Shown here: piece after piece, positions 1 through 64,000 of the stretch
How positions within the stretch are numbered: the stretch's first letter is position 1
Layout of the letters: every line of letters begins with the position of its first letter
IMG/VR virus record: IMGVR_UViG_3300027985_000918
Location: 310,001-374,000 of that record
Length of the DNA: 64,000 nucleotides
Reading direction: 5' to 3' (one strand)
Made by a program: the position numbers and the translations under genes
The notes under the pieces: generated by a model
Told to the model about the DNA's origin: nothing
Database searches by the model: none
What the model saw: the letters and a program-made list of their open reading frames with translations, nothing else

Positions 1-291
1 GAGTTGTCTCTTGATGCCCTCCAGGTCACCGTTCATCCTGGTGACCCGCTTGCTCGACCTCTTGATCACCTTCCGCTGAACCCTCAGCTCGTCCAAAGGA
101 ACCCCTTGAAGCTGCAAGGAGGAAGCGGGCTCGGAAGACTCCACTTCCACCACAACGATGGGATCTGCGGGGGCTGGCACTGGGGCAGATGCCGCTTCTT
201 CGTTGGGGTTCCCTGGGGGGGAAGAAGAGCTTGGGGTATCTGCCGCCACGCACCCCCCAAGGAACAGGAGAGCCAGGAGGCTACTGGCCAC
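1..291 (-). CDS. Predicted lipoprotein, partial (runs off window); possible o-spanin or lysis accessory
   Basis: Not in the ORF track. GTG at 291 opens a frame with no stop to base 1: MASSLLALLFLGGC (lipobox), Pro/Ser-rich linker, then coiled-coil-like sequence. Overlaps the end of 281..541. Confidence 0.7.
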   Translation of the reverse strand, partial: MASSLLALLFLGGCVAADTPSSSSPPGNPNEEAASAPVPAPADPIVVVEVESSEPASSLQLQGVPLDELRVQRKVIKRSSKRVTRMNGDLEGIKRQL

Positions 292-541
292 CTCTCTCCC
301 GAAGAAGCTCTTTGATTTCCCGGATGTTGGCCTCGACGCCATTGAACTTTTCCTCCATGCGGAACAGCGTTTTTGAGTTCTGGCGAACCTCGGTGACCAC
401 GTCAGCCGCCTCCGCCTGATCATCTTCCAGAACTGCCAACCTTACCTCCAGGCTCACTGCCCAGATCATAAGGGGGACGACAAGGGCCGAGAGGATCTTG
501 AAGACCCACTCCCAGGTATTGCTGGTGGATTCGTCTGCCAT
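281..541 (-). CDS. Single-TM coiled-coil membrane protein (holin or i-spanin-like)
   Basis: N-terminal hydrophobic helix WVFKILSALVVPLMIWAVSL followed by a heptad coil; AGGAGG RBS; class-I promoter upstream. Confidence 0.65.
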   Translation of the reverse strand: MADESTSNTWEWVFKILSALVVPLMIWAVSLEVRLAVLEDDQAEAADVVTEVRQNSKTLFRMEEKFNGVEANIREIKELLRERGGQ

Positions 542-570
542 TCCGTCCTCCTTTCACGGCGGGGGCTCTT

Positions 571-601
571 TTATCTGAAGTCGGAGTATAGTCAGAAGAA
601 C
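571..601 (-). promoter_or_regulatory. Putative class-I (late) promoter
   Basis: Minus strand GTT-CTTCTGAC-TAT-N13-ATAA, upstream of 281..541. Confidence 0.55.
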
Positions 602-622
602 GCAACCGCTAGGATAAGACCA

Positions 623-1591
623 ATGGCACTGCCACCCCACCTCCAAAAGTTCATGGACACCCCCATCCCCGTGCTCGATGACGGCCACGTTCAGCTTGTG
701 GACGTGATGGGGGACGACATGACCATCGTGAATGCTGCCCGGGTCAGCTACGGCGCCGGGACCAAACGGGTCTCTCAGGACCGGCACCTCATCCGGTACC
801 TCATGCGGCACCGGCATACCACCCCCTTAGAAATGTGCTCGATCACCTTCCGTGTTAGAGTCCCGATGGACACCTGGCGGCAGTGGATCCGGCATCGCAC
901 GGCGTCCGTGAACGAGTACAGCACCCGCTACTCCGAGGCCATCGGCAGTGCCCAGCATGTCACCGAGTGGCGTGCTCAGGCTACCAACAACAAACAAGGG
1001 TCCTCGGGGGTCATCACCGAATGGCCTACCGACGACGTGGGCGTCGGAACCTCCTGGCACGAGCAGTTCCCAGGCACAGACAACTACGAGAACCCCGGCC
1101 AGTACCTCTCCGAACGGGAGGCCGCCCTGCACAAGCTGGCCCGTGAGGTATACGAAGAGCGCCTGGCTTTCGGCGTCTCCCGGGAGGTGGCCCGCAAAGA
1201 CCTGCCGCTGAGCACCTACACTGAAGCGTGGTGGAAGATGGACCTCCACAACCTCTTCCACTTCCTCCGCCTCCGTTTGGACCCCCATGCCCAGCAGGAG
1301 ATCCGGGAGTACGCCAGTGCCATCGCCCAGATTGTGCAGTCGTGGGTGCCTTGGGCTTGGGAGGCATTCGAGGACTACCAGCTCAACGGCCTGTACCTCA
1401 CCCGCTTCGAGGTGGCAGGTCTGAAGGCCCTGCTTTCCGAGCTGGGCAACCTGTCGGGCGGTGATACCGAGGCTGCCACCCTCATGGCGCTCAAAGGTTC
1501 GGGTCTGCCCAAGGGCCGGGAGAAGCAGGAGTTCCAGGATAAACTGGTCAAACTCCTGCCCTGTGTCAGACGTGTTTCAACGAGTACCTGA
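623..1591 (+). CDS. thyX: Flavin-dependent thymidylate synthase ThyX
   Basis: AARVSY, HxTPLE, ThyX signature RHRTASVNEYSTRY, REVARKDLP, LRLDPHAQQEIR. Confidence 0.97.
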   Translation: MALPPHLQKFMDTPIPVLDDGHVQLVDVMGDDMTIVNAARVSYGAGTKRVSQDRHLIRYLMRHRHTTPLEMCSITFRVRVPMDTWRQWIRHRTASVNEYSTRYSEAIGSAQHVTEWRAQATNNKQGSSGVITEWPTDDVGVGTSWHEQFPGTDNYENPGQYLSEREAALHKLAREVYEERLAFGVSREVARKDLPLSTYTEAWWKMDLHNLFHFLRLRLDPHAQQEIREYASAIAQIVQSWVPWAWEAFEDYQLNGLYLTRFEVAGLKALLSELGNLSGGDTEAATLMALKGSGLPKGREKQEFQDKLVKLLPCVRRVSTST

Positions 1592-1917
1592 ACAACCGCC
1601 TCACTTCCTGCCCCCACCTCAAAATCACTTCCCTGCGGGACACCGCCCGAAGCAACGCCAAATCCCGTAAGGTCCCTTTCGACATCCCCCAAGGATCATC
1701 TGCACTGCTTGTGGGATTCCCAGGAAGGGCGGATACCTCCGTCAGCCTTGATCGCAAGATCCCCGAGCTTGGGTATGTTGAGGGGAATGTGGTGCTGGCC
1801 TGCTGGGCCTTCAACCGCATGAGGCAAGATTTCAAACTTGATGTTCTGGTGAACTGCCGCCGGTTCCTCGATCGGCATGAGGCGGAGCAGTGCAAGGCGG
1901 ACTACACCTTTACGTGA
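1561..1917 (+). pseudogene. Degraded HNH-type (homing) endonuclease
   Basis: No start codon. CQTC...AKSRKVPFDI in one frame, KDHLHCLWDSQEGR in the +1 frame (1691-1732), then SLDRKIPELGYVEGNVVLACWAFNRM in the first frame. Confidence 0.6.
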
Positions 1918-2276
1918 TCCAAAGCGCCACCACGGGTGCCATCAAAATAGGACGGTCCTCTGACCCGGAACGTCGCCTCCGAGACCTCCAAACCGGCTCC
2001 CCCTTCCGACTAAAGATCATCCTGGTCATTGAGGGCGGGGGATGGCGGGAGTCCGAACTCCACCAACGGCTTCGGCGCTATCGCTCCCAGGGCACTTACA
2101 AAGGGGAATGGTTCATCGAGCCCGCACTGGGAGAACTCCCCAACGACATCTACGAGCGCCTGGACCTCGATGATGTGAACACCTGGTGGGTGACCGATGC
2201 GGGGGCCGTTCACTTTCCGGGGCCCCCCCAGAATCAGGGATGGGCGCCCGGTTCGGGATGCCACCACCCCCGATAA
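1890..2276 (+). CDS. GIY-YIG family nuclease (T5orf172/MUG113-like)
   Basis: LYVIQ...IKIGRSSDPERRLRDLQTGSP...ESELH...GEWF. Confidence 0.88.
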   Translation: MQGGLHLYVIQSATTGAIKIGRSSDPERRLRDLQTGSPFRLKIILVIEGGGWRESELHQRLRRYRSQGTYKGEWFIEPALGELPNDIYERLDLDDVNTWWVTDAGAVHFPGPPQNQGWAPGSGCHHPR

Positions 2277-2302
2277 TCAGCCTATGGATCCCTCCCCAGT
2301 AG
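2272..2302 (+). promoter_or_regulatory. Putative class-I (late) promoter
   Basis: GAT-AATCAGCC-TAT-N13-GTAG, upstream of 2332. Confidence 0.6.
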
Positions 2303-2331
2303 GCTCTTCAGAAATAAAACGGAGATGAGGC

Positions 2332-2652
2332 ATGAGCACAAACATCAAGGAAATGCGGGCCACCTGGGCTCGGGCGAAGCAGGCTGGCCCGAGGCTCGAT
2401 CCGCAGACCATCGACACCATCCGCCAGTACACTAACCGCAATCTCCACACCGAAAGCCTCATTCTGGTAGCTGAGATCTTCGGGATGGATAGACTGGCAG
2501 AGCAGTACCGGCTCATCCAGAAGTTGGCAGGCACCTTCGGCCACACGCCCTCCGAGTTGATGGACCTCCGCTACCGCATCTCCAAGCCGCTGTACGACAG
2601 GGCCCGGAAGACCCCGTTGCCTACTGGAGAAACCCTCGTAGATCTGCTCTGA
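2332..2652 (+). CDS. Hypothetical protein (possible virion cargo)
   Basis: RBS GGAG/GAGG; has its own class-I promoter; basic N-terminal leader ending in KQA. Confidence 0.7.
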   Translation: MSTNIKEMRATWARAKQAGPRLDPQTIDTIRQYTNRNLHTESLILVAEIFGMDRLAEQYRLIQKLAGTFGHTPSELMDLRYRISKPLYDRARKTPLPTGETLVDLL

Positions 2653-2691
2653 GCTTTACCTTCCTCGGAAGTTCCCCTAAACCCGCCAGCA

Positions 2692-2717
2692 GGTAACCGA
2701 CCCTCTTCGGCAAGTAG
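2692..2717 (+). promoter_or_regulatory. Putative class-II (ECF-like) promoter
   Basis: GGTAAC-N16-GTAG, upstream of the radical SAM gene. Confidence 0.6.
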
Positions 2718-2741
2718 TGCTCCAGCAACATGGAGGAACAT

Positions 2742-3698
2742 ATGCGCCTGGAGAAGATTGGTTTCTACACACTAAGCGACAGCCGAGCCCACTCGGCCTC
2801 GGAAACCTCCCCCTTGATGCGCTGTGAGCTACTGCTCACGGATGCCTGCAATTTCCGATGCCCCTATTGCCGGGGCCTTAAGCCGGACCAGAAGGGCACC
2901 CTCCCTCTGAATCAGGCGATGTACACGGTGCAACTCTGGTGTGACCAGGGGCTCCAGAACGTCCGCTTCTCGGGAGGAGAGCCAACCCTGTACAAGGGTC
3001 TCCCGGAATTGGTCTCCTACTGCAAGACCCGAGGGGTCAATCGAATCGCCGTCTCCACGAACGGCTCCATGCCCCTCCAGCTCTACAAGGGGCTGATCCG
3101 GGCTGGAGTCAACGACTTCTCCATCTCCCTGGATGGGGGCTGCTGCGCTGTGGGCGACGAGATGTCCGGTGGTGTCACCGGCTCCTGGAGCCGAGTGGTT
3201 GAGAACATCCGGCAGATCTCCAAGCTCACCTATGTGACGGTAGGCATGGTCTTCACCGAGGCCAACGTAGAGCAGTGCGTCGAAGCGGTCATGTTCGCAC
3301 GCAGTCTAGGGGTGTCCGATGTGCGAGTCATCCCCTCAGCCCAGTTCAACCAGGCCCTGACGAAACTGGCAGATCTGCCGTCCGAAACCCTGGACACCTT
3401 GCCCATTCTAAAGTACCGCATCCAAAACCTACGGGAGGGACGCCACGTCCGGGGGTTTGACGACCACCCGAAGTGCTGGCTGGCCCTCGACGACATGGCG
3501 GTAGTCCAGGACAAGCACTACCCCTGCATCATTCACCTTCGTGAGGGCGGAGCCCCCATCGGGACAGTCGGCCCTAACATGAGGACGGAGAGAGCCCTCT
3601 GGGTCAGGAACCACGATCCCCACTCCGACCCTATCTGCCGGGCGAACTGCTTGGACGTGTGCCTCGACTACAACCGCAAAGCGGGGGAGGGGCGATGA
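2742..3698 (+). CDS. Radical SAM enzyme
   Basis: CNFRCPYC (CxxxCxxC), FSGGEPTL, STNG, ISLDG; Cys-rich C-terminus. GGAGG RBS before the ATG at 2742. Confidence 0.93.
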   Translation: MRLEKIGFYTLSDSRAHSASETSPLMRCELLLTDACNFRCPYCRGLKPDQKGTLPLNQAMYTVQLWCDQGLQNVRFSGGEPTLYKGLPELVSYCKTRGVNRIAVSTNGSMPLQLYKGLIRAGVNDFSISLDGGCCAVGDEMSGGVTGSWSRVVENIRQISKLTYVTVGMVFTEANVEQCVEAVMFARSLGVSDVRVIPSAQFNQALTKLADLPSETLDTLPILKYRIQNLREGRHVRGFDDHPKCWLALDDMAVVQDKHYPCIIHLREGGAPIGTVGPNMRTERALWVRNHDPHSDPICRANCLDVCLDYNRKAGEGR

Positions 3699-3787
3699 TC
3701 TCGGCAGAAAAACTAGGCTGGTCTCCCTTTGCTCGAAAAGGCGGGGAGCAGCAAAACCCATTGGAGAATGGCTGAGCCGGAGACGAC

Positions 3788-4147
3788 ATGAAAAGTGCTG
3801 ATTCGGACATCCTCTACTACGGAAACGGAAGAGGCGGGGCTGCGGTTTCCCTTGATGATGGGATCACCGTCATCGTGGCTACCGGAAGAACCCTCGACCG
3901 GACTGGGGTCCCCATGTGGGAGGAGACCGACTTGGAGGACATCGAGGCCCTTCTCACCGAGCCTCAGAAGAAGGCCATCCAGGACTATCGGAATCGTCCC
4001 CCGCTGACCCCTCTTCAGGAAATGGCTGAGCGCCTGCGAAGGAAAACGGCTCTCCGACTGCGGAGAGAGAATGCTCAGCCCAACTCGCACACCTACCTGG
4101 GGCAGCTCGGGGAGGAAGCCTTGGTAGTGATGTCCGAGGAAGACTGA
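3788..4147 (+). CDS. Hypothetical protein
   Basis: GGAG RBS and plausible composition; follows the radical SAM gene. Confidence 0.6.
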   Translation: MKSADSDILYYGNGRGGAAVSLDDGITVIVATGRTLDRTGVPMWEETDLEDIEALLTEPQKKAIQDYRNRPPLTPLQEMAERLRRKTALRLRRENAQPNSHTYLGQLGEEALVVMSEED

Positions 4148-4506
4148 GTCCACTTCGGGTCCCGCACCCACGGGTGAGAGGGACCTTCTCCCCTACACCA
4201 CTTCGAGTCGTCTGTGGACCACCTTGTCCTGGCTGTACCCCTTTTCCCCCTCTTCAGAGCCATCTCCGCCTTGAGCGCCTCCGAGCGGTTGGCATAGGGG
4301 CCGTACAGCGCCCTAGGCTCCCAGGGCCTGTGCTTGGACGTATACTTCCCGCCCCCCTGGATTTCTCCGTTGTGCTGACGAATTCTCCGAGAGGGATCCG
4401 TTGTGGACCCCACGTAATGGAACCCTGGGAGAGGCTTACCCCTCCGATCCACACGGAGTTCCTGACTTTGAATCACGTAAACCCACCAGTTTTTTTCGCT
4501 ATCCAT
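4093..4506 (-). CDS. SLX1-like GIY-YIG structure-specific endonuclease
   Basis: VYVIQS...YVGSTTDPSRRIRQHNGEIQGGGKYT...RPW...ALKAE. Confidence 0.88.
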   Translation of the reverse strand: MDSEKNWWVYVIQSQELRVDRRGKPLPGFHYVGSTTDPSRRIRQHNGEIQGGGKYTSKHRPWEPRALYGPYANRSEALKAEMALKRGKRGTARTRWSTDDSKWCRGEGPSHPWVRDPKWTQSSSDITTKASSPSCPR

Positions 4507-4508
4507 GT

Positions 4509-4534
4509 GGTAACTCGGAGATGTCTGCCAGTAG
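4509..4534 (+). promoter_or_regulatory. Putative class-II promoter
   Basis: GGTAAC-N16-GTAG, upstream of 4574. Confidence 0.6.
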
Positions 4535-4573
4535 GTAGGGTGAACTAGAGGACCCTATCACAGGAGAAGTCCC

Positions 4574-5989
4574 ATGAGAAGCATGAACCTGATCACCATC
4601 ACCATCTCCCTCATCCTGGCCTCTTTCCTCGGGGGCTGCCTCGAACCGGAACTGTCCCCCGAGTCCTACAGAACCTTCTCGGAAGGTCCTGCAGACACTA
4701 CCCCCCCGACCCCTGAGGAGGAGGATCTCGACAACCCAGTGGATGAGCCGGACAGCACGGTTCCCGAAGATCCCTTCAAGTACCCCGACCTTGGGGTATG
4801 GCAGCGCCAGCGAGTGCTGTCCTGGGAACCGGGAACCATGGAAGGTTGGAGCCCCGACCTGACAATCCCGGACTGGGCACTCCCGGACCCTGAGGACCCT
4901 GAGGACCCTGAGGACCCCGTTCCCAACCCGGTCCTTCCCCCAGCAGTGGATAGCGGGGACAACAACCCCTGCACCTGGGACTCCGGTGACGAACCCCCCG
5001 TCCCCCGCAGCGGGTTCGTGAGCGACCAGCCGGGCTCCCTGAGAGACCTGGTGGAGATGGCCGATGGATCCTTCATGTTCACGGGATCGAGTGGATTCGC
5101 CGCTGCTACCTACGGGTTCGGCTACCTGAGGGAGTGGGTCTCCGAGTACGAAGGCGACTACGGCGGGGCTATCCTGTCGGAGGGCACAAACCTCGTCAGT
5201 CTCGGACGGACCGATGGCGGAGATCTCCAAATCGTCCGGCAGGGTGGATCCGGGGAACTGCTCTCCTCCACAGTGGTGAATGGAGAGAACCTGCACGTCT
5301 ATGACTCGGTTCCCCACCCCAACGGTTACGTGGTGCTCTACTACCAGGCGGGGACCCAGATGCACTCGGTATCCCTCCTGACCCCGGAGGGAGAGACCAT
5401 GTGGGAACTTCCCCTGCGGAACGCCCACCAGCTCGTCCAGACAGAGAGGGGGTTCGCCGTGGTAGGGGCCTCCGAGGACTGGCTGTCCACATGGGTTCGG
5501 GAATACGACCTCGACGGAACTCTCGTATGGGAAGCCAGCATCGAGATGGGTGGGGTACGCCACCGCCGACTGGCCGTGACAGAGGGTGGGGAGTTCGTGG
5601 TGACGACGGCTTCCTACGAAGAAGCCTACGTATCTTTGCTGAGCCATGAGGGCGGTGTCCTCTGGACCTCGGTCCTCCAGTCCCCGTCGGACCAGTCCTA
5701 CGAGTTCAACGCAGTGGCCGTGGCAGTAGAAGGCATTTACGTGGGGGGACGTCGCTACAACGGGGACAACACCCAGACGGGGGTCCTGTTCCTTCTGGAT
5801 GCCGAGGGATCCCCCTTGGGTTCCTGGGATCTGGCTTCCCCCAACCCCTACAACGACACATCGGTGCTCGGGATTCACCCTCTCCCGGAAGGTGGGGCAG
5901 TAGCCCACGGGGTGTTCGACCACAAGGGGTTCTGGCAAATCGTCAGCCCCCTCGGGTTCTGCACTGAACCCGAGGGTGCCTCCGAATAG
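4574..5989 (+). CDS. Lipoprotein with Pro/Asp/Glu-rich linker and predicted beta-propeller
   Basis: Signal peptide with lipobox FLGGC, (DPE)x3 repeat, DNNPCTWD, repeated xGxxxW blade motifs (PEGETMW, LDGTLVW, HEGGVLW). Confidence 0.8.
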   Translation: MRSMNLITITISLILASFLGGCLEPELSPESYRTFSEGPADTTPPTPEEEDLDNPVDEPDSTVPEDPFKYPDLGVWQRQRVLSWEPGTMEGWSPDLTIPDWALPDPEDPEDPEDPVPNPVLPPAVDSGDNNPCTWDSGDEPPVPRSGFVSDQPGSLRDLVEMADGSFMFTGSSGFAAATYGFGYLREWVSEYEGDYGGAILSEGTNLVSLGRTDGGDLQIVRQGGSGELLSSTVVNGENLHVYDSVPHPNGYVVLYYQAGTQMHSVSLLTPEGETMWELPLRNAHQLVQTERGFAVVGASEDWLSTWVREYDLDGTLVWEASIEMGGVRHRRLAVTEGGEFVVTTASYEEAYVSLLSHEGGVLWTSVLQSPSDQSYEFNAVAVAVEGIYVGGRRYNGDNTQTGVLFLLDAEGSPLGSWDLASPNPYNDTSVLGIHPLPEGGAVAHGVFDHKGFWQIVSPLGFCTEPEGASE

Positions 5990-6946
5990 CTACCGGGGAA
6001 TCGAGACAACCCTGCCTGAAGTCTTCCTGGCCTGATACTCTTCGATGGCCTCCACGATGGCTGCTACCAGAGGATGCCGAACCACGTCCCGGGTTCCAAA
6101 CTCATGCACCCCGATTCCGGGGATATGGGACAGAACGCTCACCATCTCGGACAGCCCCGAAGACTTCCTTTCCAAATCGACCTGGGTCACATCCCCCGTC
6201 ACGATGCACCGGCTATCCTCCCCCAGGCGGGTCAGAAGCATAGTGAGCTGCTGCCAGGTGCAGTTCTGAGCCTCATCTAGCAGAACGAACGCATTGGAGA
6301 GGGTGCGTCCCCGCATGTAAGCCAGAGGAGCGATCTCGATTTTGCCTTCCTTCTTCAGGCGATCTACCCGGGCTTTGCCCATGAGGGTGTTGAGAGCATC
6401 GAACAGCGGCTGAAGGTACGGGTTCACCTTCTCATCAAATGTCCCCGGCAGGAAGCCCAGACTCTCGCCGGCCTCAACTGCCGGGCGGGTAAGGATGATC
6501 CTCTCCACCTCACCAGTGAGGAACGCATGAATGGCGGCGGCCACCGCCAAGTACGTCTTTCCGGTACCCGCAGGACCGATGCCGAAAACGATGTCATGGT
6601 CCCCGATCTTCTCCAGATACTCGGACTGTCCCTCCGTCTTCGGTTCGACGTTGCTGTAGGTGATGGGCTTCCGGCTGCTACGCTTCTTCATGTAGGCATC
6701 CATCATTGCGGAGCTAGTCGAGTGGCCCTGGTGTGCCTTCAGACTAATGAAGTTCACCAGATCCGTGACGTACTCCAGGTCATGCTCGGAGCGAGCGTTC
6801 AGCACGAGCTTCTTGGACTGAACCCGTATGCGGGTGCCAAGCCGCTGGAGAAAACGAATCGTGGCCCAGTCTGTCCCACAGAACAGGGCCAGTACGGACT
6901 CGTCCTGGAATTTGAATACACGCTTGAAGGGGAAAGGTTCGTTCAT
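5990..6946 (-). CDS. phoH: PhoH family ATPase
   Basis: [55 protein letters not shown]. Confidence 0.97.
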
Positions 6947-6970
6947 GGACAGGCCCCCACTCTAGTTCAC

Positions 6971-7001
6971 CCACCTTAGAGTGGATGATAGCGGCCCTAC
7001 C
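6971..7001 (-). promoter_or_regulatory. Putative class-I (late) promoter
   Basis: GGT-AGGGCCGC-TAT-N13-GTGG, upstream of phoH. Confidence 0.55.
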
Positions 7002-7062
7002 GAACAGAGAGAAGCCCCGAGAGGACGGAGGGAGTTGCAGGTGGGCGGGAGGTGTCAGCCTG

Positions 7063-9552
7063 TCATGCCGCTTTGCGATCCACCGTGAAGTGTTCCCCCG
7101 TGACGTACACGGTCAGCAGCAGCCCGTTGCCCAGGGGGAAGAAGGTACCCTCCTCCTTCTCCGCCTTGGCGAGCTTGATGTCCGGGAAATCCTGGGAGAT
7201 CTGCTCCGCCGTCCGGGCCGATGTGGTGAAGCTCTCCGGGAGGAGGCCGGTGGCCCCAACGTAGAACACCAAGGGGCAAACCTTCTGCTGGTAGATGTCC
7301 GAGATCGCCCGGTCCACCCTCTTCAGCGTCTCCGCCAGCACCTCAACCTGCTGATCCCGATCGGCCACCGGCTCCCGGATGGCGAACATGAACGCCTTCC
7401 GGTCGTCGTAGTCGAGCCCAGCCTCCTGGAGCACGTCGAGGATGTGGCCGTTGTCCTCCAGGCCGAGGAAATCGGCGTAGATGGGGTAAGCCAGGGCGTC
7501 CACGGCATCGAGCTTCGTGCGAGACGAGAGCTGCTTGATTCCCCAGATGTTGTTCTTCCCCAGCCACATGTCGAGAGTGGGCTTTTCCACCTTCTCCCGC
7601 TTGTCATCCTGGAGGCTCCCGTCTCCGCCTCGAACCAGAGTGAATCTCCTCTGGAGGTAGGCGTTGCCAGAGGCGAGCTTACCGAGGTTCGTGATCTCGG
7701 CCGTACCCACCTCGACCCTGTAGGACAGGCGAGTGTCCACCTCTCCCTTGGCGATGGCCTCTTGGAGGTCAGTGTAGGGCACCGTCGAGGGCGGGGAGAA
7801 GTACAGGGAAGGGGTCAGATGGTACTGCCCCAGCTCTGCGATCTGGTCCCCCGTCAAGCTGGTGGAGCTGGACTTGAGGACCCCCGACAGGATCTTGCTC
7901 AGGACCGTGAACTTCGCCAGCTTGTCGAAGGTGCTGGGCTGGATGTCGAACTCCTGGCTGAAGTCCACCAGCGGCAGGTTCGCCATGTCAATCACCAGCA
8001 TGGCCGCCGGGTCGAACTCCCCGTCCACCACCCCCAAGGCCTTCAGTGCCCGGAAGGCCCTCTTGTCGGAGGTCTGGATCGGGAGCTTGGTCGTAGTGAC
8101 CTCCCCGTCCCCGATGAGGGTGTAGTTGCGGAAGTCTTTGAGATCTAGAGGGATGCCGGCCACCTTCTCGATGATGGTGCCGGTCTTCTTCTCCACCAGG
8201 TTCACATCCCGGACGAGGCGGATGTTGGCCGTGGCCGTGTTCCGGTTGATCTCCACCGCCGACACCTGGACGAACCCGTCCTTGCCGTTCTTCGGGTGAA
8301 CATCGTACTTCGGCTCCGTGACCGTACCATCCTCGTTGCGGACCCCGGCGACACGCTTGATGCCCCGGCGCTTGTAGTTCTCCATCATCGTCGGGACGTG
8401 AACCCGGATATGGCTGCGGTACTCGTCAATGGTCTGGAGGACCGACAGTGCTGTCGGTCCTTCGAGAGAGAGGCCGTAATTGCCATCCCATCTCCGGGAC
8501 GTGCCCGGGAGACGATTGAAGAGGGACTGCTCCACCCCCTCGGCCATGGAAGCCACTGCGGTGGCCGTGAGAGCCCTGTAGTGAGCCTTCAGGAGGTCGT
8601 CGTCCCTGGCGGAGACCAGGGCGTACTTGGCGACGTTGAAGTTGCCCTCGGAGATGGCAGCACGGGCGTAGGCCAAAGCCAGATCTTCTGGGGCATCCTT
8701 CTCGATGGCCTCGTACTGTTCCTGGGTGATCCCGAACAGCCGGTAGACGGTGGCGTCATCGCTCGCCGAAAGCCCACAGACGTTGATGGTTTCGGTCGTC
8801 CCGAGGACCTTCCTGCCGCTCTTGCTGACGAAGATGCCGTAGTCTGCGTCCCCCAAGTCCAGCTCAATCGTCGGGCTCATGCTGCCCGTCAGAAGCTGCT
8901 GAGTGTCGTAGAACGCCTGGTAGACCTGCTTGATGCTCTTGGCCTGGATGCAGGTACCCGAGAGCTGGTTGGCGATGCCTGCCAGGAGGTTGAAGTCGGA
9001 CCAGTCTCGGTAGGCGACCGTGTTGACGAACACGTTGGGGTGAGCCTTGAGCTGGCCCACGGCCTCCTGAATGGCCTTGTTCTCTCGGCTGGGAGAGCGG
9101 TCGTTGGCGTACCCGTCCGAGTGCAGGGAGATACATGTGATCTCCCCATCGCTGATCAGCTTCTCCGCCGCCGAGAGTCCCTGGCTGATACAGGTGAGCC
9201 CACGGACCTGAAGGTTGCGGATCTCTCGGATCTGGGGAGAGTCCACGCCCATCACATCCTCGATGGGGGTCCGCTCGAAGTGAACCCGCACGTCCCCCAT
9301 CGAACTGTACGTGATGAGGCTAACCTTCAACCCTGGGTTGTTGAACTCGTCGAGAGTCAGCACCTTCTCTACGGTAGCCTTGAGATCCCTGAGATCATGG
9401 TACATGGATCCGGACACATCGAAGACGAAAATGTGGTGGCTGGGGGATGATGCCGGAGCCGACTTCGACGTGTCTTTGACCTCGGTCTCGACACGGTAGA
9501 ATTCGACAGGCTCTCCCTTGAAGTTCCGAAGGGCGAATCGGGTCTGACTCAT
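7063..9552 (-). CDS. Large vWA (MIDAS) domain protein
   Basis: HIFVFDVSGSM (DxSxS), GLTCIS, LHSDGY; 829 aa; GGAG RBS. Confidence 0.88.
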   Translation of the reverse strand: MSQTRFALRNFKGEPVEFYRVETEVKDTSKSAPASSPSHHIFVFDVSGSMYHDLRDLKATVEKVLTLDEFNNPGLKVSLITYSSMGDVRVHFERTPIEDVMGVDSPQIREIRNLQVRGLTCISQGLSAAEKLISDGEITCISLHSDGYANDRSPSRENKAIQEAVGQLKAHPNVFVNTVAYRDWSDFNLLAGIANQLSGTCIQAKSIKQVYQAFYDTQQLLTGSMSPTIELDLGDADYGIFVSKSGRKVLGTTETINVCGLSASDDATVYRLFGITQEQYEAIEKDAPEDLALAYARAAISEGNFNVAKYALVSARDDDLLKAHYRALTATAVASMAEGVEQSLFNRLPGTSRRWDGNYGLSLEGPTALSVLQTIDEYRSHIRVHVPTMMENYKRRGIKRVAGVRNEDGTVTEPKYDVHPKNGKDGFVQVSAVEINRNTATANIRLVRDVNLVEKKTGTIIEKVAGIPLDLKDFRNYTLIGDGEVTTTKLPIQTSDKRAFRALKALGVVDGEFDPAAMLVIDMANLPLVDFSQEFDIQPSTFDKLAKFTVLSKILSGVLKSSSTSLTGDQIAELGQYHLTPSLYFSPPSTVPYTDLQEAIAKGEVDTRLSYRVEVGTAEITNLGKLASGNAYLQRRFTLVRGGDGSLQDDKREKVEKPTLDMWLGKNNIWGIKQLSSRTKLDAVDALAYPIYADFLGLEDNGHILDVLQEAGLDYDDRKAFMFAIREPVADRDQQVEVLAETLKRVDRAISDIYQQKVCPLVFYVGATGLLPESFTTSARTAEQISQDFPDIKLAKAEKEEGTFFPLGNGLLLTVYVTGEHFTVDRKAA

Positions 9553-9586
9553 GGGTACTTCTCCGTTGGGTGTGGTTCCTGGGAGC

Positions 9587-9612
9587 TTACCCTTTTTTCA
9601 AATTTGGTTACC
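9587..9612 (-). promoter_or_regulatory. Putative class-II promoter (divergent pair, leftward)
   Basis: Minus strand GGTAAC-N16-GTAA, upstream of the vWA gene. Confidence 0.6.
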
Positions 9613-9617
9613 CCCTA

Positions 9618-9644
9618 GGTAACAACTCTCACATTGAGGGGTAG
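9618..9644 (+). promoter_or_regulatory. Putative class-II promoter (divergent pair, rightward)
   Basis: GGTAAC-N17-GTAG, upstream of 9674. Confidence 0.6.
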
Positions 9645-9673
9645 GGGAACCGCACCCCTAAGGAGGAAAAGAG

Positions 9674-10033
9674 ATGATCAACTTGACTATGCACAAGGCC
9701 ACCCCAGATCAGAGTGAAGCAGGAGTGACCGACCTTCCAGCCGAAAAGGTCGAGAAGGTCAAGTGCCTCCTCAACTTCCAGAATCTCCCCACATCGGAAG
9801 ATGTGGAAGAGAGAGCCGCTCGGCTGGCGGAGCTGGCAGCAGAAGAAGGGGCAACCTCTGCCATGATCGGGGGGGCTCCCTTCCTCATGGCACCCCTCGC
9901 ACAGCATCTGAAGCAGAGCCACATCACGCCCTTCTTCGCCTTCTCCCGACGGGAGGTCGTCGAAGGTGAGGGGGTGAACGGTGAGGTCGTGAAAACCAGC
10001 GTGTTCCGGCACGCCGGTTTTGTGGCAGCCTAG
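9674..10033 (+). CDS. Small Rossmann-like protein resembling Csx20/Csx15 (candidate ring nuclease)
   Basis: NLTMHKATPDQ, AMIGGAP, FAFSRRE...GEVVKTSVFRHAGF resemble Csx20-type motifs; strong AGGAGG RBS. Confidence 0.55.
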   Translation: MINLTMHKATPDQSEAGVTDLPAEKVEKVKCLLNFQNLPTSEDVEERAARLAELAAEEGATSAMIGGAPFLMAPLAQHLKQSHITPFFAFSRREVVEGEGVNGEVVKTSVFRHAGFVAA

Positions 10034-10066
10034 TCCCCCCTGTCCCCCCGCCTGAGGAAACTCACC

Positions 10067-11203
10067 TTGGACAAAAACACCACCCTAATGCGCCTGCTCT
10101 CCCGTTTCTGTGTGGATCACGAGGTTGGAGATCACACCTACGTTGTCGGCGGAGCCGTCCGGGACTTCTTGCTGGGGCGCCCTATCAAAGACGTGGACGT
10201 GGTCACGGACACCGTCAACGGAGGGCTGACCAGCGAGCTGCTGGCCCAGAGTCTGGCCCAGCAGTTCCAGGGATCTACCATCGTGACCAACAACTACGGG
10301 GTCGCCATCCTCACCCTGAGAGGCTGCGTCTACGAGGGGGTATGCCTAGACGGGATGGTCGTCGAAATTGCCAACGCCCGGAAAGAGTCCTATGGGGGGA
10401 AGACCGGAAAAGGCTACAAGCCTCACATGGTCGAACCGGCCTCCATTCAGGAGGATGTGGTCCGACGGGAGTTCCGGTTCAACACCCTCCTATGGAGGAT
10501 GGCCGACATCCAAGAAGGGCCGGTGGCGGCAAGAGTTCTTGACCTGACCGGCATGGGCCTGACGGACATCCGAGAGGGACAGATGGTGTGCCCGACGGAC
10601 CCCAACAAGGTGTTCACCGACGACCCCACTCGGATGCTCAGGGCGGTCAAGTTCGGCCTACGGCTCGGGTTCAACCTGGGGAGCCTGGAACTGGCCTGCA
10701 TCCAAACCCACGCCAGGGCGCTGCTGAACGTCCCCCCGAATGCGGTGGCAGTCATCCTGCTGAACGACATCTTCGGGGTGGACGTCCGGGAAGGTCTGAG
10801 GATGCTGGAACACATGGAGCTGCTTCCCGTGGTGAGAGAGATGGCGGATACCAACCCAGCCTTTCGCACCACCCTGACCCACTGGGCACGGCCCCGGGTC
10901 CATGCCATGCTGGATCTGGTCGAGGTGGGCCGCCTCCCCGTATCCGGGGGTCTGGAGATCATGCTGGGGGAGGAAGGAATGGGGAAGCTACGGCTCGCCG
11001 TTCATGAAATGGACGACCCGATGGCTCTGAGATTCGTCGAGGCGCTTCGCCAGCCGGGAAAGGTGATGGACACCCAAAAGGTGGCCATGCAGAGAGGCCT
11101 CACGGGGGCTCGGATGGGGGAGATCACGGTGGAAGCCCGGAACCTCCTACTGGAATCACCCAGCCTGTTCCGAGAGGGTCTCACGCAGGCGATGCTCCGG
11201 TGA
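10067..11203 (+). CDS. Class II tRNA nucleotidyltransferase (CCA-adding / poly(A) polymerase family)
   Basis: YVVGGAVRDFLLGRPIKDVDV, ARKESY, DVVRREFRFN, DDPTRMLRAVKF. Confidence 0.9.
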   Translation: MDKNTTLMRLLSRFCVDHEVGDHTYVVGGAVRDFLLGRPIKDVDVVTDTVNGGLTSELLAQSLAQQFQGSTIVTNNYGVAILTLRGCVYEGVCLDGMVVEIANARKESYGGKTGKGYKPHMVEPASIQEDVVRREFRFNTLLWRMADIQEGPVAARVLDLTGMGLTDIREGQMVCPTDPNKVFTDDPTRMLRAVKFGLRLGFNLGSLELACIQTHARALLNVPPNAVAVILLNDIFGVDVREGLRMLEHMELLPVVREMADTNPAFRTTLTHWARPRVHAMLDLVEVGRLPVSGGLEIMLGEEGMGKLRLAVHEMDDPMALRFVEALRQPGKVMDTQKVAMQRGLTGARMGEITVEARNLLLESPSLFREGLTQAMLR

Positions 11204-11849
11204 GTCGAGGGTCTTCCGGACCCTCGACTCGCTGGACAACCACCCCATGCTTTTCCAAGTACGACACCCCGTTCTCCCCAGCGTAGCCCCCCTCCACGAT
11301 GTACACACCCTTGATCCCAGCATGGTGGATCAGCTTCGAGCACATCATGCAGGGCTCTCCCGTCACAATGAGCCAAGCCCCCGCCGTTGCCACCCCTGCG
11401 GCTGCGGCGTTGCAAATGACATTCATCTCAGCGTGGTGGCAACCGATCTCCACCCGGGTCCCCGATTTGACACCGGGGTACTTGAAGGCCAGCTCTTGCC
11501 GGAACTCTTCCGCAGCTTCGGAGTTGCCGAAACTGAACTCCTGGTCCATCCCCCCGGGGGCCCATCCCCTAAGACGGCCCGTCGGGATGTGCTCAACGAG
11601 CCATTCCATAGGAGGATTCGAGACCGGGACCACCCTGGTATCCTTCAGAGGATAGCCGTCCCTCTCGCAGAAATGACCCCCACACAAGGGGCCGTCGGCC
11701 CCCCGAGGACCACCGTTGTAGCCGTCCATGAGGATGACGTTCCGCTTGATGTCGAGCAGAAAAGCGCCGAACTTCCTCCGGGGACAGTTACTGGCCTTGG
11801 CCAGAGAAAGGCACTGCTCAATGCGGATGGCAAGGTGCTTGGGGTTCAT
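11181..11849 (-). CDS. dCMP deaminase
   Basis: SNCPRRKFGA, GYNG, HAEMN, PCMMC zinc motifs. Confidence 0.93.
   Translation of the reverse strand: MNPKHLAIRIEQCLSLAKASNCPRRKFGAFLLDIKRNVILMDGYNGGPRGADGPLCGGHFCERDGYPLKDTRVVPVSNPPMEWLVEHIPTGRLRGWAPGGMDQEFSFGNSEAAEEFRQELAFKYPGVKSGTRVEIGCHHAEMNVICNAAAAGVATAGAWLIVTGEPCMMCSKLIHHAGIKGVYIVEGGYAGENGVSYLEKHGVVVQRVEGPEDPRLTGASPA
11202..11230. terminator. Perfect 12-bp hairpin at the junction of convergent genes
   Basis: GAGTCGAGGGTC-ttccg-GACCCTCGACTC; no U-tract. Confidence 0.45.
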
Positions 11850-11878
11850 GAGGATATCTCCCGGAGGTCTTGGGGGGT

Positions 11879-12229
11879 CTACCGACGGCCCTCAGTGGCT
11901 TCTACCACCTGCCAAGGCTCGGCCCCTGACAACGAACAGAGGGGCTCCCTTTGAAGGGAAGGGGTCTCCAGCAGGCCATCACACCGCTCGTTCAGGATGA
12001 ACAGAACCTCTTGGATGTCGATGTTGTGGGCTTTGAGCATTGAGAGCAGGACGAACAGTACGTCCCCCGCCTCTGCAGCAGGAGACGAGTCTCCCTTTCC
12101 CCGCAAAGATTCAATGAACTCAGAGACTTCGAGGTGGAGATAGCAACCCCCGTTGCTCCAGTTACGCTCCCACCGATGGTGGATGCAGACGGAGATACAC
12201 TTCTCGGCCACTTCCTCAACAGTTAGCAT
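11879..12229 (-). CDS. MazG-like nucleotide pyrophosphohydrolase
   Basis: LHLEVSEFIE...EAGDVLFVLL all-alpha NTP-PPase motif; GGAGG RBS. Confidence 0.75.
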   Translation of the reverse strand: MLTVEEVAEKCISVCIHHRWERNWSNGGCYLHLEVSEFIESLRGKGDSSPAAEAGDVLFVLLSMLKAHNIDIQEVLFILNERCDGLLETPSLQREPLCSLSGAEPWQVVEATEGRR

Positions 12230-12447
12230 AGGTCCTCCAGATGTTCCTGAGGGACATTACTCTCACTGGGGGAAGAGCCGAACCCCCCTGTGGGGCTTGT
12301 GGGCGTACTTGTTGGGCTCCTTGTGCATCGGGTGGCCTTGGGGGCCATTCCCCGGCAAAGGGGCCTCCAGCGCCTCCTATGAGGCTGTCCGATGGTTGTC
12401 CACCTGGGGATCGTTCGGAACCAGATCCCAGATGCTGCTCACAACCT

Positions 12448-12807
12448 TCATCCCGCCAGCCCCAAGGCTTCCCGCATCGACGGAGCCCTACGGCCCATCA
12501 ACTCGGACATCGAGCTGACCACCTTACGGGCGGCACTCTTCACCGGATTGTCCTTAGCCAAGATGGTCTGGAAGACTCCGCTGTTGATCTCATCCACATC
12601 GTGGATGGTCAGACCCTCGGGGTCCTCGAACCCCAACGCCGTCCTGGTCACGACCTGAGGAGACTGCGGCTGCGGCTGGGGATAGGGCTCCACCTGGCGG
12701 TAACCCTGCCCCTTGGCAGCATCGGCAGCAACGAGTTTTGCACGGTAGTCGGCCACACTGCCGACCCTGTAGGTATCCACTTCCGGGACCGGAATGCGCT
12801 TCTCCAT
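12448..12807 (-). CDS. Hypothetical late protein
   Basis: Start MEKRIP with GGAGG RBS, downstream of a class-I promoter. Confidence 0.6.
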   Translation of the reverse strand: MEKRIPVPEVDTYRVGSVADYRAKLVAADAAKGQGYRQVEPYPQPQPQSPQVVTRTALGFEDPEGLTIHDVDEINSGVFQTILAKDNPVKSAARKVVSSMSELMGRRAPSMREALGLAG

Positions 12808-12835
12808 TGGGGGATGCCTCCTTGTAAGCACACGC

Positions 12836-12866
12836 ACACCAATGGATTTTCTATAGGCCAATTATT
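12836..12866 (-). promoter_or_regulatory. Putative class-I (late) promoter
   Basis: AAT-AATTGGCC-TAT-N13-GTGT. Confidence 0.6.
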
Positions 12867-12970
12867 GGCTGGTGTTCCGAACCCCCCGGGATCACAAAAC
12901 AAAACCGTCGGTCCCGCACCTCAAGGAGAGGCGTATCGGACTTAGGCCTCTTGGGGGAACCCGTCAAGGA

Positions 12971-14359
12971 TCACAGGAAGTTGCGGGGACTGAGAACCCC
13001 ACGCCCGACATGGGGGCCGAAGGCGGAGCGGATGCCGAGTCCGTACTTAGGCTGCTGAAGCCCTCGGATGTACTTGACTGTCCGAGCCTTAGCCTCGGTA
13101 GCCTTGTCGAACTGGGACTCGGCATTCTGCTTCAGAGACTCGTACTTGCTAGACTTTTCAAGAGAGAGGCTCACCCCTCCGATGCTGTAATCGAACTCAT
13201 CGGCCACCCAATTCAGGGCCACAGCAAACAGGGCATGGACGATGGCCCCCCAAAGAACAGCGGTCTTCCACCCTGCGGTGGCGTTGGTGTTCACCAAGAG
13301 GTTGATGTTGCCGACGCTGAACGTGGACGGAGGGAACATGTTCCACCAGTCCAGAGCTGCGTCCAGGTACACCTTCAACTCGGCATCCTCCCAAATCTGA
13401 CCGAACACCCGGTCGTAGTTCCCCACCCTCCCCGAATGCTCTGGGGGCCGGAAATGGTAAAACTTGTCGGGGCTATTACTGACCACCACCCGACTCCGGT
13501 GGAGCACAAAATTGTGCCATTCCTCGGCAGTCATGTCGTACATGAACTGCCTTTTAGGAAGTTCACGCCTTGTTTGGACCGTGGGGGAAATAATACCCCC
13601 CATCTCACTCACACCCAGCAGGCATCCACCCGTGGAAAGATTCTGCGCCTCTTCTTTCCGGGTTGGCGTCATAAATACCCGGTGTCCTGCGGTGAGGACG
13701 AAAGGACCGAAATCCGTAGTGCCCTCGATGATAGTCTCCCAGGGGACCTCTGCCCGCTGCACATGGACCACCCGCCTCCACTCCACCACCCCCTCCGGGG
13801 ATACGGACTGGACCCGGAGGGTGCCCTTGAGAAAAGCGGCCCTGAGTTTCTCGCATCCGCCGGTGGACCCGAATTGCAGGATCTCCCACAAATCATCCAT
13901 GCGGACGACCATATACTCCCCGTCTACGTCCAGCTCTACGGTCTCCTCGCCTCCAACACACTGGTCCCTTAGCAAAACCCGGAGCTTGTCAATCATCTCC
14001 TGCTCGGCTGCCGAGTAGTACACCGTAGTCGCTTCTTCATTGGCAGCCACGGAGAACTCCTGGGTCACCGTCTGCTGGGCACTACTGGCATACTGGCGGA
14101 AAGTCCATCTGATCCGGTAAGTCCCGCTCTGAGCCGAAGGAGGGACCATGAGAGCTGCCCAGTATTCTCCAACCTGAGGGTTCACCGGAACCCTCTCGGC
14201 ACTGCCGATCAGAACCTCCACCTCAGGAGGTCCGGGGTCCACATAATACAGGGCGTAGCTGATCTCGTAAGCGTTCACCGGGTTCTCGTTGGAGTCCGCC
14301 AGAAACAGGGCAAGGTCCTTACGAGATGTGGTGTAGCCTGGGAAGAACTGGGTTGCCAT
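12971..14359 (-). CDS. Virion structural protein (neck or head-tail adaptor-like) containing a mini-intein
   Basis: Ig-like N-terminus, helical C-terminus (DYSIGGVSLS); intein inserted after LRDQ; lies in the late region. Confidence 0.75.
   Translation of the reverse strand: MATQFFPGYTTSRKDLALFLADSNENPVNAYEISYALYYVDPGPPEVEVLIGSAERVPVNPQVGEYWAALMVPPSAQSGTYRIRWTFRQYASSAQQTVTQEFSVAANEEATTVYYSAAEQEMIDKLRVLLRDQCVGGEETVELDVDGEYMVVRMDDLWEILQFGSTGGCEKLRAAFLKGTLRVQSVSPEGVVEWRRVVHVQRAEVPWETIIEGTTDFGPFVLTAGHRVFMTPTRKEEAQNLSTGGCLLGVSEMGGIISPTVQTRRELPKRQFMYDMTAEEWHNFVLHRSRVVVSNSPDKFYHFRPPEHSGRVGNYDRVFGQIWEDAELKVYLDAALDWWNMFPPSTFSVGNINLLVNTNATAGWKTAVLWGAIVHALFAVALNWVADEFDYSIGGVSLSLEKSSKYESLKQNAESQFDKATEAKARTVKYIRGLQQPKYGLGIRSAFGPHVGRGVLSPRNFL
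13475..13960 (-). mobile_element. Mini-intein (162 aa, no homing endonuclease)
   Basis: Cys1 (CVGGEETV), block B TAGH, block F MYDMTAEEWHNF, C-terminal VVVSN followed by Ser+1. Confidence 0.88.
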
Positions 14360-14362
14360 TGG

Positions 14363-14578
14363 TCAAGCTCCTGCAGCTTGGCAGCGATCGATAATCGAGG
14401 TCACGAAACCCCGGACGACACGAAGGCGGGATAGCACCTCAGCCTTCTCATCGTCAGCCTGGATAAAGTCCAGCAGAAAGTCAGGTCCGTCGGGGAATGC
14501 CCGGAAAGAGTTGACATCGACGGTCGGGATCCCCTCTCCGCCGACTACGTTAACCTCTACGTCGATTCGACCTGGCAT
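14363..14578 (-). CDS. Small hypothetical protein (DUF3467-like)
   Basis: VNSFRAF...FLLDF...VLSRLRV; apparent paralog of 24369..24632. Confidence 0.6.
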   Translation of the reverse strand: MPGRIDVEVNVVGGEGIPTVDVNSFRAFPDGPDFLLDFIQADDEKAEVLSRLRVVRGFVTSIIDRCQAAGA

Positions 14579-14586
14579 CCCCTACC

Positions 14587-14838
14587 TCACATGTGGGTCA
14601 GTGCCTTTAGAGTTTGAACTTCCCTGGCGTACAACAAGGGGGAAATTTTCACCTTCTCGGCACGGAACCAGACCCCCTTCAGTTCCTTGACCTCTGGTGT
14701 GTTCTCGAAGAGGAACACCTTCCGTCCCCCGAAACCTTCAGGGACGCAGTCCACAAACGGAACATCTGCGACCTTGAGAAAAGCGGCGAAGTACAGGTCT
14801 GTCGTCCTGAAACACAGGCTAGGGTCAATCTCAGGCAT
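14587..14838 (-). CDS. Small protein, DUF5659-like
   Basis: FRTTDLYFAAFL...KVFLFE; start MPEID with GGAG RBS. Confidence 0.65.
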   Translation of the reverse strand: MPEIDPSLCFRTTDLYFAAFLKVADVPFVDCVPEGFGGRKVFLFENTPEVKELKGVWFRAEKVKISPLLYAREVQTLKALTHM

Positions 14839-14869
14839 GATGTTCTCCACCAGCCCATTGGGGGCGGCT

Positions 14870-14900
14870 TTACCACAAGGAGGCCTATAGTCAGAACACC
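14870..14900 (-). promoter_or_regulatory. Putative class-I (late) promoter
   Basis: GGT-GTTCTGAC-TAT-N13-GTAA; shares TTCTGACTATA with the 571-601 site. Confidence 0.65.
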
Positions 14901-14910
14901 ATACCGACGA

Positions 14911-14945
14911 CAAAGCCCCGAGAACCTGGGGTTCTCGGGGCTTTG
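14911..14945 (-). terminator. Intrinsic terminator-like hairpin
   Basis: Perfect 16-bp stem CAAAGCCCCGAGAACC-tgg-GGTTCTCGGGGCTTTG after the structural gene triplet. Confidence 0.7.
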
Positions 14946-14965
14946 AGAGGTGGGGGGAGTCGGGA

Positions 14966-15901
14966 TCAGGGGATGCTGTTGCCCGCCGTGTCGTACACGA
15001 CGCAGATGGCGGCGTCCCCATCGGCCGGGAGGGTGGCCTTGGTGAAGGGGTTCACCGCTGCGGGGCGGAGGGCCGTGGGGGTCGTCCCGGTGTAAGACCG
15101 ATTCCTGTTCAGAACCGGAACACCCGTGATGAACCCCGCCAAAACCCCACCTGCGGCCGAGAGGCGCAATGCCTCGGTAACCACGAGCTGGGGCATAGGG
15201 CGGTACCCAGCGTCGTCCGAAGTCAGGAAGCCTCCGGAGGCATACACCTGGCTAGCGTAGGTGGAGTTTGCCACCCGACTGGCCCGGGTGGCGGCCGACA
15301 TGAAGGCGCCCGCCTGGTCGGCCAGGATGGTGTTCGTCCGAAGACGGTACACCTCTCCCGACAGAATCCGCATGATGTCATCCACCGCCCCAAACGACTG
15401 GGAGAGAGCCCCCGAACCGTCCAAATCGGTGTTGGCACCTGCCCGGGTCACCAGAAGGGCGTTGATGACAGCAAGGGTCAGATCCGAACCCGCCGCCACC
15501 AGAGCCACGATGTCGTCGTACAGGTTGTTGAGCTGAGCCTGATCCAGGGTATCCCCCGCACCACCCGGGTTGACGTGAACTCGGTCACGGAGGTACGCCT
15601 TGAGGCCAAACTCAGTGGCCTGGGTGAGGGACGAGTCATTGCCAGCCGGGGCCACCACGTCAGCCGCAGCCAGAGCGGTGATGGTATCGGTGGTGGCAGA
15701 CCCACTGAGCAAGCCCTCGGCCACGTCCACGGTCTGGTCATCGGCCTCAGCGTCGAAACTGAACTTCAGGTAGCTCGACTGCCCGTTCCCTTCCAGGACG
15801 TTGTTCTTCTGGGAGTTGTTGGGGCGAAGGTCGTAGACATACAGCCCCATCCCATTCAGGTCATTCCGCAAAGGAACGATGTAGGCACGATTCACAGCCA
15901 T
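14966..15901 (-). CDS. Virion structural protein (paralog 3)
   Basis: Ala/Gly/Thr-rich; shares N-terminal RAYI..RNDL..DLxPNxSQ and C-terminal VVYDxxG with its neighbours. Confidence 0.75.
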   Translation of the reverse strand: MAVNRAYIVPLRNDLNGMGLYVYDLRPNNSQKNNVLEGNGQSSYLKFSFDAEADDQTVDVAEGLLSGSATTDTITALAAADVVAPAGNDSSLTQATEFGLKAYLRDRVHVNPGGAGDTLDQAQLNNLYDDIVALVAAGSDLTLAVINALLVTRAGANTDLDGSGALSQSFGAVDDIMRILSGEVYRLRTNTILADQAGAFMSAATRASRVANSTYASQVYASGGFLTSDDAGYRPMPQLVVTEALRLSAAGGVLAGFITGVPVLNRNRSYTGTTPTALRPAAVNPFTKATLPADGDAAICVVYDTAGNSIP

Positions 15902-15913
15902 CGGACTCTCCTA

Positions 15914-16813
15914 TCAGGCGATGACAGTACCGTCAGCAGCATACACGGTGACAGCCCGGCCCACACCCGTTACCGGAATAGCCGTGCCCCCGATATCAGT
16001 GGCCGTCCCACCTGCACCGTAGGTGAACGCCGGGTTCAACCAAGTGTAGGTGGCCGAGGCCAACTCGCTCAGGACCCCATCGAGAGCCGAAAGCTGGAGG
16101 GCTCCCGTGTCCACGATGGGGAGAACGAAGTTGTGGTTCACATCCTGGGTACCCGTCTGCACGGGAGCCGTCGAGGAAAGCACACTCCCGACAAAGGGAT
16201 TGCGTCCACGAACTGGAGCACCGTTAGCAGCGTAAACCGACTCGGGCCGGAGGACATTGGGGGCCGAAGTGAAAAACCCCCGCTGGGTAGCATCGAACGT
16301 ACCGGCCGCTGCTCGAACCTGAGAGTTGTCCGGCAACTTGAACCGCTCCCCTGCCAAAATGCGGAGGACTTCCCCCACCGTGCCCGTCGAGTTGCCAAGG
16401 GTCCCATCGAGATCGGAACCCGCCACACCTGCGGGTGTGTTGATGTGGATGTTGATACGGGCAAGAGTCAATGCCGTACCCGCTGCCACATCTGCCTCGA
16501 TAAGAGCGGCAATGGCGATAGCTTCTGCCGCCGTCAGGCTCTCATTGCCGCCCGTGTCCTCGACACGGTCGAGCAGATATGCTGACAGCCCGTAGGTGTC
16601 CCCGTCCACGTCCAGGGAGGCGCCGCCGCCGGCACCCGCCTGTGTGGCGACGTTACCGTTGACCCCATCCAGGAGGAAGTAGGTCTGGTAGTGGGTCTGT
16701 CCAGTGCCATCGTAGATGGCGCTCTTCTGCGATGTGTTGGGCTGGAGATCCAGGACCTGGAGAAGGCTGTCGTCCAGATCGTTTCGGGCCAGCACGATGT
16801 ATGCACGAGCCAT
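15914..16813 (-). CDS. Virion structural protein (paralog 2)
   Basis: ARAYIVLARNDL...LQVLDLQPNTSQ...LSAYLLDRV...ILAGE...VTVYAADG. Confidence 0.75.
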   Translation of the reverse strand: MARAYIVLARNDLDDSLLQVLDLQPNTSQKSAIYDGTGQTHYQTYFLLDGVNGNVATQAGAGGGASLDVDGDTYGLSAYLLDRVEDTGGNESLTAAEAIAIAALIEADVAAGTALTLARINIHINTPAGVAGSDLDGTLGNSTGTVGEVLRILAGERFKLPDNSQVRAAAGTFDATQRGFFTSAPNVLRPESVYAANGAPVRGRNPFVGSVLSSTAPVQTGTQDVNHNFVLPIVDTGALQLSALDGVLSELASATYTWLNPAFTYGAGGTATDIGGTAIPVTGVGRAVTVYAADGTVIA

Positions 16814-16828
16814 GTTGCAGTCTCCTTC

Positions 16829-18802
16829 TCAGGCCAGGGTGCCGTCGTTGTTGTAGACGGTTACGATTCGAGTGGGGGTGACTTCCGCTGTGACCGGACC
16901 CGGCTGATACCAGGTAGCCTGGAACGGCAAGAGGTCGGAATCCGGGAACAGGGTGACCGAGCCATCCTGAAGAGCAGACAGGTGTCCGTCCAGAAGGCTC
17001 TGCTGGAAACTGGAGCCGTCTACGGTGGCCCGGATGGGCTTGTTCTCCACGTTCTCAGTGTCACCCCCACGGGTGATACCCAGACCGGGATGTCGCTTCC
17101 AGGGGATGCTTGCCGTGATGACTCCACCGATCATCACGGAGTCGAACACCGTGTTGGCAGAAGTGAAAGCTCCCGCAGCCGTGGTATCCCAATCGAACCC
17201 GGACGGGTTCTTGGACGTGCCGGCTGGCACCACGTACCCACGCCCCGCCAGGATCTCCAGAATGTCCAGGACACTGGACGTGCCTGCTCCGGCGACCGAG
17301 ATACCAGACACACCGACAATGGCATTCATTGCGGCATTCATGTTGGCTGCCGCCAAAGCAGCACCAGCATCCACACGAGCGATGAGGGCTGCCGCCGCTG
17401 CGGACAGAAGAGCCGTCGTCCAAGTCTCCATCGTCCGAGCCAGGTGGTCATCGGACAGAATCTCCCGGGCAGCGTCCGTAGAGGTCAGCGTCATGGAACC
17501 CGGGGATCCCGTGGTGTCCGCAGTGATGGTAACAGTGTCCGTACCACCATTGGCTGCAGTCACCGTCGAGCCAACCGCTGCCAACAGAACATCCGAGGCG
17601 GCATTGTTCAGCGTGGTCGCCAGAGAGCCGGCAGCCAGGACATTGGTCCCCATCTGGATCAGGGATCCCCACTCCTGAGAGGCAGCAACCGGAGCGGCCA
17701 ACGTCAAAGTGGCGGCGCTCAGGACCAGCTCGGCAGCTTCCGTAGTGGCCATATCGAGCTGGCCCGAGAACCCCGGCAATGTCGCCGTCAGAGTCACCGT
17801 GTCCGTGGCAGCCACAGCAGTCATGCTGCCATCCAAGGCACCCGGGGCAGGGCCGGCATAGGCAGCACCGATCAGAGCCTGAGTGGCAACATCGTTCACC
17901 GTAGCGGCGATGGACGCAGCAACCTGAACCGAGGGATCCGTCTGGCCCTCGTAATGAGCAGCCGAACCGAACTCCTGAGCGGCAGGGTTCGGATCGGTGT
18001 GGGTCATTGCTGCGCCGGAAAGAACAACACGGAGGCCGCCGGTGCTCTCTGCCAAGGTGGCGTCGCCCCAAGCACCCAACACACTGGGGGTCAGGGTGAC
18101 AGTATCCGTACCACCGCTTGCCCCAGTCAGGGTACCACCAGTGGCGGCGGGGACCAGTGCGTCCAGGGCTGCCGTCAACAGAGCCTGCGTGGCGGCGTCG
18201 TTGATGGCCTGCGCCAAGAAACCGGCAGATGCAATGTCACTACCCGCTGTAGCCGAATCCTGGAACACCTGGTTGGGGAAATCGTTTGCGCCGTTGGTCG
18301 CCGTGAACAACACCCCAGCGATAGTGATGGTATCTCCGTTCTGGATACCAGCAACCTGGATGGTCCCTGTGGCCGCACCCTCGACGCAGTCAAAAGCGAC
18401 GAGACCCAGGGTGAGCCGGCCCACCGCAGCAGTCGGATCATTGACGGTGACCGTGCCCTCTGCCGTGTTCTCCACAGCAGTGAAAGCCACCCCCCCAAGA
18501 GTGACCAGGTCACCAACAAGAGGTCCGACCATCTGGACGGTCCCCACGGCGGCTTCCGAACCCCCTGGGTCCACCCGATCCGCCAGGTAAGCCGACAGGC
18601 CTCGCAGGGAAGCATTCGGGTCGTTCTGGCGCAGAAGGGCTCCGCTGGCGGTCACGATCACAGGATCGTTTTGCACCCGGTTGACGTAGCGGGTCTGTCC
18701 CGGCGGGTCCAGGTTGCTGCGTAGACTGGTGTTGGGCACCAGATCTAGAACCTGAAGGGTGCCGTCGGGGATGTCTGTCCTTGCAAGGCAAATGTACGGC
18801 AT
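16829..18802 (-). CDS. Virion structural protein (paralog 1) with internal repeated modules
   Basis: YICLARTD...LQVLDLVPNTS...LSAYLADRV...ILAGR...VTVYNNDG; about three AIND.A.QALL...TDTVTLT modules. Confidence 0.75.
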   Translation of the reverse strand: MPYICLARTDIPDGTLQVLDLVPNTSLRSNLDPPGQTRYVNRVQNDPVIVTASGALLRQNDPNASLRGLSAYLADRVDPGGSEAAVGTVQMVGPLVGDLVTLGGVAFTAVENTAEGTVTVNDPTAAVGRLTLGLVAFDCVEGAATGTIQVAGIQNGDTITIAGVLFTATNGANDFPNQVFQDSATAGSDIASAGFLAQAINDAATQALLTAALDALVPAATGGTLTGASGGTDTVTLTPSVLGAWGDATLAESTGGLRVVLSGAAMTHTDPNPAAQEFGSAAHYEGQTDPSVQVAASIAATVNDVATQALIGAAYAGPAPGALDGSMTAVAATDTVTLTATLPGFSGQLDMATTEAAELVLSAATLTLAAPVAASQEWGSLIQMGTNVLAAGSLATTLNNAASDVLLAAVGSTVTAANGGTDTVTITADTTGSPGSMTLTSTDAAREILSDDHLARTMETWTTALLSAAAAALIARVDAGAALAAANMNAAMNAIVGVSGISVAGAGTSSVLDILEILAGRGYVVPAGTSKNPSGFDWDTTAAGAFTSANTVFDSVMIGGVITASIPWKRHPGLGITRGGDTENVENKPIRATVDGSSFQQSLLDGHLSALQDGSVTLFPDSDLLPFQATWYQPGPVTAEVTPTRIVTVYNNDGTLA

Positions 18803-18827
18803 GGTTGATTGCTCTCCGTTTCCGCTT

Positions 18828-18890
18828 CGGGCGAGCCTCTACTCGCCTATCAGGTCCGGGCGAGCCTCTACTCGCCTATCAGGTCCGGGC
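18828..18890. repeat. Perfect 29-bp tandem repeat (2.2 copies), each unit containing a hairpin
   Basis: CGGGCGAGCCTCTACTCGCCTATCAGGTC twice plus CGGGC; GGCGAG/CTCGCC stem in each unit. Confidence 0.95.
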
Positions 18891-18905
18891 TATAGGCTCT
18901 CTATC
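18876..18905 (-). promoter_or_regulatory. Putative class-I (late) promoter
   Basis: GAT-AGAGAGCC-TAT-N12-ATAG. Confidence 0.6.
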
Positions 18906-20094
18906 AAACCCCGCCCTTAGCCCCCAGGCCCAGGTTGGCGAGGATGGCGAACGCTGGGTTCCCCCCACCCGTACCACTGGACACGAAAATCTCCTTCACC
19001 GAGCCGAAGGTAGTGATCTCTCCCCCTGCGGGGATTTCCACATAGGGCTGGGACCACCCAAAGCTCGCTGCCAGCACAACTCCCCCCGCATCCAAGTTAC
19101 GAACCGTGATCGAAGTGGTAGGCCGGGGGAGTACCACCACATAGGGGGGGCCGTTCGGGTCCGTCAGCGCCCGGTTGAACTGGTCGGGGGTATCCCCCGA
19201 AACCACGCCGAAATCGGGAGATGTCCCCGAGATCACTACAGTCCCCTCTGGCATCCACATGACAGGAAGGTTCGGAATCACCAAAGTGGGGCCCAGTACG
19301 GGAAGCCCTACGTTGGCGGGGAGAGCCAAAGCTGCTCCCGAGAGAGTAACTCGGGCACCTGCCGTGTTCTCCGCCAACGTGACCAGCTCCCCGTCCGTGC
19401 CGAGCACCGAGGCAGTAATGGTCACCGTGTCCGAAGTCCCTCCTGCGTTATCAGCAGCCACAGTCACCCCAACGGGTACGGCTGCCAGCAACAGAGCCTG
19501 GGAAGCGGGATCGTTGATTGCAGCCACCAAACTGGTGGCGGTGGCGGTAGCAGACCCCGAAGCAGCCACATCGTCGAACTGCTGGAGGGCCGGGTTGGCC
19601 GGTCCGGGATTCACTGCTGTGAAAGGAACGCCTGCGATAGTGATGATGTCGCCTGCGGCACAACCGCCCAGGATCTGAGCAGTCCCGTCAGCGTACCCCT
19701 GAATCACCAGGGGTACCCCGTTCCGGACCTGCTGAACAGCCACGTACATCTGACCATTGGGGGCGGCGATGCCGTACTCCGCCAGGTCAAACAGGGCTCG
19801 GGTCGTCCCCCGCATAGACTCGTCGATGACCCCAAAACCCTTACGGCGAAGTCCCGGGCTAATGAACTTCTGTCCCTTGGTGACCTGGAACATCATCTGC
19901 CGGTTAGCAATCGTCCCACCTACACCAGAGCCCGCCGGGTTGCCGTACAGGTCGTCGGGGTTGGGGGAGCCCCATACCCGATAAGCCGTGACCTCGGGGT
20001 CATTCCAAATCTGGATGTCAATCCGGCGATCCGTTCGCAGGACCAACCCCGCAAATTGGCCCCAAGGACCGATATCGGAGTGGTACAGGCTCAT
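18904..20094 (-). CDS. Virion structural protein
   Basis: Contains the same GDIITIAGVPFTA...LVAAINDPASQALL...GGTSDTVTITA module as 16829..18802. Confidence 0.7.
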   Translation of the reverse strand: MSLYHSDIGPWGQFAGLVLRTDRRIDIQIWNDPEVTAYRVWGSPNPDDLYGNPAGSGVGGTIANRQMMFQVTKGQKFISPGLRRKGFGVIDESMRGTTRALFDLAEYGIAAPNGQMYVAVQQVRNGVPLVIQGYADGTAQILGGCAAGDIITIAGVPFTAVNPGPANPALQQFDDVAASGSATATATSLVAAINDPASQALLLAAVPVGVTVAADNAGGTSDTVTITASVLGTDGELVTLAENTAGARVTLSGAALALPANVGLPVLGPTLVIPNLPVMWMPEGTVVISGTSPDFGVVSGDTPDQFNRALTDPNGPPYVVVLPRPTTSITVRNLDAGGVVLAASFGWSQPYVEIPAGGEITTFGSVKEIFVSSGTGGGNPAFAILANLGLGAKGGV

Positions 20095-20465
20095 GCGCTC
20101 TTCTCCTGCTGGATCTTGCTGTCGTAGGCGCTTGTGTCGTGGCCCTTGGAAGCAGCCAGCCTCTTGGCCTCATCCCAAGAGTCCACCCGCTCCCCCCCGA
20201 CATTGGGGACCAGGGTCACACCTGGAGCTTCCTTGAGCTTCGCCCGGCCCTTTTCAGACAGGCGACGGTTTTTTTCCGCCATCTGCCCCTTAATCTTCAT
20301 GTTCTTCCCAATCCAGTTGTCTCCCTTTTGGAGGAAGGCAACCTGCCCCACAACCCGCCTGGCGAGCAAACCGCAGGTGCAAGGCTGGGGGGCAGTGCAG
20401 GCGGACCGTTCGACGTTCACTCCGAACGTCTCGCCGCAGGAGCATTTGTACGAGTAGGTCGGCAT
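20091..20465 (-). CDS. FmdB-family zinc ribbon protein
   Basis: MPTYSYKCSCGETF...CTCG...RVV. Confidence 0.8.
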   Translation of the reverse strand: MPTYSYKCSCGETFGVNVERSACTAPQPCTCGLLARRVVGQVAFLQKGDNWIGKNMKIKGQMAEKNRRLSEKGRAKLKEAPGVTLVPNVGGERVDSWDEAKRLAASKGHDTSAYDSKIQQEKSA

Positions 20466-20602
20466 TCAATTCTCCCCTCGGGTGAAAACCCACCCGCACC
20501 GGGTCCTCTTTGCCCGCCCGCTCAAGATGTTGCCCACAGACCTATGCCCCAGACGAGAGGCCTCCTCTCTTACCGAGGCGAACACGTAGATCTCGCACAA
20601 CC

Positions 20603-22519
20603 TCACCATCCCGCTCTCCTTCCCTTCAGCTCCATATACCGAGAAACCACCGCCCGAATCGAAACCTCAGGGATGATGTGGATGGCCCACATCTCACCGT
20701 TCTGGAGAATATCGGAGAGATACCGAAGACCCCCTTCCTCCACGGACCCTCGGCGTCCCTTCGAGTCTTTCCCAGGCACGTTCCAATCCATTCCGAGGGC
20801 GTGGTTCAGTACGGCGAGGGCATGCTGGCACACCCCGTGACGGTGCTCCGGGTCCTTGACCACCGGAACGCTGGCGGTCCCCACCGGCTTCCCATACAGG
20901 TACCCAAGGTTCCTTGCCCAATGCTCAGGACCTTGCCACCTCCAATAAGGGCAAGAGCAAGACAGAAACACGTCAGCCTTGGACAGCCTGCGGGCAGTTC
21001 CCCTCACCTTCCCCTGAACCTTCACCTGGTGTACCCCGGATTTCCCTGTCACGTTGAACACCCACATCCCGTTTTTGGTGTCCACCCTCTTGAGCTTGAC
21101 AGGAAGACCCTGGGACTTGCTCCGAATAGTATCGTCCACATTCGCCATGATGTCCGAGATACGGTAGGCCACCTTGGCGAACCTCTTCTCGTCCCTGTTC
21201 TGGAAAGAATGGCCCTCGGGAATGACCTTGGCAGAACCTGGGTTGTCTGTGACAGGGGTCAGATTATCGAGGGTCCTCTCACCACGATCCCTCTTCTCCT
21301 TCCGGTCCTTCCGGTCCACAGCCCGGTCGAATTTCTGACCCGAGTCATCCTTGCGGTCCTGCTTCTCGTACAGCATCTCGGCCTTGCGGGCGAGTCTTTC
21401 GGGCAGGCTGACGGCCACCAGGATGTCCTCGGTATCCTCCAACTCGGGGATGGTCTCGTCAACGTCCTCCTCTTCGTCGTACCCCAGAACCTGATCCAGG
21501 TACTCGAAGAAATAGTCATCATCCACTGCCGCCTCATTGAAGAAGTCCTCCAAAGAACGGCTCATGTACATGCTGCCAACGTGGAACGTCACAGACCCGG
21601 TGAGGGGAGAAACATCCGTGATGAACCCCCACTGCTGGGTGGGAATGTGGTAGAACTCAACAGGATTGATCAGGGCCTGAGCCTTCTTATCCGGGCTCTT
21701 GCTCACCTCTTTCCGGTAGTCTTTGCTCCGTTGTTTGATGCTGCGGGCCCCCCCCGGCCACCTGGTGAACTTGGCGGGTTGATCTCTGCGACGCCGCTGA
21801 TCCCTCTTGTACTTTCCCCGATTCTTGAAGCGGGTGTACCACTTCCTCATCCGAGTGCGGACCTTTCCCCGGTTCCGCCGGTACCACTTCTGGTAGTACC
21901 TCTTGGCCTGCCCACGCTGGTTCCGCTGCCGGTTGGCACCCGGGTACGGGGGGCCGTTGATAGCGGCAGACTTCATCCCCAGCAGCTCCCCGATCTCATC
22001 AAACTGCTGCTCTTCCTCGGTGGGCTGCTGGAACACATCGTGAATGCCCACCCCGTCGGAGCCTCGGCAGTAACCCCCCGCCTTCCTGGGGGTGGCGTTG
22101 TACTTCCGAAGGACCGCCAAGATCTCTTCCTGCGTCGGCATGATGGAGTCATAGCTCTGACCCTCATCGTCGGCGTAGACTCCCGGACGGCGAGTGTTCA
22201 TCCCTGGGCCAGTCTGGGCCGGTTGGGGGTCCTGACCTGGGTGTTTGTCCCCAGGCTTTCCCTGAGTCCGGGCCTTGTCCTTGTGGACAGACTTGCCATC
22301 CTGCCCCGTGCCACTAGGGCCGGGGGTGTTGAAGTTATGCGGCCCCGTCTTCGTGGTGTTGGTCCACTGGGGGCTGGGGAGGGCCTGGGGCTTCCGCTCA
22401 TGTTCCCCCGGGGTACTGGACCCAGGAGAGGGATTCGTATCCTTGACGACGGTCTTGACCCCCCCAAGGTCCTGCGTGCGGTATGCCTGTACGACGTTCA
22501 GGACTCCGTTGCTCATCAC
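20603..22519 (-). CDS. Multi-segment late protein with a highly basic helix and C-terminal SWIM zinc finger
   Basis: CSCPYWRWQG...CQH; R/K/Y/W-rich segment; acidic segment. Confidence 0.75.
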   Translation of the reverse strand: MMSNGVLNVVQAYRTQDLGGVKTVVKDTNPSPGSSTPGEHERKPQALPSPQWTNTTKTGPHNFNTPGPSGTGQDGKSVHKDKARTQGKPGDKHPGQDPQPAQTGPGMNTRRPGVYADDEGQSYDSIMPTQEEILAVLRKYNATPRKAGGYCRGSDGVGIHDVFQQPTEEEQQFDEIGELLGMKSAAINGPPYPGANRQRNQRGQAKRYYQKWYRRNRGKVRTRMRKWYTRFKNRGKYKRDQRRRRDQPAKFTRWPGGARSIKQRSKDYRKEVSKSPDKKAQALINPVEFYHIPTQQWGFITDVSPLTGSVTFHVGSMYMSRSLEDFFNEAAVDDDYFFEYLDQVLGYDEEEDVDETIPELEDTEDILVAVSLPERLARKAEMLYEKQDRKDDSGQKFDRAVDRKDRKEKRDRGERTLDNLTPVTDNPGSAKVIPEGHSFQNRDEKRFAKVAYRISDIMANVDDTIRSKSQGLPVKLKRVDTKNGMWVFNVTGKSGVHQVKVQGKVRGTARRLSKADVFLSCSCPYWRWQGPEHWARNLGYLYGKPVGTASVPVVKDPEHRHGVCQHALAVLNHALGMDWNVPGKDSKGRRGSVEEGGLRYLSDILQNGEMWAIHIIPEVSIRAVVSRYMELKGRRAGW

Positions 22520-22923
22520 TCGTCCCCCTGCCGCTCCATCCAGGCAGAGGCCACCCGGAACACTGCCTCCGGGTCCGAGCTGCGATTCATGCCCCCGCCA
22601 AACGCAGGAGACAGAGCCTCATCCACGAGCTGCTTTTGGGAGAATGGGAGGCGAGCTTCGAGGAAGGTTTCCCCCATTCGGGAAAGGACCAAGGCCGTGC
22701 GATCTAGCACTTCCTCCAGAGCGGCCATTCGGGAGGGGGCATCTACGATCATGTCCCCAGCCACCTGGTACAAGTGCTCCTTCTGGTCGGAGTGCTCCAC
22801 CAGATCCTGTGCCCGGTTGATCAGGTGCCGGAGGCGGTGAGCCTCCAGGCGTGCCTGGGTCACCCCCTCGGTGATCAGTGCCCAGGCAGCCTGAGAACTG
22901 GCGGTTTTTGCGATCTTGCTCAC
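22516..22923 (-). CDS. Hypothetical late (virion) protein
   Basis: KIAKTAS at the N-terminus, RVASAW tag at the C-terminus; GGAGG RBS. Confidence 0.7.
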   Translation of the reverse strand: MSKIAKTASSQAAWALITEGVTQARLEAHRLRHLINRAQDLVEHSDQKEHLYQVAGDMIVDAPSRMAALEEVLDRTALVLSRMGETFLEARLPFSQKQLVDEALSPAFGGGMNRSSDPEAVFRVASAWMERQGDE

Positions 22924-22947
22924 GTTGCAGCCCTCCAGTGGCAGACT

Positions 22948-22978
22948 TCACTCAGGGGCCGCCGATAGGCGAGCAACC
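22948..22978 (-). promoter_or_regulatory. Putative class-I (late) promoter
   Basis: GGT-TGCTCGCC-TAT-N13-GTGA. Confidence 0.6.
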
Positions 22979-22981
22979 GAA

Positions 22982-24301
22982 TTAGCCCTGGAGCTTGGAG
23001 ACCTCGGAGCGAATACGCTTGACGATACCCGGGGACTCGATAGCGTAGATAGCCTCAAGAATATCCGGAGAGTCGGCGTAGAAATCCACCGCTTCGGACA
23101 CCCGATTCCGCCAATGCTGCGACTTGTCCCAGGTGCTCACGATCTCCTGGATCGCTGCCTGACGGTCCAGCCTCTGGGGGGCGTTGCCAATCACGACTCC
23201 CGGGATGAGAGCCGGAGTAGACACCGCTTGGCTCCCCATCGCCTCACCGATGGAAGTGTCGATGGTGACCTCCAGGTCATCCCCACTCTGGACCGGGAAC
23301 CGCCTCGCCTGGTTCATGTGGGAAGGGTTCACCCCGTCGTCGATGACCGGAGCCTGAGGAGCCGACCCGACGATAACCTGGGGGGTCTCCCACTGCGGCG
23401 TAGCCCCAACCTCCGCCTGAAGGTTGCGGATAGCCCCATCATCCCGGATGAGAGTTCCGGCGGGCTCCCCGTGCATGGGATCGATGCTGATCGGACGATC
23501 CGTTCGGCCCGTCCACTCCCGGAGCTGAGGGTCCCCCTCGGCACCGACGGCCGCTGCCTTGCTGCTGGTCCGCACATGACCGATAACGTCACCCTGCTGT
23601 CCATCCATCATATGAACGGCGTACTTGCCCCCCCCGACCTTCCGAACCCCCCCCTCATCATCCGCCGAATTGTGCCGCTGCCCACCGAAGCTGTCCGGCT
23701 TCACGAGCTGCTGGTTGTAAGCGATCTGCTGGATGACGGCATTGTTGTATTCGTCCGTGGCGAAACTGAACTCCTTTTCGCTCGGGTAGTCCCTACGATT
23801 CGGCCAGGGCGGAAGGGCGCTCTCGTCCACCCAGGCCGGGACGATCTGCCCGCTGGGTAGCTGCTTCCGTCCCCGGACCACCTGAGCAGACGCCTGGTGC
23901 TGAGCGGCAGCCTGGGTCTGCGGACTGCGGGTCGGAGTCGGCTGCGGAGCCTGGGGTTGGCGACGAACACCCACCTGGCCTACCACCTGCTCTTCATGGG
24001 ACACCACCGCAGTGTGTACGGCCTGACGATCCCGGTTACCAGAGTCGGCTGCATGAACCTGCACCCCGGCGGGCTGAGGCCGGTAGATGGACTGGGTGTC
24101 GGCCACGGGAACAAGCCACCCGCCGAGGATGCCGCCTTTGAGGGTGGGCATCGAGAACGTCTCCCCGCCCATTTTGAGGGTGACACCATCAAACTCGACC
24201 TCCACGTCCTTGACGAGGTCTCGTTCGATGGGACCAAGGTGGACGGTGGTGGTTGCACGGAACTTGAGAAATGTGCCGGGTTTGAACTGGATCTGGCTCA
24301 T
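22982..24301 (-). CDS. Hypothetical protein
   Basis: Start MSQIQF with GGAGG RBS; long Pro/Gln-rich linker; C-terminal WDKSQHWRNRV domain. Confidence 0.7.
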   Translation of the reverse strand: MSQIQFKPGTFLKFRATTTVHLGPIERDLVKDVEVEFDGVTLKMGGETFSMPTLKGGILGGWLVPVADTQSIYRPQPAGVQVHAADSGNRDRQAVHTAVVSHEEQVVGQVGVRRQPQAPQPTPTRSPQTQAAAQHQASAQVVRGRKQLPSGQIVPAWVDESALPPWPNRRDYPSEKEFSFATDEYNNAVIQQIAYNQQLVKPDSFGGQRHNSADDEGGVRKVGGGKYAVHMMDGQQGDVIGHVRTSSKAAAVGAEGDPQLREWTGRTDRPISIDPMHGEPAGTLIRDDGAIRNLQAEVGATPQWETPQVIVGSAPQAPVIDDGVNPSHMNQARRFPVQSGDDLEVTIDTSIGEAMGSQAVSTPALIPGVVIGNAPQRLDRQAAIQEIVSTWDKSQHWRNRVSEAVDFYADSPDILEAIYAIESPGIVKRIRSEVSKLQG

Positions 24302-24368
24302 CGTATGTATCCTCCATGAGATGTGGGCCCACAGCCCATACCGCCACAATACCCTTCGGTTCTCGGGA

Positions 24369-24632
24369 TCAGTTCAAAGGGAGAGAACCGGGAGGCATAT
24401 TGAGCAAAGACAGGGTCGCCTGAAGGTGGGTGACCATAATGGGGAGAAGTTTCCGGGGAGCCCGCACTCTCGATACCACCGTTGCTCGGTTGACAGTTGG
24501 GCTGTACAGCAGAAACTCCAGGAACACCTTTGCGGGGATATCACTGTCCAGGACTCGGAAAGCATTAGCATACATTCCGAGTTCCAAACGGGGGTCGATA
24601 CTCACCTGGGCCATATTCCGGCTGCCGGTCAT
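24369..24632 (-). CDS. Small hypothetical protein (DUF3467-like)
   Basis: YANAFRV...VFLEF...VVSRVR. Confidence 0.6.
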   Translation of the reverse strand: MTGSRNMAQVSIDPRLELGMYANAFRVLDSDIPAKVFLEFLLYSPTVNRATVVSRVRAPRKLLPIMVTHLQATLSLLNMPPGSLPLN

Positions 24633-24699
24633 TCAGGACGCCTCCTGGAGTCACACCTTGACAGTACCAGGGTACTCTTGTCAGATGCTGGAGGTTCTA

Positions 24700-25122
24700 A
24701 TGCAGAGATACGTGGCCGGCTTCATGTTCAACCCTTCGATGGACCATCTCGCCCTGGTGCGGAAGAAGCGCCCCCCGTGGCAAGAAGGACGCCTGAACGC
24801 CATTGGGGGGGAAATCGCTGAGGGAGAGGAGCCTCTGGAAGCAATGGTAAGAGAGTTCCAGGAAGAGACGGGGGTCTTCCATACGGAGTGGGAACCCACG
24901 GTCATCCTACACAAGGAAAATGTGTTCGAGGTCCACTTCTTCCGAGCGTTCTCCAAAAGAGTCTACGAAGTTAGGACGATTGAAGATGAGGCCATCGAAC
25001 TGCACCCTCTGACCCACCTGAATGCGGGACCCTCCTTCAGGACCATCCCGAATCTAAGCTGGCTCGTACCTATGCAGCTCGACCTCCACTTGGACTTCCC
25101 AGTCACCCTCTCCGAGAGATAA
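24700..25122 (+). CDS. Nudix hydrolase
   Basis: Nudix box GGEIAEGEEPLEAMVREFQEETG; GGAGG RBS before the ATG at 24700. Confidence 0.92.
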   Translation: MQRYVAGFMFNPSMDHLALVRKKRPPWQEGRLNAIGGEIAEGEEPLEAMVREFQEETGVFHTEWEPTVILHKENVFEVHFFRAFSKRVYEVRTIEDEAIELHPLTHLNAGPSFRTIPNLSWLVPMQLDLHLDFPVTLSER

Positions 25123-25203
25123 ACCGAAACTACCCAAGAAGAGAGCCCCCCCCACAGCAGTGTGGAAGGGGCTCACGAAAGTAGCGGAGCCCTTCTGTCG
25201 GGT

Positions 25204-26469
25204 CTACTCCGGAATCACGTTCTCCCGGCGCATTTCCTGCCTGGCCTTGACGAGAGGAGGGACATCCCCCGAAACGAGAGGAGGGAGGTTGTCGATGGAG
25301 GCCCTCAACTCGGCCTCCAGTGCCACCAGTCGGGCCTTGGCTTCCCTCTCCTGGGCTTCATGGAGGCTGCGGGCGGTCTCCAGCTCCGCCTGGGCCTTTT
25401 GAATTCTCTCCCCGGTCTCATCGAGATCAGAAAGGGCGGCCTCCAGCTCTTCCCTACGACGGGCGAACTTATGACGGATCATCGCCTGTCGCTGCTCTTC
25501 CCGTCTGTTCTGGGTAGCCTCCAGACCTGGCCCCCACTCCTTGTTCAGGTAGTAGGACAGAACCTCGCCCTGGCCTCGAAGTCCCAGGTACTGAGCCTCC
25601 TTATCCAGGATGGGGAGGAACTTCTCATCAAGGAAGAACAGCCGGGCCGAGCCGGAGGGCATCACTTCATCGGGGACTGTTTCCGAGTCGAGCGCATGCC
25701 GGGGAGGCTTCCGAACCGGACGTCTGTCATCGAGCAGGGTGTCCAGATCCAGCTCTGTGACATCATCGTGACGTCCGATCCCCAAAGAATCCAGGGGTAC
25801 CCCGTCCACCACCACCACAGGAGGACTAGGGTCGGCTGTCGCCACGAGGGGCTTCTCCGTAGTGACCCCACTCCTTTCTTGGAGGGGAAGGGAGAGCTGA
25901 CGGTTCCGCACCCAAGACCTGCCGAAGCGCCTAACGGTGTTGGTTGCCACCACAAGCTGGGCCCCCGTCTTCGGGCAGCGGACCGAAAAACCATTGCGGA
26001 GATCCCGCAAAACATACTGAGCCTGGCTCTCACTGAAAGGCAGGGTGTACAGTTTGATAGGCTCCAACTCCCCGTAGTCCTCCACGTTGATGGCCGCCAG
26101 AGTGATCAGGGCATACCCCCTCCTCTTGGACTCCGGAGACATGAGGTACGGGAGCCAGCCATTCTCCCGGAGCCACCGGCCGAGCTTGAACGCTCTGTCC
26201 CCCAAAGAAAACAGGGGCTCCGCCCCGGAAGCGTCCACCCGCACCAAGCCGAACTCAACCAGACGCATGAGGTGCGCAAACACCCGGTTGTAATTTCCCG
26301 ACGCCCGGAACGACTTGCCCGTGACCTCCGAAACCCGCTGGCCTACCTTCGGCATGTCGATGACGTCGTCGGGGCCGTACTCGAAGCAGGCCCCCAAGGT
26401 CAGAATGGTGCTCCATGTTGTACTCTCGACATTTTTCTCAATCCCAAATTTTCTGAAGATGTCCACCAT
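25204..26469 (-). CDS. Hypothetical protein (wHTH-like N-terminus, coiled-coil C-terminus)
   Basis: 421-aa ORF with GGGAG RBS and a class-II promoter upstream. Confidence 0.65.
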   Translation of the reverse strand: MVDIFRKFGIEKNVESTTWSTILTLGACFEYGPDDVIDMPKVGQRVSEVTGKSFRASGNYNRVFAHLMRLVEFGLVRVDASGAEPLFSLGDRAFKLGRWLRENGWLPYLMSPESKRRGYALITLAAINVEDYGELEPIKLYTLPFSESQAQYVLRDLRNGFSVRCPKTGAQLVVATNTVRRFGRSWVRNRQLSLPLQERSGVTTEKPLVATADPSPPVVVVDGVPLDSLGIGRHDDVTELDLDTLLDDRRPVRKPPRHALDSETVPDEVMPSGSARLFFLDEKFLPILDKEAQYLGLRGQGEVLSYYLNKEWGPGLEATQNRREEQRQAMIRHKFARRREELEAALSDLDETGERIQKAQAELETARSLHEAQEREAKARLVALEAELRASIDNLPPLVSGDVPPLVKARQEMRRENVIPE

Positions 26470-26526
26470 GTTGCTCCCCCTGCTGGTATTCCTGGAGGGT
26501 CTACCCTTTCAGCTCTCCTACGGGGG

Positions 26527-26552
26527 CTACCGGAAGCCGAAAGTTCGTTACC
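26527..26552 (-). promoter_or_regulatory. Putative class-II promoter
   Basis: Minus strand GGTAAC-N16-GTAG. Confidence 0.6.
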
Positions 26553-26701
26553 CCCTAGGCCCCTCACCGCCTATAGGCTGATCCTGATACTCCGGCTATC
26601 CGTTGCGGGTAGAGGGAACGCCGGGGTCATCGGTTTCGATGTCAGGCAGCACCCCGCTTCTGGTGCTCACTGGCCTGCAAAACGACTTCCAGGGAGTCAC
26701 G

Positions 26702-28222
26702 ATGAAGAACTGGTGGGAAGAGTACGCTGACATGTACTCCGACAAAATCGTTCGGGGAAAAATGTCCAACCCCCGCATCGCCACAATGTCTGGGCTTCCC
26801 CTAACCCATGCTGTATCCTTGGCCAAATACTGCCGGAAGGGGACGATCCCCAATCTCGACCTGGATGATCCTCGGGGAGACCACGACTCCTTCGAGGATC
26901 GGCTCCCCCCCGGAAACGACAGCCCCCTCAACCCGGAAATGGATGTCGATATCTCCGAAAAAGAGGCGTCCCAGTACCTCCTAGATGCGGACTACGTCTA
27001 CAACAAGGAAGACGACAGCTACGTCACATTCCTCCCCGGCATCCCCCGCCCGCTGAATCTTCCGGGTGAGGTTCATCGGGAGATCGTCCGGGCCTACAGC
27101 AACTATGACGACCAGCCAGCGAGCATCAACCAGATTGCCCGGACTGTGGGCATCCCCCGGAGCTGGCTGGTCAAGTACCTAAGGGTCCACGGGATCACCC
27201 ACGACTCTGAACCCTTCACCCCCGAAGAGTTGATGGTCCGCTCAGACGATGAGTTGGTCGAAGACGCACTCCAGCTCCGCCGCATGGCGATCTACAAGAA
27301 GCTGGAGAAGGCCAAATGGGCCGACATCCGGCGGGACGCCCTCAAGTGGAGGGACTTGGAAGCCCACTTCATCCTCCCCCTCCAGGCAGCTCTCACCGGA
27401 CGGAAAAACCCTGAGCCTAAACCCCTCAGCCTGAAACAGCCAACCTCCCCCTTTGCGGGGGTCGTTGGTCTCACCGACTTCCACTGGGGCAAATACAGCG
27501 ATCCTGAAGAGAACTTCGAGGCGTTCGACAAGGTCATCGCCCGGGAGAGGCTGTTCGCCGCCACTGAGGACCTGATCTCCAGGCTCCAGGTATTCGGCAG
27601 GCCCGAGAGGCTGTTCATCCCCATCGGCTCCGACTTCCTCCACATTGACAACCTCAAAGGCACCACCACAGACGGAACCGCCCAGGACATGGATGGAACC
27701 CCCGCTGAGATGCTGGTGTCGGGTTGCCAACTCTTGGAGGAGTGGGTGCTCACCCTCACCCAGGTGGCTCCCGTGGAACTAGTCCTCATGAGCGGGAACC
27801 ACGACCGGCTCACAGGGCTCGCCATCCTCTTGTACCTGGAAGGGGCTCTCCGCAACAACCCCCTTGTCACCGTAAAGCTCGACAGGACACCCAGAGTCTA
27901 TCGGTCCTATGGCAAGAACCTTCTGGGATTCGTCCACGGGGACGGAGTCAAGAAAACCACTGACATGGCGGGGCACATGGCCCGGGAGGCATCCCGCTGG
28001 TGGCACTCGGCCCCACACAAGACGGTGTACTCAGGTCACCTACACCATGAGAGAACTGAGACAGACGTGGCTTTTGGTGTGACCCGGAGGCAGGCCCCCT
28101 CCCTAGCAGGGGGGGACCGCTGGCACGCCCTTAACGGCTACGTAGGGGCCCCCAAAGCCATGCCCCTGTACCTCCACGACAAGGAGAAAGGGTTGGTCAC
28201 CGTGCTCTACAGCCCCGCCTGA
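26702..28222 (+). CDS. Calcineurin-like metallophosphoesterase with N-terminal HTH
   Basis: TDFHWG, GSDFLH, SGNHD, VHGD, SGHLHHE; SINQIARTVGIPRSWL HTH. Confidence 0.88.
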   Translation: MKNWWEEYADMYSDKIVRGKMSNPRIATMSGLPLTHAVSLAKYCRKGTIPNLDLDDPRGDHDSFEDRLPPGNDSPLNPEMDVDISEKEASQYLLDADYVYNKEDDSYVTFLPGIPRPLNLPGEVHREIVRAYSNYDDQPASINQIARTVGIPRSWLVKYLRVHGITHDSEPFTPEELMVRSDDELVEDALQLRRMAIYKKLEKAKWADIRRDALKWRDLEAHFILPLQAALTGRKNPEPKPLSLKQPTSPFAGVVGLTDFHWGKYSDPEENFEAFDKVIARERLFAATEDLISRLQVFGRPERLFIPIGSDFLHIDNLKGTTTDGTAQDMDGTPAEMLVSGCQLLEEWVLTLTQVAPVELVLMSGNHDRLTGLAILLYLEGALRNNPLVTVKLDRTPRVYRSYGKNLLGFVHGDGVKKTTDMAGHMAREASRWWHSAPHKTVYSGHLHHERTETDVAFGVTRRQAPSLAGGDRWHALNGYVGAPKAMPLYLHDKEKGLVTVLYSPA

Positions 28223-28388
28223 TTAGTCGAGAACGACCAACTTCGGATCCGGCCTGAACCCCACCGTGATCTCCCACATCTCCCTGCGACCTCCATGCCC
28301 TTCGGGGAGCAGACTTTCGGAGGAACCCTCAGCTCATCCTCAGCATCCTTGTGGGCTGCATAGGCGGCCTGGATGGCCCCAAGCTCCT

Positions 28389-28802
28389 TCAGTAAGCCAC
28401 AACCCCTTTCTCTCGGGGACGTTTTTCGATGTCGGAGATCCAGAAGACATGCTCGTCGCCCCCAACCTCATCCAAAGGCAAGCAGATGATCTTCTCGTAG
28501 TACGGGAAAGGCGGGGCGTTTACGCCCCCGCACTCCCGATCCCACCACTCCTGGAAGTTGCTGCCGCTGCTGTGAACTTGTGCCGATTTGACTTCTTCAC
28601 AGTCCAAAAAGGCCTTCGCCTTCTCATACCCGGCGAGGGACTTGAACAGGAAATATGCGTTGTACCACCCCGGAGAGGGATACGGGCCATTGTCGCCGCC
28701 GCCACACGCATTGGAGTGGTACTGGGTGATTACCTGAACCTCCACCCCCTGATCCCGTATCCTTTGCGCCCAGCCCACGATCTTTTTCTTCGAGTAATTC
28801 AT
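28389..28802 (-). CDS. Hypothetical protein
   Basis: AAGGA RBS; 137 aa; lies downstream of the capsid terminator. Confidence 0.6.
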   Translation of the reverse strand: MNYSKKKIVGWAQRIRDQGVEVQVITQYHSNACGGGDNGPYPSPGWYNAYFLFKSLAGYEKAKAFLDCEEVKSAQVHSSGSNFQEWWDRECGGVNAPPFPYYEKIICLPLDEVGGDEHVFWISDIEKRPREKGVVAY

Positions 28803-28970
28803 GCTAGACTTCCTTAGACGGGAAGGCCGTCGTTGATGATCAATCCCCCCACTCTATTGTTTTCACAGGAGATCCTGTATCAGGGAATGCCCCAGAAGGC
28901 AACATCTTTTTTGACCCTTCCGAGCAAGCCTTTCAATCGGAAAAGGACGGGGGGCGGGTCTTGAAAACAC

Positions 28971-29005
28971 AAAAAAGCCTCCCCAGCCATGAGGCCGGGG
29001 AGGCT
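28971..29005 (-). terminator. Rho-independent terminator after the major capsid gene
   Basis: AGCCTCCCC...GGGGAGGCT stem followed by T6 on the minus strand. Confidence 0.85.
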
Positions 29006-29048
29006 CCTTGCAGGCCCCCTTTTCAGGGAACCTTAGTCAGGCCGCCGA

Positions 29049-29921
29049 TCAGCGGGTGACGGTCAGGCGGGCCAGGCCACGGGGGTTGTAGGCCCCGATG
29101 CCGAGGTTCTCAAACACAGAGAACCCGATGGTGCGGGCCTTGGGGTCGTCCGCCGAGAGGACGGTCAGCTCGGTACGGACCGGAATGCGACCGAAGTGCT
29201 CGGCTTCGCAGCACAGGTACACGGTCCCGACCGGAACGAGGCGGCTGACGACGATCTGGGCGCCGTAGATGACACCCATGAGACCCGTCTTCAGCAGGAC
29301 CGCCTGGGTTTCGATGTCCAGAATGTCCCGACCGAACTTACGGATGTCGGCATAGTCACGGGCATTCATGTACACCCGGGCCACACGGAGGTCCCAGCGT
29401 TCGATCAGGGCAAAGGCATCGGCCAGCACCGCACCGGAGATCGGAGCGATGACGGGGATGTCCGGGTTAAGCTGACCCGGCAGGCTGTCGAACCCGGCGG
29501 TGGCGATGGAGTCCATGATGGCGAAGACACGCTCGTCCTCGGCAGCCTGGACCTGCGCCCGAGCCAGATCCTGAGCACGCTCGATGAGATCGAAACGGCG
29601 CTCCTTGATCTGGGTGAGCGGGATCTCCGGGTTCGAGGCGATCTCGAACAGGGGGAAGATCACACGCCTGGGCTTCGTGATCGCCAGGATGTTCTGACCC
29701 TCTTCCCCTAGGACAAAGGCGGTGACATCCGGGTCCTTGTCGTAGATGGGGAGGGCCCCATCCGGAAGCTGTTCCACAAGGAACGTCTTGCGCCCGACGG
29801 CAGCGTAGTCACGCCGGGTGCGGAGGGGCGACGTCATGCTGGCGGCCAACTTCGCCCGTCCCATCGGGGTCTGGATCAGCTCGCCAATCAGACGCTGCTT
29901 AACTGCGTTGGTGATGGCCAT
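29049..29921 (-). CDS. Major capsid protein (HK97 fold, no delta domain)
   Basis: Position after protease, scaffold and decoration genes; PLRTRRDY...LPDGALPIYDKD...FEIASNPEI...AEDERVF...NPRG; strong RBS and terminator. Confidence 0.88.
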   Translation of the reverse strand: MAITNAVKQRLIGELIQTPMGRAKLAASMTSPLRTRRDYAAVGRKTFLVEQLPDGALPIYDKDPDVTAFVLGEEGQNILAITKPRRVIFPLFEIASNPEIPLTQIKERRFDLIERAQDLARAQVQAAEDERVFAIMDSIATAGFDSLPGQLNPDIPVIAPISGAVLADAFALIERWDLRVARVYMNARDYADIRKFGRDILDIETQAVLLKTGLMGVIYGAQIVVSRLVPVGTVYLCCEAEHFGRIPVRTELTVLSADDPKARTIGFSVFENLGIGAYNPRGLARLTVTR

Positions 29922-29947
29922 GGTAGTTCTCTCCTTCTCCCGTCGGG

Positions 29948-30643
29948 TCAGATACGCTGGTCATAGACCAGTTCGTTCTGGGTGGCGTCCGGGGCCATCT
30001 TCAGCAGGCCCACGAGAGTGGCGCTGGCGTTGGCGTTATGGACGAACGACTCGGCGGACATGGCGATCACGTCTGCGTTGTCACGGCCCCCATCCGTACC
30101 GATCACCTCGGTCGGCATGAGGAAACCGTTGCGGCTGCTCATGAGCCTCATCCCGGCGATGTAGGTGATAGCCGCACCGGCCGGGCTATTGACAGCGTCG
30201 GCAGAGTTGGCGATCAGAGCCGTCTCGAACAGACCGTTCCCGTGTGTTCCGTTGCTGGACACGTAGGTGTTCTTGCCGGAGGCGGTCCCGGGGGTGTTCT
30301 CGAAGGCGTTCCCGTTGGCCGAGTTGATGAACACGCCGAGCGCCCGGAAACCGATGGCCTGGGCGTTGGCGGCTGCAAGGGCGACCTGGACGGCGTTAGA
30401 GCCGGGGCCACCGATGAAGTTGGAGCCGCCGTCCGGACGGACGAAGGCGACGGAACCGGAGAGGACTCCGGTGAGGGTGGTGTCCACCTGATCCGAGACG
30501 TTGGTCGCCACGGCGGTGGGATTGGCCTGGGTGAACGCATCGGCCGTCAGGACGCCAATTGCGTTCCGCACACCAATGTGCAGGGGACGCAGCGCCGAAG
30601 ACGACTCGGTCCAACCACCGCTGGCCTGTCCGAGAAGGGGCAT
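29948..30643 (-). CDS. Capsid decoration/cement protein
   Basis: Immediately upstream of the MCP; LGVFIN...TASGKNTYV; small and beta-rich. Confidence 0.65.
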   Translation of the reverse strand: MPLLGQASGGWTESSSALRPLHIGVRNAIGVLTADAFTQANPTAVATNVSDQVDTTLTGVLSGSVAFVRPDGGSNFIGGPGSNAVQVALAAANAQAIGFRALGVFINSANGNAFENTPGTASGKNTYVSSNGTHGNGLFETALIANSADAVNSPAGAAITYIAGMRLMSSRNGFLMPTEVIGTDGGRDNADVIAMSAESFVHNANASATLVGLLKMAPDATQNELVYDQRI

Positions 30644-30714
30644 GATTTCCTCCGTTCTCCTTGTTTACAGGAGTTGGGTGATACAGAGCCGCCACCCACC
30701 TCGGATGGCAGCGC

Positions 30715-30747
30715 CTACTGATATGTGGGGTGCATAGGCACTCTATT
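30715..30747 (-). promoter_or_regulatory. Putative class-I (late) promoter for decoration + MCP
   Basis: AAT-AGAGTGCC-TAT-N12-TCAGTAG; the variant downstream element is shared with 35309-35338. Confidence 0.6.
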
Positions 30748-30761
30748 GAGCAACCCCCCAG

Positions 30762-30798
30762 AAAAAAGAAGGCCCGGCCGAGAAACGGCCGGGCCTTC
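30762..30798 (-). terminator. Rho-independent terminator after the scaffold gene
   Basis: Perfect 13-bp stem GAAGGCCCGGCCG-agaaa-CGGCCGGGCCTTC followed by T6 on the minus strand. Confidence 0.9.
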
Positions 30799-30834
30799 GA
30801 GGATTCCAAAAGGAGGTTGGAACCCCTTGGGAGA

Positions 30835-32361
30835 TCAGTCCTCGATCCCAAACGCCTTGTTCACGTTGGGGGCGGACTTCCACAAATCGGACAGGTTATC
30901 CACCCTGCTGGAGGCAGTACGAGTCTGGTGACCCAGGCTCGTCACCCCCGTGCTAGCACGGCGGGGCTGCGGGAGCAGATCCAGATCCTCGCTCGCCTGG
31001 TGGCCGGGAAGGCCAGACGAGAAAATCTCGTCCAACAGGGCTTCGTCTGCGGCGGAGAGATGGATGCCCTGACCTTTGCTCAGACCCATCGGGTCGTGGC
31101 CGGAAACGTCGAAGAGGCTGGCGGTCTTGCCGTCTTCGCCCTCGTCTTCGCCTTCGCCCTCGCCCTCGCCCTCGTCTTCGCCTTCGCCCTCGCCCTCGTC
31201 TTCGCCCTCGTCTTCATCCTCCATGGACTTCTTACCGGCCTTCTTGTCCTTCTCCCAGGGCTTCTCGTCCTTATCGTCGTCGTCCTTGTCGTCGTCCTTT
31301 TTCCAGTTCTTCTTGAAGGCCTCGGGAACCTCGCCCGCCAGGACCATCTCCCCGCAAGCGTTCAGCATCCCGACTTCACCCTCAGTGAAGTCTTCCGCCA
31401 TCGCCAACAGGTCCTCCGACGGATCGAACATGGAACCCATCATCTCGTCGCAGGCCACGATGCCGTCACGATCGGTGTCCAGAGCAGCGAACAGAGCCTT
31501 CGAGCCGGTCCAGTCGGCGCCGAGAACGAACCCATCCTCGCCACCGCCGTGCTGGGCGAAGTAGGTGGCGATGCGGTTCTTGAGACTGGCAAATTTCCGG
31601 GAACCCGACTTGGGCTCACCCTTGCCAGGGGCGTCCGCCTCGTCACGCTCCTCCTTCTCCTCCTCCTCGGACTCCGCCGGAGGGTCGTTCTGGTCGGCGC
31701 CCTTGAGCTGAGCCTTCAGGCTGCGAAGCTCCGCCGCCATGTGCTGCAGCATGCCCATGACGTCGTCTCCGGGACCCTCGAAATCGTCGGCATACATGCC
31801 ATCATCAATGTCCATCACACCCAGGTCGTCATCCATCATGCCCATGTCGTCGTCGAACATGTCGTCGTCGTCGTCGAACCCGCCGAGGAACATGTCATCA
31901 TCCATCGCCATGAACCCGCCGCCGAGGCGCTTGAGGCTCGACTCGATGAACTTGTCCGGCAAATCCATCATGTCGAGGGCCTGGGACTCTACCTTGTCCT
32001 GGGAGGCCGCCTTGCCGAGCTGGTGCCGGGCGAGGACGAGACACTTAGCCGCCTTACTCGTGATCTGAGCGGACAGAGCAGCATCCTTCGGGACCCGGGG
32101 GTTCCGCTTGTGGGCGGGATGATCCTGGTCCTCGGAGTCATAGCCCGGAACCGCCGGGGGGTTGCCCTCAGGGTAAGGAGGCCGGCGAACGTCCTCATTC
32201 CAGGATGACGTGTCCCCGTTCTCGTACTGGTGGACGCCCGGATCATCCTGCGAGTGTGCAGGGTGGTCCTGGTCTTCCTTGCCGTAGCCGGGGACTGCGG
32301 GAGGGGCAGACGCCTTGCGGCTCGCCTGACCCCACGTAGTGCGATTGCGCTTGAAGCTCAT
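30835..32361 (-). CDS. Acidic capsid scaffolding protein with an EF-hand
   Basis: Between protease and capsid genes; D/E-rich low complexity; duplicated PPAVPGYxxEDQDHPAH; EF loop DTDRDGIVACDE; many K/R-x-A-S sites. Confidence 0.7.
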   Translation of the reverse strand: MSFKRNRTTWGQASRKASAPPAVPGYGKEDQDHPAHSQDDPGVHQYENGDTSSWNEDVRRPPYPEGNPPAVPGYDSEDQDHPAHKRNPRVPKDAALSAQITSKAAKCLVLARHQLGKAASQDKVESQALDMMDLPDKFIESSLKRLGGGFMAMDDDMFLGGFDDDDDMFDDDMGMMDDDLGVMDIDDGMYADDFEGPGDDVMGMLQHMAAELRSLKAQLKGADQNDPPAESEEEEKEERDEADAPGKGEPKSGSRKFASLKNRIATYFAQHGGGEDGFVLGADWTGSKALFAALDTDRDGIVACDEMMGSMFDPSEDLLAMAEDFTEGEVGMLNACGEMVLAGEVPEAFKKNWKKDDDKDDDDKDEKPWEKDKKAGKKSMEDEDEGEDEGEGEGEDEGEGEGEGEDEGEDGKTASLFDVSGHDPMGLSKGQGIHLSAADEALLDEIFSSGLPGHQASEDLDLLPQPRRASTGVTSLGHQTRTASSRVDNLSDLWKSAPNVNKAFGIED

Positions 32362-32393
32362 CGTGGTTCTCCTGTGGCGTACTGCCAGGGTTC

Positions 32394-33944
32394 TCAGTGC
32401 TGTCCCCGGAGGGCCTGGCCCCTCCGAGACATGATGTTGCCGAGCCGCAGGAACACCCTGGCCTCAGCGGTACTGGGCTTGCGCCCAAGGGCGGAGGCAC
32501 AAGCCCCCAGGTAATCACGACCCGTACTGTACCCACTGGGGGCTCCCGCCCTCAGAACGGCCCGGTACAAGTTCCTATCGATCTCGATGCCAGCAGCCTT
32601 GTCCAGCGTTGCCACCCCCTCAATGAGAGCGATGTCCGAGCTGGCCGTCCTGGCCAATACCCGGATAGCAGCTTCGTGCTGGACGGTATCGTTGGGTGCC
32701 GTGGAGTCGTTGACCGCACGGGATGTGTCTTCCTCCCGCATCTGGTCCTTGATCTTCCGCTTCACCCGATCCTGCATGTACTGGGTGAGCTCTTCCTCGG
32801 TCTCCTGGAGGGGAGACCCAGACTGAGCCGGGGCAACAGCGCCACCCTCACCTTCGTCCTCACCCACCTCGTCGCCCTCATCCTCCCATCCGGCAATGAA
32901 ACTGTCTCTCCCCACCGCAAGAACATCCGAGTCCGTCAGAGGACCAGATGTGACCCTTCCCACCACACGAGCGTCCTGGTGGAAACGATCCTCCAAGATG
33001 CTAATGTCCGTGGCGGAACGCCCCATTGTGGCAGCACGCTGCATCTGGTTGGCATCCCACTCCGGGGGCGGGGAGTTGAGAACCTTGGCAGCCCTGTCGA
33101 GCATAACCTGGGTAGGTTCCAACACGTTCCGCAGGACTGCTCCCGTGAACGCTGGAGTTTCCACCCAACTTGCCTCGATGAACCGCACACCGCCAGTGGG
33201 ATCGATGCTATCGTGCCCACACAACTCCGCCACACGGTGCTGGCGGCCCAACTCGTCATAGAACACGGTGCCCTTGGCATACTTGATATGGGCACACATC
33301 TCAGTTTCGTCGGCAGCCCAGTGTCCACACTTGGTACAAATCGTGCCATCCACCGTACAGCCCATGGACATAGTGCCCATCTTTCCGGACTCAATGGCCT
33401 TAACCAGCTCAGTGTGCTTGCGGTCCGTGGCAACGAGGATGTCAATGTAAATGCTATCCCCGATATCACGGGCCACGGCGTCGATGATCCGACCCCGGGA
33501 CTGTGATTCGATCTGAACGTGCTCAACGAAGTTGTGCCCGCCCACAAACGTCTCGAACGCCTTGAGCAAAACCGGGCGGCTCCAGGCATCGAGGTTGTTG
33601 TTGATGAACTTGTCGCAGACCGGCTTTACCCGGTAATCCCCATACCTGCGGTTCACTCGGAACCCATCCTCCATCTGGTGGCCGAGCTTAACCCCCTGGG
33701 GGGACTCGACATCGACCGACGCCACAATGGTGGCATGGGTCAGGAGGAAATTCTTGGGGTTGAACGGCTTACCCAAGAGTTGAGTGGCCCGTTCCACCAG
33801 GTTGCTGGCCATGGCGACCTTGGTGGGCCTGAAATCCTTGGCGATCTTCCCGCTCTGCCTTGCAGCAGCTCGGACATTGCCCCACTGCTTCCGCCCAATT
33901 GACGGATTGGCGATTGTGGCATAGGCGTACTTCATCATCGGCAT
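32394..33944 (-). CDS. Prohead (capsid maturation) serine protease with Zn-finger insert
   Basis: NNNLDAW, NFVEH, GRIID, TMSMGC, CTKCG...CAH, EASWVETPAF; canonical gene position. Confidence 0.8.
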   Translation of the reverse strand: MPMMKYAYATIANPSIGRKQWGNVRAAARQSGKIAKDFRPTKVAMASNLVERATQLLGKPFNPKNFLLTHATIVASVDVESPQGVKLGHQMEDGFRVNRRYGDYRVKPVCDKFINNNLDAWSRPVLLKAFETFVGGHNFVEHVQIESQSRGRIIDAVARDIGDSIYIDILVATDRKHTELVKAIESGKMGTMSMGCTVDGTICTKCGHWAADETEMCAHIKYAKGTVFYDELGRQHRVAELCGHDSIDPTGGVRFIEASWVETPAFTGAVLRNVLEPTQVMLDRAAKVLNSPPPEWDANQMQRAATMGRSATDISILEDRFHQDARVVGRVTSGPLTDSDVLAVGRDSFIAGWEDEGDEVGEDEGEGGAVAPAQSGSPLQETEEELTQYMQDRVKRKIKDQMREEDTSRAVNDSTAPNDTVQHEAAIRVLARTASSDIALIEGVATLDKAAGIEIDRNLYRAVLRAGAPSGYSTGRDYLGACASALGRKPSTAEARVFLRLGNIMSRRGQALRGQH

Positions 33945-33947
33945 GGA

Positions 33948-34583
33948 TCAGCCCTCCATCATGCGCTGGCGGGCCAACCGGATACTGGCGAACGGCTTAG
34001 AGGCTGCCTCTGCCTCAGCCACATCGTCGATGTACTCCGGGTGACCGATGATGTCACACTCCTTGACCAAGAACAGGCACTCCGGGCACCCAAGCAGCCG
34101 CTCGCTCACCCCCCCCTGCCTCTTGTAGGAGGCGGGGCGGAGGATGGCTTCCTTGCACTTTGGGCAGTTGAAATTGCCTGCATCAATCTCCGTCTGGGTT
34201 GCCTTGTAGTGGCGATCCTTGGCGGCCCAGTAGAGGGACTTCTTGACGAACGCCTGGGCAACCCGGGCGGCGCTCTCAGGGGTGAGACTGGCGGCCTTGG
34301 GGCCGCCGGGGACGCTGACCGTCCCGGCACCCCCGGGCACGTTATCATGCTCGGGGTCTGCGGGGATCACGTCCTTCTGCTCATACCGCTGAAGCTCTTC
34401 GACTGGTTTGCGCTCGGACCCGTGAGGCCACTCCACATCCACCATGCCAATGGCGGGATAGACCGTCGTGACACGGCCGATTAGGTCATGGTTGCCGCTC
34501 AGGAATGGGTATACCCGGTCACCAACCTCAAACTCCAAAGCCCGCTGTTGGTAATCCACATATGCAGAGCGGTCGTTACTCAC
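33948..34583 (-). CDS. Hypothetical virion protein (SH3-like plus zinc ribbon)
   Basis: FEVGDRV...GRV...VDVEW; CPKC...CPEC; RVAQAF tag between the two domains. Confidence 0.7.
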   Translation of the reverse strand: MSNDRSAYVDYQQRALEFEVGDRVYPFLSGNHDLIGRVTTVYPAIGMVDVEWPHGSERKPVEELQRYEQKDVIPADPEHDNVPGGAGTVSVPGGPKAASLTPESAARVAQAFVKKSLYWAAKDRHYKATQTEIDAGNFNCPKCKEAILRPASYKRQGGVSERLLGCPECLFLVKECDIIGHPEYIDDVAEAEAASKPFASIRLARQRMMEG

Positions 34584-34607
34584 GATGACCTCTCCCGGAT
34601 TCTCTGA

Positions 34608-35243
34608 TCAGGAGAACAGGTTGAACCCGTGGCTGGCCTTCTTGCCGGCGTCCTTCTCGTCGTCCTCGTCCTCGCCGTCAGAAGCCCAACGGCTACCGGC
34701 CTTCTTGCCAGCGTCCTTCTCGTCGTCCTCGTCCTCGTCGTCTGAAGAAGACTTGATGACGCCCGTGGCGAGTTCGAGAGCCTTGGCAGCCTTGGCAGCC
34801 CCTGCGGGGGTCAACTTGGCGCTCTTCAGAGCGGCCAACAGAGCCTTGAAGTTGGCCTGGACACCAGGGTTGGCGGGCTGAGGATCGAGGTCCGGTGCGG
34901 CGATGTTGCCACTCTCGACCTCCTCTCGAAGCTCCCGGCGCTCCTGCTGGGAAAACTCACCCCTCATGTAGGACTCATCCGAGTCACCCTCCAGGGGGCC
35001 GGCCTTCTCGACACCAATCTCGGAGGGATTGAAATCGGCGTTCTTGAGATTGCCCTTCTGATCTCGCACCAGCCCGGCGGTCCGCTCGATGCGGTCGGCC
35101 AAAAGGTCGCACCGATGAGCGAAATCGGAAGCCACCTTCTCGGGGATGCCGAGAGAAGTGTGCTCCATCTGGATGAGGGTGGCAATGCGATCCAGAGCGG
35201 CGCTAGCCTGGAATGCGCCCTTCTTTGTGATGCTCTTGGGCAT
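34608..35243 (-). CDS. Hypothetical head-assembly protein
   Basis: Start MPKSIT with AGGAG RBS; tandem EDEDDEKDAGKKA repeat. Confidence 0.7.
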   Translation of the reverse strand: MPKSITKKGAFQASAALDRIATLIQMEHTSLGIPEKVASDFAHRCDLLADRIERTAGLVRDQKGNLKNADFNPSEIGVEKAGPLEGDSDESYMRGEFSQQERRELREEVESGNIAAPDLDPQPANPGVQANFKALLAALKSAKLTPAGAAKAAKALELATGVIKSSSDDEDEDDEKDAGKKAGSRWASDGEDEDDEKDAGKKASHGFNLFS

Positions 35244-35308
35244 GTCTTCGTGCTCCTGTTCCATCAAGACCTCAACCAAGTATCAGCTCGGGCATTCCAA
35301 GCCCTCCG

Positions 35309-35338
35309 CTGATATGGTCAAGGTATAGACGAAAGATT
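35309..35338 (-). promoter_or_regulatory. Putative class-I (late) promoter
   Basis: AAT-CTTTCGTC-TAT-N12-TCAG, followed by a TATCAGC...GCTGATA leader hairpin. Confidence 0.55.
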
Positions 35339-35362
35339 GAGAATCAGTGGTTCAAAACCCGT

Positions 35363-38300
35363 TCAACTGGGTAGTTCCTTGTCCTCTGTTACGGCCCTCA
35401 TATACGCCCGGAACGCATCCGGTCTCATCTCCCGGATGCGCTTCCTCTCCTTGGGGTCGGTGACGTTTTTGAGCCATTCCTGCTTCTTCTGTTCCGGGGT
35501 CTTCTCAGGATTCTGCTTGTCTTCCCGGACCTTCCGACCGTCATCCTTCGGCTCGACCTTCTGATCGAGAACCGAGAGGTCTCCAGTCTCACTCACATGG
35601 CGGACCCGAGCTACGTTCGGATTCATCTTGTCGGGCACCGTTCCCGACAGCTTCTCTGCGGTAGACATCGTCAAACGCAGATCCTGAACCTGGACTCCCT
35701 CCCCTGCCTTTAGGCAGCTCTCCAGATCCTCCTGGGTCACAGCCTTGGCGATGCAGTGTGCCAGCTCATCGGCGGCCCCCTTGAGGGCCTTGTCGTCTGT
35801 CTTGGCCTGGCGTACCCTTTCGGCCAGACTCTCAGGGTCTGTGGTAGGCTTAGAAGTGGGCTTGGTTTTACCCTTCCCCTTCTCATCGGTCTCCTTCCCC
35901 TTGTGGAAAGCGTTCAGGAACCCTTGGGTTACAGTCATGTCGTTTAGGGCCAGCATCTTGAGCACATCTCGGGCGAACGCTCTCCCCTCTGCCGTGATGT
36001 GGTTGTCCTCATCATCATCCGTAAGAACCCTACCGATGGCCTCATAGGGGCTATTATCCCCTGCCACAGTTTCCACCAATTCATCGTCCGACATGATGTC
36101 CAGAGCATCCCTGACCTTGACCCTCCCCTCAGGGCTGTACAAATCAGAAGCCCCCTTCAACAGTACGTCTTCGTCCCCAAGGACAGCCAGAGACTGAGCC
36201 ATCCTCTGGAAGCTCTTAGACATCTCCTCCGTGCCGGAGAGCTGGCGACCTTGTACAGCAGCGGCCAACATCATCCCCGACTTGATAGCATCCAGCTCGA
36301 TGTACTCGTCTGATTCGGGGTCGGCCTTATCCAATTCCTGCTTGAGCTGGTCGGCAGCAGCATCCAGAAGCCCCGGCCCCGCCTTACGGAACTGGTGGTA
36401 AGCCTCAAGAGACCGCCCATGCAGCTCCTCCGCCGTTTTGTTGTTGTTGTTGACCGCCCGGCCACCAACAAGACGAGGGTTAGCCACCACCTTCGTGGCG
36501 AACACATACTCAGCCAGGCGCTTCGCTCGCACCTGGGGGGCAGCCTCCGCCAACCCCTTGGTCCCCCTCTTGAGAGCAGACTGAGCCCTCTTCAAGACAT
36601 CCACAGTCAACCCCCCATCCTCCGCACGAGCGCTCAGAAGCTGTCCCATGTGAGAAGCATAAGCCTCTGCCAGCTCCTGCTTAGCGGAGGCCACATTCTT
36701 CTCGTACTCTGCCTTAAGCCTCTGGATATGATCCCGAACCCCCTGAGCACTCTCCTGATCTTCCGGAACCTCTGGGTACTCCGGCTCTTCCGGCCACAAA
36801 TCACCCAGGTCCATTCCCTGGACGGCCTTGTCGAAATCAGCAAGCTGTCTCTGCTGCTTGGCCCTCTGCTGTTCCCGTTCCTTAACCTTTCGCTCTTCCG
36901 CTTGCTGGGCAGCGACCTCTGGATCTTCTTCCTCCTCACCTTCCCCGCCCCCTTCAGCCCTCCTCTTAGCGGATTCTTCATCGGGAGCCGACGTGGGCTG
37001 CTTGGACTTGGGAGGCCAAACACCCCAGCCGTTCTCCGTCTGCCAGTAGTCTCCCTCTTTGTGTTCAGCATCCTGTGGGACCTTCCCAGCAATGCGAATA
37101 GGAGGACCTGACAAGACCATCAACATCCGGTCACCGGCATCCGTGATAGCGGCAACCTTCTTGTAGTTCAGGGAGAGATCGGGATCCTTCTCAGCCTTCC
37201 CCGTGTCGTCCACGTCCGGGTCATACTCGTCCATCCGATTGCGACGAAGGTCCTGCCGGGGAGGCTTCTTCGATGGCTTCGGACGATTCATCCGCTCTAC
37301 TTCCTCGTTCTCCTTCTCCCCCTCATCTTTGGTCGCCTGCCGGTACAGGTAAGCCGAAGCCACTCTCCCGGCTGCCTTCCTGATCCACTCTGCAGCCAGG
37401 CGGAGGGACGTACTTGCCCCCTTGCCCAGCCGGACCGGATCTTCGTCAGAGCCCTTCTTGTCAAGACGTTTCATGACCTCGCCGGAGGCGAGGTACTTGT
37501 CGGCCAAACCGGGGACCAGGTACTGGCTCTTAAGGGTCGAGGGTTCATGGCCCACCGCCTTGGCGGTCTCTTTTAGAGCCTGCTCAAATTCCTTCTTGAG
37601 CAGCTTCCCCCGCTCCTTCTTATCCTCGGGCAGCTCCCCACCCTTGGAGCGGATATCCTTGAGACGGCTCTGCATCTCGGCATTGGCGTGGTACCCCCGC
37701 ATGTCCTTAGCGGTGATGCCGAAAGGCTCCAGGTACTCGTTCACGTCTTCGGCAGAGATATCCCCCGTTAGGCTGTCATTCTCCCCCTTTCCCTCTTTGG
37801 CGGCCTTGAGAGCCGACACCAAAGCCGGATCACTGACAACCTTCTCGTGACTCACGCCGGACTTGCCGACGTACTTGACGGTGACTTTGTTGCCGGAAAA
37901 GGTCAGATGCTTGACCTTCCAACCTGTGACCCCATAGTGCCCATCCTCAGCAGACTCCTCATTGCCGACCCGCTCGTATGTCTCGTCCATGAGGCCAACA
38001 ATCAGGGCCTTTAGCCGGGTGTCCTCGTCCTTGGACTTCAAATCCTTCGACACCTGCGCCCTCAGCTTGGTGATGGATCCACGTAGCTTCTCTACCTGCT
38101 TAGCCTTCTCTCGGTTCCGGAGTTCAATCTGGCCCTCGCTGTACTCGTAGACGGTCGTGGTCCCTTTGCCATCGGCCTTGGGGACCTCCTTCTTCTTCTG
38201 ATACTTGGCGGACACCCGAAGAACGGCCTCCTTAGAAAGCCCCCCCGCTGTTGCGGCGGCCTCATCGTAGCGGAGCTTGAACAGTTTGATCTCCATGTCC

Positions 38301-40483
38301 TGCTTGCGCCCCTTGGGCACTGGCTCCACGATCACCACAGGTTCCCCAGACTTCTCGTCAGTCTTGAACTCTTTGATAACCCCCTTCTTATTCTTGTACT
38401 TGCCGTACAAGACGGGGTCACCGACATTCAGGGTGAAGGTTTTGGCGATCCGCAGAGCTGCCTCCTTCATCCACTCGTTATCCTCCGGGGGGTACAGCTC
38501 CTGGAGGTGTGGCATCTCATCCTGGAGGCCCGTGTAGACCCCCTTGAGCAAAGTCTTCTTCGCCTGGGTGTTCAGGGCCCTATGGACCCTGTTCCATGTG
38601 GTGGAATTCTCCAGGGCACGGTCCAGGAGGGACATCGAGGCTCCCGCCCAGAGGTTTCCGGCCCCCCCCTGCTCATGGACGTAATCAATCACTTCGTCCA
38701 CGATCTGCTGCATGAACGCCCGGATCTCAGTCGCTTCGTTGTGGTAGGTGTCCTCGTCAAGGTGACTGATTCCCCCTGGGGCAAGAAGGTCCCGGAGGTG
38801 GGTGATTTCATGAATCAGAACCGAGTACACCTCCTTGGCGACCCGGGCCTCATTGTCCAGAAACGCCTTGGGGGACTTGGCAGCATCGAGAGTGACCGTC
38901 ATCTGGTACTTGAACGCATGGCTCCCCTGAACCCTCTGCGTAACTGCCCCCCCTACCACATACTGCCGGGGACCGCTGAAACCCAAGGCCTTGTTTCTGG
39001 ACTCAACCTTGACATCCACAGCCACAAGGGCGCCCTTCACATCCTGGACGACGTACTTAGCGACGACAAAACCCCATGTGTCCGGCCGGAACCCCCGCTG
39101 GGAGTACAGAGAGTCAGAAGGGTCATCTCGAAACCGTAGGTGCTGGGGCAGCACCTGCATGATCTTGTCCGTCAGCCCCTTGGCCTCGACCTTGTTGATC
39201 GGAATAGGACGAGCAGCCCTCTTCTTGGTGTACGCCTGTGCCACTCGGAACACTGCCCCAGCGGTACGCTGCCAGCTTTCTGAGGTCATCCCCATCCGCT
39301 TAGCCGGCACCTGTCCTTTGCCCACCGTCCCCTGTCCCCGGGCAAGCCTCATAAGGGGCTTGCCATACAAACCGGACATGCTCAGCGCCCTCTGCATCCT
39401 GAACTTGCCCACATCGGACAGCTTCTCGGGGGCCGACATGAAGGCAACGAAAGACTCTGCAAAGTCCTCCCTCTCGTTGGTCTTGGCGTACTCAGTGGGC
39501 ACATGTAGGGCTTCGATAGCCTGGGCCACCGCAGAGTCACCCTGGGCATACTCTGCCACCTGCTCTTCGGTGAGAACAGGGTGGTGGTAGCTAGAGTACG
39601 AGTCCAGCACTCCCATCTTGTCCTGCTTCTGGCGCCATGCCCGGGAAAGAACCTGGTCGAACCTCTCAGTCCCAGGAGTCACCCCCTGGTTCTCCTCGAC
39701 GTGCTTCTGGAACCAGGACCGCAGAGCCTTATTCCGGCTGAGCCGCTTAGCGATCTGCTTCAGATGGTAGACGTTAGCATTCCCCATCCAGAAGGTCAGA
39801 TCTTCTATGAGCCCCCGAAAATCCTGCTGGGCCTCGGAGCCCATCTCCAGAAAGGGGTCGGAGCTGCTGTACTTCTCCATGCCTGCACGGAGCTTGTGAA
39901 CCTGAGGCATCCCCCAGACCTCAATCTCGTCGAAGGACCAGGAACCAGTCGGGATCGGACCCTCCCACTCAGTGTCGAGACCGTCGAGGTATTCAAGGGT
40001 GGTGTGGGGGCGGTAAACCGTCCAGCTATCCGTTACCTCGACCCCAATGTCCTGGATAGCCGACTTGAGACGGTCCCGAAGCTCTGCCATGCGGTGACTG
40101 AATCGAATGGGGAGAATAGCAACCCGCCGCTGCTGGGATTCATGGGTGAAGTAGTCCAACCCCTCCAGTTTGGCCTGTACGGGCCCCCTCAGTTCTTCGG
40201 ACACCACCCGCTGGCAGGTCTCGATGAACTCGTCCTCATGACCCTTGACGTTGCCAACGTAGAGCAGAGTGACGTGGGGCGGACTCTTGTCGTTACCCGA
40301 CTTTTTCACCGGAAACTGGCTGGAAATCCCCCGGGGTAGAGGAATGAACAGCCCTGTCCACTCCGTGCTGTCGCCGGTCTTTTTGCCGTCATCGGGACCG
40401 GCGTGCCTTTTAGCCCAATCAGCCTTGACCTGCTGCCGGACGGCCAATCTGCGAGCCTGTGCTTGAAGAATAGGGTGCTCCAC
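35363..40483 (-). CDS. 1706-aa multidomain virion protein: 2H phosphoesterase, zincin metallopeptidase(s), SH3-like, topoisomerase IB, helical C-terminus
   Basis: PHVTL and PHTTL; TEYAKTNEREDFAESF; HEITH...EIRAF; VGDPVLYGKYKNKKG; YERVGN, VGKSG, AKDMR, VGH, SQYL. Directly downstream of portal. Confidence 0.88.
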   Translation of the reverse strand: MEHPILQAQARRLAVRQQVKADWAKRHAGPDDGKKTGDSTEWTGLFIPLPRGISSQFPVKKSGNDKSPPHVTLLYVGNVKGHEDEFIETCQRVVSEELRGPVQAKLEGLDYFTHESQQRRVAILPIRFSHRMAELRDRLKSAIQDIGVEVTDSWTVYRPHTTLEYLDGLDTEWEGPIPTGSWSFDEIEVWGMPQVHKLRAGMEKYSSSDPFLEMGSEAQQDFRGLIEDLTFWMGNANVYHLKQIAKRLSRNKALRSWFQKHVEENQGVTPGTERFDQVLSRAWRQKQDKMGVLDSYSSYHHPVLTEEQVAEYAQGDSAVAQAIEALHVPTEYAKTNEREDFAESFVAFMSAPEKLSDVGKFRMQRALSMSGLYGKPLMRLARGQGTVGKGQVPAKRMGMTSESWQRTAGAVFRVAQAYTKKRAARPIPINKVEAKGLTDKIMQVLPQHLRFRDDPSDSLYSQRGFRPDTWGFVVAKYVVQDVKGALVAVDVKVESRNKALGFSGPRQYVVGGAVTQRVQGSHAFKYQMTVTLDAAKSPKAFLDNEARVAKEVYSVLIHEITHLRDLLAPGGISHLDEDTYHNEATEIRAFMQQIVDEVIDYVHEQGGAGNLWAGASMSLLDRALENSTTWNRVHRALNTQAKKTLLKGVYTGLQDEMPHLQELYPPEDNEWMKEAALRIAKTFTLNVGDPVLYGKYKNKKGVIKEFKTDEKSGEPVVIVEPVPKGRKQDMEIKLFKLRYDEAAATAGGLSKEAVLRVSAKYQKKKEVPKADGKGTTTVYEYSEGQIELRNREKAKQVEKLRGSITKLRAQVSKDLKSKDEDTRLKALIVGLMDETYERVGNEESAEDGHYGVTGWKVKHLTFSGNKVTVKYVGKSGVSHEKVVSDPALVSALKAAKEGKGENDSLTGDISAEDVNEYLEPFGITAKDMRGYHANAEMQSRLKDIRSKGGELPEDKKERGKLLKKEFEQALKETAKAVGHEPSTLKSQYLVPGLADKYLASGEVMKRLDKKGSDEDPVRLGKGASTSLRLAAEWIRKAAGRVASAYLYRQATKDEGEKENEEVERMNRPKPSKKPPRQDLRRNRMDEYDPDVDDTGKAEKDPDLSLNYKKVAAITDAGDRMLMVLSGPPIRIAGKVPQDAEHKEGDYWQTENGWGVWPPKSKQPTSAPDEESAKRRAEGGGEGEEEEDPEVAAQQAEERKVKEREQQRAKQQRQLADFDKAVQGMDLGDLWPEEPEYPEVPEDQESAQGVRDHIQRLKAEYEKNVASAKQELAEAYASHMGQLLSARAEDGGLTVDVLKRAQSALKRGTKGLAEAAPQVRAKRLAEYVFATKVVANPRLVGGRAVNNNNKTAEELHGRSLEAYHQFRKAGPGLLDAAADQLKQELDKADPESDEYIELDAIKSGMMLAAAVQGRQLSGTEEMSKSFQRMAQSLAVLGDEDVLLKGASDLYSPEGRVKVRDALDIMSDDELVETVAGDNSPYEAIGRVLTDDDEDNHITAEGRAFARDVLKMLALNDMTVTQGFLNAFHKGKETDEKGKGKTKPTSKPTTDPESLAERVRQAKTDDKALKGAADELAHCIAKAVTQEDLESCLKAGEGVQVQDLRLTMSTAEKLSGTVPDKMNPNVARVRHVSETGDLSVLDQKVEPKDDGRKVREDKQNPEKTPEQKKQEWLKNVTDPKERKRIREMRPDAFRAYMRAVTEDKELPS

Positions 40484-40501
40484 CGGGTGTTCCTCCAGTC
40501 T

Positions 40502-40532
40502 CTACCTTCGGCAGAGCTATAAACAAATCACA
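40502..40532 (-). promoter_or_regulatory. Putative class-I (late) promoter
   Basis: TGT-GATTTGTT-TAT-N13-GTAG, upstream of the giant protein. Confidence 0.6.
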
Positions 40533-42435
40533 GCGCCGGTGATGGCCTGTGCCCCTTGAAGCGGGCCTCCTTCCCGGACACTGGCTTAGTCAGGCCACTC
40601 TCCAGCTCACCCTGAAGCTCGGGATCAATGTGGGTGTCGCTCGCCAGAGCTTCCTCAGCGGCCTCTCGGATAGCTCTCTTGATGGCTTCCTGGAAAGTAT
40701 CCTTGAGGAAACGGTGAATCTCGTTCTGCTGTACTGAGCCAAACCGGGACATGCCCTCTTCCTTCGGTTTGGTATACTTCAGACCCAGGACATCGGCCAC
40801 TCGCTGGACAGCGTCGGAGGACTCCGCCAAGGCGTCCCCGACACGGCTGTAGACCGCCCGCAAGACTTCATTGAACGTAGCGTCCTGGAGTGTAAAAGTG
40901 TCCCTCTCCAGCTTCTCTCGGACGGTGTCGGCATCAAGGTTCAGCAAATCCAGAATGGTCTCGATGTCCAAACTCCCCTTCTGGTAGAGATTGAACAATG
41001 TGTCGAATGTCTCCTGGTTATCCCGCAAAGCCAAACGGGTGAACGACAGCCTCGGATGGATGACCACCTCTTCGCCGTCTTCGTCGTACTCGATGAACCC
41101 CATGCGGCGGCACATCGGCTCCAAAAGTTGCCGGTCTACGAAATCCTGAAGCAGCTCACGCAGCAACAGATAGCGGACGTTGATCACCTCCAAGTGGATG
41201 CGGTCCCCACTGTAGCTCGACTCACCGGACAGCAAAGATTCAGTGACCCCGAGACCGGCATAAAGCTGCCGGTCAGTGAGGTCGTACTCGGAGGACAGGT
41301 CCAGCAAGCGGGAGTCCGCCCCCCCGCCCCGCTCTTCCCAGTTGACCTGGAAGTTCGTGATGACACTATAGTCCGGGTCCTGAAGAGCCAGATCCACCTG
41401 GTCCCGCAGCTCTTCCGTCTGCTCGGCGTTCATGTCCTCCGCCCAGATGATGCGGTAGGGGGTCATGTGCCGGGAGGCGATGGATGTCTGGGCCTGGCGG
41501 AGTTTATCCCGGAACACCAGGACTCGGAGACACCGCTGAAGGATAGACTTCCCCCGAGCCTCGTACTGACTCTTCTTGCGGGCCAGGTAGTGGCAGAAGC
41601 TGCCCGCCTCAGGGGTGGTGTTCAAGGGGATGTTCTCACCCCGGAGGACGTAGTCCACAACCTCGGTAGGCATGGACTCGACCACCTCTCGGGCTCGGAG
41701 ATCTCCCTGAGTAGCCCTCTCGATGATGGCCTTGGTCTTGCTATCGGGAATCAGCTCAATGAGGCGCTTGTCCGTGAAGGGGAACGCCTCCATCTGAATC
41801 TGCTCGGGGGGAAGAACTCGGAGAGCCGACCAGCCCTTGTAATTCTTCTTCACCCACTGGACCATCCTCTTTCGGGCATCCGGGTAAGGCCGCTCTTCCT
41901 CTACCAGGGACCCGTCAGCAGCAATCTCACGATATGTCTCATGAGTCACCTCCCGGGGCATATCTGGACTCGTGTCCTCTGCGAACACGAATACCTCCCC
42001 GACGAGGTAATATTCGTGGACCACCTCCAAAAGACGGTGCAGCAGACCAATATAGCGAACCCACCGCTCACAGAACCTCATGGACGCCTCAGCCAGCTTC
42101 TTGTTCTTGGCCTTAGGCTTGCGGAGGCGTAGCTTGGAAAGGGGGAGTTCCCCGTGCAGATCGATGGCCTGACCCACAAAGGGGTCGTTGTCGTAAAAGA
42201 AGCGGAAATAGTTCCGCATCTCATCTACGGACTGAGGCAGCTCCAGGAAATCTGGGCTCAGCTCGGGACTGTAGAAGTTGCCCCCCGAGCCAACCATGGC
42301 CCCACCCGTAGCAGGGTAGGCCATCTTGAGGCGGGCTGTTCCGGTAACGAGCTTGCCGGGTTTGCCTACCTTGACCTTGTCCCGCTCGGGAAGGGTAGCC
42401 ACCTTGACTGTATGCTTGGGATCGTTCTTCTTCAT
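40528..42435 (-). CDS. Portal protein
   Basis: FYDNDPFVGQAIDLHGELP, GEVFVF, YEARGKSILQRC, LYAGLGV; downstream of terminase. Confidence 0.82.
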   Translation of the reverse strand: MKKNDPKHTVKVATLPERDKVKVGKPGKLVTGTARLKMAYPATGGAMVGSGGNFYSPELSPDFLELPQSVDEMRNYFRFFYDNDPFVGQAIDLHGELPLSKLRLRKPKAKNKKLAEASMRFCERWVRYIGLLHRLLEVVHEYYLVGEVFVFAEDTSPDMPREVTHETYREIAADGSLVEEERPYPDARKRMVQWVKKNYKGWSALRVLPPEQIQMEAFPFTDKRLIELIPDSKTKAIIERATQGDLRAREVVESMPTEVVDYVLRGENIPLNTTPEAGSFCHYLARKKSQYEARGKSILQRCLRVLVFRDKLRQAQTSIASRHMTPYRIIWAEDMNAEQTEELRDQVDLALQDPDYSVITNFQVNWEERGGGADSRLLDLSSEYDLTDRQLYAGLGVTESLLSGESSYSGDRIHLEVINVRYLLLRELLQDFVDRQLLEPMCRRMGFIEYDEDGEEVVIHPRLSFTRLALRDNQETFDTLFNLYQKGSLDIETILDLLNLDADTVREKLERDTFTLQDATFNEVLRAVYSRVGDALAESSDAVQRVADVLGLKYTKPKEEGMSRFGSVQQNEIHRFLKDTFQEAIKRAIREAAEEALASDTHIDPELQGELESGLTKPVSGKEARFKGHRPSPAL

Positions 42436-42803
42436 TCAGCCCACCCCAAACGCTCCATCACCTTCTGATCCTCCCTACGCTGCTCCCGACGTTTCTGCTC
42501 AGCAGCTTCACGGCGTGCTCGGGCAGGAGGAACCTTACTGGACTCGGGGGTCAGATCGGGATCTGAGGAAACACCAGAGTCGAGATAACCCAAAGAGTTG
42601 ATCTGGGAGAGGACCGCCCGAAGAGAAACCTCCTGAGCCTTAGCCCGGAGTCTGAGCGGGGCGAGTTCAGGATCACGACTGCGGGCGACACGGCGGCAGA
42701 CGTCCATTGCCCGATCTAGGCTCTTCCTGGCAGCCGCCAGATGCCCCTGAAGCTCATGGTCGGAGGCGTTCCTCGCCAATGCTGCTTTTGTCCCACTGGC
42801 CAT
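42432..42803 (-). CDS. Hypothetical protein
   Basis: Start MASGTK coupled to the upstream stop; ATGA overlap with portal. Confidence 0.65.
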   Translation of the reverse strand: MASGTKAALARNASDHELQGHLAAARKSLDRAMDVCRRVARSRDPELAPLRLRAKAQEVSLRAVLSQINSLGYLDSGVSSDPDLTPESSKVPPARARREAAEQKRREQRREDQKVMERLGWAE

Positions 42804-43057
42804 CAAATCCAGTCCTTCTCCCTCTTGGTCAAAAAGCCGTGCTTTGCTGCCGCCTTGATGATCCTCTTCAGGAGTGCAACGTCCAGGGGAGAGCCTTTGA
42901 AGACCCTCTCCCAAGATCCACCCAGTAGAGAGAATACCCGGGAAATCCGAGCGAGTTCCGACCCACGCACCTCCACCTTGTTTCCGACTGTCACGTCGAT
43001 CAGCTTCGTTAGGAACCGCTGGTCAGCTCGGACAGGATGAATGGGTCCAGGAGTCAT
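42803..43057 (-). CDS. Hypothetical protein
   Basis: Start MTPGPI one base after the terminase stop. Confidence 0.65.
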   Translation of the reverse strand: MTPGPIHPVRADQRFLTKLIDVTVGNKVEVRGSELARISRVFSLLGGSWERVFKGSPLDVALLKRIIKAAAKHGFLTKREKDWI

Positions 43058-43058
43058 A

Positions 43059-45056
43059 TCACCTTCCTCGGATACTTCCCCGGTTGGACCGGGAGGGTTG
43101 GCGATCCGGGCTCGATCCGCCCCCCTGCATGGCACGGATGCGAGCCTTGCGGGCCTGCTTAGCGGTCAAAGCCCTCTGGGGGAGCATCCCCGGCGGCAAG
43201 TTGTTGTTCCGGCCAGCAATGTGCTTGGGCTTGATGATGTGCTGGCTGGCACACCAGACCATGCGAACAAGTGCATCCGACATGTCGTCGTGCTTACCTT
43301 TGATGTTTGGAGCCTCCACAGTCACCAGATACTTGGTTTGGTACTCTGCCTGGAGTTCCAGCAGCTCTTCGATGTACGGGCAATGCTCAGCGGCTTCGGG
43401 GTCCCCCGTCTTTGACGGCTTGGGCCAGTCGTACAACCTCAGCCTCTTGTCCCACATGAAGTCCTTGAAGTTACGGAACATCTGGGAGCTGAGCTGCTTG
43501 GTGAAATGCTCAGACTGGAGCATCTTCAAACCCCGGTTATGGAGGGCCTGCTCAAACACGATCCCCGCCCACTGATCGAAAATCCCCTCTGCGAACATGA
43601 ACCGCTTGGAAAAGCCGGTAACCCAGTCGGCCACATCGTCGAACTCCAGCCTCTCCAAATGGGCGTACTCACCCTCCCCAGCCCGAATCTGTTCAACGAC
43701 ATCCAGCTCGATCGTACCGTCGTCCCCCAGATGCCCGATGGCAATGGCGCTGCCATCCCCCGCAAGAGCGAAGTCGAGACCAATGTAATGGGGCTGGCGA
43801 GACCGCCCCCGGAGCTTCGGGCGAAGCTCAGTGTCCACACAGGCCAGGAGGTCGTCCTCGTCCTCAATCCACCCCCGGGTGCGATCCGTGAAGTGCCCAC
43901 CGTATTCGGTGAAAAACACAACGGGGTCGGCCCGGTATGCCTGCTCCAACTCATCCCCATCCACGAAAGGGTTGACCTCCCAAGTTGGAGCCTGGATGGC
44001 GATCATGTTGGGGGCGCCACTCATAGCAAGTTGGAATTGCTTGTAGAACTCCCCCTGCCTTCCCAGAGGAGAGCTGATCCCGATCATGCGGCCTTCGACC
44101 GGACCGCCCGCAGCGGGAGAAAAAGCAGACATGGACGGTTTTACAGCGTTCCACACCTCGGTGGCCGAGGACTGGCCCGCATCCGTAAAGTGGGCCATCT
44201 CATCAAGGATAATCACAATGTTACCGGCACCCCGGAGACCTTTGGCTCGGCAGGGACGGAACGTCACACGGATGGTAGCATTGGCCTTTTCATCATCCAC
44301 ATACCGGCCATACCTCTCGATGTCCTTCGGGGTCTGGAACCTGGCATAGGACATGGTATTGTTGGCGGTATACGGGGCAAAGAAAGCACAGTCTTTGTAA
44401 TACCCTGCCACCTTGCTATAAAGGATGCCAGCCTGTTCCTTATCGGTCGCTACCGAAATTAGCTGGATGGGTTCACCTGCGGGCAGTCCATAGTATTCCT
44501 GGGGATCGCCTTTGGAAATCAGCTTATATGTCTCGTAAGCACCGATGATTGAAGCCAACTGGGTTTTGCCCGAACGACGGCCCACCGACAAGATCATGAC
44601 CCGCAGCTCCGTTCCCGGAGCCGTCCTTACACTGCATTGTCCCTTCTCAAACAGGTAATTTAGGTACTCAACCTCCGACATGAACTTCCACTTGCGGCGC
44701 TTCCAGTCAGAGACCATCACCACGTTCTCGTACAGACCCCCCCAATCATCCTGGCTCATGACGTGAGGGAACGTGTTCGCCAGACTGAGGGCCTGCCTCG
44801 GGCGACGGTTCTTGAGGGTGATCTCATCGTACTGGGGGTGACTCCGGGGAACGGGCTTGGAAAGATCCAGACCGTAGGGGTTGTCGTCCAGGGGCATCCC
44901 ATAGTGCAACTTGAGGATGATCCTCTGCACTGGGTACAGCTCCATCCCCAGACCCCATCGGGACTCAGCAAACGTGAGGATGTCTGCTACAGAGGTAGAC
45001 CCGGTGCCCTTCTGGGCGGCACCAATGTCAAGGGCTAGGCTGGCGAGATTCGGCAT
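43059..45056 (-). CDS. terL: Terminase large subunit
   Basis: LYPVQ, Walker A GRRSGKT, Walker B IILDEMAHF, ISSP, nuclease motifs IGLDFA and HDDMSDA. Confidence 0.93.
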   Translation of the reverse strand: MPNLASLALDIGAAQKGTGSTSVADILTFAESRWGLGMELYPVQRIILKLHYGMPLDDNPYGLDLSKPVPRSHPQYDEITLKNRRPRQALSLANTFPHVMSQDDWGGLYENVVMVSDWKRRKWKFMSEVEYLNYLFEKGQCSVRTAPGTELRVMILSVGRRSGKTQLASIIGAYETYKLISKGDPQEYYGLPAGEPIQLISVATDKEQAGILYSKVAGYYKDCAFFAPYTANNTMSYARFQTPKDIERYGRYVDDEKANATIRVTFRPCRAKGLRGAGNIVIILDEMAHFTDAGQSSATEVWNAVKPSMSAFSPAAGGPVEGRMIGISSPLGRQGEFYKQFQLAMSGAPNMIAIQAPTWEVNPFVDGDELEQAYRADPVVFFTEYGGHFTDRTRGWIEDEDDLLACVDTELRPKLRGRSRQPHYIGLDFALAGDGSAIAIGHLGDDGTIELDVVEQIRAGEGEYAHLERLEFDDVADWVTGFSKRFMFAEGIFDQWAGIVFEQALHNRGLKMLQSEHFTKQLSSQMFRNFKDFMWDKRLRLYDWPKPSKTGDPEAAEHCPYIEELLELQAEYQTKYLVTVEAPNIKGKHDDMSDALVRMVWCASQHIIKPKHIAGRNNNLPPGMLPQRALTAKQARKARIRAMQGGGSSPDRQPSRSNRGSIRGR

Positions 45057-45063
45057 GGAATCC

Positions 45064-45747
45064 TCACACGGCGCTTCGGATTCGAGCCTTGGCCTCGGCT
45101 TCCCATGTGGGGTCGCTCGTCAGAGCGGCGAACTTGGCGAACACCGTCTCGATCATCTCGGGGCGGGAACCCACTGCCGACATAGCCTCTTTGAAAGTGC
45201 TCATGACGTGGGAGAAATACGCCTGAACAGCGGGGCTCTCTGGGTTGAACGACCTCTCCCGATTACGGTCAATGCGCCTCTGAAGGGTGTCTGCCAGAGC
45301 CTTTAGACCCTGGACCCTTCGGGTAGAGATGTTGGCCGTCTCAGCAATCTTCCCAGACCGCTCCAGCTCTTTCCGGGCAAAGGCCAAAGAAGCCTGCTCT
45401 TCACCGAGGGCGAGGATGATGGCAGTCATCAAATCTTCCTCGGTGTCCTGACGGGCTGCCCGAAGAACGTTGTCCTCCGAGAGAGCCTGATCCTTCTTGC
45501 TGAGGATGGCGGCTACAGTATCGTTGGCCGGCTCGACCTCAATCTTCTTCTTGCGGCCAGGCCTCCCCATCATGCAAATGGGAGACCCGTCCGATTTGGT
45601 CTGGATCTCATCCGAGGTTGCCAGATCTTCGATGGCCTTGTACTTCAGCTCACCCAGTTCAGTACGGACCTGCACCCGACGGGCACCCTCGGGAGCCTTA
45701 GAAAGCACAACCTCATGGTCTTGACCCTGGTGCGTCTTCCGTGCCAT
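45064..45747 (-). CDS. Probable terminase small subunit
   Basis: Helical 227-aa protein immediately upstream of terL; GRPGRKK. Confidence 0.5.
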   Translation of the reverse strand: MARKTHQGQDHEVVLSKAPEGARRVQVRTELGELKYKAIEDLATSDEIQTKSDGSPICMMGRPGRKKKIEVEPANDTVAAILSKKDQALSEDNVLRAARQDTEEDLMTAIILALGEEQASLAFARKELERSGKIAETANISTRRVQGLKALADTLQRRIDRNRERSFNPESPAVQAYFSHVMSTFKEAMSAVGSRPEMIETVFAKFAALTSDPTWEAEAKARIRSAV

Positions 45748-46316
45748 TAGGTCAACTCCGGTGCTCCGAATGTGGGAACCCCATCGGCCATGAACCCGTT
45801 ACTGGGGGTGATCGTTCCGAAATTCACCACCGAGCTGGACCCCAGGAACTCGAAACCCACCTGCATCATTGGGTTGCCGTAGGAGATAGACACTGTAGTC
45901 GACGTACCCGAAGAGTTGTCCGCTGTGAACCCCCCTCCTAGGGCATTGATGGCAGCCACCAGGTAATTCGCTGTGACCTGTGCTGTGGGGCCCGGGAGCC
46001 AGTCCACACCCTGGCGTAGGGCATAGTCCCCCAGAACGAGCCTCCAGTCGGCGGCCGAGAAGTCGTTGTTAGCCACTACGAATGAGGCCGTAAGATCTGC
46101 ACGGAGGGTGGTATCCAGGAGGACATTCCCCTTGGGGTCATTGCCCACAAACCCAACATGGCTGCGGACAGTGTCCGTGTACCGATTGGTTGGGGGTCCT
46201 CCCACCTGTGCGGGATCCTCCCCGTGAGTGAGGGTGCCCGCTAGAGTCGTGAACCCCTTCCCCAAGACGAACCGAGGGGTGATACCAGTATTCGGCTGGT
46301 ACACGGGTTTTGCCAT
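45747..46316 (-). CDS. Virion structural protein
   Basis: TANYLVAAINA...TADNSSGTSTTVSI module shared with the 16829 and 18904 proteins. Confidence 0.65.
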   Translation of the reverse strand: MAKPVYQPNTGITPRFVLGKGFTTLAGTLTHGEDPAQVGGPPTNRYTDTVRSHVGFVGNDPKGNVLLDTTLRADLTASFVVANNDFSAADWRLVLGDYALRQGVDWLPGPTAQVTANYLVAAINALGGGFTADNSSGTSTTVSISYGNPMMQVGFEFLGSSSVVNFGTITPSNGFMADGVPTFGAPELT

Positions 46317-48298
46317 CACTTGCCCTCCCCGACATTCAACAAAATGCCATCGAACAGTAGCTCTCCCAGCTTTTCGATGTCGGGGGTGTTGTCCAGCGTA
46401 ACGTCCATGTTGGCCACCAACCCGAACTCCGAAACGATACTGGTGTGCTGATTGGTGAACAGAGAGGCGGTGGCCTCAGCATCCGAAGCGTTGGCCCCCT
46501 TGATGGCCTCTTCCTGAAGAGCCCTGAGATCGACCCCCTCCAAAGCGGCGGCCTCGATGAGCGGCTTATTGTAGACGGAGCAGTGACCACTCCCATCCAA
46601 CATGGCTTTCTTGTGGACACAGGACCCGCAGCGCCCCATCGCCAACACCCGCTTGACCTGGTTGGTCCGATGCTTGCTGGCAGCTTCCTTGCAGCCCGTG
46701 TACCCCGTCGGAGAGGCATAGGCTGCAGCGTCCACGTAGACGTGTCCCGCCAACCCCTCATGCTGGGCACGAAGCTCTCGGATATCCTGGGCAGCCTTCC
46801 GCAAAAGGTCAGTGTTCCAACGGGCCTGGATTAGCTGGTCGAGATCCTTCCCCATCCATCCCTCATTCATCGCCCTCCGAGTCCAAAGAGCCAGCCGCTC
46901 AAACTCCGCCGTCTTCGTGGTCCCGCTGCCCTCCTTCCGGCTCAGCTCAGCACCCTTTTTGACGGCCAGGCCGGCACCCTCATAGGTTCCCGTCTTTGGG
47001 GCGGAAACCCACTCGGAGGCCCTCTTGAGCATATCGTCGGTACCGAGCTTCCGCAGCTCATACACCTGGCGAGAGGTCAGATCTCCAGATGCCAGCCACT
47101 GAGAGACCTTCGCCAGAGCCTTGGCCCGACGGGCCTGGGACCCATCGTTGACCCGGATCTCCTCCATCACCTCGGGGGTAGACGCCTGAAACTGGCGTAC
47201 CGCCTCGGCCAGGGTGACAGTGTCAGCAGGTCGGACCTCGACCGGCTTGGGCCTCTCGACATGGAAAGCATAGGCGGCCGTGGGGCCCTTCTTGAACGCC
47301 CCCCGCAGAGCCTCCTGAGGACCCTTGGACAAATCCAGCTCGTAGCCCGCTGCCTTGAGGAGAGGGCCATAGTGCCGGAGAGCCTGCTCCCACGGGACAG
47401 CGGGAACGGCCTGCATCCCTAGCTTGGTCCCGATGGAGGGGTCATCGGTGATGACGTACCGGGCTCCCCGAGCCCGCCTCTTGATCTCCTGAACCCACTT
47501 GCCGTTCTTGATTCCGGGGAAAGCGTTGGCCCGGATGAACACGTTGCCGGCGAGGCCGATGTCCCTGCTCAGGTGAGCCACGACACCTCTGGTGTTGGAT
47601 GCGTCATCACCCAGAGCAGCCACCAAATCCCGCTTGATCTCGTCAAGCGGCTTACCAAAGTGAGCGTCCCGGACAGCCTTCATGGCAGCAGCCCGGACCA
47701 GGTGCTCATCGGAATCCTGCTTGGGGCCGGGAGTTGCCGGATGTGGACTGTTGTTCATCTGCTGGTGGTAGCGCTCCGCCTCCAGGTCCTTAGCCGGGAT
47801 ACGAGAAACGCCATCCGTCCTTCGGTTTACCCCCCAGGCTTCCTCCAGCTCTGCGATACCCTTGTCAACGGGGTTATCGGGGAGTCTGTTCGGGTCCTGA
47901 CCCTGAGTCGGGTCAAGCCAAAGCAGATCCATGATAGCGGCGTTCTTGTCGTGCCCTTCCTCGACAGTGAACATGGTCCCCAGGTGGAGGCCTCCCTCGT
48001 TGTCCTGCATAAGGGCGGCCTCGTCCAAAGGAGCCTCGACGGAAGCACCCATGATGGAAGCCACCATGTCCTGTGGGCGCTTGTAGCTACCCCGATGGGC
48101 ACCACTCCCCGGTGCGGGTCCTGGAGAGGCCCCAGGCAGACCAGGCCGCTCCTTAACTCCCTCACCCATCGTTTGGTCGAAATGGTATCCGTCCAAGCCG
48201 TAGTTCGAGCCCAGACTCCACTGGAAATCTTCGCTAGGCATGTTGGATTCGGCCAGGATCTCGGCCGCCCAATCGAGGGCCTTCTTCTTGTTGCTCAT
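46316..48298 (-). CDS. Large hypothetical virion protein with a Cys cluster
   Basis: 660 aa; GC...CGSC...CSVYNKPL near the C-terminus; in the late operon. Confidence 0.7.
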   Translation of the reverse strand: MSNKKKALDWAAEILAESNMPSEDFQWSLGSNYGLDGYHFDQTMGEGVKERPGLPGASPGPAPGSGAHRGSYKRPQDMVASIMGASVEAPLDEAALMQDNEGGLHLGTMFTVEEGHDKNAAIMDLLWLDPTQGQDPNRLPDNPVDKGIAELEEAWGVNRRTDGVSRIPAKDLEAERYHQQMNNSPHPATPGPKQDSDEHLVRAAAMKAVRDAHFGKPLDEIKRDLVAALGDDASNTRGVVAHLSRDIGLAGNVFIRANAFPGIKNGKWVQEIKRRARGARYVITDDPSIGTKLGMQAVPAVPWEQALRHYGPLLKAAGYELDLSKGPQEALRGAFKKGPTAAYAFHVERPKPVEVRPADTVTLAEAVRQFQASTPEVMEEIRVNDGSQARRAKALAKVSQWLASGDLTSRQVYELRKLGTDDMLKRASEWVSAPKTGTYEGAGLAVKKGAELSRKEGSGTTKTAEFERLALWTRRAMNEGWMGKDLDQLIQARWNTDLLRKAAQDIRELRAQHEGLAGHVYVDAAAYASPTGYTGCKEAASKHRTNQVKRVLAMGRCGSCVHKKAMLDGSGHCSVYNKPLIEAAALEGVDLRALQEEAIKGANASDAEATASLFTNQHTSIVSEFGLVANMDVTLDNTPDIEKLGELLFDGILLNVGEGK

Positions 48299-48978
48299 GC
48301 CGTCCTCCTTGCCGAGTACCGAGCTGCAAGGCGAGATGCCTGCACATGGATATTACCGTCGGCAGAGGCCAGTCTGGGCTTTCCGTCGGTCACCTTATCA
48401 TCGTCCCGATCCGCCTCGGACTCTTCCTGCTCCGCCCACTCCTCCGGGTCCTCCCGAATTTCCTCCACTTCGTCCATGATCTGCTTGACCTCATCCCGAT
48501 CACGGGGGTCTCCACCAGAGTCATCGACCCGAGGATTCCAATGGACGGCCTGCATCTCGTCGTACATCGAGTCGGAAACAGCGCTCAACGCCTCCAGGAC
48601 GTTCGTGTAGAGCTTACGGATGTCCTTAATTGTCAGAATATAACCCTTCCCACCAATGGACCCGTCGGGGCTGATCCGCTGACTCTTGATCTTGTTGAAA
48701 ATGGTGTAGGCACTCTGGGCATGCCCCAGTGCCATCAAAGTAGCTCTCAGGGACTTGGCCAGGGGCTCCAGGTTCTTGGGGTTGAACTCGTAATCGGGGT
48801 CAATCATCCGCTCAGATGCCCCGGCGGGATTCCACGCCCATTCCTTGGAGTCCCCCCCACGATCCTTGATGAAGCGGACTTCACCGGCCGTGCGGTCCAT
48901 GGCGGCACGTTTCATATGTGCCGAAGCCACCCGGCGGATGGCTTCGGCGTCAAGCTGTGGAGTCCTCGTCGTGGACAT
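48295..48978 (-). CDS. Hypothetical virion protein with tags at both ends
   Basis: RRVASAHMKRAA...RTA at the N-terminus; RLAARY...RRTA at the C-terminus. Confidence 0.72.
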   Translation of the reverse strand: MSTTRTPQLDAEAIRRVASAHMKRAAMDRTAGEVRFIKDRGGDSKEWAWNPAGASERMIDPDYEFNPKNLEPLAKSLRATLMALGHAQSAYTIFNKIKSQRISPDGSIGGKGYILTIKDIRKLYTNVLEALSAVSDSMYDEMQAVHWNPRVDDSGGDPRDRDEVKQIMDEVEEIREDPEEWAEQEESEADRDDDKVTDGKPRLASADGNIHVQASRLAARYSARRTA

Positions 48979-48996
48979 ACTGTGGAACCTCCAACC

Positions 48997-49026
48997 CTAC
49001 TGAGCGAAACCTATAAACCAAATACC
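48997..49026 (-). promoter_or_regulatory. Putative class-I (late) promoter
   Basis: GGT-ATTTGGTT-TAT-N12-GTAG. Confidence 0.65.
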
Positions 49027-49034
49027 CGCCGGAA

Positions 49035-49454
49035 TCAGTGGGGCATCTGCTTGAACGGAATACGACTACGCAGGCTAAACCCCTCCATCGCCTGATCTAC
49101 TTCATCCGACCCGATAGACCGGGTGTTCACCCCGACACGAAAACCGTAGTTAGCCACCATGACTCTCGGATTCGACTTCGGGCAGAAAAACGTCGTCCCC
49201 AGGCCAGTCCCGCCCGCCCAGGCGTCTCCCGACTCCAGATCCTTCTGAAGCTCCATAAACAGGCCGAAGAGTTTCTTGTCCCATGTCTGGATGGGTTGGA
49301 TCAGATGGTTGGCAGTGCCGTAGCCGGAGAAGCTCGTCCACAGCCAGTAGTCCCCCCCACCGGATTGGTGGAGGTACACCTTAGGGGCTTCTCCTTCTGC
49401 TGCCTGCTTACGAGTATGGGCCTCTGCGACCCTTTTGATTGCTGCACGGTTCAT
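49035..49454 (-). CDS. Hypothetical protein with N-terminal tag
   Basis: MNRAAIKRVAEAHTRKQA leader. Confidence 0.7.
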   Translation of the reverse strand: MNRAAIKRVAEAHTRKQAAEGEAPKVYLHQSGGGDYWLWTSFSGYGTANHLIQPIQTWDKKLFGLFMELQKDLESGDAWAGGTGLGTTFFCPKSNPRVMVANYGFRVGVNTRSIGSDEVDQAMEGFSLRSRIPFKQMPH

Positions 49455-49457
49455 CGC

Positions 49458-50051
49458 TCAGATCTCCTTCAGGGGATTCCCGTCATAGTCGAAAAGGCGC
49501 TCGATGACAAAGCCGGCCGAGTCCTGACGAAAAGACCAGAGGTCCTTAGTCGCCATGTGGACCAGCTCATCATCGGCATTGACAGCGCCGGCCTGAGCGA
49601 AAAATCCCGCCAGGCTGTTCAAATCGGCCGTTCGGATAACCACGTTGTAGGCCATCCTGCGGTTCGACTTTGCCGGTGCCAGGTGGGAAGCCAAGATGGG
49701 ACGGAAAACCCCATCGTCCCACTTGACGAAAACCATCCCATCCTCAGAGGCCGTGACCTTGCCCTCAGCCGCCTTGACCTTGATCACCGTCCCTTCAATG
49801 CCGGGATCGGGAAGGGAGTCGTAGGTCAGCACAGATCCCGTATTGTACTTGAACGACACTCGGGTCCCTGCCTCGACGGGCAGCCCGATTCCGCCAGCCT
49901 GACGACCCCGGTCGGTCAGGCCGACCATGACAGACATCTCGGGGCCCTCCATGTTCTTCGCCTGAAGCAGACGGTCGATGGCCGAGGGAACACTCGGGTT
50001 GGCGTTCAGGTGGCCATTAGCATCGGCCCATTTGTCCCAGAAATCACTCAT
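49458..50051 (-). CDS. Hypothetical virion protein (SH3-like)
   Basis: GTRV...GTVIKV...VFVKWDDG; C-terminal LVHMATKDLW...IERLFD. Confidence 0.7.
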   Translation of the reverse strand: MSDFWDKWADANGHLNANPSVPSAIDRLLQAKNMEGPEMSVMVGLTDRGRQAGGIGLPVEAGTRVSFKYNTGSVLTYDSLPDPGIEGTVIKVKAAEGKVTASEDGMVFVKWDDGVFRPILASHLAPAKSNRRMAYNVVIRTADLNSLAGFFAQAGAVNADDELVHMATKDLWSFRQDSAGFVIERLFDYDGNPLKEI

Positions 50052-50054
50052 GAT

Positions 50055-50456
50055 TCACCACCTGCTCTGCTTCACAGAGTCGAGCCAATACACCATATCC
50101 TTCTCCAGGTTGGCGCTCGGCCCAAACTCCTTGTCCTGGTTGTACAGAGAAACCTTGAACTTCCTCGGGGTGCCCTTCACAGTGATCGTGAAAGGCTCCT
50201 TGGTGTCGTGGATCGTGATGATGAGCTGGTAGGGGCCCCGCTTGACAGTATTCTTGCTGAAGCTCCACCACTCCGTGATGACCTTCTCCACGTCCACCCA
50301 CCAGTCTCGAACCACCGCCTGCATCCGGGTCTCGAACGGGGTCGTGTTGACCCCAGCGAAATTCGTCCCCCGGGCCTCACGCAGGAAGGGGACCAGAAGG
50401 GAGCGAGTCTCCGGACGCTCCGCAGCCAGCTTCTTCAGATCGTTGTACAAACTCAT
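50055..50456 (-). CDS. Hypothetical protein with N-terminal KLA-P tag
   Basis: MSLYNDLKKLAAERPETRSLLVPFLREA; ATGA coupling. Confidence 0.7.
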   Translation of the reverse strand: MSLYNDLKKLAAERPETRSLLVPFLREARGTNFAGVNTTPFETRMQAVVRDWWVDVEKVITEWWSFSKNTVKRGPYQLIITIHDTKEPFTITVKGTPRKFKVSLYNQDKEFGPSANLEKDMVYWLDSVKQSRW

Positions 50457-51709
50457 CGTCGGATCCTCCACCTCACGTTCAAAGTCTGAGCGGTGTTGAA
50501 CTCGATGTCGAAACCGCTGGCGCCCTTGTTCGTGACCCAGGGGGGCTCATCATTAGCTGGGTGGGAATCCAGCTCCAAGGCCACGTCATAGCTGTCGTCC
50601 GGCTGGGGGATGCCGAATGTTACCGTCTCGGTAGCAGAGGCGGCGAACCCCTGAGTCCCACCCAGAGAGCCGTTGAACTCGGCGTTCAGGTTCCCCGCCA
50701 GCAGCGAAGAGTAGGTGCTGTTGAGCAGAGCCAATGTGGAAGTCTCCAGCAGGGAGACCACCCCCAGTACCGAGTTGGTAGCCTGCCCAGACTGGTCCCC
50801 GCTGAGCTGGAGCCGCTTGGCAGAACCCATACTCATGCCCAGAAGCAGTAGGCTCCCACCCCCATCCAGGTCCACCGAGACCGCCGGGGACAATCCCGTC
50901 TCCGAAGCCACCTGGTGACTGTTCTCGATGATGTACGCCTCATGGGCCTGAGAGGGGAGATCCTGGGCGGTATCCCACCGGAGAGACACGGCGGCCTCGC
51001 AGACCGCAGAGCGCAAACACAGCCGGGCCGCTTCTTCCCCAACCACCAGGGAGCCAAGGCCCCCTCCGAATCGGCAGAGGTCCGTCTCGACGAAGTTGCA
51101 TGCCGTAACCCACAGGGGGCGTCCGCCCCCCAGAGAATCGTCCCAGAGGGTGCAGCTCTTGATGTAGATCCCCACCTCCCCCACCGTCGAGGCAGCCCCG
51201 CCGACGATGCGGAGAGCGGCCTTGTTGTCGTGGGCGTTGTGGATCTCGAACCCCTCAATGAGACAAAACTCCGGGGTGGTCCCAAGCTGGGAGGACAGGA
51301 TGACCGTATGGTCATTCCCCGGGGCATTCGGGGTGGCGTTCAGAGGGTCCTTGAGGGTGGGTCGTCCGAGACCCACCAGACTCACCCCGTTCCGCACAAT
51401 GTTGATCGTCTCTTCGTACACCCCAGGCATCACCAGGATGATGTACGGGTTGGTCGGGCTGGCGAGACTTGGGACTGCGTCGATAGCCGACTGGATAGTC
51501 GTGTACGCAGCCCCCGTCCCCGACTTACCAACAACCAGCACATTTCCGATAGACCGAAGACCAGCGAGCTGATTCAGCAAAATGCCCCCCGTCACGACAG
51601 CGTCGGTGAACTTGAGGGCACCCGTGACAGCGTCCCGCTCGATGAGCAGGGTGTCGCCGGAGCCGGGCTCCACCTGTAGGGAATCTGCCTTGAAGGGAGG
51701 CTGTGCCAT
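50453..51709 (-). CDS. Pectin-lyase-fold (beta-helix) tailspike-like protein
   Basis: YTTIQSAIDA...ILVMPGVYEETI cap; C-terminal VTFGIPQPDDSYDV lectin-like module. Confidence 0.7.
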   Translation of the reverse strand: MAQPPFKADSLQVEPGSGDTLLIERDAVTGALKFTDAVVTGGILLNQLAGLRSIGNVLVVGKSGTGAAYTTIQSAIDAVPSLASPTNPYIILVMPGVYEETINIVRNGVSLVGLGRPTLKDPLNATPNAPGNDHTVILSSQLGTTPEFCLIEGFEIHNAHDNKAALRIVGGAASTVGEVGIYIKSCTLWDDSLGGGRPLWVTACNFVETDLCRFGGGLGSLVVGEEAARLCLRSAVCEAAVSLRWDTAQDLPSQAHEAYIIENSHQVASETGLSPAVSVDLDGGGSLLLLGMSMGSAKRLQLSGDQSGQATNSVLGVVSLLETSTLALLNSTYSSLLAGNLNAEFNGSLGGTQGFAASATETVTFGIPQPDDSYDVALELDSHPANDEPPWVTNKGASGFDIEFNTAQTLNVRWRIRR

Positions 51710-51717
51710 CGTCTACC

Positions 51718-52356
51718 TCACTCCCCATCCCGCAGGAGTGGGGCCAGGTGCTGCCGGAGTTCGGGAACCTCGGCTGCGAGCTTCTTTAGGTCGGCCTCCA
51801 AAGAAGCTCGGTGCCCGCTCCGATGTGCCGCATTGACGATGTCGTCAATCTGGTCCACCACCTGCTGGGCACGGTCAGCCAGGGCCACCGCCACGGGGCG
51901 GATCTTCTTTTCAAGCAGGGTAGGGGCCTCGATGTAGTGGCTCCCGAACCTCTCCAGACCCTTGAGCTGGCTCTGAACACTCTTGATGGCGTCCACTACG
52001 GACTTCACGTCAATGAACTGGGAGAAGCTCTTGTCGTTCTGGATCAGCTCGTATGCCTGGACGTAGGGGTCATCCCCAATATTTGCCGCCTTGTCCCTCA
52101 TTGCGAATCTCCGCTCGTTCAGCTTAACCTTGGCCCAAACCGCACCTGCGTGTCGGATGAACTTCTCTGCCGTGGATTTGTCCGGAAACCTCAGAGGGTC
52201 CCTCTGATTGTTGGTCGGAGACAACCAGGCCCCTTGGGCATCCCGGATGTACCAGCTCCGGGGGGTACTGATACCAACGGGAACCGCCTCGTAAGGTCCC
52301 GGGAAAGTGTACTTTTTGATCAGGTCGTAAACCCGCTGGATCTCAGGAGTAGCCAT
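51718..52356 (-). CDS. Hypothetical protein with C-terminal KLA-P tag
   Basis: Start MATPEI; ends RASLEADLKKLAAEVPELRQHLAPLLR. Confidence 0.7.
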   Translation of the reverse strand: MATPEIQRVYDLIKKYTFPGPYEAVPVGISTPRSWYIRDAQGAWLSPTNNQRDPLRFPDKSTAEKFIRHAGAVWAKVKLNERRFAMRDKAANIGDDPYVQAYELIQNDKSFSQFIDVKSVVDAIKSVQSQLKGLERFGSHYIEAPTLLEKKIRPVAVALADRAQQVVDQIDDIVNAAHRSGHRASLEADLKKLAAEVPELRQHLAPLLRDGE

Positions 52357-52357
52357 A

Positions 52358-53041
52358 TCACACCACCACGTCGTAGCCAACATCAACGGTTTCGGCTGGC
52401 TGCAGCTCGATGCCGAGGGCAACCGTGAACCCGGTCTTGGTCTTACTGGTGACCCTAACGGGAAAAAACCCTGAAGGCTCCAGAAGAACCCGGTAAGTCG
52501 CCGTCGGGAGAGCCGACGTGAATGTCACCGTTTTTGAGCTATTGTCCGCCTGAGCGAACGTCAGAGTTCCCCCCAGAGCGCTCGCTGCAGATGTCGAGAC
52601 CAGAATCGCCCAGTCCACATCCTTCTCATCCCCGACAGCCCCGTAAGTTGAAGGGGCCACCAAGAGGAAGGACGTGATGGTCTTGTTCTCGACCCGCATG
52701 GGGGTTCCGTCGGGGGTTGTTACCTGAACCCGGTAATCGGTGTTGTTCAGAAGCCCGGGGGCCACCGCTACCGTGCGGGAGGCCTGCCCGTTGAACGTCT
52801 CAGTGCCGCTGGTCACGGACGACTCGGTGGTCAGGAGCTGGGCCAGATCCACCGAGTCGTACATGTCCTGGAGGACCTCTTCGGGCACCCCCGTCATCGA
52901 GTCTGTAATCAGCCCCCGAGGCCCACGAATATTGCGAACCGACGATGCGGACTGCTCATTGATGACGATGTCCCACACGTACTCCTGTCCCCCTCGGGAG
53001 GACTTGTATGTGAGGACTGTCTGGACTCGGGAGAGGGCCAC
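52358..53041 (-). CDS. Virion fibre or lectin-like protein
   Basis: Two xxYRV...KTxTxF beta modules; GGAGG RBS. Confidence 0.6.
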   Translation of the reverse strand: MALSRVQTVLTYKSSRGGQEYVWDIVINEQSASSVRNIRGPRGLITDSMTGVPEEVLQDMYDSVDLAQLLTTESSVTSGTETFNGQASRTVAVAPGLLNNTDYRVQVTTPDGTPMRVENKTITSFLLVAPSTYGAVGDEKDVDWAILVSTSAASALGGTLTFAQADNSSKTVTFTSALPTATYRVLLEPSGFFPVRVTSKTKTGFTVALGIELQPAETVDVGYDVVV

Positions 53042-53055
53042 AGATCACCTCCGGC

Positions 53056-54141
53056 TCAGCTCCAGACCGAGAACTGGTACTTGTACTTGATGCCGCCCTG
53101 GTCCATCTTCGCCTGGAGCTGCTTCCCCGTCATGCGCTTGATGTCGTCCTGGTTGGCCTTGGCCCACAGGAACATCTTGCGGGCGCCCGCAGGACTGGTA
53201 CTCACCAACTTGGTGTAGTGGGGGTCTCCACCGAAGGCGTACTCATCAAGCTGCTTGTCGGTGTAGCCATTGTTGAGGGTGACGTCGAACGAGGTCCACT
53301 CAGCCTTGATATAGAACTCATCCTTCGCCTTGATCTCGACGGGGGCATAGTCCACCGGCTCAACCTGGAGGTAGTTGACATCCTCTTCTTTAGGCATCCA
53401 ACGACCCGTGAGGGACTGGGAAACCCAATCGGGGTACTCCAAACCCTCTTTATCCAGATCCTTGAACGCCTTCTCGATGGCCTTCTTGAGGCCAGCAGCA
53501 GAGGCTTCGGCGGTCTGGGAGGCGTTGGGCTTCCAGTCCCGCTCCAGGTTCTCGATCATGAAGTAGTCGTAGATCTTCCCCAACGGTCCCGTCCCGTTGA
53601 GACTCTGGATCTGACCACCAATGCCAAACGTGAACCGCTTGAGGCTCCGCTTACCCTTCTGGGGCAGTTCCTCGATGACGACGTAGTGCCGGGGGTGCCC
53701 GGAGATACGGATACGGGTCTTGTCGCCGACGAGAATCTTGTCCCACTTCTCACGGGCGATTCGAGCAGCGGCCCACCGCCCCATGAAGTCCTCATCGGCC
53801 CTGGCTCCCTCAAACTCCCGCCATGCCTGCTCGGCAGCCTTGCCGGTCAGAATGCTCTTGGTCTGGGGGTAGTAGAGGACCCGGTCACCCGCCCGGAAAG
53901 GGATTCCCTTCTCATCCACGCCGGGGCGCCGGGCGTTGATCCAGCGGGGGTCTCCCCCCTGACCACGGCTCCGGCCGGACCAGCCGGCCGACTTATCGTC
54001 GTTGCCCTCAACATACCCGAGCCCCGGGTCCTCCGCTGACTCCACGTTGAGGTGGGCGTGCTTCCGAAGGAGAGGAACCAGGTGCTTGCGGATGGACGGC
54101 ACGTCCACTGCCAACTTGCTCAGCTTGCTGTAGAGATTCAT
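53056..54141 (-). CDS. Hypothetical multi-segment protein with N-terminal KLA-P tag
   Basis: MNLYSKLSKLAVDVPSIRKHLVPLLRKHA; internal KSA, RWA and RIA sites. Confidence 0.72.
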   Translation of the reverse strand: MNLYSKLSKLAVDVPSIRKHLVPLLRKHAHLNVESAEDPGLGYVEGNDDKSAGWSGRSRGQGGDPRWINARRPGVDEKGIPFRAGDRVLYYPQTKSILTGKAAEQAWREFEGARADEDFMGRWAAARIAREKWDKILVGDKTRIRISGHPRHYVVIEELPQKGKRSLKRFTFGIGGQIQSLNGTGPLGKIYDYFMIENLERDWKPNASQTAEASAAGLKKAIEKAFKDLDKEGLEYPDWVSQSLTGRWMPKEEDVNYLQVEPVDYAPVEIKAKDEFYIKAEWTSFDVTLNNGYTDKQLDEYAFGGDPHYTKLVSTSPAGARKMFLWAKANQDDIKRMTGKQLQAKMDQGGIKYKYQFSVWS

Positions 54142-54172
54142 GTTGTTACCTGCCTGGAACTACTGGGTTAGG

Positions 54173-54481
54173 TTACCAAACCCCTGTTGTCTCAAAACCC
54201 CGCCTCTCGAACCAGCTCTGAAGAGACAGCATAGCTTCCCGATTCGAGGACCACAGAGTCACACAGTCGAAACTCTCTCGGATGCCGAGGTCTGGGATGG
54301 TAGGCACCCCCGCCATCGCCACCTTGCCATCTCTCTGGGATCGGAGCAGCCCGGGGATGTAGCGGTAATCCTTCGCCCCGTACAAGACCGAGAATCGAAA
54401 CTCAGCGGTGGCGATGCGGCTGACCCACCTCCGGGCCACTCGCCTTGCCATGACGATCCTCTTCTCGTTATCCTGGGACAT
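54173..54481 (-). CDS. Hypothetical protein, first gene of the late operon
   Basis: RRVARRWVSRIA leader; AGGAG RBS. Confidence 0.7.
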   Translation of the reverse strand: MSQDNEKRIVMARRVARRWVSRIATAEFRFSVLYGAKDYRYIPGLLRSQRDGKVAMAGVPTIPDLGIRESFDCVTLWSSNREAMLSLQSWFERRGFETTGVW

Positions 54482-54512
54482 GCTGCTCCTACGGTAAAAC
54501 CGGGGCTTTGCT

Positions 54513-54542
54513 CTACCGATAGCCTCACATAGGCGATCTACC
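54513..54542 (-). promoter_or_regulatory. Putative class-I (late) promoter heading the morphogenesis operon
   Basis: GGT-AGATCGCC-TAT-N12-GTAG. Confidence 0.65.
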
Positions 54543-54553
54543 GGGGAGCCGCT

Positions 54554-55180
54554 TCAGTCCAGAATAAGCGGAAGGGGAAACAGCCGCTCGCCGGATCGGC
54601 GGACTTCTCGGAGGATGTTCAGGTTGGCGGCGATGAACTCAAACAACCGGATGTACAGGTCGTAAGTGTCGGTCTTGGGACCACCCAGCTTGACGGCCTC
54701 CTGAAGGTGCTTGATGGTCCGCAGGAACCGATGTCGGACCAAACCCTGGGTAACCCCAAGCTGTTTGGCGACTTCCGACTGGCAGGTGGTCTTCCACATG
54801 CCAAGCATAATCTGGACATCCAGATCATTGCCCAGGAACCCCTGGAGATCTGCCAGAAGGGTTTCCTCTTCGACACGGGGGAGCTGGAATAGAAACTGGA
54901 TGCGGGCGGTCGCCCTCTGGAGACGATAGTGAACTGTGGGCTGGGAGCACTCAAACAGCCCGGCGATCTCCGTTTGCTTGAGCTTTTTGAAGAAGTACAG
55001 ATCCACGAAGTCTGCTTCCAATGGAGGCAGGAACTCCATGTACTCCTTGACCACCTCAATCTGAGCCAGATCCTCGTCGGAGGGTTCGGTGAAGATGGAG
55101 TCCAGGAACCCCATCCCATCTTCGATAGAGAACCTGGTCTCGATGTCGCTAGGATCGATCATGTGTCCTGTCCAAGCCAT
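54554..55180 (-). CDS. Transcription regulator with two sigma70 region-4-like HTH domains
   Basis: LKQTEIAGLFECSQPTVHYRLQRA and CQSEVAKQLGVTQGLVRHRFLR; no region 2 visible. Confidence 0.75.
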   Translation of the reverse strand: MAWTGHMIDPSDIETRFSIEDGMGFLDSIFTEPSDEDLAQIEVVKEYMEFLPPLEADFVDLYFFKKLKQTEIAGLFECSQPTVHYRLQRATARIQFLFQLPRVEEETLLADLQGFLGNDLDVQIMLGMWKTTCQSEVAKQLGVTQGLVRHRFLRTIKHLQEAVKLGGPKTDTYDLYIRLFEFIAANLNILREVRRSGERLFPLPLILD

Positions 55181-55275
55181 GCGTGCTCCCCGGCTAAACC
55201 CCCAAGAAGGGCTTTCTGCACAGCTCAAACAGACCAACCGACCTTCCAACCATACCCGACAACCGGGCACTGGCC

Positions 55276-55821
55276 CTATGCCGGGGCGGGCTCCAGTTGC
55301 TCCAGGAAGATTCGAGGGATGGAGGCAATACGTCGCCAGGACCTCAGCTCAAACTCAATGTACGCATTGTCTCCGTCGAGACCGATGACTTTCCCACTCA
55401 TACTGCGGAACTTCCCCTCCATGACCGTCACCACCGAACCGATCTCCACCTCTGCGGCGATCATCTGTTGGAGCTGACGTCGTAGGGATTCGATTTCCGA
55501 ATCGGGGAGGACGGAGAGGGTTCTCATACGGTGAGGGCCGGATGTGGTAGACATCACGGAGGAGACATAGGGACGTCTCTCCAGGGCAAAGTACGTGGCC
55601 TCAGGGAGCCCCGAGGCCACGAACACATAGCCCTCCATCAAGTGGATGGTGATGACCTTGGACTGCTTCCGGTAGATAGCCGTGGGGATGAAGATGGGGA
55701 AGTCCGCATCGACGCCGAGGTCCATCCTCAAACAGGTACTGAGGATTCCTTCCTCAACCTTCTGCTCACCAAGCCGACTCAGCTCAATGGCGATCCAAGT
55801 TGTCCCATCCCGTGTGTCCAC
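55276..55821 (-). CDS. nusG: NusG/RfaH-family transcription elongation or antitermination factor
   Basis: NGN domain (IFIP...LMEGYVFV) plus KOW EIGSVVTVMEGKFRSMSGKV. Confidence 0.85.
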   Translation of the reverse strand: MDTRDGTTWIAIELSRLGEQKVEEGILSTCLRMDLGVDADFPIFIPTAIYRKQSKVITIHLMEGYVFVASGLPEATYFALERRPYVSSVMSTTSGPHRMRTLSVLPDSEIESLRRQLQQMIAAEVEIGSVVTVMEGKFRSMSGKVIGLDGDNAYIEFELRSWRRIASIPRIFLEQLEPAPA

Positions 55822-57256
55822 CTGCGGCTACCCCGTCAAGTTCGACGATTCGCAGTGCAAGAAGCCGGGCGAACAGCATTGCATCAAAGGACGAAAGTTT
55901 CCCCGATGGCGAAGTTTGGCCTTGGGTTCCCTTGCTCTTCTTTGCGACAGCACGGTAGTCTACGTGAACTCCGTTCCCGGTCAACTCCGAAAGTTTACCG
56001 GGCCGTTCAGAACTTTTAGCAGATTTGTGGTGAGTTTGGGAAGTTTCTTCTTCCCGCACAGGAGCCGGGGCTTGGGCTGAAGGCTGCGGAACCCCAGTAA
56101 TCATGGCCTGGGGGATTCCCACGGGAACCTGCTGGACGATCACCGTAGGAACCCCAGAACCAACCACCCCGTGATGCAATGAAGCCAGATCGCACTTGAG
56201 CATCGCCCCCGAAGGTCTCCCGGGTCGGGAAGCCAGTCGGCTGGCATACCCCATGAGGACCTCGCCCCTCTTCGCCACCTCAGCGATCTTCTCAGGCTTC
56301 CAGTACACCACCGGACGGGGACCTCCCAGGTACACCTGATAGGCCAGCATGCTGGCCTCGGCCAGACGCTGGTAGATGGTGGAAGGGCTGACCCTCTCCA
56401 GCAGAAGGTCTACCGCTTGGTAGGCCATCGAGAGCCCCCAGTTGGGAGAGGGTTCCCCCTGGGGGTTCACCTTGATCCCCAGAGAGTTGATGACCGTCAG
56501 ATACAACCCAATCTGGTCCAAGCGGAGGTACTGGCTGACGTTATCCTCGTTGATGACCCCCAGCATCGAGACCCCCTCGACAGCCTTGAGGGCATCTCGG
56601 ATGTGGCACTCGGTGACAGTGGCGATAGTCGTGAGGGCGTCAAAATCTGCCTCGATCCCCTCCTGCTCGCAGATCTCCTGGAGACGCCTGGAGATCACAT
56701 CGGGGGTCAGAGCCTCTATGACAAAGGCCGGGGCGCACCGGGACAGCACCGTGTCCCGCATCTTCTCCGGCTCAGTGGTGCAGAAGATGCAAACAAGCTG
56801 TTTGTCGTCGCTCCCCGAGACCTTGTCCTCCAACGGCTTCAGGAGGGCATCCAGAGCCTCCTTGCTGAGCTGGTGGGCCTCATCAAACAGGTACACCCTT
56901 CTCTTGCCCGAGAAAGTATCGTACTTGATCTCTTCCTTCAGCCGGTTGATGTCGTCCTTGCCGCTGTTCGTAGCGGCGTCGACCTCGGAGAAGCAGTCCG
57001 AAGAGCCATTATCCAGGATGGACCGGCAGGAGGGGCACTCGTTGCAGGGCCCCCCTTCCTGAGGGTTGTCACACAGCAGAGCCCGAGCCAGGATACGCCC
57101 CAAGGTGGTCTTCCCGGAGCCGAAACCCCCAGCAAAAAGGTACGACTGCTGGAACCCCCTACCAGACGCCACGAAGCGGCGGAGGATGGTCTTGGTCGCC
57201 TCTTGACCCAGAACTTCGTCATAGGATGTGGGGCGGTATTTGAGGTCGAGGCTCAC
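55784..57256 (-). CDS. dnaX: DNA polymerase III gamma/tau clamp-loader subunit
   Basis: KYRP, GQE, GSGKTT, C..PCNECPSC, EVDAA, DEAH, LLKPLE, CTTE, SRC. Confidence 0.95.
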   Translation of the reverse strand: MSLDLKYRPTSYDEVLGQEATKTILRRFVASGRGFQQSYLFAGGFGSGKTTLGRILARALLCDNPQEGGPCNECPSCRSILDNGSSDCFSEVDAATNSGKDDINRLKEEIKYDTFSGKRRVYLFDEAHQLSKEALDALLKPLEDKVSGSDDKQLVCIFCTTEPEKMRDTVLSRCAPAFVIEALTPDVISRRLQEICEQEGIEADFDALTTIATVTECHIRDALKAVEGVSMLGVINEDNVSQYLRLDQIGLYLTVINSLGIKVNPQGEPSPNWGLSMAYQAVDLLLERVSPSTIYQRLAEASMLAYQVYLGGPRPVVYWKPEKIAEVAKRGEVLMGYASRLASRPGRPSGAMLKCDLASLHHGVVGSGVPTVIVQQVPVGIPQAMITGVPQPSAQAPAPVREEETSQTHHKSAKSSERPGKLSELTGNGVHVDYRAVAKKSKGTQGQTSPSGKLSSFDAMLFARLLALRIVELDGVAAGGHTGWDNLDRH

Positions 57257-57263
57257 GGTGCTC

Positions 57264-57542
57264 CTACCTGCGGATCTCCCAGAGGATCAAGGTACCGTCG
57301 TCTTCCCGAGCAGCCAGGAAAGGGCCGTTCTCCCGGAAGAACACCTTCAAGGTCTCCGGAGTCCACTCCTTCAGGGTTGCCAACCTCTTGTGGCTCTGGT
57401 CGACCTTGCCAGGTCCCTCAGACAGATAGGGGACCGGAGCACAATCCTCCCCGTTGCTGTAGGCATACGGCAAATCCCGGGTCAGGGACTTACGGATCTG
57501 CTCTTCCGAGTTCAGATGGTGGATGACTTCCAAAGGCCACAT
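57264..57542 (-). CDS. Hypothetical protein
   Basis: Fills the operon gap between tightly packed genes. Confidence 0.55.
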   Translation of the reverse strand: MWPLEVIHHLNSEEQIRKSLTRDLPYAYSNGEDCAPVPYLSEGPGKVDQSHKRLATLKEWTPETLKVFFRENGPFLAAREDDGTLILWEIRR

Positions 57543-57545
57543 GGC

Positions 57546-58028
57546 TCAGTCCCCTTCGGGATCGTCGTCCCCGAACAGCTCCGTGATGATGTCATCATCG
57601 GGCTTGGCCCCGGAGGTACGCCAGAACCCGTGGCGCTCGACCTCGTCCTTGTAGAAGGCCACGTCGGGAGGTTGAACAAAGAACCTGCACTCACCGCCGG
57701 GCTCCTTCTCCACAGCCCGGCACCCGCAGAGATGATGATCCAGGAGGGCGATCTGCTGCTCTGTGCTGTACTCCTGCCACACGTCGTGACCGAGGGTGAT
57801 GATGAACTTGTAGTCCACCTCTCCCAGAATGCCGAACAGCTTGTTGGCCTTGGAAGTCTTGCCGCTGATCACGGCATCTCCGCTCTTGCTGGCCTTCTCC
57901 TTGAAGATCACGGCGATCTCATCCACGCACACAATCAGGTCAGGGTGGTAGTTTGCCACCAGGTCCTTCAGGGTCTGGTAGACCTCAGGCGGGGCATTCC
58001 AGGTGGTCTGGGTGTTCTCTTCGGACAT
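57546..58028 (-). CDS. Putative phage metallopeptidase-like protein (degenerate HExxH)
   Basis: YHPDL...FIITL...W...ALLDHHLCGC...PDV...VERHG. Confidence 0.65.
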   Translation of the reverse strand: MSEENTQTTWNAPPEVYQTLKDLVANYHPDLIVCVDEIAVIFKEKASKSGDAVISGKTSKANKLFGILGEVDYKFIITLGHDVWQEYSTEQQIALLDHHLCGCRAVEKEPGGECRFFVQPPDVAFYKDEVERHGFWRTSGAKPDDDIITELFGDDDPEGD

Positions 58029-58042
58029 AGCAATCCCTCTCG

Positions 58043-58822
58043 TCAGTAGGTGATCTCGAAGGCTCTCCTGAGCCCTTCCGGTCCTTGTCGGTCCCACAAC
58101 TCCCCCGGGTCTTTCACCCCGTGGTATGGGACCTGGCGGTTATCAATACCCGCATATGTCAGTTTTCGGAGCGCCCCCCAGCGCTCCTTCCCCGTCTTCT
58201 CGTCCAGGTACCCAAACGTACCCTTCTTCCCATCCTCATCATTGTCGTAGACAACGTGGACGGTAGCCCCCACCCCCATCTGGGTGAGGCGTGCCCCCTG
58301 ACGAGACTTCGTGACAGCGCAGAACCTCTTGAGGAACGCCAGATGGCGGGGGCCCAGGAAGCTCCTTCCGGTCGCCAGGGACACGTCCGAAGAGGGGATG
58401 GCCCACTCCAGAGGGGACGAATCGAAGAACCCCTTGGAGACCCAGACGTCCCCACCGGCCCAGATCTTCTCCATCACCGATGGCCGCATCCCCAACCAGA
58501 TGGGGTTCCAGGCGGCCTCGGGCAAATAGAACTGGCTGGACTTGTACTCCTTGCTCGGGTTGGGGTTCCGGGCCTCGAACCCAATCAAATGACCCCGGGG
58601 GCTATAGAGGGGGATGACGGCCCAGCCGTCAATCCACTCGCCTCGGCCCTCAGGGCCATAGCGGTGCTTCCACGCTGGATCGTCGTGGGGAGTCTTGAGG
58701 GGGCTCCAGGTTTTGATGCCCAGCTCTGCGATGGTGGTTTCCCGAGCCCCCCGCCCAAGGAGATAGCCCTCGATGTCCTCGGACAGCTCTAGCCTACTTA
58801 GGGCGGTCTCCAGAAACGACAC
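58043..58822 (-). CDS. DnaG-like Toprim primase (no Zn-binding domain)
   Basis: YLLGRG, IPL...GFEAR, VSKGFFD, YDNDEDG, KDPGE; GTG start with GGAGG RBS. Confidence 0.78.
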   Translation of the reverse strand: MSFLETALSRLELSEDIEGYLLGRGARETTIAELGIKTWSPLKTPHDDPAWKHRYGPEGRGEWIDGWAVIPLYSPRGHLIGFEARNPNPSKEYKSSQFYLPEAAWNPIWLGMRPSVMEKIWAGGDVWVSKGFFDSSPLEWAIPSSDVSLATGRSFLGPRHLAFLKRFCAVTKSRQGARLTQMGVGATVHVVYDNDEDGKKGTFGYLDEKTGKERWGALRKLTYAGIDNRQVPYHGVKDPGELWDRQGPEGLRRAFEITY

Positions 58823-59360
58823 TTGGTCCTCCCGTGGCGATGGCAATTCCTCGGGCGGGGTTGTGGACCACCGCCACCAGGTCCCCTCGGGATACCCTTC
58901 CCCAGCCTCCGACGAACTCCCTATCCCGGGGAACAACCACTACGGTCCCCTGGGGGACCCAAGGGGCCTTGGAGACGGGGGTACCATCACTGAGAGTGAT
59001 GTCCAGCTCCATGGACGTGATCGCTTCAACCTCCCCCAGCTCATACAGGCGGACGTGCTGAAGAGCAGCCTTGATGCCCTCACTGGACAAGGGGTGGATG
59101 TTCCCCCAGTCGTACTCCCTACCCGCCCCCACAACAGCCAGCACCACCTCATGGAAAAGCTGATCTGCCGATGTGTCCAGGCGGAAGGCGGCATTCACCG
59201 TGTTGTCCTGGGAGCACTGAGGAATCCAAACCAGGCTCCGGCTGGCGGTTACCAGGTAGGGTCCAGTCTCCGGGTTGACATGAAAAGTCAAGATCCCCAC
59301 CCGCCCCTCAGGCGGGAGGTCCTTCTTGGCGAATCGAATGCGGTGTAGAAGGTTGCTCAT
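58794..59360 (-). CDS. Hypothetical protein with capsid-like C-terminus
   Basis: WVPQGTVVVV...EFVG...HNPARGIAI resembles the MCP LVPVGTVYL...EHFG...YNPRGLAR. Confidence 0.6.
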   Translation of the reverse strand: MSNLLHRIRFAKKDLPPEGRVGILTFHVNPETGPYLVTASRSLVWIPQCSQDNTVNAAFRLDTSADQLFHEVVLAVVGAGREYDWGNIHPLSSEGIKAALQHVRLYELGEVEAITSMELDITLSDGTPVSKAPWVPQGTVVVVPRDREFVGGWGRVSRGDLVAVVHNPARGIAIATGGPSVVSGDRPK

Positions 59361-59911
59361 CGAAACCAGTTCCATGGCCAGGCGGGGTGATCCCAGGAAG
59401 ACCTCACAATCGGGTCTGCTGGAGGTTCCCCTTCCTCGTCATCCTCATCCCCAGTGCTGCTCTTAGAACCCCCTTCAGAGGGGGTCTCCGACTCCATTGG
59501 AGGAGGCTCAGGGAGGTCATCCCCCAGAACCCACATCAATGCCGAAGCCACTGGGAACTCGGGGTGTTTTTCTCCCCTCCGAGACCCGATCACCAGATCT
59601 CGGTAGTCCTCTGCGAACTGAGCCCTGATCTCGTCCTTGGTCTGGCGGGAAATCCAGAAAGGGCATTCCCTTGCCAAATCGACACCCCCGTGCATCTCGT
59701 CACAAATCCACCCACCTCGGTCATGGTGAATACACACCGCTGGCGACGCTGCGGGCCTGCTCCGTCCCGGGTCGTCGGGCTCGATGTGGTAGGGCTTCCG
59801 GTTGAAACCACAGGTATCCGGCTTCTGCTTGAAGTTGTCCTTCATCCGCCGCTGGAGCTTACGGTAGAGGACCTGCTTGAGCTTCTGACGGATCTGTCCT
59901 TCGGTCTTCAT
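59357..59911 (-). CDS. Hypothetical Cys-containing protein
   Basis: Start MKTEGQ with GGAGG RBS; four spaced Cys. Confidence 0.65.
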   Translation of the reverse strand: MKTEGQIRQKLKQVLYRKLQRRMKDNFKQKPDTCGFNRKPYHIEPDDPGRSRPAASPAVCIHHDRGGWICDEMHGGVDLARECPFWISRQTKDEIRAQFAEDYRDLVIGSRRGEKHPEFPVASALMWVLGDDLPEPPPMESETPSEGGSKSSTGDEDDEEGEPPADPIVRSSWDHPAWPWNWFR

Positions 59912-59942
59912 AGGTGTCCTCCCCGGCTCTCGGGCCGTCTTG

Positions 59943-60584
59943 TCACCGTACCCGCTGGAAAGTGGCTTCTCCACCCTTCTTGACGATCCGATAGGAGCGG
60001 TCCGCCGCCTCGAACAGTGCCGGGTTGTGGGTCACCATGAGGATGTCGATGTCGAGCCTCTTGCACAGCTCAGACAGGAAAGACCCCATGTTGGAGATGT
60101 AGTTGGAGTCAAACGCAGGGAGTGCTTCGTCCAGCAGGATGAACCGCCGAAGATCCCGCCGCATCATCACGATGATGCGTAGGAGAATGCTCTGGACGGT
60201 AAGCACGGATCCCCCAAAGGCATCCGTGGGGAGCCCTTCAATGGTGGTCCCGTCGGGGAGCTTCTGGACAGTCAGAAGGTCCACCGACACCTTCCCCCGC
60301 TGGATGTCGATGCTGGCTTTGACGGAAAGATCCTGGTCATCGAACACGGCCTGGAGGCCTTCGGTCTGAAGATCTTCGACAGCCTTGACCCCCGCCTCCA
60401 CCTCCTTGTCGATGAGGGTGCGGAGAAGGGAGCTGGTCATCTCCAGCAGCTCTTCCTCATCCTCCAGAGCACGGATCTTGCCCTGGAGCAACTGGAGGGC
60501 TCGCCGCAGGCCGTCCCTCAGTCCCTTGGCCTCAGAGGCTTGGGACTGAAGACGACTCAAATCTGGGAGAGGTTGCAACATCAC
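59943..60584 (-). CDS. SbcC/Rad50-like ABC ATPase, C-terminal half only
   Basis: Coiled coil, signature-like FGGS, Walker B ILLDEA, H-loop VTHN; no Walker A. Confidence 0.82.
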   Translation of the reverse strand: MMLQPLPDLSRLQSQASEAKGLRDGLRRALQLLQGKIRALEDEEELLEMTSSLLRTLIDKEVEAGVKAVEDLQTEGLQAVFDDQDLSVKASIDIQRGKVSVDLLTVQKLPDGTTIEGLPTDAFGGSVLTVQSILLRIIVMMRRDLRRFILLDEALPAFDSNYISNMGSFLSELCKRLDIDILMVTHNPALFEAADRSYRIVKKGGEATFQRVR

Positions 60585-61747
60585 TTCCGCAGCCAGGCCA
60601 TGACCACCAGGTACTTATCATCTCCCCGGTCCTCACGGAAACGAACGAACCCACTGGTCTTCCGAGTGTTGACACCGAATCGGAGAGTCGCACCGCTCGA
60701 ACCGGAAAGGACCTTCTGGAGACAAGTCACCGAGAGCTGGAACTCAGGGATGACAGCGTCGGGCTTGGTCTTAGACCCCCGCCCCTCTTCGGCCGGGGTG
60801 ATGTCGAGGGTCTTGAGATTTCCCGTCGTGGCAATCATCCCGAGTTGGATCGGGCTGTCGTTGTCCACCCGAGAGAAGAACAGCCGGTTGTCATCCTTGT
60901 CCGACCCGGACTCCAGGAACATGATGGCCGACTTCAGCTCGTCTCGGGGCAGCTCCCACCACCACTCGTCGTCCCAGTGCATCGGGAGAGACATCGTGGG
61001 GAACTGAGCCTGGTACTTGCTCTCCCCGAACACGGCACCATCCTTGCGCCGCAACAGGAACCCCCTGGGATGCTCCAAAATCTCCACCACTTCATCCGAA
61101 GGGAAAGACGCCAGGAACTTCAGAATGGGGCCAATGTCCTTGACGAACACCCGCAGGGTGCAGTTCTCCAACCCCTTGACAGAAATCTCACACCCCGCCT
61201 TCTTGTCGTTGGCGAGAAAAGACCCCTGGCGAATCTCCGTCACGCAGTGCTGGGGGCTGGAAGATTCCATCTTCAGGTCTCCCACGAACTGCCGGGAGAA
61301 GCTCAGGGCGTCTGCCAGGCGGCCCGCCTCGATGGTTGACGTAACCGTGACTTCCTCCATGAGGCCATCCCAGTAAGGAAACGCCTTGGGGTCCAAGGAG
61401 CGGAACTCCTGAGACCCCCTGGGAGCCTTGGCGGTGACCACCTTCTCATCGGAGTCGTAGATGAACTCCAATGTGGCATCCGACACCGACCTGAGCCACT
61501 GCTTCAGCCGCTCCCCCTCGATAGTGAACGCCTTGTCGGAGTCATCATCCAAATCCCCAACGGTGGCGACAAACGGGCAAGAGCTGGACAAGCGCCCCGA
61601 GAAGGTCAACACTTCGGCCTTCCCGTCCGTCCCCGCCAGAGGGCGGAAGACAAACTGAGAGGACAGCTCAGTGTCTGTCCCGGACATAGAGCTGGACACC
61701 ACAGTGAGGGCAGCATCCAGGTCCCTCTTGGCTACGCTGATCTTCAT
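60581..61747 (-). CDS. dnaN: DNA polymerase sliding clamp (beta subunit-like)
   Basis: MKISVAKRDL..AL..V, about 388 aa three-domain size, FPY, QFP, YLVVM C-terminus; close to dnaX. Confidence 0.75.
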   Translation of the reverse strand: MKISVAKRDLDAALTVVSSSMSGTDTELSSQFVFRPLAGTDGKAEVLTFSGRLSSSCPFVATVGDLDDDSDKAFTIEGERLKQWLRSVSDATLEFIYDSDEKVVTAKAPRGSQEFRSLDPKAFPYWDGLMEEVTVTSTIEAGRLADALSFSRQFVGDLKMESSSPQHCVTEIRQGSFLANDKKAGCEISVKGLENCTLRVFVKDIGPILKFLASFPSDEVVEILEHPRGFLLRRKDGAVFGESKYQAQFPTMSLPMHWDDEWWWELPRDELKSAIMFLESGSDKDDNRLFFSRVDNDSPIQLGMIATTGNLKTLDITPAEEGRGSKTKPDAVIPEFQLSVTCLQKVLSGSSGATLRFGVNTRKTSGFVRFREDRGDDKYLVVMAWLRK

Positions 61748-62022
61748 CACCCATCCTCCCGAAGGAATGGCGCCAGGTCCTTCTCTGCCTGAGACACCTT
61801 GTTTTCCAACTCTTCTACAGCGGTGTCGTATCGCTTCTGGAGCTTCGTAATGCTGTCGTCCAGATTGTCGGGCTCCAGGCCCTTGGAGCGGCACTCCTCC
61901 TCGATACGGGCCACTTCCTCCCGAGCTGCTTCAAGGCGGCCCTGGAGACGCTGGGTTTCCTTTGCCACGGCATCCCGCCTGGCAATTGCCTGGCTTAGAC
62001 GCTTCTTCCGGTCGTCACTCAT
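61747..62022 (-). CDS. Small coiled-coil protein
   Basis: Heptad-rich, 91 aa, translationally coupled. Confidence 0.65.
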   Translation of the reverse strand: MSDDRKKRLSQAIARRDAVAKETQRLQGRLEAAREEVARIEEECRSKGLEPDNLDDSITKLQKRYDTAVEELENKVSQAEKDLAPFLREDG

Positions 62023-62240
62023 TCCGCCCCCTGAAACCTTGGCACCCCGTACTTGTCGCACAGGGCGTCATCTTCTTCCTGGTTGAATGGGACCCCCATC
62101 GCAGAACGAATCTTCCTCATCTCGGACACCTTGTGACACCCCAGGCCGCAGAACTCTCCCCCATAGGGAGTGCTCGGGGCCGGAGTCACTAGCTGAGGCT
62201 TGCCGCACGCCATGCAGAATCTAGGTTGCCTACCCCACAT
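62019..62240 (-). CDS. Small zinc-finger protein
   Basis: CMACG...FCGLGC; start MWGRQ. Confidence 0.6.
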   Translation of the reverse strand: MWGRQPRFCMACGKPQLVTPAPSTPYGGEFCGLGCHKVSEMRKIRSAMGVPFNQEEDDALCDKYGVPRFQGAE

Positions 62241-62247
62241 GGTCCCT

Positions 62248-63357
62248 CTACCCCTCGACCGCCTTGGTACGACCCCCCGAACCGAAGGTGAAACGCTTGA
62301 CCCCATCCTTGGAAGGAAGGCTATCCAGGAGACCCGGGGCCTTGACCCTACGGTTGTCCTCCTTCTGGGCCTGACGAGCGGGACAGACTGACTCATAGTC
62401 ACACAGGTGGCAGTTGTCCGGCGACGGGCGGGCCTCAAACAGTTCCTTGTCCATACTCGTCCGAGCCTCCTTGGCTCGGTGGGCCAAACCCTTGAGGTCT
62501 TCCTTCGTGAAGGGAACCCAGATGACCCCCGGAGCGGGGTCCCGGCCCTCGTAATGGGCCAAGGCAATCCGCTTGCTCTTTCGGGTGTCCTCGGTGACGG
62601 TCATGTCCCCCGCCTCAGCCTTGTAGCGCTCGATCTCTTCCGCCCAGTCGTACCCCTCAGGGTAACGGAAATAGATGAACCCTAGCTTGTCGGGCATGAC
62701 CTTGTGGAACAGGTAGAAGCATAGGGCATACCAACGGAGCTGGTCGGGGTTCGTGTATGTGATGGGGACCTTCTTAGTGCGGTCCCAGTATTCCCGTCCG
62801 TTCTTGCCGTCGAGGATGATGATCCCCTTGTTCGGTTCGGAGTCTCGCCGGATGAGGAAGTCCATGCGCCCACCGACAGGGATAGAGTAGGGATTCCCCG
62901 CCTTATTCCTGGTCTTAAGTGTCCCCAGGTAGTTGACCTCGGACTGAGCGTAGGGTCCGATCAGCTTGTGGGCCTTGAACGTCCGCAGAAACCCCTTCAC
63001 CCCGTCGTTCACGATACGGAACATCTCCTCCCGGGTCATGTTGGCAACCCGCCAATCTACAAACCTCTGGGAGAGAGCCAGCTTGAACTGCTTCTCGATC
63101 TCCAGGTCCAGCCAATTCTTCAACTCAGCGGGGTACTGCCACCTCTTCTCGTTGTAGAACAGCTCCAGCACACCCTGGATAGCATCCCCCATCAAAGCGT
63201 GGTGTTCCGATTTCTTGACAGGGACCGGCTTCTTACGGCCCGGACCCCCACCCACGTCGATGTTGCCCCAGCCACGTCCCCAGAGGAAGCTCTGGGGGCA
63301 CTTCTCGTAGGTGTCGAGGCTGGACCAGTACAGAGTGAAAGGGCGCCGATCCATCAC
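62248..63357 (-). CDS. PD-(D/E)xK nuclease (RecB/AddB/Cas4-like, Fe-S staple)
   Basis: SSLDTYEKCP, GRMD...ILDGK, QLRWYA, CHLCDYESVC. Confidence 0.9.
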   Translation of the reverse strand: MMDRRPFTLYWSSLDTYEKCPQSFLWGRGWGNIDVGGGPGRKKPVPVKKSEHHALMGDAIQGVLELFYNEKRWQYPAELKNWLDLEIEKQFKLALSQRFVDWRVANMTREEMFRIVNDGVKGFLRTFKAHKLIGPYAQSEVNYLGTLKTRNKAGNPYSIPVGGRMDFLIRRDSEPNKGIIILDGKNGREYWDRTKKVPITYTNPDQLRWYALCFYLFHKVMPDKLGFIYFRYPEGYDWAEEIERYKAEAGDMTVTEDTRKSKRIALAHYEGRDPAPGVIWVPFTKEDLKGLAHRAKEARTSMDKELFEARPSPDNCHLCDYESVCPARQAQKEDNRRVKAPGLLDSLPSKDGVKRFTFGSGGRTKAVEG

Positions 63358-63986
63358 TTATCCTCCGACACGTCCAGGAGGACTGGGCCGGTCCTTCTGG
63401 TCTTAGCCACCGGGATGACATGCCTTCCCTGATCATCACGGAAAGGGTTGTGCAGCTTGATCTCGGAGGCTTCCTTCATGAGGGTCATAAGAACCATGCG
63501 GTTGGGGATCTCGGTGGGGTACTCCCCTCTCTCCGAGACCACCTCGTACCCGTCAATGTCCCTGGCCGTAAGGGTACCCAGACGAGTTACCTGCCGGAAC
63601 TCCATCGACACCTGGAAGCCGGCACGCCCGCTTGGGAGCGGCTCTGCCATGAGCTTCCGGTATACGTAGGTGATGAGGGATGTGTCCTGACCGGCAGCGT
63701 GGGCCTGGTTGTCTGAGAGAGACCGGAACTCCTTTTGGAGGGAGTCACAGGTGTCCATGAACGCCTGCTCGGCGTCCTCCACAGACTGGCCCTCCTGCCA
63801 GGAGGAACGGCGGACCAAGACCCGGGGGGTCGAAGGGGCCTTCCCCAACACAAGATGGTCCTTGAACTCATCTGCATCGAAAGCGGGGCGGACTCGCCCG
63901 ACAATGACGGCATCGGGGATCAGCATGTCCTCGGGGAGGGCGATCTCCCCAGACTCCATCTGCTTGACCATGCTGTCCCCGTACAC
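63354..63986 (-). CDS. Hypothetical protein
   Basis: 210-aa ORF coupled to the nuclease gene; start uncertain near the window edge. Confidence 0.6.
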   Translation of the reverse strand: MYGDSMVKQMESGEIALPEDMLIPDAVIVGRVRPAFDADEFKDHLVLGKAPSTPRVLVRRSSWQEGQSVEDAEQAFMDTCDSLQKEFRSLSDNQAHAAGQDTSLITYVYRKLMAEPLPSGRAGFQVSMEFRQVTRLGTLTARDIDGYEVVSERGEYPTEIPNRMVLMTLMKEASEIKLHNPFRDDQGRHVIPVAKTRRTGPVLLDVSEDK

Positions 63987-64000
63987 CGAGCGCAGGGTCT

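What the first reader, a model, noticed from the sequence alone, without database searches (positions are those of the whole stretch)
22516..54481. Candidate new system: shared helical address tags plus K/R-x-A cleavage sites for loading diverse cargo into the capsid
Seen: R-[VLI]-[AS]-x-x-[YWFH] occurs 11 times at termini or domain boundaries of six otherwise unrelated late proteins. These are RVASAW (22516), RVAQAF (33948), RVAQAY/RIAKTF/RVSAKY/RLAAEW/RVASAY (35363), RVASAH and RLAARY (48295), RVAEAH (49035) and RVARRW (54173). The tag is usually flanked by K/R-x-A (KRA, RQA, KQA, RTA, KEA, RIA). The scaffold and protease are rich in the same sites (RKAS, KTAS, RRAS, RTAS). By eye I did not find the tag in the metabolic or replication proteins. 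Known: T4 uses a capsid-targeting sequence removed by the prohead protease, and phiKZ-like head proteases cleave many proteins at short motifs. Inference: a modular tag-and-cut system that works at N-terminal, C-terminal or internal positions and lets the phage add injected effectors. It could be reused for protein packaging.
Basis: partly seen in the sequence, partly recalled or inferred. Interest (0 to 1): 0.9.

Follow-up and report, generated by a model that had tools for sequence, protein, structure and literature searches.

The report
Shared helical tag on phage head cargo
An uncultured 402-kb "huge" phage carries the same short helical peptide, flanked by likely protease sites, on six unrelated head-gene proteins, which probably marks them for loading into the capsid much as phage T4's targeting sequence does, but this has not been tested experimentally.

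Summary
All 11 listed matches are at the stated places. The loose pattern occurs 16 times against 3.6 expected; RVAxA[YWFH] occurs 6 times against 0.07. Seven sites are strong when scored without their own family. The four weaker ones are conserved in orthologues or in context.

The motif is a roughly 14-residue amphipathic helix, a-[AVI]-x-R-[VLI]-A-x-[AR]-[YWFH]-x-[KR]-[KR]. It lies at N-termini, C-termini and every recognisable domain boundary of a 1,706-aa multi-enzyme protein next to the portal gene. That protein carries a 2H phosphoesterase, a zincin-like HExxH region and a topoisomerase IB.

- The tag is conserved at the same positions in dozens of related metagenomic phages, while the linkers around it vary.
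- In AlphaFold2 models it is a helix set off by disordered linkers.
- K/R-x-A is the most over-represented i,i+2 pair in the head proteins, and conserved K/R-x-(A/S/G) sites lie between tag and protein body.

Best reading: a docking helix plus maturation-protease cuts, analogous to T4's capsid targeting sequence but position-independent and with different sequences. Packaging, cleavage and injection are inferred only. I rate it a new variant of a known kind.

The parts
22516..22923 (-). 135-aa helical protein with the tag at its C-terminus (aa 119-132, window 22528-22569)
   Evidence: and translation check. In the 24-member family alignment the C-terminal [RK][VL]Ax[RA][YFW][LM] is kept while the preceding FGGG-rich linker varies. 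In 5 members an extra domain follows the tag. Column conservation forms an island of about 7 residues.
33948..34583 (-). 211-aa conserved head-module protein: small beta-barrel, disordered linker, tag (aa 103-116, window 34236-34277), zinc ribbon
   Evidence: The tag is conserved as RVAxA[FY]VKKaLYW in about 29 of 33 relatives and is preceded by a [KR]x[ASG] site in most. The AF2 model has strands 23-66, a disordered stretch 73-97, a helix 102-116 and a zinc ribbon at pLDDT above 90. The barrel is KOW/Tudor-like.
35363..40483 (-). 1,706-aa polyvalent protein immediately downstream of the portal gene, containing a 2H phosphoesterase (aa 65-168), an HEITH zincin-like region (aa ~430-670), a small beta domain and topoisomerase IB (aa 788-986)
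   Evidence: Pfam: Topoisom_I 3e-30 and 2_5_RNA_ligase2 9e-11. Zincin_1 gives only E=0.063, with an HEITH motif at aa 558. Relatives keep Topo IB but vary the other domains.
39218..39259 (-). Tag at aa 409-422 of the polyvalent protein (RVAQAY), between the 2H-containing region and the zincin-like region
   Evidence: Leave-family-out score 21.2 bits. RTAG lies upstream and KRAA downstream.
38423..38464 (-). Tag at aa 674-687 (RIAKTF), between the zincin-like region and the small beta domain
   Evidence: 10.8 bits alone. Conserved as RVAKSF in the closest relative L005.
38189..38230 (-). Tag at aa 752-765 (RVSAKY), about 30 residues before the Topo IB catalytic core
   Evidence: 17.0 bits. A tag lies at or just before (20-40 aa upstream of) the start of the Topo IB match in four of the five relatives with a mapped Topo IB domain (L005, L074, L013, L027), and at the orthologous position in L040, L055 and L001/L017.
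37337..37414 (-). Tandem tags at aa 1024-1049 (RLAAEW and RVASAY), directly after Topo IB
   Evidence: 10.1 and 16.4 bits, with translation. This 40-residue stretch is an indel relative to LR745208.1.
40421..40462 (-). Candidate extra tag-like stretch at the N-terminus of the polyvalent protein (aa 8-21, RRLAVRQ, lacking the aromatic residue)
   Evidence: 12.1 bits, not in the training set. Weak.
48295..48978 (-). 227-aa helical-bundle protein with an N-terminal tag (aa 12-25, window 48904-48945) and a C-terminal tag (aa 212-225, window 48304-48345)
   Evidence: Tag-like sequences recur at both ends in most of the seven family members (clear at the N-terminus in 5, at the C-terminus in 4-5). 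The N-tag is separated from the core by the conserved [KR]-x-A-G-E-V-R-F. The C-tag is preceded by [KR]xA in all members. AF2 gives helices 11-27 and 211-226, set off from the core by disordered stretches 28-53 and 194-210.
49035..49454 (-). 139-aa protein with an N-terminal tag (aa 4-17, window 49404-49445)
   Evidence: 21.2 bits leave-family-out, with KQAA downstream. It has no homologue in the related loci. In L027 the same gene slot holds an unrelated 301-aa ORF with an N-terminal tag-like match.
54173..54481 (-). 102-aa protein with an N-terminal tag (aa 10-23, window 54413-54454)
   Evidence: 10.4 bits alone, but [RK]x[VL]Ax[RQ]W[LV] is conserved in all 6 family members.
32394..33944 (-). 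516-aa prohead (head maturation) protease, the candidate enzyme for the K/R-x-small sites
   Evidence: PHROG head maturation protease 5.6e-13. No Pfam, NCBIfam or PDB sequence match. 1,600 unannotated homologues. The family has conserved KAA[ST] after the catalytic domain and [RK]xASSD in the C-terminal domain.
30835..32361 (-). 508-aa acidic scaffold-like protein with six [KR]xAS sites
   Evidence: RKASAPPA near the N-terminus, and PQPRKAS and TRTAS near the C-terminus, are conserved across relatives while the acidic repeats between them vary.
34608..35279 (-). 223-aa acidic scaffold-like protein with conserved TKKGA near the N-terminus and GKKASHGFNL at the C-terminus
   Evidence: It is fused to the C-terminus of the polyvalent protein in some relatives (L084, L013, L027).
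29049..29921 (-). HK97-fold major capsid protein, with no delta domain
   Evidence: NCBIfam capsid_Caudo_2 3e-41 and PHROG major head protein 4e-48. It is 84-96% identical across the 78 best of 533 IMG/VR relatives.
40528..42435 (-). Portal protein
   Evidence: PHROG portal 1.4e-25.
43059..45056 (-). Terminase large subunit
   Evidence: PHROG terminase large subunit 5.5e-28.

Best explanation
**What it is.** The window is part of a 402-kb uncultured huge phage, distantly related to Bacillus phage G. Its head genes run portal, multi-enzyme 'polyvalent' protein, small acidic protein, small conserved protein, protease, scaffold, decoration, capsid protein. On my recollection this resembles the T4 order.

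**The tag.** Six proteins in this module share a roughly 14-residue basic amphipathic helix, a-[AVI]-x-R-[VLI]-A-x-[AR]-[YWFH]-x-[KR]-[KR]. I propose it is a docking peptide that recruits these proteins, and each enzyme domain of the polyvalent protein, into the assembling prohead. The partner would be a conserved internal component: the scaffold core, the inner capsid surface, or the protease.

**The cut.** Short K/R-x-(A/S/G) sites in the disordered linkers next to the tags, and in the scaffold-like proteins and the protease itself, are proposed targets of the prohead protease. Cleavage would free the cargo from its tag, separate the polyvalent domains and dismantle the scaffold. The enzymes would then be delivered with the DNA.

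**Shown here:** motif reality, position, conservation, helical and linker context, site enrichment and conservation, the enzyme nature of the cargo, and domain shuffling with tags retained.

**Inferred only:** binding partner, packaging, cleavage and injection.
For: - **Motif statistics:**
- **Positions:** the tag sits only at termini or domain boundaries.
- **Conservation at orthologous positions, with variable linkers:**
  - 22 of 24 members of the 22516 family keep it.
  - Both ends of the 48295 family keep it in most members.
  - All 6 members of the 54173 family keep it.
  - About 29 of 33 members of the 33948 family keep it.
- **Separable by indels:**
  - Four 33948-family members lack the tag.
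  - Two have an insert after it.
  - The tandem tags after Topo IB are an indel relative to LR745208.1.
- **Helix evidence:**
  - Hydropathy periodicity peaks at 80-100 degrees.
  - AF2 models show helices flanked by low-confidence linkers.
- **Site evidence:**
  - KxA and RxA are the two most enriched i,i+2 pairs.
  - T4-type [LI]xE and phiKZ-type [ASG]xE are not enriched.
  - For the three N-terminal tags and the 48295 C-terminal tag, the site lies between tag and protein body.
  - Sites are conserved in the scaffold-like and protease families.
- **Cargo diversity:**
  - Polyvalent homologues keep tags beside Topo IB but vary their other domains (GNAT, DUF5661, CPD).
  - In LR745208.1 the 2H phosphoesterase is a separate protein with two tags.
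  - A whole-genome scan there gives 9 hits at 14 bits or more against 0.5 expected.
- **Coding-strand control:** 94 against 3 hits at 14 bits or more in coding-strand versus opposite-strand ORFs of related loci. This count is partly circular, because orthologues were in the training set.
- **Precedent:** the T4 CTS (PMC3012670), giant-phage propeptides (PMC10052503), and the prediction that polyvalent proteins are packaged (PMC5512222).
Against: - No virion proteomics or cleavage data exist for this clade, and no cultured member was found.
- The tag was not detected in the sampled head regions of the cultured relatives Tunturi_5 and phage G.
- The tag core R-[VLI]-A itself fits the proposed K/R-x-A site, so 'tag' and 'site' may be one element.
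- The protease has no recognisable family or catalytic assignment.
- An embedded zincin-like domain could do some of the cutting.
- Three of the eleven sites are not significant on sequence alone.
- AF2 confidence for the tag helices is only about 45-65.
- The 22516 protein lies about 6 kb beyond the capsid gene, among genes of unknown role, so its head association is assumed.
Confidence: 0.45

Rival explanations
1. The motif is only an extended recognition or cleavage determinant of the maturation protease (P3 Arg, P1 Ala, P3' aromatic) or a protease-docking exosite. It marks where head proteins are trimmed and the polyprotein is cut, and has no role in getting proteins into the capsid.
For: - R-[VLI]-A matches the enriched K/R-x-A pattern.
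- Tags sit exactly where cuts would separate domains.
- By my recollection, in T4 the targeting leader ends in the cleavage site, so the two functions can overlap.
Against: - Conservation extends over about 14 residues with helical periodicity, and AF2 predicts a helix. That is atypical for a protease substrate segment, whereas the plain K/R-x-A-S sites lie in Gly/Pro-rich disordered linkers.
- The scaffold-like proteins have many K/R-x-A-S sites but no tag.
- Separate sites are conserved between tag and body.
Confidence: 0.2
2. The helix mediates association among the internal proteins themselves, or with packaged DNA, for example to build an inner body or ejection complex. It would not be an address for loading; entry into the prohead would be governed by something else.
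For: - The helix is basic and amphipathic with an Ala-rich face.
- Tandem and multiple copies in one protein would suit multivalent assembly.
- A conserved structural protein (the 33948 family) carries the same helix.
Against: Terminal placement behind a conserved cleavage-type site implies the helix is removed from several proteins. That fits a transient assembly signal better than a permanent structural contact.
Confidence: 0.15
3. The helix acts after injection. It would be a shared peptide that docks the delivered enzymes onto a host hub protein or the membrane.
For: The tagged domains are enzymes plausibly active in the host: 2H phosphoesterase, Topo IB, metallopeptidase, and an SNF2 helicase in LR745208.1.
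Against: - The same helix is on small non-enzymatic head-module proteins and on the conserved protein next to the protease.
- It resembles no host-hub or membrane-targeting motif that I recall.
- The conserved sites between tag and body argue for removal before delivery.
Confidence: 0.07
4. Chance or compositional artefact of an Ala/Arg-rich, 60% G+C proteome.
For: The loose hexamer is expected about 3.6 times by chance, and five extra matches in the window look like chance.
Against: - The strict form occurs 6 times against 0.07 expected.
- Leave-family-out scores reach 26 bits.
- The motif is conserved in orthologues.
- There are 94 against 3 hits on coding versus opposite-strand ORFs.
Confidence: 0.01

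Closest known systems
Phage T4 capsid targeting sequence (CTS) of the internal proteins, processed by the prohead protease
   Same: - A short shared peptide sits on otherwise diverse, fast-evolving head-internal proteins and directs them into the scaffolding core (PMC3012670).
- It is separated from the mature protein by a protease site.
- By my recollection the gene order portal, small core proteins, protease, scaffold, capsid protein is similar.
   Different: - The tag sequence differs, and so does the candidate cleavage motif: K/R-x-A/S/G here, with [LI]xE not enriched.
- Tags also occur at C-termini and between the domains of a polyprotein.
- The protease is not recognisable as a T4 gp21 relative by Pfam.
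Propeptide processing in giant phages (SPN3US gp245, phiKZ, 201phi2-1)
   Same: - Many head and ejection proteins are cut by one prohead protease at a short motif.
- The protease self-trims its C-terminus.
- The propeptides are suspected to target proteins to the prohead (PMC10052503).
   Different: - Those cuts follow Glu and remove N-terminal propeptides of 20-254 residues.
- No shared helical tag has been described there.
- [ASG]xE is depleted here.
Polyvalent proteins of phages and conjugative elements (Iyer et al. 2017, PMC5512222)
   Same: - The 1,706-aa protein is a multi-enzyme polypeptide encoded next to the portal.
- It has 2H phosphoesterase and zincin-like modules, and is predicted to be packaged and injected.
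   Different: - That work proposed embedded metallopeptidases for processing. The passages I read describe no shared inter-domain peptide.
- Here a conserved helix plus basic-x-small sites mark each boundary.
Encapsulin cargo-loading peptides
   Same: By my recollection, these are short peptides shared by unrelated cargo enzymes that dock on the interior of an HK97-fold shell. This is the concept of a portable address tag.
   Different: - Encapsulins have no portal, DNA, scaffold or maturation protease.
- Their peptides are not cleaved off.
- No sequence relation was tested or is expected.
Herpesvirus assemblin maturation and release sites
   Same: By my recollection, cleavage there lies between a small residue (Ala) and Ser in scaffold and protease precursors. 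The conserved x-A-S sites in this scaffold and protease resemble that.
   Different: - The P3 preference here is basic.
- The fold and catalytic residues of this protease are unknown.
Phage P1 Dar internal head proteins
   Same: Anti-defence enzymes are loaded into the head in a defined way and injected, and some are proteolytically processed (PMC5512222).
   Different: I know of no shared short motif there. No homology was tested beyond a weak ParB-like hit in the 46316 protein.

Membership tests
T4-type capsid targeting sequence system | One short peptide shared by otherwise unrelated head-internal proteins | tested here: met
   Six proteins share no similarity beyond about 20 residues around the motif.
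T4-type capsid targeting sequence system | The peptide is an N-terminal leader removed by the prohead protease at its consensus site | tested here: inconclusive
   Three tags are N-terminal, with a conserved K/R-x-A site before the protein body. Two are C-terminal and six are internal. There are no cleavage data.
T4-type capsid targeting sequence system | gp21-family protease cutting after Glu in [LI]-x-E | tested here: not met
   The protease has no Pfam or NCBIfam match, only a PHROG 'head maturation protease' hit. [LI]xE is not enriched (z 1.0), while KxA and RxA are the top pairs.
T4-type capsid targeting sequence system | Tagged proteins are packaged in the head and injected | not testable with these tools
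   No cultured member and no proteomics; only gene neighbourhood supports it.
Polyvalent proteins (Iyer et al. 2017) | Two or more unrelated enzymatic or effector domains in one polypeptide | tested here: met
   2H phosphoesterase 9e-11 and Topo IB 3e-30 are in one 1,706-aa ORF.
Polyvalent proteins (Iyer et al. 2017) | Encoded among head and packaging genes of a portal-terminase phage | tested here: met
   It lies directly downstream of the portal and terminase genes.
Polyvalent proteins (Iyer et al. 2017) | Embedded zincin-like metallopeptidase (common, not obligatory) | tested here: inconclusive
   Pfam Zincin_1 gives E=0.063, below the cut-off. An HEITH motif lies at aa 558.
Giant-phage (phiKZ/SPN3US) propeptide processing | Cleavage after Glu in an A/S/G-x-E motif | tested here: not met
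   [ASG]xE is depleted in the head-module proteins (z -2.6).
Encapsulin cargo loading | HK97-fold shell with cargo docked by a short terminal peptide | tested here: inconclusive
   The shell protein is HK97-fold and cargo carries short peptides, but binding to the shell is untested.
Encapsulin cargo loading | Stand-alone compartment without portal, DNA packaging or maturation protease | tested here: not met
   Portal, terminase and protease are all present. This is an analogy only.

The most novel reading that the evidence does not exclude
A widespread clade of huge phages (533 IMG/VR contigs encode a relative of this capsid protein) uses a single portable, position-independent helical peptide plus basic-x-small protease sites to load interchangeable enzyme modules into the capsid for injection. 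The modules include topoisomerase IB, 2H phosphoesterase, metallopeptidase, acetyltransferase and possibly an SNF2 helicase. Each domain of a polyvalent protein carries its own tag as a movable cassette. This would give the first sequence rule for how polyvalent proteins are packaged, and a new tag for protein encapsidation.
Probability: 0.35. Interest if true: 0.8.

Novelty: new variant of a known kind. Interest (0 to 1): 0.6.

Why it matters
**The open question.** How large multi-enzyme 'polyvalent' proteins and other injected enzymes get into phage heads is mostly unknown outside T4.

**What a sequence rule would allow.** A conserved, recognisable tag with adjacent cleavage sites would let the virion-delivered arsenal of uncultured huge phages be predicted from sequence alone. 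That arsenal may include counter-defence enzymes such as 2H phosphoesterases.

**What it would explain.** It would account for enzyme modules moving between stand-alone genes and polyproteins.

**Practical use.** It would offer a second, position-flexible peptide for loading foreign proteins into HK97-type shells.

**If only cleavage is right.** It would still define the specificity of a large, unannotated prohead protease family with about 1,600 homologues.

Tried and rejected
**Searches that found nothing**
- Megablast of the region against phage genomes gave no match. Relatives were found only at protein level.
- The protease alone, and as a 16-sequence profile, matched no PDB sequence.
- Pfam and NCBIfam gave no protease family. 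A 5.8-billion-protein search found 1,600 homologues, all unannotated.
- A Foldseek search of the 33948 model gave only generic KOW/Tudor-like barrels.
- Searches for relatives of the tagged SNF2 helicase and 2H protein of LR745208.1 in IMG/VR returned only identical copies, so their tag conservation is untested.
- The tag was not found in the sampled Tunturi_5 regions (32 kb plus 47 kb) or phage G region (40 kb).

**Methods that misled**
- Iterating an HMM on all hits became dominated by the 33948 family, so I replaced it with a family-balanced matrix.
- My first matrix had a one-residue register error in typed-in instances and was discarded for the corrected one.

**Matches rejected as tags**
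- RIATYF in the scaffold-like protein is the entering helix of a conserved EF-hand.
- RVARVY in the capsid protein and the matches in 49458, 2332 and 62248 are at chance level.
- TnpB hits in LR745208.1 belong to the transposase fold.

**Unfinished**

Full report
**What the window is**

The window is 60% G+C, and nearly all genes from about 11 kb onward lie on the minus strand. It is identical to part of a 402,383-bp IMG/VR contig. It has no nucleotide-level relative among deposited phages.

At protein level its capsid and portal proteins match three phages:

| Relative | Genome size | Capsid protein identity | Portal identity |
|---|---|---|---|
| uncultured phage LR745208.1 | 485 kb | 82% | 64% |
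| Tunturiibacter phage Tunturi_5 | 309 kb | 49% | 38% |
| Bacillus phage G | 498 kb | 38% | 27% |

IMG/VR holds 533 contigs encoding a relative of this capsid protein. The best 78 outside the window's own contig are 84-96% identical. Other head proteins are only about 30-75% identical between the same genomes.

**Gene map of the region, in transcription order on the minus strand**

| Window coordinates | Product |
|---|---|
| 54554 | sigma-factor-like protein |
| 54173 | 102 aa, tagged |
| (several genes) | unknown function |
| 49035 | 139 aa, tagged |
| 48295 | 227 aa, tagged at both ends |
| 46316 | 660 aa |
| (two genes) | small proteins |
| 43059 | terminase large subunit |
| 40528 | portal |
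| 35363-40483 | 1,706-aa protein with 2H phosphoesterase and topoisomerase IB domains, five tags |
| 34608 | 223-aa acidic protein |
| 33948 | 211-aa conserved protein, tagged |
| 32394 | prohead protease |
| 30835 | 508-aa acidic scaffold-like protein |
| 29948 | decoration-protein homologue |
| 29049 | HK97-fold major capsid protein |
| 22516 | 135 aa, tagged; about 6 kb further on |

On my recollection, the order portal, internal proteins, small core proteins, protease, scaffold, capsid protein parallels T4. Tunturi_5 shows the same arrangement, and there the corresponding genes are annotated 'DNA ejection protein' and 'virion structural protein'.

**Check of the observation**

- The loose pattern occurs 16 times in 58 window proteins, against 3.6 expected from per-protein shuffles. 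The strict RVAxA[YWFH] occurs 6 times against 0.07.
- Seven instances share a longer consensus and score 24-33 bits on a small HMM. The next best hit in the window scores 2 bits.
- With a family-balanced matrix that leaves out the tested family, those seven score 16-26 bits. The C-terminal site of 48295 scores 13.4. The remaining three (54173, aa 678, aa 1028) score about 10 bits, which is not significant alone.
- The 54173 site is conserved in all six aligned family members, aa 678 has a counterpart in the closest relative, and aa 1028 lies directly beside the strong aa 1040 tag.
One of them (scaffold aa 263) is the entering helix of a conserved EF-hand.
- No protein outside 22516-54481 reaches 12 bits.

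**Anatomy of the tag**

- The information-bearing positions are R1, [VLI]2, A3, [RA]5, [YWFH]6 and [KR]8-9, with small or aliphatic residues at -2 and -1.
- Mean hydropathy has its strongest periodicity at 80-100 degrees, which indicates an amphipathic alpha-helix.
- The AlphaFold2 model of the 33948 family (27 sequences) has four parts:
  - a small beta-barrel (aa 23-66);
  - a disordered Gly/Pro-rich linker (aa 73-97);
  - a helix over the tag (aa 102-116, moderate confidence);
  - a confident zinc ribbon.
- The model of the 48295 family places both tags in helices (aa 11-27 and 211-226). Low-confidence linkers separate them from a helical-bundle core.
- No similarity extends beyond about 20 residues, so this is a short linear element rather than a shared domain.

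**Conservation and modularity in relatives**

- **22516 family (24 members).** The C-terminal [RK][VL]Ax[RA][YFW][LM] is kept in 22 members, while the preceding FGGG-type linker and the residues after the tag vary. In five members an extra domain follows the tag, which turns it into an internal boundary. Column scores show a seven-residue island of conservation in an otherwise unconserved tail.
- **48295 family.** Both terminal tags recur in most members.
- **54173 family.** The N-terminal tag recurs in all six members.
- **33948 family.** About 29 of 33 members keep the tag. Four lack exactly those residues, and two have an insert right after them, so the tag behaves as a separable unit.
- **The 1,706-aa protein.** The five tags coincide with every recognisable boundary:
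  - 2H region | zincin-like HEITH region;
  - zincin-like HEITH region | small beta domain;
  - small beta domain | Topo IB;
  - Topo IB | C-terminal region.
- **Polyvalent homologues in relatives.** A tag lies just upstream of Topo IB in most of them. Others lie at further boundaries, while the remaining domain content changes (GNAT, DUF5661, CPD-type phosphodiesterase).
- **LR745208.1.** The polyprotein is split. Topo IB is a 508-aa protein with a tag in front. The 2H phosphoesterase is a separate 497-aa protein, encoded about 50 kb from the head genes, with two tags.
- **The gene slot holding 49035** is variable. In L027 it contains an unrelated 301-aa ORF with an N-terminal tag-like match.

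**Specificity outside the training data**

- I read LR745208.1 piecewise (10 stretches, 607 predicted proteins) and excluded it from training.
  - At 14 bits or more the matrix finds 9 hits against 0.5 expected.
  - At 12 bits or more it finds 15 hits against 2.75 expected.
- Three of those hits are orthologues of window tags. The others are:
  - the 2H protein, which has two hits;
  - an SNF2-type helicase, 30 residues from its C-terminus;
  - three proteins of unknown function.
- Across all related loci, coding-strand ORFs give 94 hits at 14 bits or more against 3 on the opposite strand. Many are orthologues of training families, so this is a consistency check rather than an independent test.
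- The tag was not detected in the sampled head regions of Tunturi_5 or phage G.

**The candidate cleavage sites**

- Of all 400 i,i+2 residue pairs, KxA (81 against 52) and RxA (90 against 59) are the two most over-represented in the 24 proteins of the region. T4-type [LI]xE is not enriched, and phiKZ-type [ASG]xE is depleted.
- [KR]xAS occurs 21 times against 6.9 expected in this region, and 7 against 5.6 in the rest of the window.
- Nine of eleven tags have a [KR]x[ASG][SAGT] site within 14 residues, against 27% for random positions.
- For the three N-terminal tags and the 48295 C-terminal tag, the site lies between the tag and the protein body. In family alignments these sites are conserved inside otherwise variable linkers:
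  - [KR]-x-A|GEVRF after the N-tag of the 48295 family;
  - [KR]xA before its C-tag;
  - [KR]x[SAG] in the linker before the 22516-family tag;
  - [KR]x[ASG] before the 33948-family tag.
- The 508-aa scaffold-like family keeps RKASAPPA, PQPRKAS and [RK][TV]AS around highly variable acidic repeats.
- The 223-aa family keeps TKKGA and a C-terminal KKAS-HGFNL.
- The protease family keeps K-A-A-[ST] after its catalytic domain and [RK]xASSD in its C-terminal domain.
- This is the pattern expected of a maturation protease that dismantles its scaffold, trims itself and releases cargo, but no termini have been measured.

**Most likely mechanism**

The tag is a docking helix that brings head-internal proteins, and each enzyme module of the polyvalent protein, into the prohead through a conserved internal partner. 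The prohead protease then cuts the adjacent basic-x-small sites. The enzymes stay in the head and enter the host with the DNA.

Only the sequence-level facts above are shown; the partner, loading, cutting and injection are inferred. I put this at about 0.45.

The main rival (0.2) is that the helix is itself an extended protease recognition element, because R-[VLI]-A fits the site pattern. The length and helical character of the conserved stretch argue against that, as do the tag-free but site-rich scaffolds and the separately conserved sites. Other rivals are:
- an inner-body or DNA-association helix (0.15);
- a post-injection host-docking peptide (0.07);
- chance (0.01).

**Comparison with known systems**

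- **T4 capsid targeting sequence.** This is the closest functional match. It is a conserved short peptide on a diverse set of internal anti-defence proteins that directs them into the scaffolding core, and it has been used to package foreign proteins (PMC3012670).
- **Giant-phage propeptide processing** is also close (PMC10052503).
- **Differences from both:**
  - tag sequence;
  - candidate site chemistry;
  - use at C-terminal and internal positions;
  - one tag per domain of a polyprotein;
  - a protease with no recognisable family.
- **Polyvalent proteins.** The 1,706-aa protein meets the definition of a polyvalent protein (PMC5512222). In the passages I read, that work predicted packaging but gave no sequence rule for it.
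- **Encapsulin cargo-loading peptides** are a conceptual analogue only.

I found no description of this motif in the papers I searched and read. The library is incomplete, so this is not proof of absence.

**Verdict**

- The feature is a new variant of a known kind.
- Interest is 0.6. It is a well-supported computational lead in a large uncultured phage clade, and a procapsid co-expression experiment could settle it.

Noticed in passing
window 31447-31482 (-), aa 294-305 of the 508-aa scaffold-like protein: There is a canonical EF-hand calcium-binding loop (DxDxDGxIxxxE-type, 'DTDRDG...DE'). It is conserved as DTDGDGF in most relatives, which suggests a calcium-binding scaffold protein.
   Followed up: partly
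window 29049-29921 (-) and loci L034-L108: The major capsid protein is 84-96% identical across the 78 best of 533 IMG/VR relatives. Neighbouring head proteins are only about 30-75% identical, so constraint on the shell protein is unusually strong.
   Followed up: partly
L084:1-3573, L013:1-5034, L027:14132-18946: In some relatives the 223-aa acidic scaffold-like protein is fused to the C-terminus of the polyvalent protein. This would physically link cargo to a scaffold-type module.
   Followed up: partly
LR745208.1 347195-348688 (L116:4198-5688, -): This is a stand-alone 2H phosphoesterase with two tags. It has a weak sub-threshold Pfam match to the anti-CBASS protein Acb1 (E 0.003), which hints that the packaged 2H domain may degrade cyclic-nucleotide immune signals.
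   Followed up: no
LR745208.1 228481-230241 (L113:32481-34238, +): An SNF2-family helicase carries a tag-like match (16 bits) 30 residues from its C-terminus. It may be a packaged helicase, but conservation in relatives could not be checked.
   Followed up: partly
LR745208.1 459970-460680 and 411851-413152: These are two TnpB/IS605 OrfB-type transposase-like genes with an identical internal peptide. One lies inside the head gene region of that genome.
   Followed up: no
protein P0075; L028:8321-11602 and L031:9947-12985: One protease homologue (895 aa) carries Hint/intein Pfam domains. Two terminase homologues are 1,013-1,094 aa against 665 aa here, which suggests inteins or other insertions in essential head genes.
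   Followed up: no
window 46316-48298 (-): This 660-aa protein next to the tagged 48295 gene has a weak ParB/RepB/Spo0J-like match (E 0.012, aa 369-508). It is reminiscent of the DdrB-like ParB nucleases found among phage head genes.
   Followed up: no
window 50453-51709 (-): This 418-aa protein has a sub-threshold pectinesterase-like N-terminal match (E 7e-5, below the Pfam cut-off). It may be a beta-helix virion enzyme.
   Followed up: no
L124 (Tunturi_5 277718-280265): The cultured relative Tunturi_5 has a short (287-aa) protease of the same family. Its C-terminal tail and the neighbouring scaffold-like gp332 contain K-V-A-S-like sites but no detectable tag. It is a possible experimental handle on the protease specificity.
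   Followed up: partly

What the first reader, a model, noticed from the sequence alone, without database searches (positions are those of the whole stretch)
35363..40483. Giant multi-enzyme virion polyprotein with a tag or cleavage site at most domain junctions
Seen order: leader (RRLA..KRHA), 2H phosphoesterase (~40360-39900), zincin remnant, RTA..RVAQAY..KRA (39213-39270), HEITH zincin, KEA.RIAKTF, SH3-like, KEA.RVSAKY, topoisomerase IB (~38150-37480), RLAAEW.RKA.RVASAY.RQA, charged core, KVA, helical C-terminus. It occupies the slot right after portal, where head morphogenesis (MuF-like) genes often sit, and has its own late promoter. Known: polyvalent proteins of phages and plasmids combine zincins and nucleic-acid enzymes for delivery with the DNA. 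New here: explicit repeated linkers implying processing into separate enzymes, like beads added to a conserved core.
Basis: partly seen in the sequence, partly recalled or inferred. Interest (0 to 1): 0.85.

Follow-up and report, generated by a model that had tools for sequence, protein, structure and literature searches.

The report
Tagged multi-enzyme head protein of huge phage
A 402-kb phage encodes, next to its portal gene, a 1,706-residue string of enzymes whose modules are separated by a short conserved helix (RVAxRY) that also sits on the ends of other proteins of these phages, so it looks like a shared address label for enzymes packed with the DNA.

Summary
Window 35363-40483 (-) is one intact 1,706-aa ORF between the portal gene and the prohead protease and capsid genes of a 402-kb phage contig. 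It contains an intact 2H phosphoesterase, an HExxH zincin-like module, a Tudor/SH3-like barrel and a pox-like type IB topoisomerase with all five catalytic residues. A near-invariant PPRxDLRR segment and a 450-aa all-helical C-terminal domain with no known fold follow. The repeated linker is real. R-V-A-[AS]-[RK]-[YFW] occurs 5 times here (0.2 expected) and 244 times in 120 relatives (27 expected). It lies at module boundaries and at protein ends.

The same tag caps unrelated small proteins of these phages. In a 485-kb relative the topoisomerase and 2H modules are separate tagged genes. Relatives swap many enzyme modules (RNA repair, NUDIX, ART, GNAT) around the PPRxDLRR/C-terminal core.

Processing into separate enzymes is plausible, because [KR]xA[GS] elements lie between tag and core, but it is not shown. 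The tag behaves more like a docking label than a bare cleavage site. Packaging into the virion is inferred from gene order only. This is a new variant of the known polyvalent, packaged-effector theme.

The parts
35363..40483 (-). Whole ORF, 1,706 aa (~190 kDa), GTG start
40516..40526 (-). TTGTTTATAGC element 38 nt upstream of the start. A near-identical element lies 37 nt upstream of gene 48295-48978. Candidate promoter, weak evidence.
40352..40483 (-). Leader, aa 1-44: degenerate tag RRLAVRQ (PSSM 9.0), then KRHA|G just before the 2H module
39884..40351 (-). 2H phosphoesterase, aa 45-200; HxT motifs at H70 and H160
39308..39736 (-). Only a non-significant match (E=0.8) to the Glu-ligand helix of a solved zincin.
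39221..39262 (-). Tag 1 (RVAQAY), flanked by RTA|G and KRA|A; predicted short helix in a low-confidence linker
38486..39211 (-). Zincin-like module, aa 425-666; H558-E-I-T-H, E583
38426..38467 (-). Tag 2 (RIAKTF), preceded by KEA
38249..38425 (-). Tudor/SH3-like beta-barrel, aa 687-745
38192..38233 (-). Tag 3 (RVSAKY), preceded by KEA. In relatives the form RVAAKYQKKKEVPKADGKGT always opens the topoisomerase module.
37454..38191 (-). Type IB topoisomerase, aa 765-1010; R838, K874, R929, H979, Y988
37340..37417 (-). Tags 4 and 5 in tandem (RLAAEW, RVASAY), with KGA|S, RKA|A and RQA|T
37226..37288 (-). Near-invariant basic-proline segment RPxPxKKPPRxDLRR. It starts the constant core; function unknown.
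37136..37180 (-). DLSLNYK plus a degenerate tag (KVAAIT). In relatives this reads DLSLNYKRVAARWL.
36944..37066 (-). Small beta unit (conserved KPGDxW...GW), pLDDT ~87
36755..36943 (-). Acidic and charged coil
35384..36754 (-). C-terminal all-alpha domain, aa 1244-1700, pLDDT >90. No fold match in PDB or BFVD. Only 195 representatives among 1.84 billion proteins.
48295..48978 (-). Separate 227-aa protein with a tag at each end
33948..34583 (-). 211-aa Tudor-like plus Zn-ribbon protein with a conserved internal tag (RVAQAF); lies between the giant gene and the protease
54173..54481 (-). 102-aa protein with an N-terminal tag (RVARRW); all 35 listed family members, the query included, have it
22516..22923 (-). 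135-aa protein with a C-terminal tag (RVASAW)
40528..42435 (-). Portal protein (context)
32394..33944 (-). Prohead protease candidate, 516 aa (context)
29049..29921 (-). Major capsid protein, 290 aa (context; candidate tag receptor)

Best explanation
The gene encodes a polyvalent head-cargo protein of a huge phage. Independent enzyme modules (2H phosphoesterase, zincin-like module, Tudor/SH3-like barrel, pox-like topoisomerase IB) are strung onto a lineage-specific constant part: the PPRxDLRR segment, a small beta unit, and a novel 450-aa helical domain.

Each module carries a 10-15-residue amphipathic helix, R-V-A-[AS]-[RK]-[YFW]-[LQ]. This helix acts as a portable address label. It docks the module to a common receptor during prohead assembly, and the unusually conserved capsid protein or the portal is the best candidate for that receptor.

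[KR]xA[GS/A] elements lying between tag and module are probably cut by the prohead protease. That would free the enzymes inside the head. They would then enter the host with the DNA. The topoisomerase would relax the incoming 400-kb genome or help early transcription. The 2H enzyme, and in relatives the RNA-repair, NUDIX, ART and GNAT modules, would counter host defences.

Shown: the ORF, domain identities and catalytic residues, the tag statistics and positions, the variable architecture, gene fusion and fission at tags, and synteny.

Inferred: packaging, docking, the receptor, cleavage, ejection and the targets.
For: Domains and catalytic residues. Head-module synteny is conserved in 4 other loci.

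Tag enrichment is 80-fold for RVA[AS]x[YFW]. Positions not fixed by the search pattern also carry information: A/S at +3, R at +4, L/Q at +6, small residues at -2/-3. Each tag copy covered by the N-part model (aa 195-775) is predicted as a short helix in a low-confidence linker.

In all-against-all BLAST, alignment boundaries fall within 10 aa of a tag 5-9 times more often than random. Tags are enriched at protein ends: 13.8% lie in the first 35 aa and 5.2% in the last 35 aa, against 2.4% expected for each.

Unrelated small families carry the tag at their termini (120 and 35 listed members). In the first family, 118 of 120 cores begin [KR]xAG-E[VI]RF. The N-tag sits 11-18 aa outside that point, and C-tags are preceded 4-13 aa by KTAS/KLAS/KMAS. 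Tags therefore lie outside the candidate cut sites at both ends.

In the 485-kb relative LR745208.1, only 11 hits in 10 of 639 ORFs reach the tag score (about 0.4 expected). They include a separate 2H protein, a NUDIX protein and a 508-aa HAD-SAK+TopIB protein. In L003 the 2H+ART part is a separate gene directly upstream of the TopIB gene.

The capsid protein is 82-96% identical across loci whose TerL is 50-76% and whose protease is 42-73% identical. That makes it a suitably conserved receptor for a conserved tag.

Precedent: P1 DarB is 250 kDa, is encoded next to the portal and protease genes, and is packaged through an N-terminal signal within its first 30 residues (PMC9024508).
Against: There are no proteomic or structural data for any member, and no cultured relative was found.

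Two of the four other tagged genes in the window lie outside the head cluster. One sits beside sigma-like and NusG-like genes, so the receptor need not be the capsid.

Only about a quarter of tags in the polyprotein family have a flanking [KR]xA[SGA], and that pattern is short and common.

The protease family could not be assigned beyond PHROG hits, so its specificity is unknown. AlphaFold did not dock the tags onto any domain.

Some junctions in relatives have no tag, for example TopIB-DUF192-RNA ligase-cREC in P0042.
Confidence: 0.5

Rival explanations
1. The RVA[AS]xx[YFW] element is itself the recognition and cut site of the maturation protease (for example RVA|S, like the Ala|Ser sites of assemblin-type proteases). 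It has no docking role, and its only job is to separate the beads.
For: RVA[AS] fits the same [KR]xA[SGA] pattern that is enriched around tags. The 2H module is often preceded by RVAS/RTAS/KSAS without a following aromatic residue. RVA[AS] without the aromatic is still 3-fold enriched. The prohead protease gene lies three genes downstream.
Against: The aromatic residue at +5 and R/K at +4 are integral to the motif: 80-fold enrichment with the aromatic against 3-fold without. The element is predicted helical, not extended. Many copies lie 6-15 residues from a protein end, where cutting achieves nothing. In the 227-aa family a separate [KR]xA[GS] lies between tag and core.
Confidence: 0.15
2. 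The tag is a short linear motif for a hub that is not the capsid. The hub could be a phage or host factor acting inside the infected cell, such as the transcription or replication machinery or a phage compartment. The giant protein would then be an intracellular enzyme scaffold rather than virion cargo.
For: A 102-aa family with an invariant N-terminal tag is encoded beside sigma-like, NusG-like and clamp-loader genes. Tagged genes are dispersed over the 485-kb genome of LR745208.1. Terminal and linker placement is typical of hub-binding motifs (own knowledge).
Against: The polyprotein and its constant core sit between portal and protease in every locus examined. Four of the six tagged genes outside the polyprotein in the first loci scanned (window, L003, L004) lie in the head cluster. 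The enzyme repertoire matches that of known packaged polyvalent proteins (PMC5512222). Genes for packaged proteins are also scattered in other phages (own knowledge of T4).
Confidence: 0.2
3. The repeats are passive helical spacers inherited by duplication or recombination, with no specific partner.
For: They lie in flexible linkers of low model confidence.
Against: The five copies share no DNA-level repeat: 13-18 of 33 nt are identical. The sequence is conserved across proteins that have diverged to 20-30% identity, and it is present on unrelated protein families and at termini.
Confidence: 0.05

Closest known systems
Polyvalent proteins of phages and conjugative elements (Iyer et al. 2017, PMC5512222)
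   Same: Many unrelated enzyme domains in one polypeptide, encoded in a portal-terminase head neighbourhood and predicted to travel with the DNA. Relatives carry the hallmark ART-PolyVal and LPD1 domains. Zincin-mediated processing was already proposed for this class.
   Different: That paper mentions 'topoisomerase' once, in its reference list, and never uses the word 'linker'. The family here is built on a different constant part (PPRxDLRR plus a novel helical domain), is often centred on TopIB, and has a defined repeated tag. Most members lack any zincin.
Phage P1 DarB and the Dar system (PMC9024508)
   Same: A ~250-kDa multi-enzyme anti-defence protein encoded next to the portal and prohead protease genes. 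It is packaged into the head through a short N-terminal capsid targeting sequence.
   Different: DarB has one N-terminal signal and different enzymes. No repeated tag between domains and no shared tag on other cargo has been reported.
T4 internal proteins and Alt with their capsid targeting sequence; ejection proteins of phiKZ/SPN3US (PMC10052503)
   Same: Short leader peptides target cargo to the prohead core and are removed by the prohead protease. Many cargo proteins share one cleavage grammar (own knowledge for T4).
   Different: Those leaders are N-terminal only and the cuts follow Glu. Here the tag is N-terminal, C-terminal or internal, is helical with an aromatic anchor, and the candidate cut motif is [KR]xA|[GS].
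Encapsulin cargo-loading peptides (e.g. PMC8346489)
   Same: A short conserved terminal peptide is shared by different cargo enzymes and binds the inside of an HK97-fold shell. The capsid protein here is small (290 aa) and exceptionally conserved.
   Different: There is no sequence similarity. Binding to the shell was not tested here. Encapsulin cargo is not ejected.
Poxvirus type IB topoisomerase (variola and vaccinia; PDB 2h7f, 1a41)
   Same: These are the best solved-structure matches. The minimal enzyme size and the full R-K-R-H-Y pentad are shared. The poxvirus enzyme is also carried in the virion (own knowledge).
   Different: The phage module lacks most of the poxvirus N-terminal domain; the alignment starts at residue 63 of 314. 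It is embedded in a polyprotein.

Membership tests
Polyvalent proteins (Iyer et al. 2017) | Two or more domains of disparate biochemical activity in one polypeptide | tested here: met
   2H phosphoesterase, zincin-like module and topoisomerase IB
Polyvalent proteins (Iyer et al. 2017) | Phage head (portal-terminase) gene neighbourhood | tested here: met
   TerL, portal, this gene, protease, MCP; conserved in L003-L006
Polyvalent proteins (Iyer et al. 2017) | Hallmark domain families of that study (ART-PolyVal, LPD, MPTase) | tested here: inconclusive
   Found in relatives (PF18760, PF18796). None passes threshold in this protein. The Atlas nearest named cluster for the zincin module is LPD23, at score 0.87 only.
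Polyvalent proteins (Iyer et al. 2017) | Packaged in the virion and delivered with the DNA | not testable with these tools
   No cultured relative and no proteome
Type IB topoisomerase | Significant match to the catalytic core profile | tested here: met
   PF01028, 105.7 bits against a cutoff of 23.7; variola TopIB E=7.8e-15
Type IB topoisomerase | Catalytic Arg-Lys-Arg-His pentad members plus the nucleophilic Tyr | tested here: met
   R838, K874, R929, H979 and Y988 align with vaccinia R130, K167, R223, H265 and Y274 (residue numbering of vaccinia from own knowledge)
2H phosphoesterase | Profile match and two HxT/S motifs | tested here: met
   PF13563, 42.4 bits against a cutoff of 27; H70-V-T and H160-T-T
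Zincin metallopeptidase | HExxH plus a downstream third ligand, conserved among homologues | tested here: met
   HExTHxxD and E-x-R-A are invariant in 8 of 8 aligned sequences
Zincin metallopeptidase | Significant similarity to a curated or solved zincin | tested here: inconclusive
   Pfam Zincin_1 E=0.068, below cutoff. No PDB profile hit. No zincin appears among the top 50 rows listed by Foldseek.
MuF / SPP1 gp7 head morphogenesis proteins | Phage_Mu_F domain | tested here: not met
   No such hit in Pfam or PHROGs for the whole protein or its pieces
Capsid targeting sequences (T4 CTS, P1 DarB N30) | Short peptide sufficient to load a protein into the prohead | not testable with these tools
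   Only positional and comparative evidence is available
Capsid targeting sequences (T4 CTS, P1 DarB N30) | Removal by the prohead protease at a defined site between tag and mature protein | tested here: inconclusive
   [KR]xA[GS] lies between tag and core at both ends in the 227-aa family and is enriched near tags in polyproteins. No cleavage data exist.
Encapsulin-type cargo-loading peptide | The same short peptide on several unrelated cargo proteins, usually terminal | tested here: met
   The tag is on three small protein families, on separate 2H and HAD-SAK+TopIB proteins and, less surely, on a NUDIX protein whose tag overlaps the end of the NUDIX profile match
Encapsulin-type cargo-loading peptide | Binds the inner face of the HK97-fold shell protein | not testable with these tools
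The capsid protein's 82-96% identity is only circumstantial.

The most novel reading that the evidence does not exclude
Huge phages of this lineage use a sequence-defined, portable and cleavable address peptide: an RVAxRY helix set off by [KR]xA|[GS]. It loads a changeable set of enzymes into the capsid, whether those enzymes are fused into one giant protein or encoded separately. This would be a cargo-loading code comparable to encapsulin targeting peptides, but used to inject enzymes into the host. If so, the packaged 'first-strike' proteome of an uncultured phage could be read from its genome alone.
Probability: 0.4. Interest if true: 0.8.

Novelty: new variant of a known kind. Interest (0 to 1): 0.66.

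Why it matters
Which proteins a phage injects with its DNA is normally known only from virion proteomics of cultured phages. A recognisable tag would let the injected enzyme set be predicted for uncultured huge phages.

It would also explain how such polyproteins evolve, by fusion and fission of tag-plus-module units. And it would give a short peptide for loading foreign proteins into large capsids.

The family adds a virion-associated, pox-like type IB topoisomerase and a set of RNA-repair enzymes to the repertoire of likely early counter-defence cargo. It also defines a new conserved domain (the C-terminal helical core) and a near-invariant PPRxDLRR segment, both of unknown function.

Tried and rejected
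- Close relatives in GenBank phages: none by DNA. By protein, only LR745208.1 and weak TopIB-only hits in Xanthomonas and Erwinia jumbo phages, plus a 2H-only hit in Virus Rctr197k.
- MuF domain: absent.
- C-terminal domain fold: no match in PDB or BFVD; best E=0.33 and 0.42. The Atlas gave nothing above 0.62.
- Zincin module and 'remnant' against PDB profiles: no significant hit. Only an E=0.8 match of the NExxFAExF helix to the Glu-ligand helix of a solved zincin.
- Zincin in the same protein as the universal processing enzyme: rejected, because 112 tag-bearing relatives lack HExxH.
- Tags as DNA-level repeats or recombination sites: rejected.
- Conserved cleavage motif at fixed distance from every tag: not found. 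Flanking positions carry little information, and only the [KR]xA[SGA] enrichment stands out.
- Promoter: TTGTTTATAGC with up to 2 mismatches is no more frequent than chance, 5 matches against 3.0 expected. Only two good copies exist, both 37-38 nt upstream of starts, and they are not conserved in L004-L006.
- Protease family assignment by Pfam and PDB: failed.
- Literature: no paper in the library combines 'topoisomerase IB' with 'jumbo phage'.
- The RNR hit in the LR745208.1 tag census (score 13.3, inside the fold) is probably chance.
Full report
**What is there**

Window 35363-40483 on the minus strand is a single uninterrupted ORF of 1,706 codons. It starts at a GTG preceded by GGAGGA with a 6-nt spacer, 44 nt after the stop of the upstream gene. 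The window is part of a 402,383-bp IMG/VR viral contig, so this is a huge phage.

The neighbours on the same strand are:
- a large terminase (43059-45056) and a portal (40528-42435) upstream;
- downstream, an acidic repeat protein of 223 aa, a 211-aa Tudor-like plus Zn-ribbon protein, and a 516-aa protein with a head-maturation-protease PHROG match;
- then 508-aa and 231-aa proteins and a 290-aa major capsid protein.

The same order is found around relatives on contigs of 223, 436, 278 and 485 kb. The gene therefore sits in the head module, in the slot after the portal. No MuF domain is present.

**Domains**

- **2H phosphoesterase.** Pfam finds a 2H phosphoesterase at aa 65-168 (E=9e-11). Both HxT motifs are present, at H70 and H160.
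- **Topoisomerase IB.** Pfam finds a type IB topoisomerase core at aa 788-986 (E=3e-30). The best solved-structure matches are the variola and vaccinia enzymes. The alignment places R838, K874, R929, H979 and Y988 on the poxvirus catalytic Arg-Lys-Arg-His-Tyr.
- **Zincin-like module.** An AlphaFold model of aa 195-775 (mean pLDDT 68) gives a confident sheet-plus-helix module at aa 431-664. HExTHxxD and a downstream Glu are invariant in eight aligned relatives. This is very likely a metallopeptidase, but it matches no curated or solved zincin significantly.
- **Tudor/SH3-like barrel.** Residues 690-733 form a beta-barrel that Foldseek matches to Tudor, chromo and CAP-Gly domains (TM 0.72-0.75 on the target, probability 1.0).
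- **The 'remnant'.** Residues 250-392 are a helical module conserved at 42-60% identity in three relatives (26% in a fourth). It has an invariant Y..N..E.F.E pattern and no HExxH. The resemblance of that helix to a zincin Glu-ligand helix is not significant (E=0.8).
- **C-terminal region.** A model of aa 1040-1706 (mean pLDDT 80.5) shows a small beta unit around aa 1146-1166 and a large all-alpha domain at aa 1244-1700, mostly above pLDDT 90. Neither PDB nor BFVD contains a similar fold.

**The repeated linker**

The pattern R[VILM][AS]xx[YFW] starts at aa 413, 678, 756, 1028 and 1040. These positions lie between the helical module and the zincin module, between the zincin module and the barrel, between the barrel and the topoisomerase, and twice after the topoisomerase. 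Five copies are seen against 0.21 expected, and one of 20,000 shuffles reaches five.

In 120 proteins (this one and its relatives) from public data there are 244 copies against 27 +/- 5 in shuffles. Positions the pattern does not fix are also informative: A/S at +3, R/K at +4, L/Q at +6, small residues at -3/-2. The consensus is therefore a-a-x-R-V-A-[AS]-[RK]-[YFW]-[LQ].

The strict form RVA[AS]x[YFW] is 80-fold enriched, and its reverse is not enriched. The five copies share no DNA-level repeat, so selection acts on the peptide. In the model of aa 195-775, each of the three copies it covers is a short helix flanked by low-confidence segments.

In an all-against-all comparison of the relatives, 22% of alignment starts and 12% of alignment ends fall within 10 residues of a tag, against 2.4% for random positions. 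Mapped Pfam domains in P0028 and P0041 are bracketed by tags. Not every junction has one, for example in P0042.

**Variable beads, constant core**

Relatives are 955-2,970 aa long. They combine the topoisomerase with poly(A) polymerase/CCA-type nucleotidyltransferase, RNA ligase, cREC, HAD-SAK, tRNA-ligase CPD, PAP2, NUDIX, ART-PolyVal, GNAT, ChaC, carbonic anhydrase, DUF5661, LPD1 and inteins.

Coverage of the query by relatives, out of 119:

| Region | Relatives covering it |
|---|---|
| Topoisomerase | 117 |
| Region after the topoisomerase | 40-90 |
| Barrel | 44 |
| 2H | 30 |
| Zincin module | 9 |
| Helical module | 1-4 |

A profile of the C-terminal helical domain finds only 195 representatives among 1.84 billion proteins. 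Of 121 new ones, 59 have the topoisomerase. Many of the others still begin with a tag, PPRxDLR and LSxNYK, followed by the helical domain. The constant part is therefore the PPRxDLRR...helical-domain unit. The topoisomerase is a frequent addition, not an obligatory one.

**Fusion and fission happen at tags**

In L003 a 1,000-aa 2H+ART protein is a separate gene abutting the topoisomerase gene, which itself opens with a tag at residue 10. In LR745208.1 the topoisomerase protein is only 508 aa (HAD-SAK, tag, TopIB) and ends with a tag.

**The tag is not confined to the polyprotein**

In the window it also occurs in four other genes:
- at the C-terminus of a 135-aa protein (22516-22923);
- in the middle of the 211-aa Tudor/Zn-ribbon protein (conserved in four loci);
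- at both ends of a 227-aa protein (48295-48978);
- at the N-terminus of a 102-aa protein (54173-54481).

The 227-aa family has more than 400 members. In 118 of the 120 listed, the conserved core begins [KR]xAG-E[VI]RF. 60 have a strict N-terminal tag upstream of that point, 54 of them 6-21 residues upstream. 56 have a C-terminal tag, and 44 of those have KTAS, KLAS, KMAS or similar 4-13 residues before it. All 35 listed members of the 102-aa family carry the N-terminal tag followed by R[VI]AxAE[YF]RF.

Across 240 polyprotein-family members, 13.8% of 363 tags lie in the first 35 residues and 5.2% in the last 35, against 2.4% expected for each.

In the complete 485-kb genome LR745208.1, only 11 hits in 10 of 639 ORFs reach the tag score (0-1 in shuffles). 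They include a separate 2H protein with two tags, the topoisomerase protein, the Tudor/Zn-ribbon protein and a NUDIX protein. The NUDIX tag overlaps the end of the NUDIX profile match and is less sure. At least two enzyme types that are beads in the polyproteins (2H and HAD-SAK+TopIB), and possibly NUDIX, are thus separately encoded tagged proteins there.

**Docking label or cut site**

Several observations favour a docking helix recognised by a common partner:
- the integral aromatic residue;
- the predicted helicity;
- the alternation of small and charged residues;
- the many copies a few residues from a protein end, where cutting would have no purpose.

[KR]xA[SGA] is 5-9 times enriched at -4 to -12 and +7/+8 from tags in the polyproteins. 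In the 227-aa family such elements lie between tag and core at both ends. That arrangement is the one expected for removable targeting peptides, as in T4 and SPN3US, where propeptides are removed by the prohead protease.

In the giant protein, tag 1 is bracketed by RTA|G and KRA|A, the latter immediately before the conserved start (RPIPI) of the zincin module. Cleavage remains unproven, and the protease could not be assigned to a family of known specificity. A zincin in the same protein cannot be the general processing enzyme, because 112 tag-bearing relatives have no HExxH.

**Receptor**

No partner was identified, and AlphaFold did not dock tags on any domain. One circumstantial pointer exists. 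Across the five loci the capsid protein is 82-96% identical, while TerL is 50-76%, the portal 64-77%, the protease 42-73% and the C-terminal domain 31-53% or undetectable. A tag conserved across the lineage needs a conserved receptor.

Against a capsid destination, two tagged genes lie outside the head cluster, one of them beside sigma-like and NusG-like genes. Proteins needed at the very start of infection could still be packaged.

**Comparison with what is known**

The protein belongs to the class of polyvalent proteins described by Iyer et al. 2017 (PMC5512222). It has multiple unrelated enzymes, a head-gene context, and hallmark domains in relatives. That paper already proposed zincin-mediated processing, but it does not describe topoisomerase IB modules or linkers.

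The closest experimentally studied analogue is P1 DarB. It is a 250-kDa enzyme encoded beside the portal and protease genes and packaged through an N-terminal signal within its first 30 residues.

What is new here:
- the lineage-specific core;
- the pox-like topoisomerase as a frequent passenger;
- a defined tag shared by fused and unfused modules;
- the tag-plus-[KR]xA[GS] arrangement.

No paper in the searched library links topoisomerase IB with jumbo phages.

**Verdict**

It is a new variant of a known kind. Packaging and processing are inferred, and the function of the tag is the interesting open point.

Noticed in passing
window 29049-29921 (-); L003 22328-23200, L004 22910-23785, L005 19562-20437, L006 27901-28776: The 290-aa major capsid protein is 82-96% identical across five huge-phage loci whose terminase, portal and protease are only 42-77% identical. 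This is the reverse of the usual ranking. It has no N-terminal propeptide and contains an internal conserved RVARVY.
   Followed up: partly
window 54554-55270 (-) and 55276-55821 (-): A sigma-70 region-4 protein (E=3.6e-10) and a NusG-like NGN+KOW protein lie side by side, directly upstream of the tagged 102-aa gene and next to clamp-loader and sliding-clamp genes. This may be a phage transcription module.
   Followed up: partly
window 34608-35279 (-): A 223-aa protein right after the giant gene ends in two copies of an acidic repeat (DDEDEDDEKDAGKKA). It is a scaffold-like candidate and is conserved at 39-63% identity in the other loci.
   Followed up: no
window 33948-34583 (-): A 211-aa protein combines an N-terminal Tudor/SH3-like segment, a conserved internal tag (RVAQAFVKKSLYW) and a four-Cys zinc ribbon. 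It is conserved between the polyprotein and the protease in all loci.
   Followed up: partly
window 40516-40526 and 49010-49020 (-): The only two GTTTATAG elements in this 60% G+C window lie 38 and 37 nt upstream of the starts of the giant gene and of the tagged 227-aa gene that opens the terminase-portal block. A related TATAG is present in L003 but not in L004-L006.
   Followed up: partly
giant protein aa 1066-1086 (window 37226-37288): RPxPxKKPPRxDLRR is the most invariant stretch of the whole family outside the topoisomerase: P, PPR, D and L are invariant in 34 of 34 sequences. It also opens the TopIB-less members. No function could be assigned.
   Followed up: partly
relatives P0005, P0013, P0030: Some polyproteins of the family contain intein and LAGLIDADG domains (PF14890, PF14528), so they carry a self-splicing element inside a probable virion protein.
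   Followed up: no
relatives P0025, P0069, P0078, P0083, P0088: Unusual passenger modules appear in the same framework: ChaC (glutathione-degrading), carbonic anhydrase and GNAT acetyltransferases.
   Followed up: no
window 26603-28222 (+), 55784-57256 (-), 60581-61894 (-), 62248-63357 (-): Replication and repair genes flank the head module: an SbcD-like exonuclease, a clamp loader, a sliding clamp and a PD-(D/E)XK nuclease. The window has no tRNA genes.
   Followed up: no

What the first reader, a model, noticed from the sequence alone, without database searches (positions are those of the whole stretch)
39900..40360. Acb1-like 2H phosphoesterase positioned for delivery with the genome
Seen: two HxT motifs (PHVTL at 40274, PHTTL at 40004) 90 codons apart, right after a removable-looking leader. 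Known: T4 Acb1 is a 2H phosphoesterase that degrades CBASS cyclic nucleotides; other 2H enzymes process RNA 2',3'-cyclic phosphates. Inference: pre-made anti-CBASS activity, complementing the Csx20-like gene.
Basis: partly seen in the sequence, partly recalled or inferred. Interest (0 to 1): 0.7.

Follow-up and report, generated by a model that had tools for sequence, protein, structure and literature searches.

The report
LigT-like 2H domain, giant head protein
The two HxT motifs are real and form a LigT/ThpR-type (not Acb1-type) 2H phosphoesterase domain at the start of a 1,706-residue multi-enzyme protein that a 402-kb phage encodes right after its portal gene, so it is probably a virion-carried enzyme that opens 2',3'-cyclic phosphate RNA ends rather than a dedicated anti-CBASS nuclease.

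Summary
H70-V-T72 and H160-T-T162 lie 90 codons apart on the minus strand and are the invariant catalytic motifs of a confidently folded 2H phosphoesterase domain (aa ~28-205).

It is the N-terminal module of a 1,706-aa ORF (35363-40483, minus). That ORF also carries an HExxHxxD metallopeptidase-like module, a poxvirus-like type IB topoisomerase with its full catalytic pentad, and a conserved ~650-aa C-terminal region. The ORF sits between the portal and the prohead protease of a 402-kb phage.

The domain is not an Acb1 family member:
- Pfam Acb1 scores 11.5 bits against a cut-off of 27.
- Acb1 ranks 38th structurally (Z 9.0), against Z 13-15 for the cellular 2',3'-cyclic phosphodiesterases of the LigT/ThpR type.

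In relatives, this 2H family is preferentially fused to CCA/poly(A) nucleotidyltransferase, PAP2 and HAD_SAK_1 phosphatase modules. The phage itself encodes 30 tRNAs, RtcB, two RNA ligases and a CCA-type enzyme.

The best reading is a probably head-packaged RNA 2',3'-cyclic-phosphate healing module of a polyvalent protein. Degradation of immune nucleotide signals remains a live rival. 2H domains in injected polyvalent proteins were already described in 2017. The topoisomerase-centred scaffold appears undescribed.

The parts
35363..40483 (-). Whole gene: 1,706-aa polyvalent-type protein (P0001). GTG start with a GGAGGA Shine-Dalgarno site upstream.
   Evidence: 120 homologues
40403..40483 (-). 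N-terminal peptide aa 1-27 (predicted helix aa 4-24). It is shared by orthologous giant proteins whose next domain differs. Possible docking or targeting peptide; removal not shown.
39869..40402 (-). 2H phosphoesterase domain aa ~28-205, LigT/ThpR-like. The finding itself.
40268..40276 (-). HxT motif 1 (H70-V-T72)
39998..40006 (-). HxT motif 2 (H160-T-T162), followed by family-invariant Y165
39329..39706 (-). Module A (aa ~260-385), shared with P0021, P0013, P0064 and P0192. It holds a short TNExEDFAESF motif like the Glu-helix of lethal-factor-type zincins, but no HExxH upstream. Function not assigned.
38504..39061 (-). Module B (aa ~475-660): metallopeptidase-like, with invariant H558-E-x-x-H562-x-x-D565 and E586. 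This matches the phage-type polyvalent MPTase motif. The fold is not confirmed.
38249..38467 (-). Small conserved module (aa ~673-745, LYGKYKNKxG), present in most family members
37454..38248 (-). Type IB topoisomerase catalytic domain (aa ~746-1010), with pentad R838, K874, R929, H979, Y988
35366..37366 (-). Conserved charged C-terminal region (aa ~1040-1706), shared across the family. Function unknown; possibly a virion-anchoring or ejection part.
40528..42435 (-). Portal protein gene, immediately upstream
43059..45056 (-). Large terminase gene
32394..33944 (-). Head maturation protease gene, downstream
29049..29921 (-). Major head protein gene
10067..11203 (+). Stand-alone PolyA_pol/CCA-type nucleotidyltransferase (head domain only, no HD domain). 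Candidate partner in trans.

Best explanation
The region encodes a catalytically intact LigT/ThpR-like 2H phosphoesterase. It is the first enzymatic module of a giant polyvalent protein with this order: N-terminal peptide, 2H, module A, HExxHxxD metallopeptidase-like module, small conserved module, type IB topoisomerase, ~650-aa C-terminal region. The gene lies in the head-assembly operon directly after the portal gene of a 402-kb phage. Most likely mechanism, with status of each step: the protein is made late, built into the prohead and released into the next host together with the DNA (inferred); it may be cut into modules by its own metallopeptidase or the prohead protease (inferred); the 2H module uses its two His-x-Thr motifs for metal-independent hydrolysis of 2',3'-cyclic phosphate ends on RNA, above all tRNAs cut by host defence or stress ribonucleases (inferred). 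The ends could then be finished by a phosphatase and rebuilt or sealed by the phage's CCA-type nucleotidyltransferase, RNA ligases or RtcB. Shown here: the motifs, the fold, the family, the architecture, the conserved gene position, and the RNA-repair gene complement of this genome. Inferred: packaging, processing and substrate.
For: Fold and family: Pfam 2_5_RNA_ligase2 46 bits. NCBIfam ThpR model E 1e-8. The family profile hits Pyrococcus, Deinococcus and Thermus LigT-type phosphodiesterases at E 5e-7 to 2e-3. AF2 pLDDT is 90. VIA-align gives Z 15.1 for drCPDase, 14.3 for YjcG, 13.8 for Thermus 1iuh and 13.1 for E. coli LigT. Swiss-Prot models of RNA 2',3'-cyclic phosphodiesterases come top. 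hhalign covers 135 columns with E. coli ThpR.
Context: the order terminase, two small genes, portal, polyvalent gene(s), two small genes, protease and (where the contig reaches that far) major capsid gene is conserved in L002, L003, L004 and a JGI contig. Stand-alone copies of this 2H family also sit directly after the portal in L012 and L013/L014.
Polyvalent hallmarks: an HExxH motif with Asp three residues after it, as described for phage-type polyvalent MPTases, and ART-PolyVal in close relatives.
RNA-repair association: among 119 TopoIB homologues, 2H co-occurs with PolyA_pol (17/30 vs 19/89, OR 4.8, p 5e-4) and with PAP2 (9/30 vs 5/89, OR 7.2, p 1e-3). Among 85 mid-sized members of the 2H family, PolyA_pol occurs in 15 and HAD_SAK_1 (RNA-repair HAD) in 7. 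In L004 the same locus carries PolyA_pol, HAD_SAK_1, RNA ligase and the cyclic-phosphate-processing cREC domain, and no 2H was detected in its TopoIB protein P0043.
This genome: 30 tRNAs, RtcB, two RNA ligases, one CCA-type enzyme lacking an HD domain, and a single 2H copy.
Against: No biochemical or virion-proteome data exist for any member, and no cultured phage carries a close homologue. Domains of polyvalent proteins are a mixed bag, so fusion partners need not share a pathway, and the co-occurrence counts are not phylogenetically independent. This particular protein lacks fused PolyA_pol, PAP2 and ligase modules. 2H is never fused with RNA ligase in the set (0/30), echoing Iyer et al. 2017, who for that reason preferred an RNase or signal-degrading role. 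The ThpR equivalog cut-off is not reached (35 vs 65.7 bits). Motif 2 has Tyr at His+5, as T4 Acb1 does. One stand-alone family member lies in a replication/recombination neighbourhood instead (L018). No MuF domain or other known packaging domain was detected.
Confidence: 0.45

Rival explanations
1. Functional analogue of Acb1: the 2H module degrades host immune nucleotide signals (CBASS cyclic di/trinucleotides, type III CRISPR cyclic oligoadenylates, or 2'-5'-linked oligonucleotides). It would act either on arrival or late in infection, when the head operon is expressed.
For: 2H enzymes have evolved this role repeatedly. Acb1, the penguinpox cGAMP phosphodiesterase and the viral 2',5'-phosphodiesterases are all recovered as structural relatives (Z 9-12). 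Iyer et al. 2017 predicted exactly this for 2H domains of polyvalent proteins, and noted that they never pair with RNA ligases, which also holds here (0/30). Motif 2 (YxPHxTLxY) is the one stretch that hhalign matches to T4 Acb1. One family member reaches 23 bits on the Acb1 model.
Against: The Acb1 Pfam model scores below its cut-off (11.5 bits) and finds nothing in the genome. No Acb1 chain is found with the family profile at E<=10. Acb1 is rank 38 structurally, and rank 48 among viral models. His-His spacing is 90 here against 69 in Acb1 (H44/H113). No equivalent of the compact ~150-aa fold with a C-terminal Trp lid was shown. The fusion partners are RNA-end enzymes, not signalling-related domains.
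Confidence: 0.25
2. The 2H module works in cis with the fused type IB topoisomerase on the phage's own nucleic acid. Type IB enzymes that cleave at an embedded ribonucleotide leave a 2',3'-cyclic phosphate nick. This is established for vaccinia and eukaryotic Top1 and is cited from my own knowledge. The 2H, cREC, phosphatase and ligase modules would heal and seal such ends.
For: TopoIB plus the C-terminal region is the invariant core, while 2H, cREC, PAP2, HAD, RNA ligase and nucleotidyltransferase modules are swapped around it. All five topoisomerase catalytic residues are intact.
Against: This is purely inferential. Stand-alone 2H genes, and 2H fusions without TopoIB, are common in the family. 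The ART, Fic, GNAT, NUDIX and carbonic anhydrase modules in relatives do not fit a single repair pathway.
Confidence: 0.1
3. Offensive RNase: like Usb1, the domain trims or cleaves host RNAs and leaves cyclic phosphate ends, helping host shut-off.
For: Usb1 structures score Z 12.5-12.7, close to LigT, and are high in the Swiss-Prot search. Iyer et al. 2017 offered this as one option.
Against: Sequence profiles find LigT-type enzymes and not Usb1. Association with CCA-type nucleotidyltransferase and phosphatases fits repair better than attack. The phage invests heavily in tRNAs and ligases.
Confidence: 0.1
4. On the delivery question only: the protein is a late cytoplasmic enzyme or an assembly factor that is not packaged. 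Its position after the portal gene would then reflect co-regulation only.
For: No MuF or other known packaging domain was detected. There is no proteomic evidence. One stand-alone family member lies among replication genes.
Against: The slot between portal and protease is strictly conserved in every long contig examined. The protein has polyvalent-type MPTase and ART-PolyVal hallmarks. A conserved N-terminal peptide is shared by orthologues irrespective of the next domain. Structural relatives of the 2H domain occur in actinophage proteins annotated as capsid morphogenesis or structural proteins.
Confidence: 0.3

Closest known systems
Bacterial/archaeal RNA 2',3'-cyclic phosphodiesterase ThpR/LigT (E. 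coli 5ldm, D. radiodurans 5h7e, T. thermophilus 1iuh, Pyrococcus 1vdx/2fyh)
   Same: Two HxT motifs in a two-lobed fold. These are the best sequence-profile and structural matches. His-His spacing is similar: 90 here; about 82 in E. coli ThpR, a figure from my own knowledge.
   Different: The score is below the TIGR02258 equivalog cut-off. There is a family-specific N-terminal DGKKTGD stretch, and Tyr rather than the LigT-type residue five positions after the second His. The domain is embedded in a giant phage head-operon protein instead of being a small cellular enzyme.
Phage anti-CBASS nuclease Acb1 (T4 gp57B; Erwinia phage FBB1, PDB 7t26/7t27)
   Same: Same 2H superfamily, HxT/HxT tetrad and metal-independent chemistry through a cyclic phosphate intermediate. 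A local YxPHxTLxY match lies at motif 2.
   Different: Acb1 is a compact ~150-aa stand-alone protein with His-His spacing 69 and a C-terminal lid. Here the Pfam Acb1 model fails, structural similarity is Z 9.0 at rank 38, and hhalign aligns only 19 columns.
2H domains of phage-type polyvalent proteins and MuF fusions (Iyer, Burroughs, Anand, de Souza, Aravind 2017, PMC5512222)
   Same: A 2H domain inside a large multi-enzyme protein, with zincin-like metallopeptidase (HExxH + Asp) and ART relatives, encoded among portal/terminase head genes and predicted to be injected.
   Different: That paper does not describe topoisomerase-centred polyvalent proteins; 'topoisomerase' occurs only in its reference list. 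It also reported no link of polyvalent 2H domains to RNA repair. Here 2H is enriched with CCA-type nucleotidyltransferase, PAP2 and HAD_SAK_1 modules. No MuF domain was detected.
Poxvirus type IB topoisomerase (variola 2h7f, vaccinia 1a41)
   Same: These are the best solved sequence matches of the topoisomerase module, with all five catalytic residues aligned. The vaccinia enzyme is carried in the virion core (my own knowledge).
   Different: Here the topoisomerase is one module of a 1,706-aa phage protein with unrelated enzymes attached. Packaging is inferred, not shown.
Phage T4 tRNA repair (Pnkp + Rnl1) and the HD domain of E. coli CCA-adding enzyme (my own knowledge)
   Same: Same logic: open a 2',3'-cyclic phosphate, remove the phosphate, then reseal or rebuild the tRNA end to defeat host tRNA nucleases.
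   Different: The enzyme families differ (2H rather than HD or DxD phosphatase). The T4 enzymes are early cytoplasmic proteins, not head-operon products.

Membership tests
2H phosphoesterase superfamily | Two H-x-T/S motifs | tested here: met
   H70-x-T72 and H160-x-T162. They are invariant or nearly invariant in 62 relatives.
2H phosphoesterase superfamily | Two-lobed alpha+beta 2H fold, and a family HMM score above the curated cut-off | tested here: met
   PF13563 scores 46.1 bits against a cut-off of 27. The AF2 model has pLDDT 90. 66 PDB chains score Z>=8, and the listed ones are 2H enzymes.
Acb1 anti-CBASS nuclease (PF23474) | Score above the Pfam gathering threshold | tested here: not met
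   11.5 bits, E 0.25, against a cut-off of 27. The family finds no match anywhere in the genome at E<=1.
Acb1 anti-CBASS nuclease (PF23474) | Compact ~150-aa fold, HxT tetrad spaced ~69 residues apart, closest structural neighbour is Acb1 | tested here: not met
   Spacing is 90 and the core is ~160-175 aa. Acb1 7t26 scores Z 9.0 at rank 38, against Z 15.1 for drCPDase. hhalign aligns 19 columns only.
Acb1 anti-CBASS nuclease (PF23474) | C-terminal lid and aromatic base-stacking residues (Y12, W74, F107, W147 of FBB1 Acb1) | tested here: inconclusive
   No alignment long enough to map these residues was obtained. The family does have invariant aromatics of its own (Y165, W190).
Acb1 anti-CBASS nuclease (PF23474) | Hydrolysis of 3'3'-cGAMP or cyclic trinucleotides | not testable with these tools
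   Needs an enzyme assay.
ThpR/LigT RNA 2',3'-cyclic phosphodiesterase (TIGR02258 equivalog) | Score above the NCBIfam equivalog cut-off | tested here: not met
   35.2 bits against 65.7. It is nevertheless the only NCBIfam hit, at E 1e-8.
ThpR/LigT RNA 2',3'-cyclic phosphodiesterase (TIGR02258 equivalog) | Closest sequence and structural relatives are ThpR/LigT enzymes | tested here: met
ThpR/LigT RNA 2',3'-cyclic phosphodiesterase (TIGR02258 equivalog) | 2',3'-cyclic phosphodiesterase activity on RNA ends | not testable with these tools
   Needs an enzyme assay.
Phage-type polyvalent proteins (Iyer et al. 2017) | Several unrelated enzymatic domains in one large polypeptide | tested here: met
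   2H, HExxH module and TopoIB in 1,706 aa. Relatives add PolyA_pol, PAP2, ART-PolyVal, RNA ligase, NUDIX and GNAT.
Phage-type polyvalent proteins (Iyer et al. 2017) | Zincin-like MPTase domain (HExxH, downstream Glu; the phage type has Asp three residues after the motif) | tested here: inconclusive
   The motif is invariant in 14 relatives (H558, E559, H562, D565, E586) and fits the published description. Pfam gave only 13 bits. The AF2 model (pLDDT 71.6) gave no clear fold match, best Z 6.5.
Phage-type polyvalent proteins (Iyer et al. 2017) | Encoded among virion genes of a portal-terminase phage | tested here: met
Phage-type polyvalent proteins (Iyer et al. 2017) | Physically packaged in the capsid and injected | not testable with these tools
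   No cultured relative or proteome is available.
MuF / SPP1 gp7 minor head proteins (PF04233) | MuF domain detectable | tested here: not met
   No MuF hit in Pfam or PHROGs scans of the whole protein or its segments.
Type IB topoisomerase (PF01028) | Family HMM score above the cut-off and the catalytic pentad R-K-R-H-Y | tested here: met
   105.7 bits against 23.7. R838, K874, R929, H979 and Y988 align to the variola/vaccinia enzyme.

The most novel reading that the evidence does not exclude
A lineage of huge phages packages a type IB topoisomerase-anchored, modular 'end-repair kit' into the capsid. The kit draws on 2H or cREC cyclic phosphodiesterase, PAP2/HAD phosphatase, CCA-type nucleotidyltransferase and RNA ligase modules. 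Repair of 2',3'-cyclic-phosphate ends would then start at the moment of genome entry, before any phage gene is expressed. The ends could be host-cleaved tRNAs or topoisomerase-made nicks at ribonucleotides. This would be the first virion-delivered RNA-repair system, and the first phage counterpart of the encapsidated poxvirus topoisomerase.
Probability: 0.2. Interest if true: 0.75.

Novelty: new variant of a known kind. Interest (0 to 1): 0.45.

Why it matters
The narrow claim, a pre-packaged Acb1, is not supported. What the region points to may be more useful. More than 100 metagenomic giant proteins share an intact poxvirus-like topoisomerase IB and a long C-terminal region, and are encoded after the portal gene in every contig examined. 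They carry interchangeable enzymes for RNA-end chemistry. If they are packaged, phages would deliver ready-made tRNA/RNA repair or signal-degrading enzymes together with a topoisomerase, which extends the idea of injected counter-defence beyond ADP-ribosyltransferases and anti-restriction proteins. It also gives a clean experimental question for the large, uncharacterised 2H subfamily (535 cluster representatives): RNA 2',3'-cyclic ends or immune cyclic oligonucleotides? For annotation, the lesson is practical. Two HxT motifs in a phage do not make an Acb1.

Tried and rejected
- Acb1 membership was rejected on the Pfam score, PDB profile search, hhalign and structural rank.
- PHROGs gave no family for the whole protein, and only weak 'RNA ligase' (2H-type) hits for the N-terminal part.
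- Segments aa 190-480, 980-1350 and 1300-1706 gave no Pfam or NCBIfam hit.
- Language-model look-alike searches for aa 200-440 and 440-700 gave only leads below 0.9: an ATLF-type zincin at 0.75, viral hypothetical clusters at 0.90 and LPD23 at 0.83. They are not used as evidence.
- The AF2 model of the HExxH module (pLDDT 71.6) gave no convincing fold match across 48,161 PDB chains (best Z 6.5). The metallopeptidase call therefore rests on motifs only.
- The N-terminal peptide was searched against the phage's whole six-frame translation to see whether other head proteins share it, as with a T4-style capsid-targeting sequence. Only this gene has it.
- An S-T-E tripeptide at aa 39-41 could resemble a prohead-protease site. 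It lies inside the conserved start of the domain, so I do not propose it as a cleavage site.
- The genes next to the stand-alone PolyA_pol gene are not an RNA-repair cluster: dCMP deaminase, PhoH, VWA.
- A tblastn of the cultured-phage collection found only distant topoisomerase hits in Xanthomonas/Erwinia jumbo phages and one 2H hit in Virus Rctr197k, with no proteome to lean on.
- Literature searches found no description of topoisomerase-IB polyvalent proteins in phages, and nothing on the Burkholderia phage BCSR5 phosphodiesterase structure.
- One neighbourhood look-up failed for lack of a free slot. Two more were uninformative because the contig was short or unannotated.
- Complex prediction with nucleotide ligands was not run. 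The tool gives no verdict for ligands, and any 2H cleft would accept a nucleotide.


Full report
**1. What is at the coordinates**

The window is bases 310001-374000 of a 402,383-bp virus record with direct terminal repeats, about 60% G+C. The finding lies on the minus strand inside one very long ORF, 35363..40483, of 1,706 codons. Its GTG start is preceded by GGAGGA, 44 nt after the stop of the upstream gene.

In this frame P69-H70-V-T72-L and P159-H160-T-T162-L are encoded at 40265-40279 and 39995-40009.

**2. The motifs are a real 2H domain**

- Pfam places aa 65-168 in 2_5_RNA_ligase2 (46 bits, E 7e-12). AKAP7_NLS and LigT_PEase also score above their cut-offs for the isolated N-terminal part.
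- An exhaustive HMMER search of 1.84 billion cluster representatives found 535 relatives at E<=1e-3, of which 115 at E<=1e-30.
- In an alignment of 62 relatives, H70, T72, H160, Y165, G180 and W190 are invariant. T162 is conserved in at least 90%.
- AlphaFold2 with that alignment gave mean pLDDT 90. The model has a helix at aa 4-24, a poorly defined linker, and a compact alpha+beta core from aa 43 to 199.
- The family-conserved sequence starts around aa 28-32 with a DGKKTGD stretch. Many relatives begin there.

**3. Which 2H enzyme it resembles**

Every comparison points to the LigT/ThpR type and away from Acb1.

| Test | LigT/ThpR type | Acb1 |
|---|---|---|
| Pfam model | PF13563: 46.1 bits (cut-off 27) | 11.5 bits, E 0.25 (cut-off 27) |
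| Model searched in whole genome | one match, this gene | no match at E<=1 |
| Family profile against all PDB sequences | Pyrococcus, Deinococcus, Thermus at E 5e-7 to 2e-3 | no chain even at E<=10 |
| NCBIfam | ThpR equivalog model is the only hit: E 1e-8, 35 bits (cut-off 65.7) | none |
| VIA-align re-alignment of Foldseek hits | drCPDase Z 15.1, YjcG 14.3, Thermus 1iuh 13.8, Pyrococcus 13.3, E. coli LigT 13.1 | 7t26 Z 9.0, rank 38 |
| hhalign with the family profile | E. coli ThpR: 135 columns, both motifs | T4 Acb1: 19 columns around motif 2 |

Other 2H enzymes fall in between in the structural ranking. Usb1 and AKAP18 score about 12.5-13, and the viral 2',5'-phosphodiesterases 11-12. The penguinpox cGAMP phosphodiesterase scores 9.0, level with Acb1. 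Reviewed AlphaFold models give the same order. In the viral structure library Acb1 of phage PaBG is rank 48.

According to the Acb1 paper, that enzyme is a compact ~150-residue protein with H44/H113 and a C-terminal lid. Here the His-His spacing is 90.

So this is a 2H enzyme of the LigT/ThpR kind, but a distinct subfamily. It is not an Acb1 family member. It is invariant in this family and is also present in T4 Acb1.

**4. What the domain is part of**

The ORF has at least seven segments:

1. The 27-residue N-terminal peptide.
2. The 2H domain.
3. Module A (aa ~260-385). It is shared with a few relatives and holds a short motif like the Glu-helix of lethal-factor-type zincins, but no HExxH. 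I assign no function.
4. Module B (aa ~475-660), with invariant H558-E-x-x-H562-x-x-D565 and E586.
5. A small conserved module (aa ~673-745).
6. A type IB topoisomerase (Pfam 105.7 bits). Its best solved relatives are the variola and vaccinia enzymes, and all five catalytic residues align (R838, K874, R929, H979, Y988).
7. A charged ~650-residue C-terminal region conserved across the family.

The motif of module B is exactly what Iyer et al. (2017) describe for the commonest metallopeptidase of phage-type polyvalent proteins, an Asp three residues after HExxH. Its fold could not be confirmed.

**5. Genomic setting**

On the minus strand the order is:

- large terminase (43059-45056)
- a small ORF
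- portal (40528-42435)
- this gene
- two small ORFs
- head maturation protease (32394-33944)
- further ORFs
- major head protein (29049-29921)

The same order recurs in every long contig I examined for relatives. In one of them the gene is split into a 2H...ART-PolyVal protein and a DUF5661-TopoIB protein. Two stand-alone members of this 2H family (189 and 212 aa) also lie directly after the portal gene, followed by PolyA_pol/ART-PolyVal giants. A third sits among replication genes, and two look-ups were uninformative.

The slot between portal and protease is the classical place for head-internal, ejected proteins. Iyer et al. use this argument for packaging of polyvalent proteins.

The 27-residue N-terminal peptide is shared by orthologues whose next domain is different (P0012, P0014, P0019, P0123), and by no other protein of this phage. 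That fits a docking or targeting role. Removal is not shown. Packaging therefore remains an inference, to which I give about 0.65-0.7.

**6. What the domain probably does**

A word-indexed search found 120 giant relatives. They share the topoisomerase and C-terminal region and carry interchangeable extra modules: PolyA_pol (CCA/poly(A) nucleotidyltransferase), 2H, PAP2, HAD_SAK_1, RNA ligase, cREC (cyclic-phosphate-processing receiver), tRNA_lig_CPD, ART-PolyVal, NUDIX, GNAT, inteins and others.

With a family HMM, 30 of 119 non-self relatives carry this 2H domain, at varying positions.

| 2H co-occurs with | With 2H | Without 2H | Odds ratio | p |
|---|---|---|---|---|
| PolyA_pol | 17/30 | 19/89 | 4.8 | 5e-4 |
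| PAP2 | 9/30 | 5/89 | 7.2 | 1e-3 |
| RNA ligase | 0/30 | 5/89 | 0 | 0.33 |

These counts come and are not phylogenetically corrected.

Among 85 mid-sized members of the 2H family, PolyA_pol occurs in 15, DUF5661 in 12, TopoIB in 7 and HAD_SAK_1 in 7. In locus L004 the same slot holds PolyA_pol, HAD_SAK_1 and a TopoIB-DUF192-RNA ligase-cREC protein, and the family HMM found no 2H domain in that TopoIB protein, P0043.

A cyclic phosphodiesterase, a phosphatase and a CCA-type nucleotidyltransferase are the three activities needed to heal and rebuild an RNA 3' end left as 2',3'-cyclic phosphate. From my own knowledge, the HD domain of the E. coli CCA-adding enzyme combines the first two with the third.

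The phage itself carries 30 tRNA genes, an RtcB, two PF09414 RNA ligases (one inside a tRNA cluster) and one PolyA_pol protein without an HD domain. It has a single 2H copy.

I therefore favour RNA 2',3'-cyclic-phosphate end healing, that is tRNA/RNA repair against host ribonuclease defences, at about 0.45.

**7. Rivals**

- **Degradation of immune nucleotide signals (about 0.25).** 2H enzymes have taken this role several times. Iyer et al. proposed it for polyvalent 2H domains, partly because these never pair with RNA ligases, which also holds here.
- **Timing cuts both ways.** A head-operon protein is also abundant in the cytoplasm late in infection. Its position therefore does not prove action on arrival.
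- **Healing of topoisomerase-made cyclic-phosphate nicks (about 0.1).**
- **A Usb1-like offensive RNase (about 0.1).**

Substrate specificity cannot be decided with these tools.

**8. Comparison with what is known, and novelty**

2H domains in virion-associated polyvalent proteins, with the prediction that they counter host nucleotide signalling or act as RNases, were published in 2017. The viral structure search also finds the fold in actinophage proteins annotated as capsid morphogenesis or structural proteins. The general idea is therefore known.

I found two things described nowhere in the searchable literature:

- the topoisomerase-IB-centred scaffold of this huge-phage lineage;
- the enrichment of its 2H modules with RNA-end-repair partners.

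No cultured phage has a close homologue. I rate the finding a new variant of a known kind, with interest 0.45. The specific Acb1/anti-CBASS reading is downgraded, while the surrounding protein family deserves a look of its own.

That model may not be the right one, since the mapping is from my memory.

Noticed in passing
window 37454-38248 (minus), same ORF: An intact poxvirus-like type IB topoisomerase module (R838, K874, R929, H979, Y988). With the ~650-aa C-terminal region it forms the invariant core of more than 100 metagenomic giant proteins, encoded right after the portal gene in every contig examined. I found no paper describing this family.
   Followed up: partly
window 38504-39061 (minus), same ORF: An HExxHxxD...E module invariant in 14 relatives. 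It fits the published motif of phage-type polyvalent metallopeptidases, but its AF2 model found no clear structural match (best Z 6.5).
   Followed up: partly
window 39449-39481 (minus), same ORF: A short TNExEDFAESF motif resembling the zinc-binding Glu helix of lethal-factor-type zincins, with no HExxH upstream. It may be a degenerate or non-catalytic zincin remnant. Only described.
   Followed up: no
window 40403-40483 (minus): The 27-residue N-terminal helix peptide (xDPILxAQARRLxxR...W) is shared by orthologous giant proteins whose following domain differs, and by no other protein in this genome. It is a candidate head-targeting or portal-docking signal.
   Followed up: partly
G000:C1:158402-158477 (complement), outside the window: ARAGORN calls a tRNA with anticodon CTA, which reads the UAG stop codon (labelled tRNA-Pyl). 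The other 29 tRNAs cluster at 9-14 kb and 46-57 kb. It could be a suppressor tRNA. The ORFs examined here read through cleanly under table 11.
   Followed up: no
G000:C1:36239-37516 (+), 11331-11879 (+), 81296-81760 (-); window 10067-11203 (+): The phage carries RtcB, two PF09414 RNA ligases (one inside a tRNA cluster) and a CCA/poly(A)-type nucleotidyltransferase without an HD domain. This is a broad RNA-repair complement.
   Followed up: partly
window 5990-6946 (-), 7063-9552 (-), 11181-11849 (-): A PhoH-like ATPase, a VWA-domain protein of 829 aa and a dCMP/cytidine deaminase flank the nucleotidyltransferase gene. They do not form an RNA-repair cluster.
   Followed up: no
L012:1-4962; proteins P0006, P0014, P0031: Relatives carry inteins with LAGLIDADG endonucleases inside the terminase, portal and polyvalent genes.
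   Followed up: no
L004:5162-14240: In one relative the slot after the portal holds separate PolyA_pol and HAD_SAK_1 genes, followed by a TopoIB-DUF192-RNA ligase-cREC protein. This is a full heal-and-seal set in which cREC is present and no 2H domain was detected in the TopoIB protein.
   Followed up: partly
protein P0122 (823 aa, metagenomic): A family member with two 2H domains flanking a Fic domain. Its second 2H reaches 23 bits on the Acb1 model, the nearest any member came, and still below the cut-off.
   Followed up: no
whole genome G000: Pfam Cas_NE0113, the family I recall as covering Csx20, finds no match at E<=1.
   Followed up: partly
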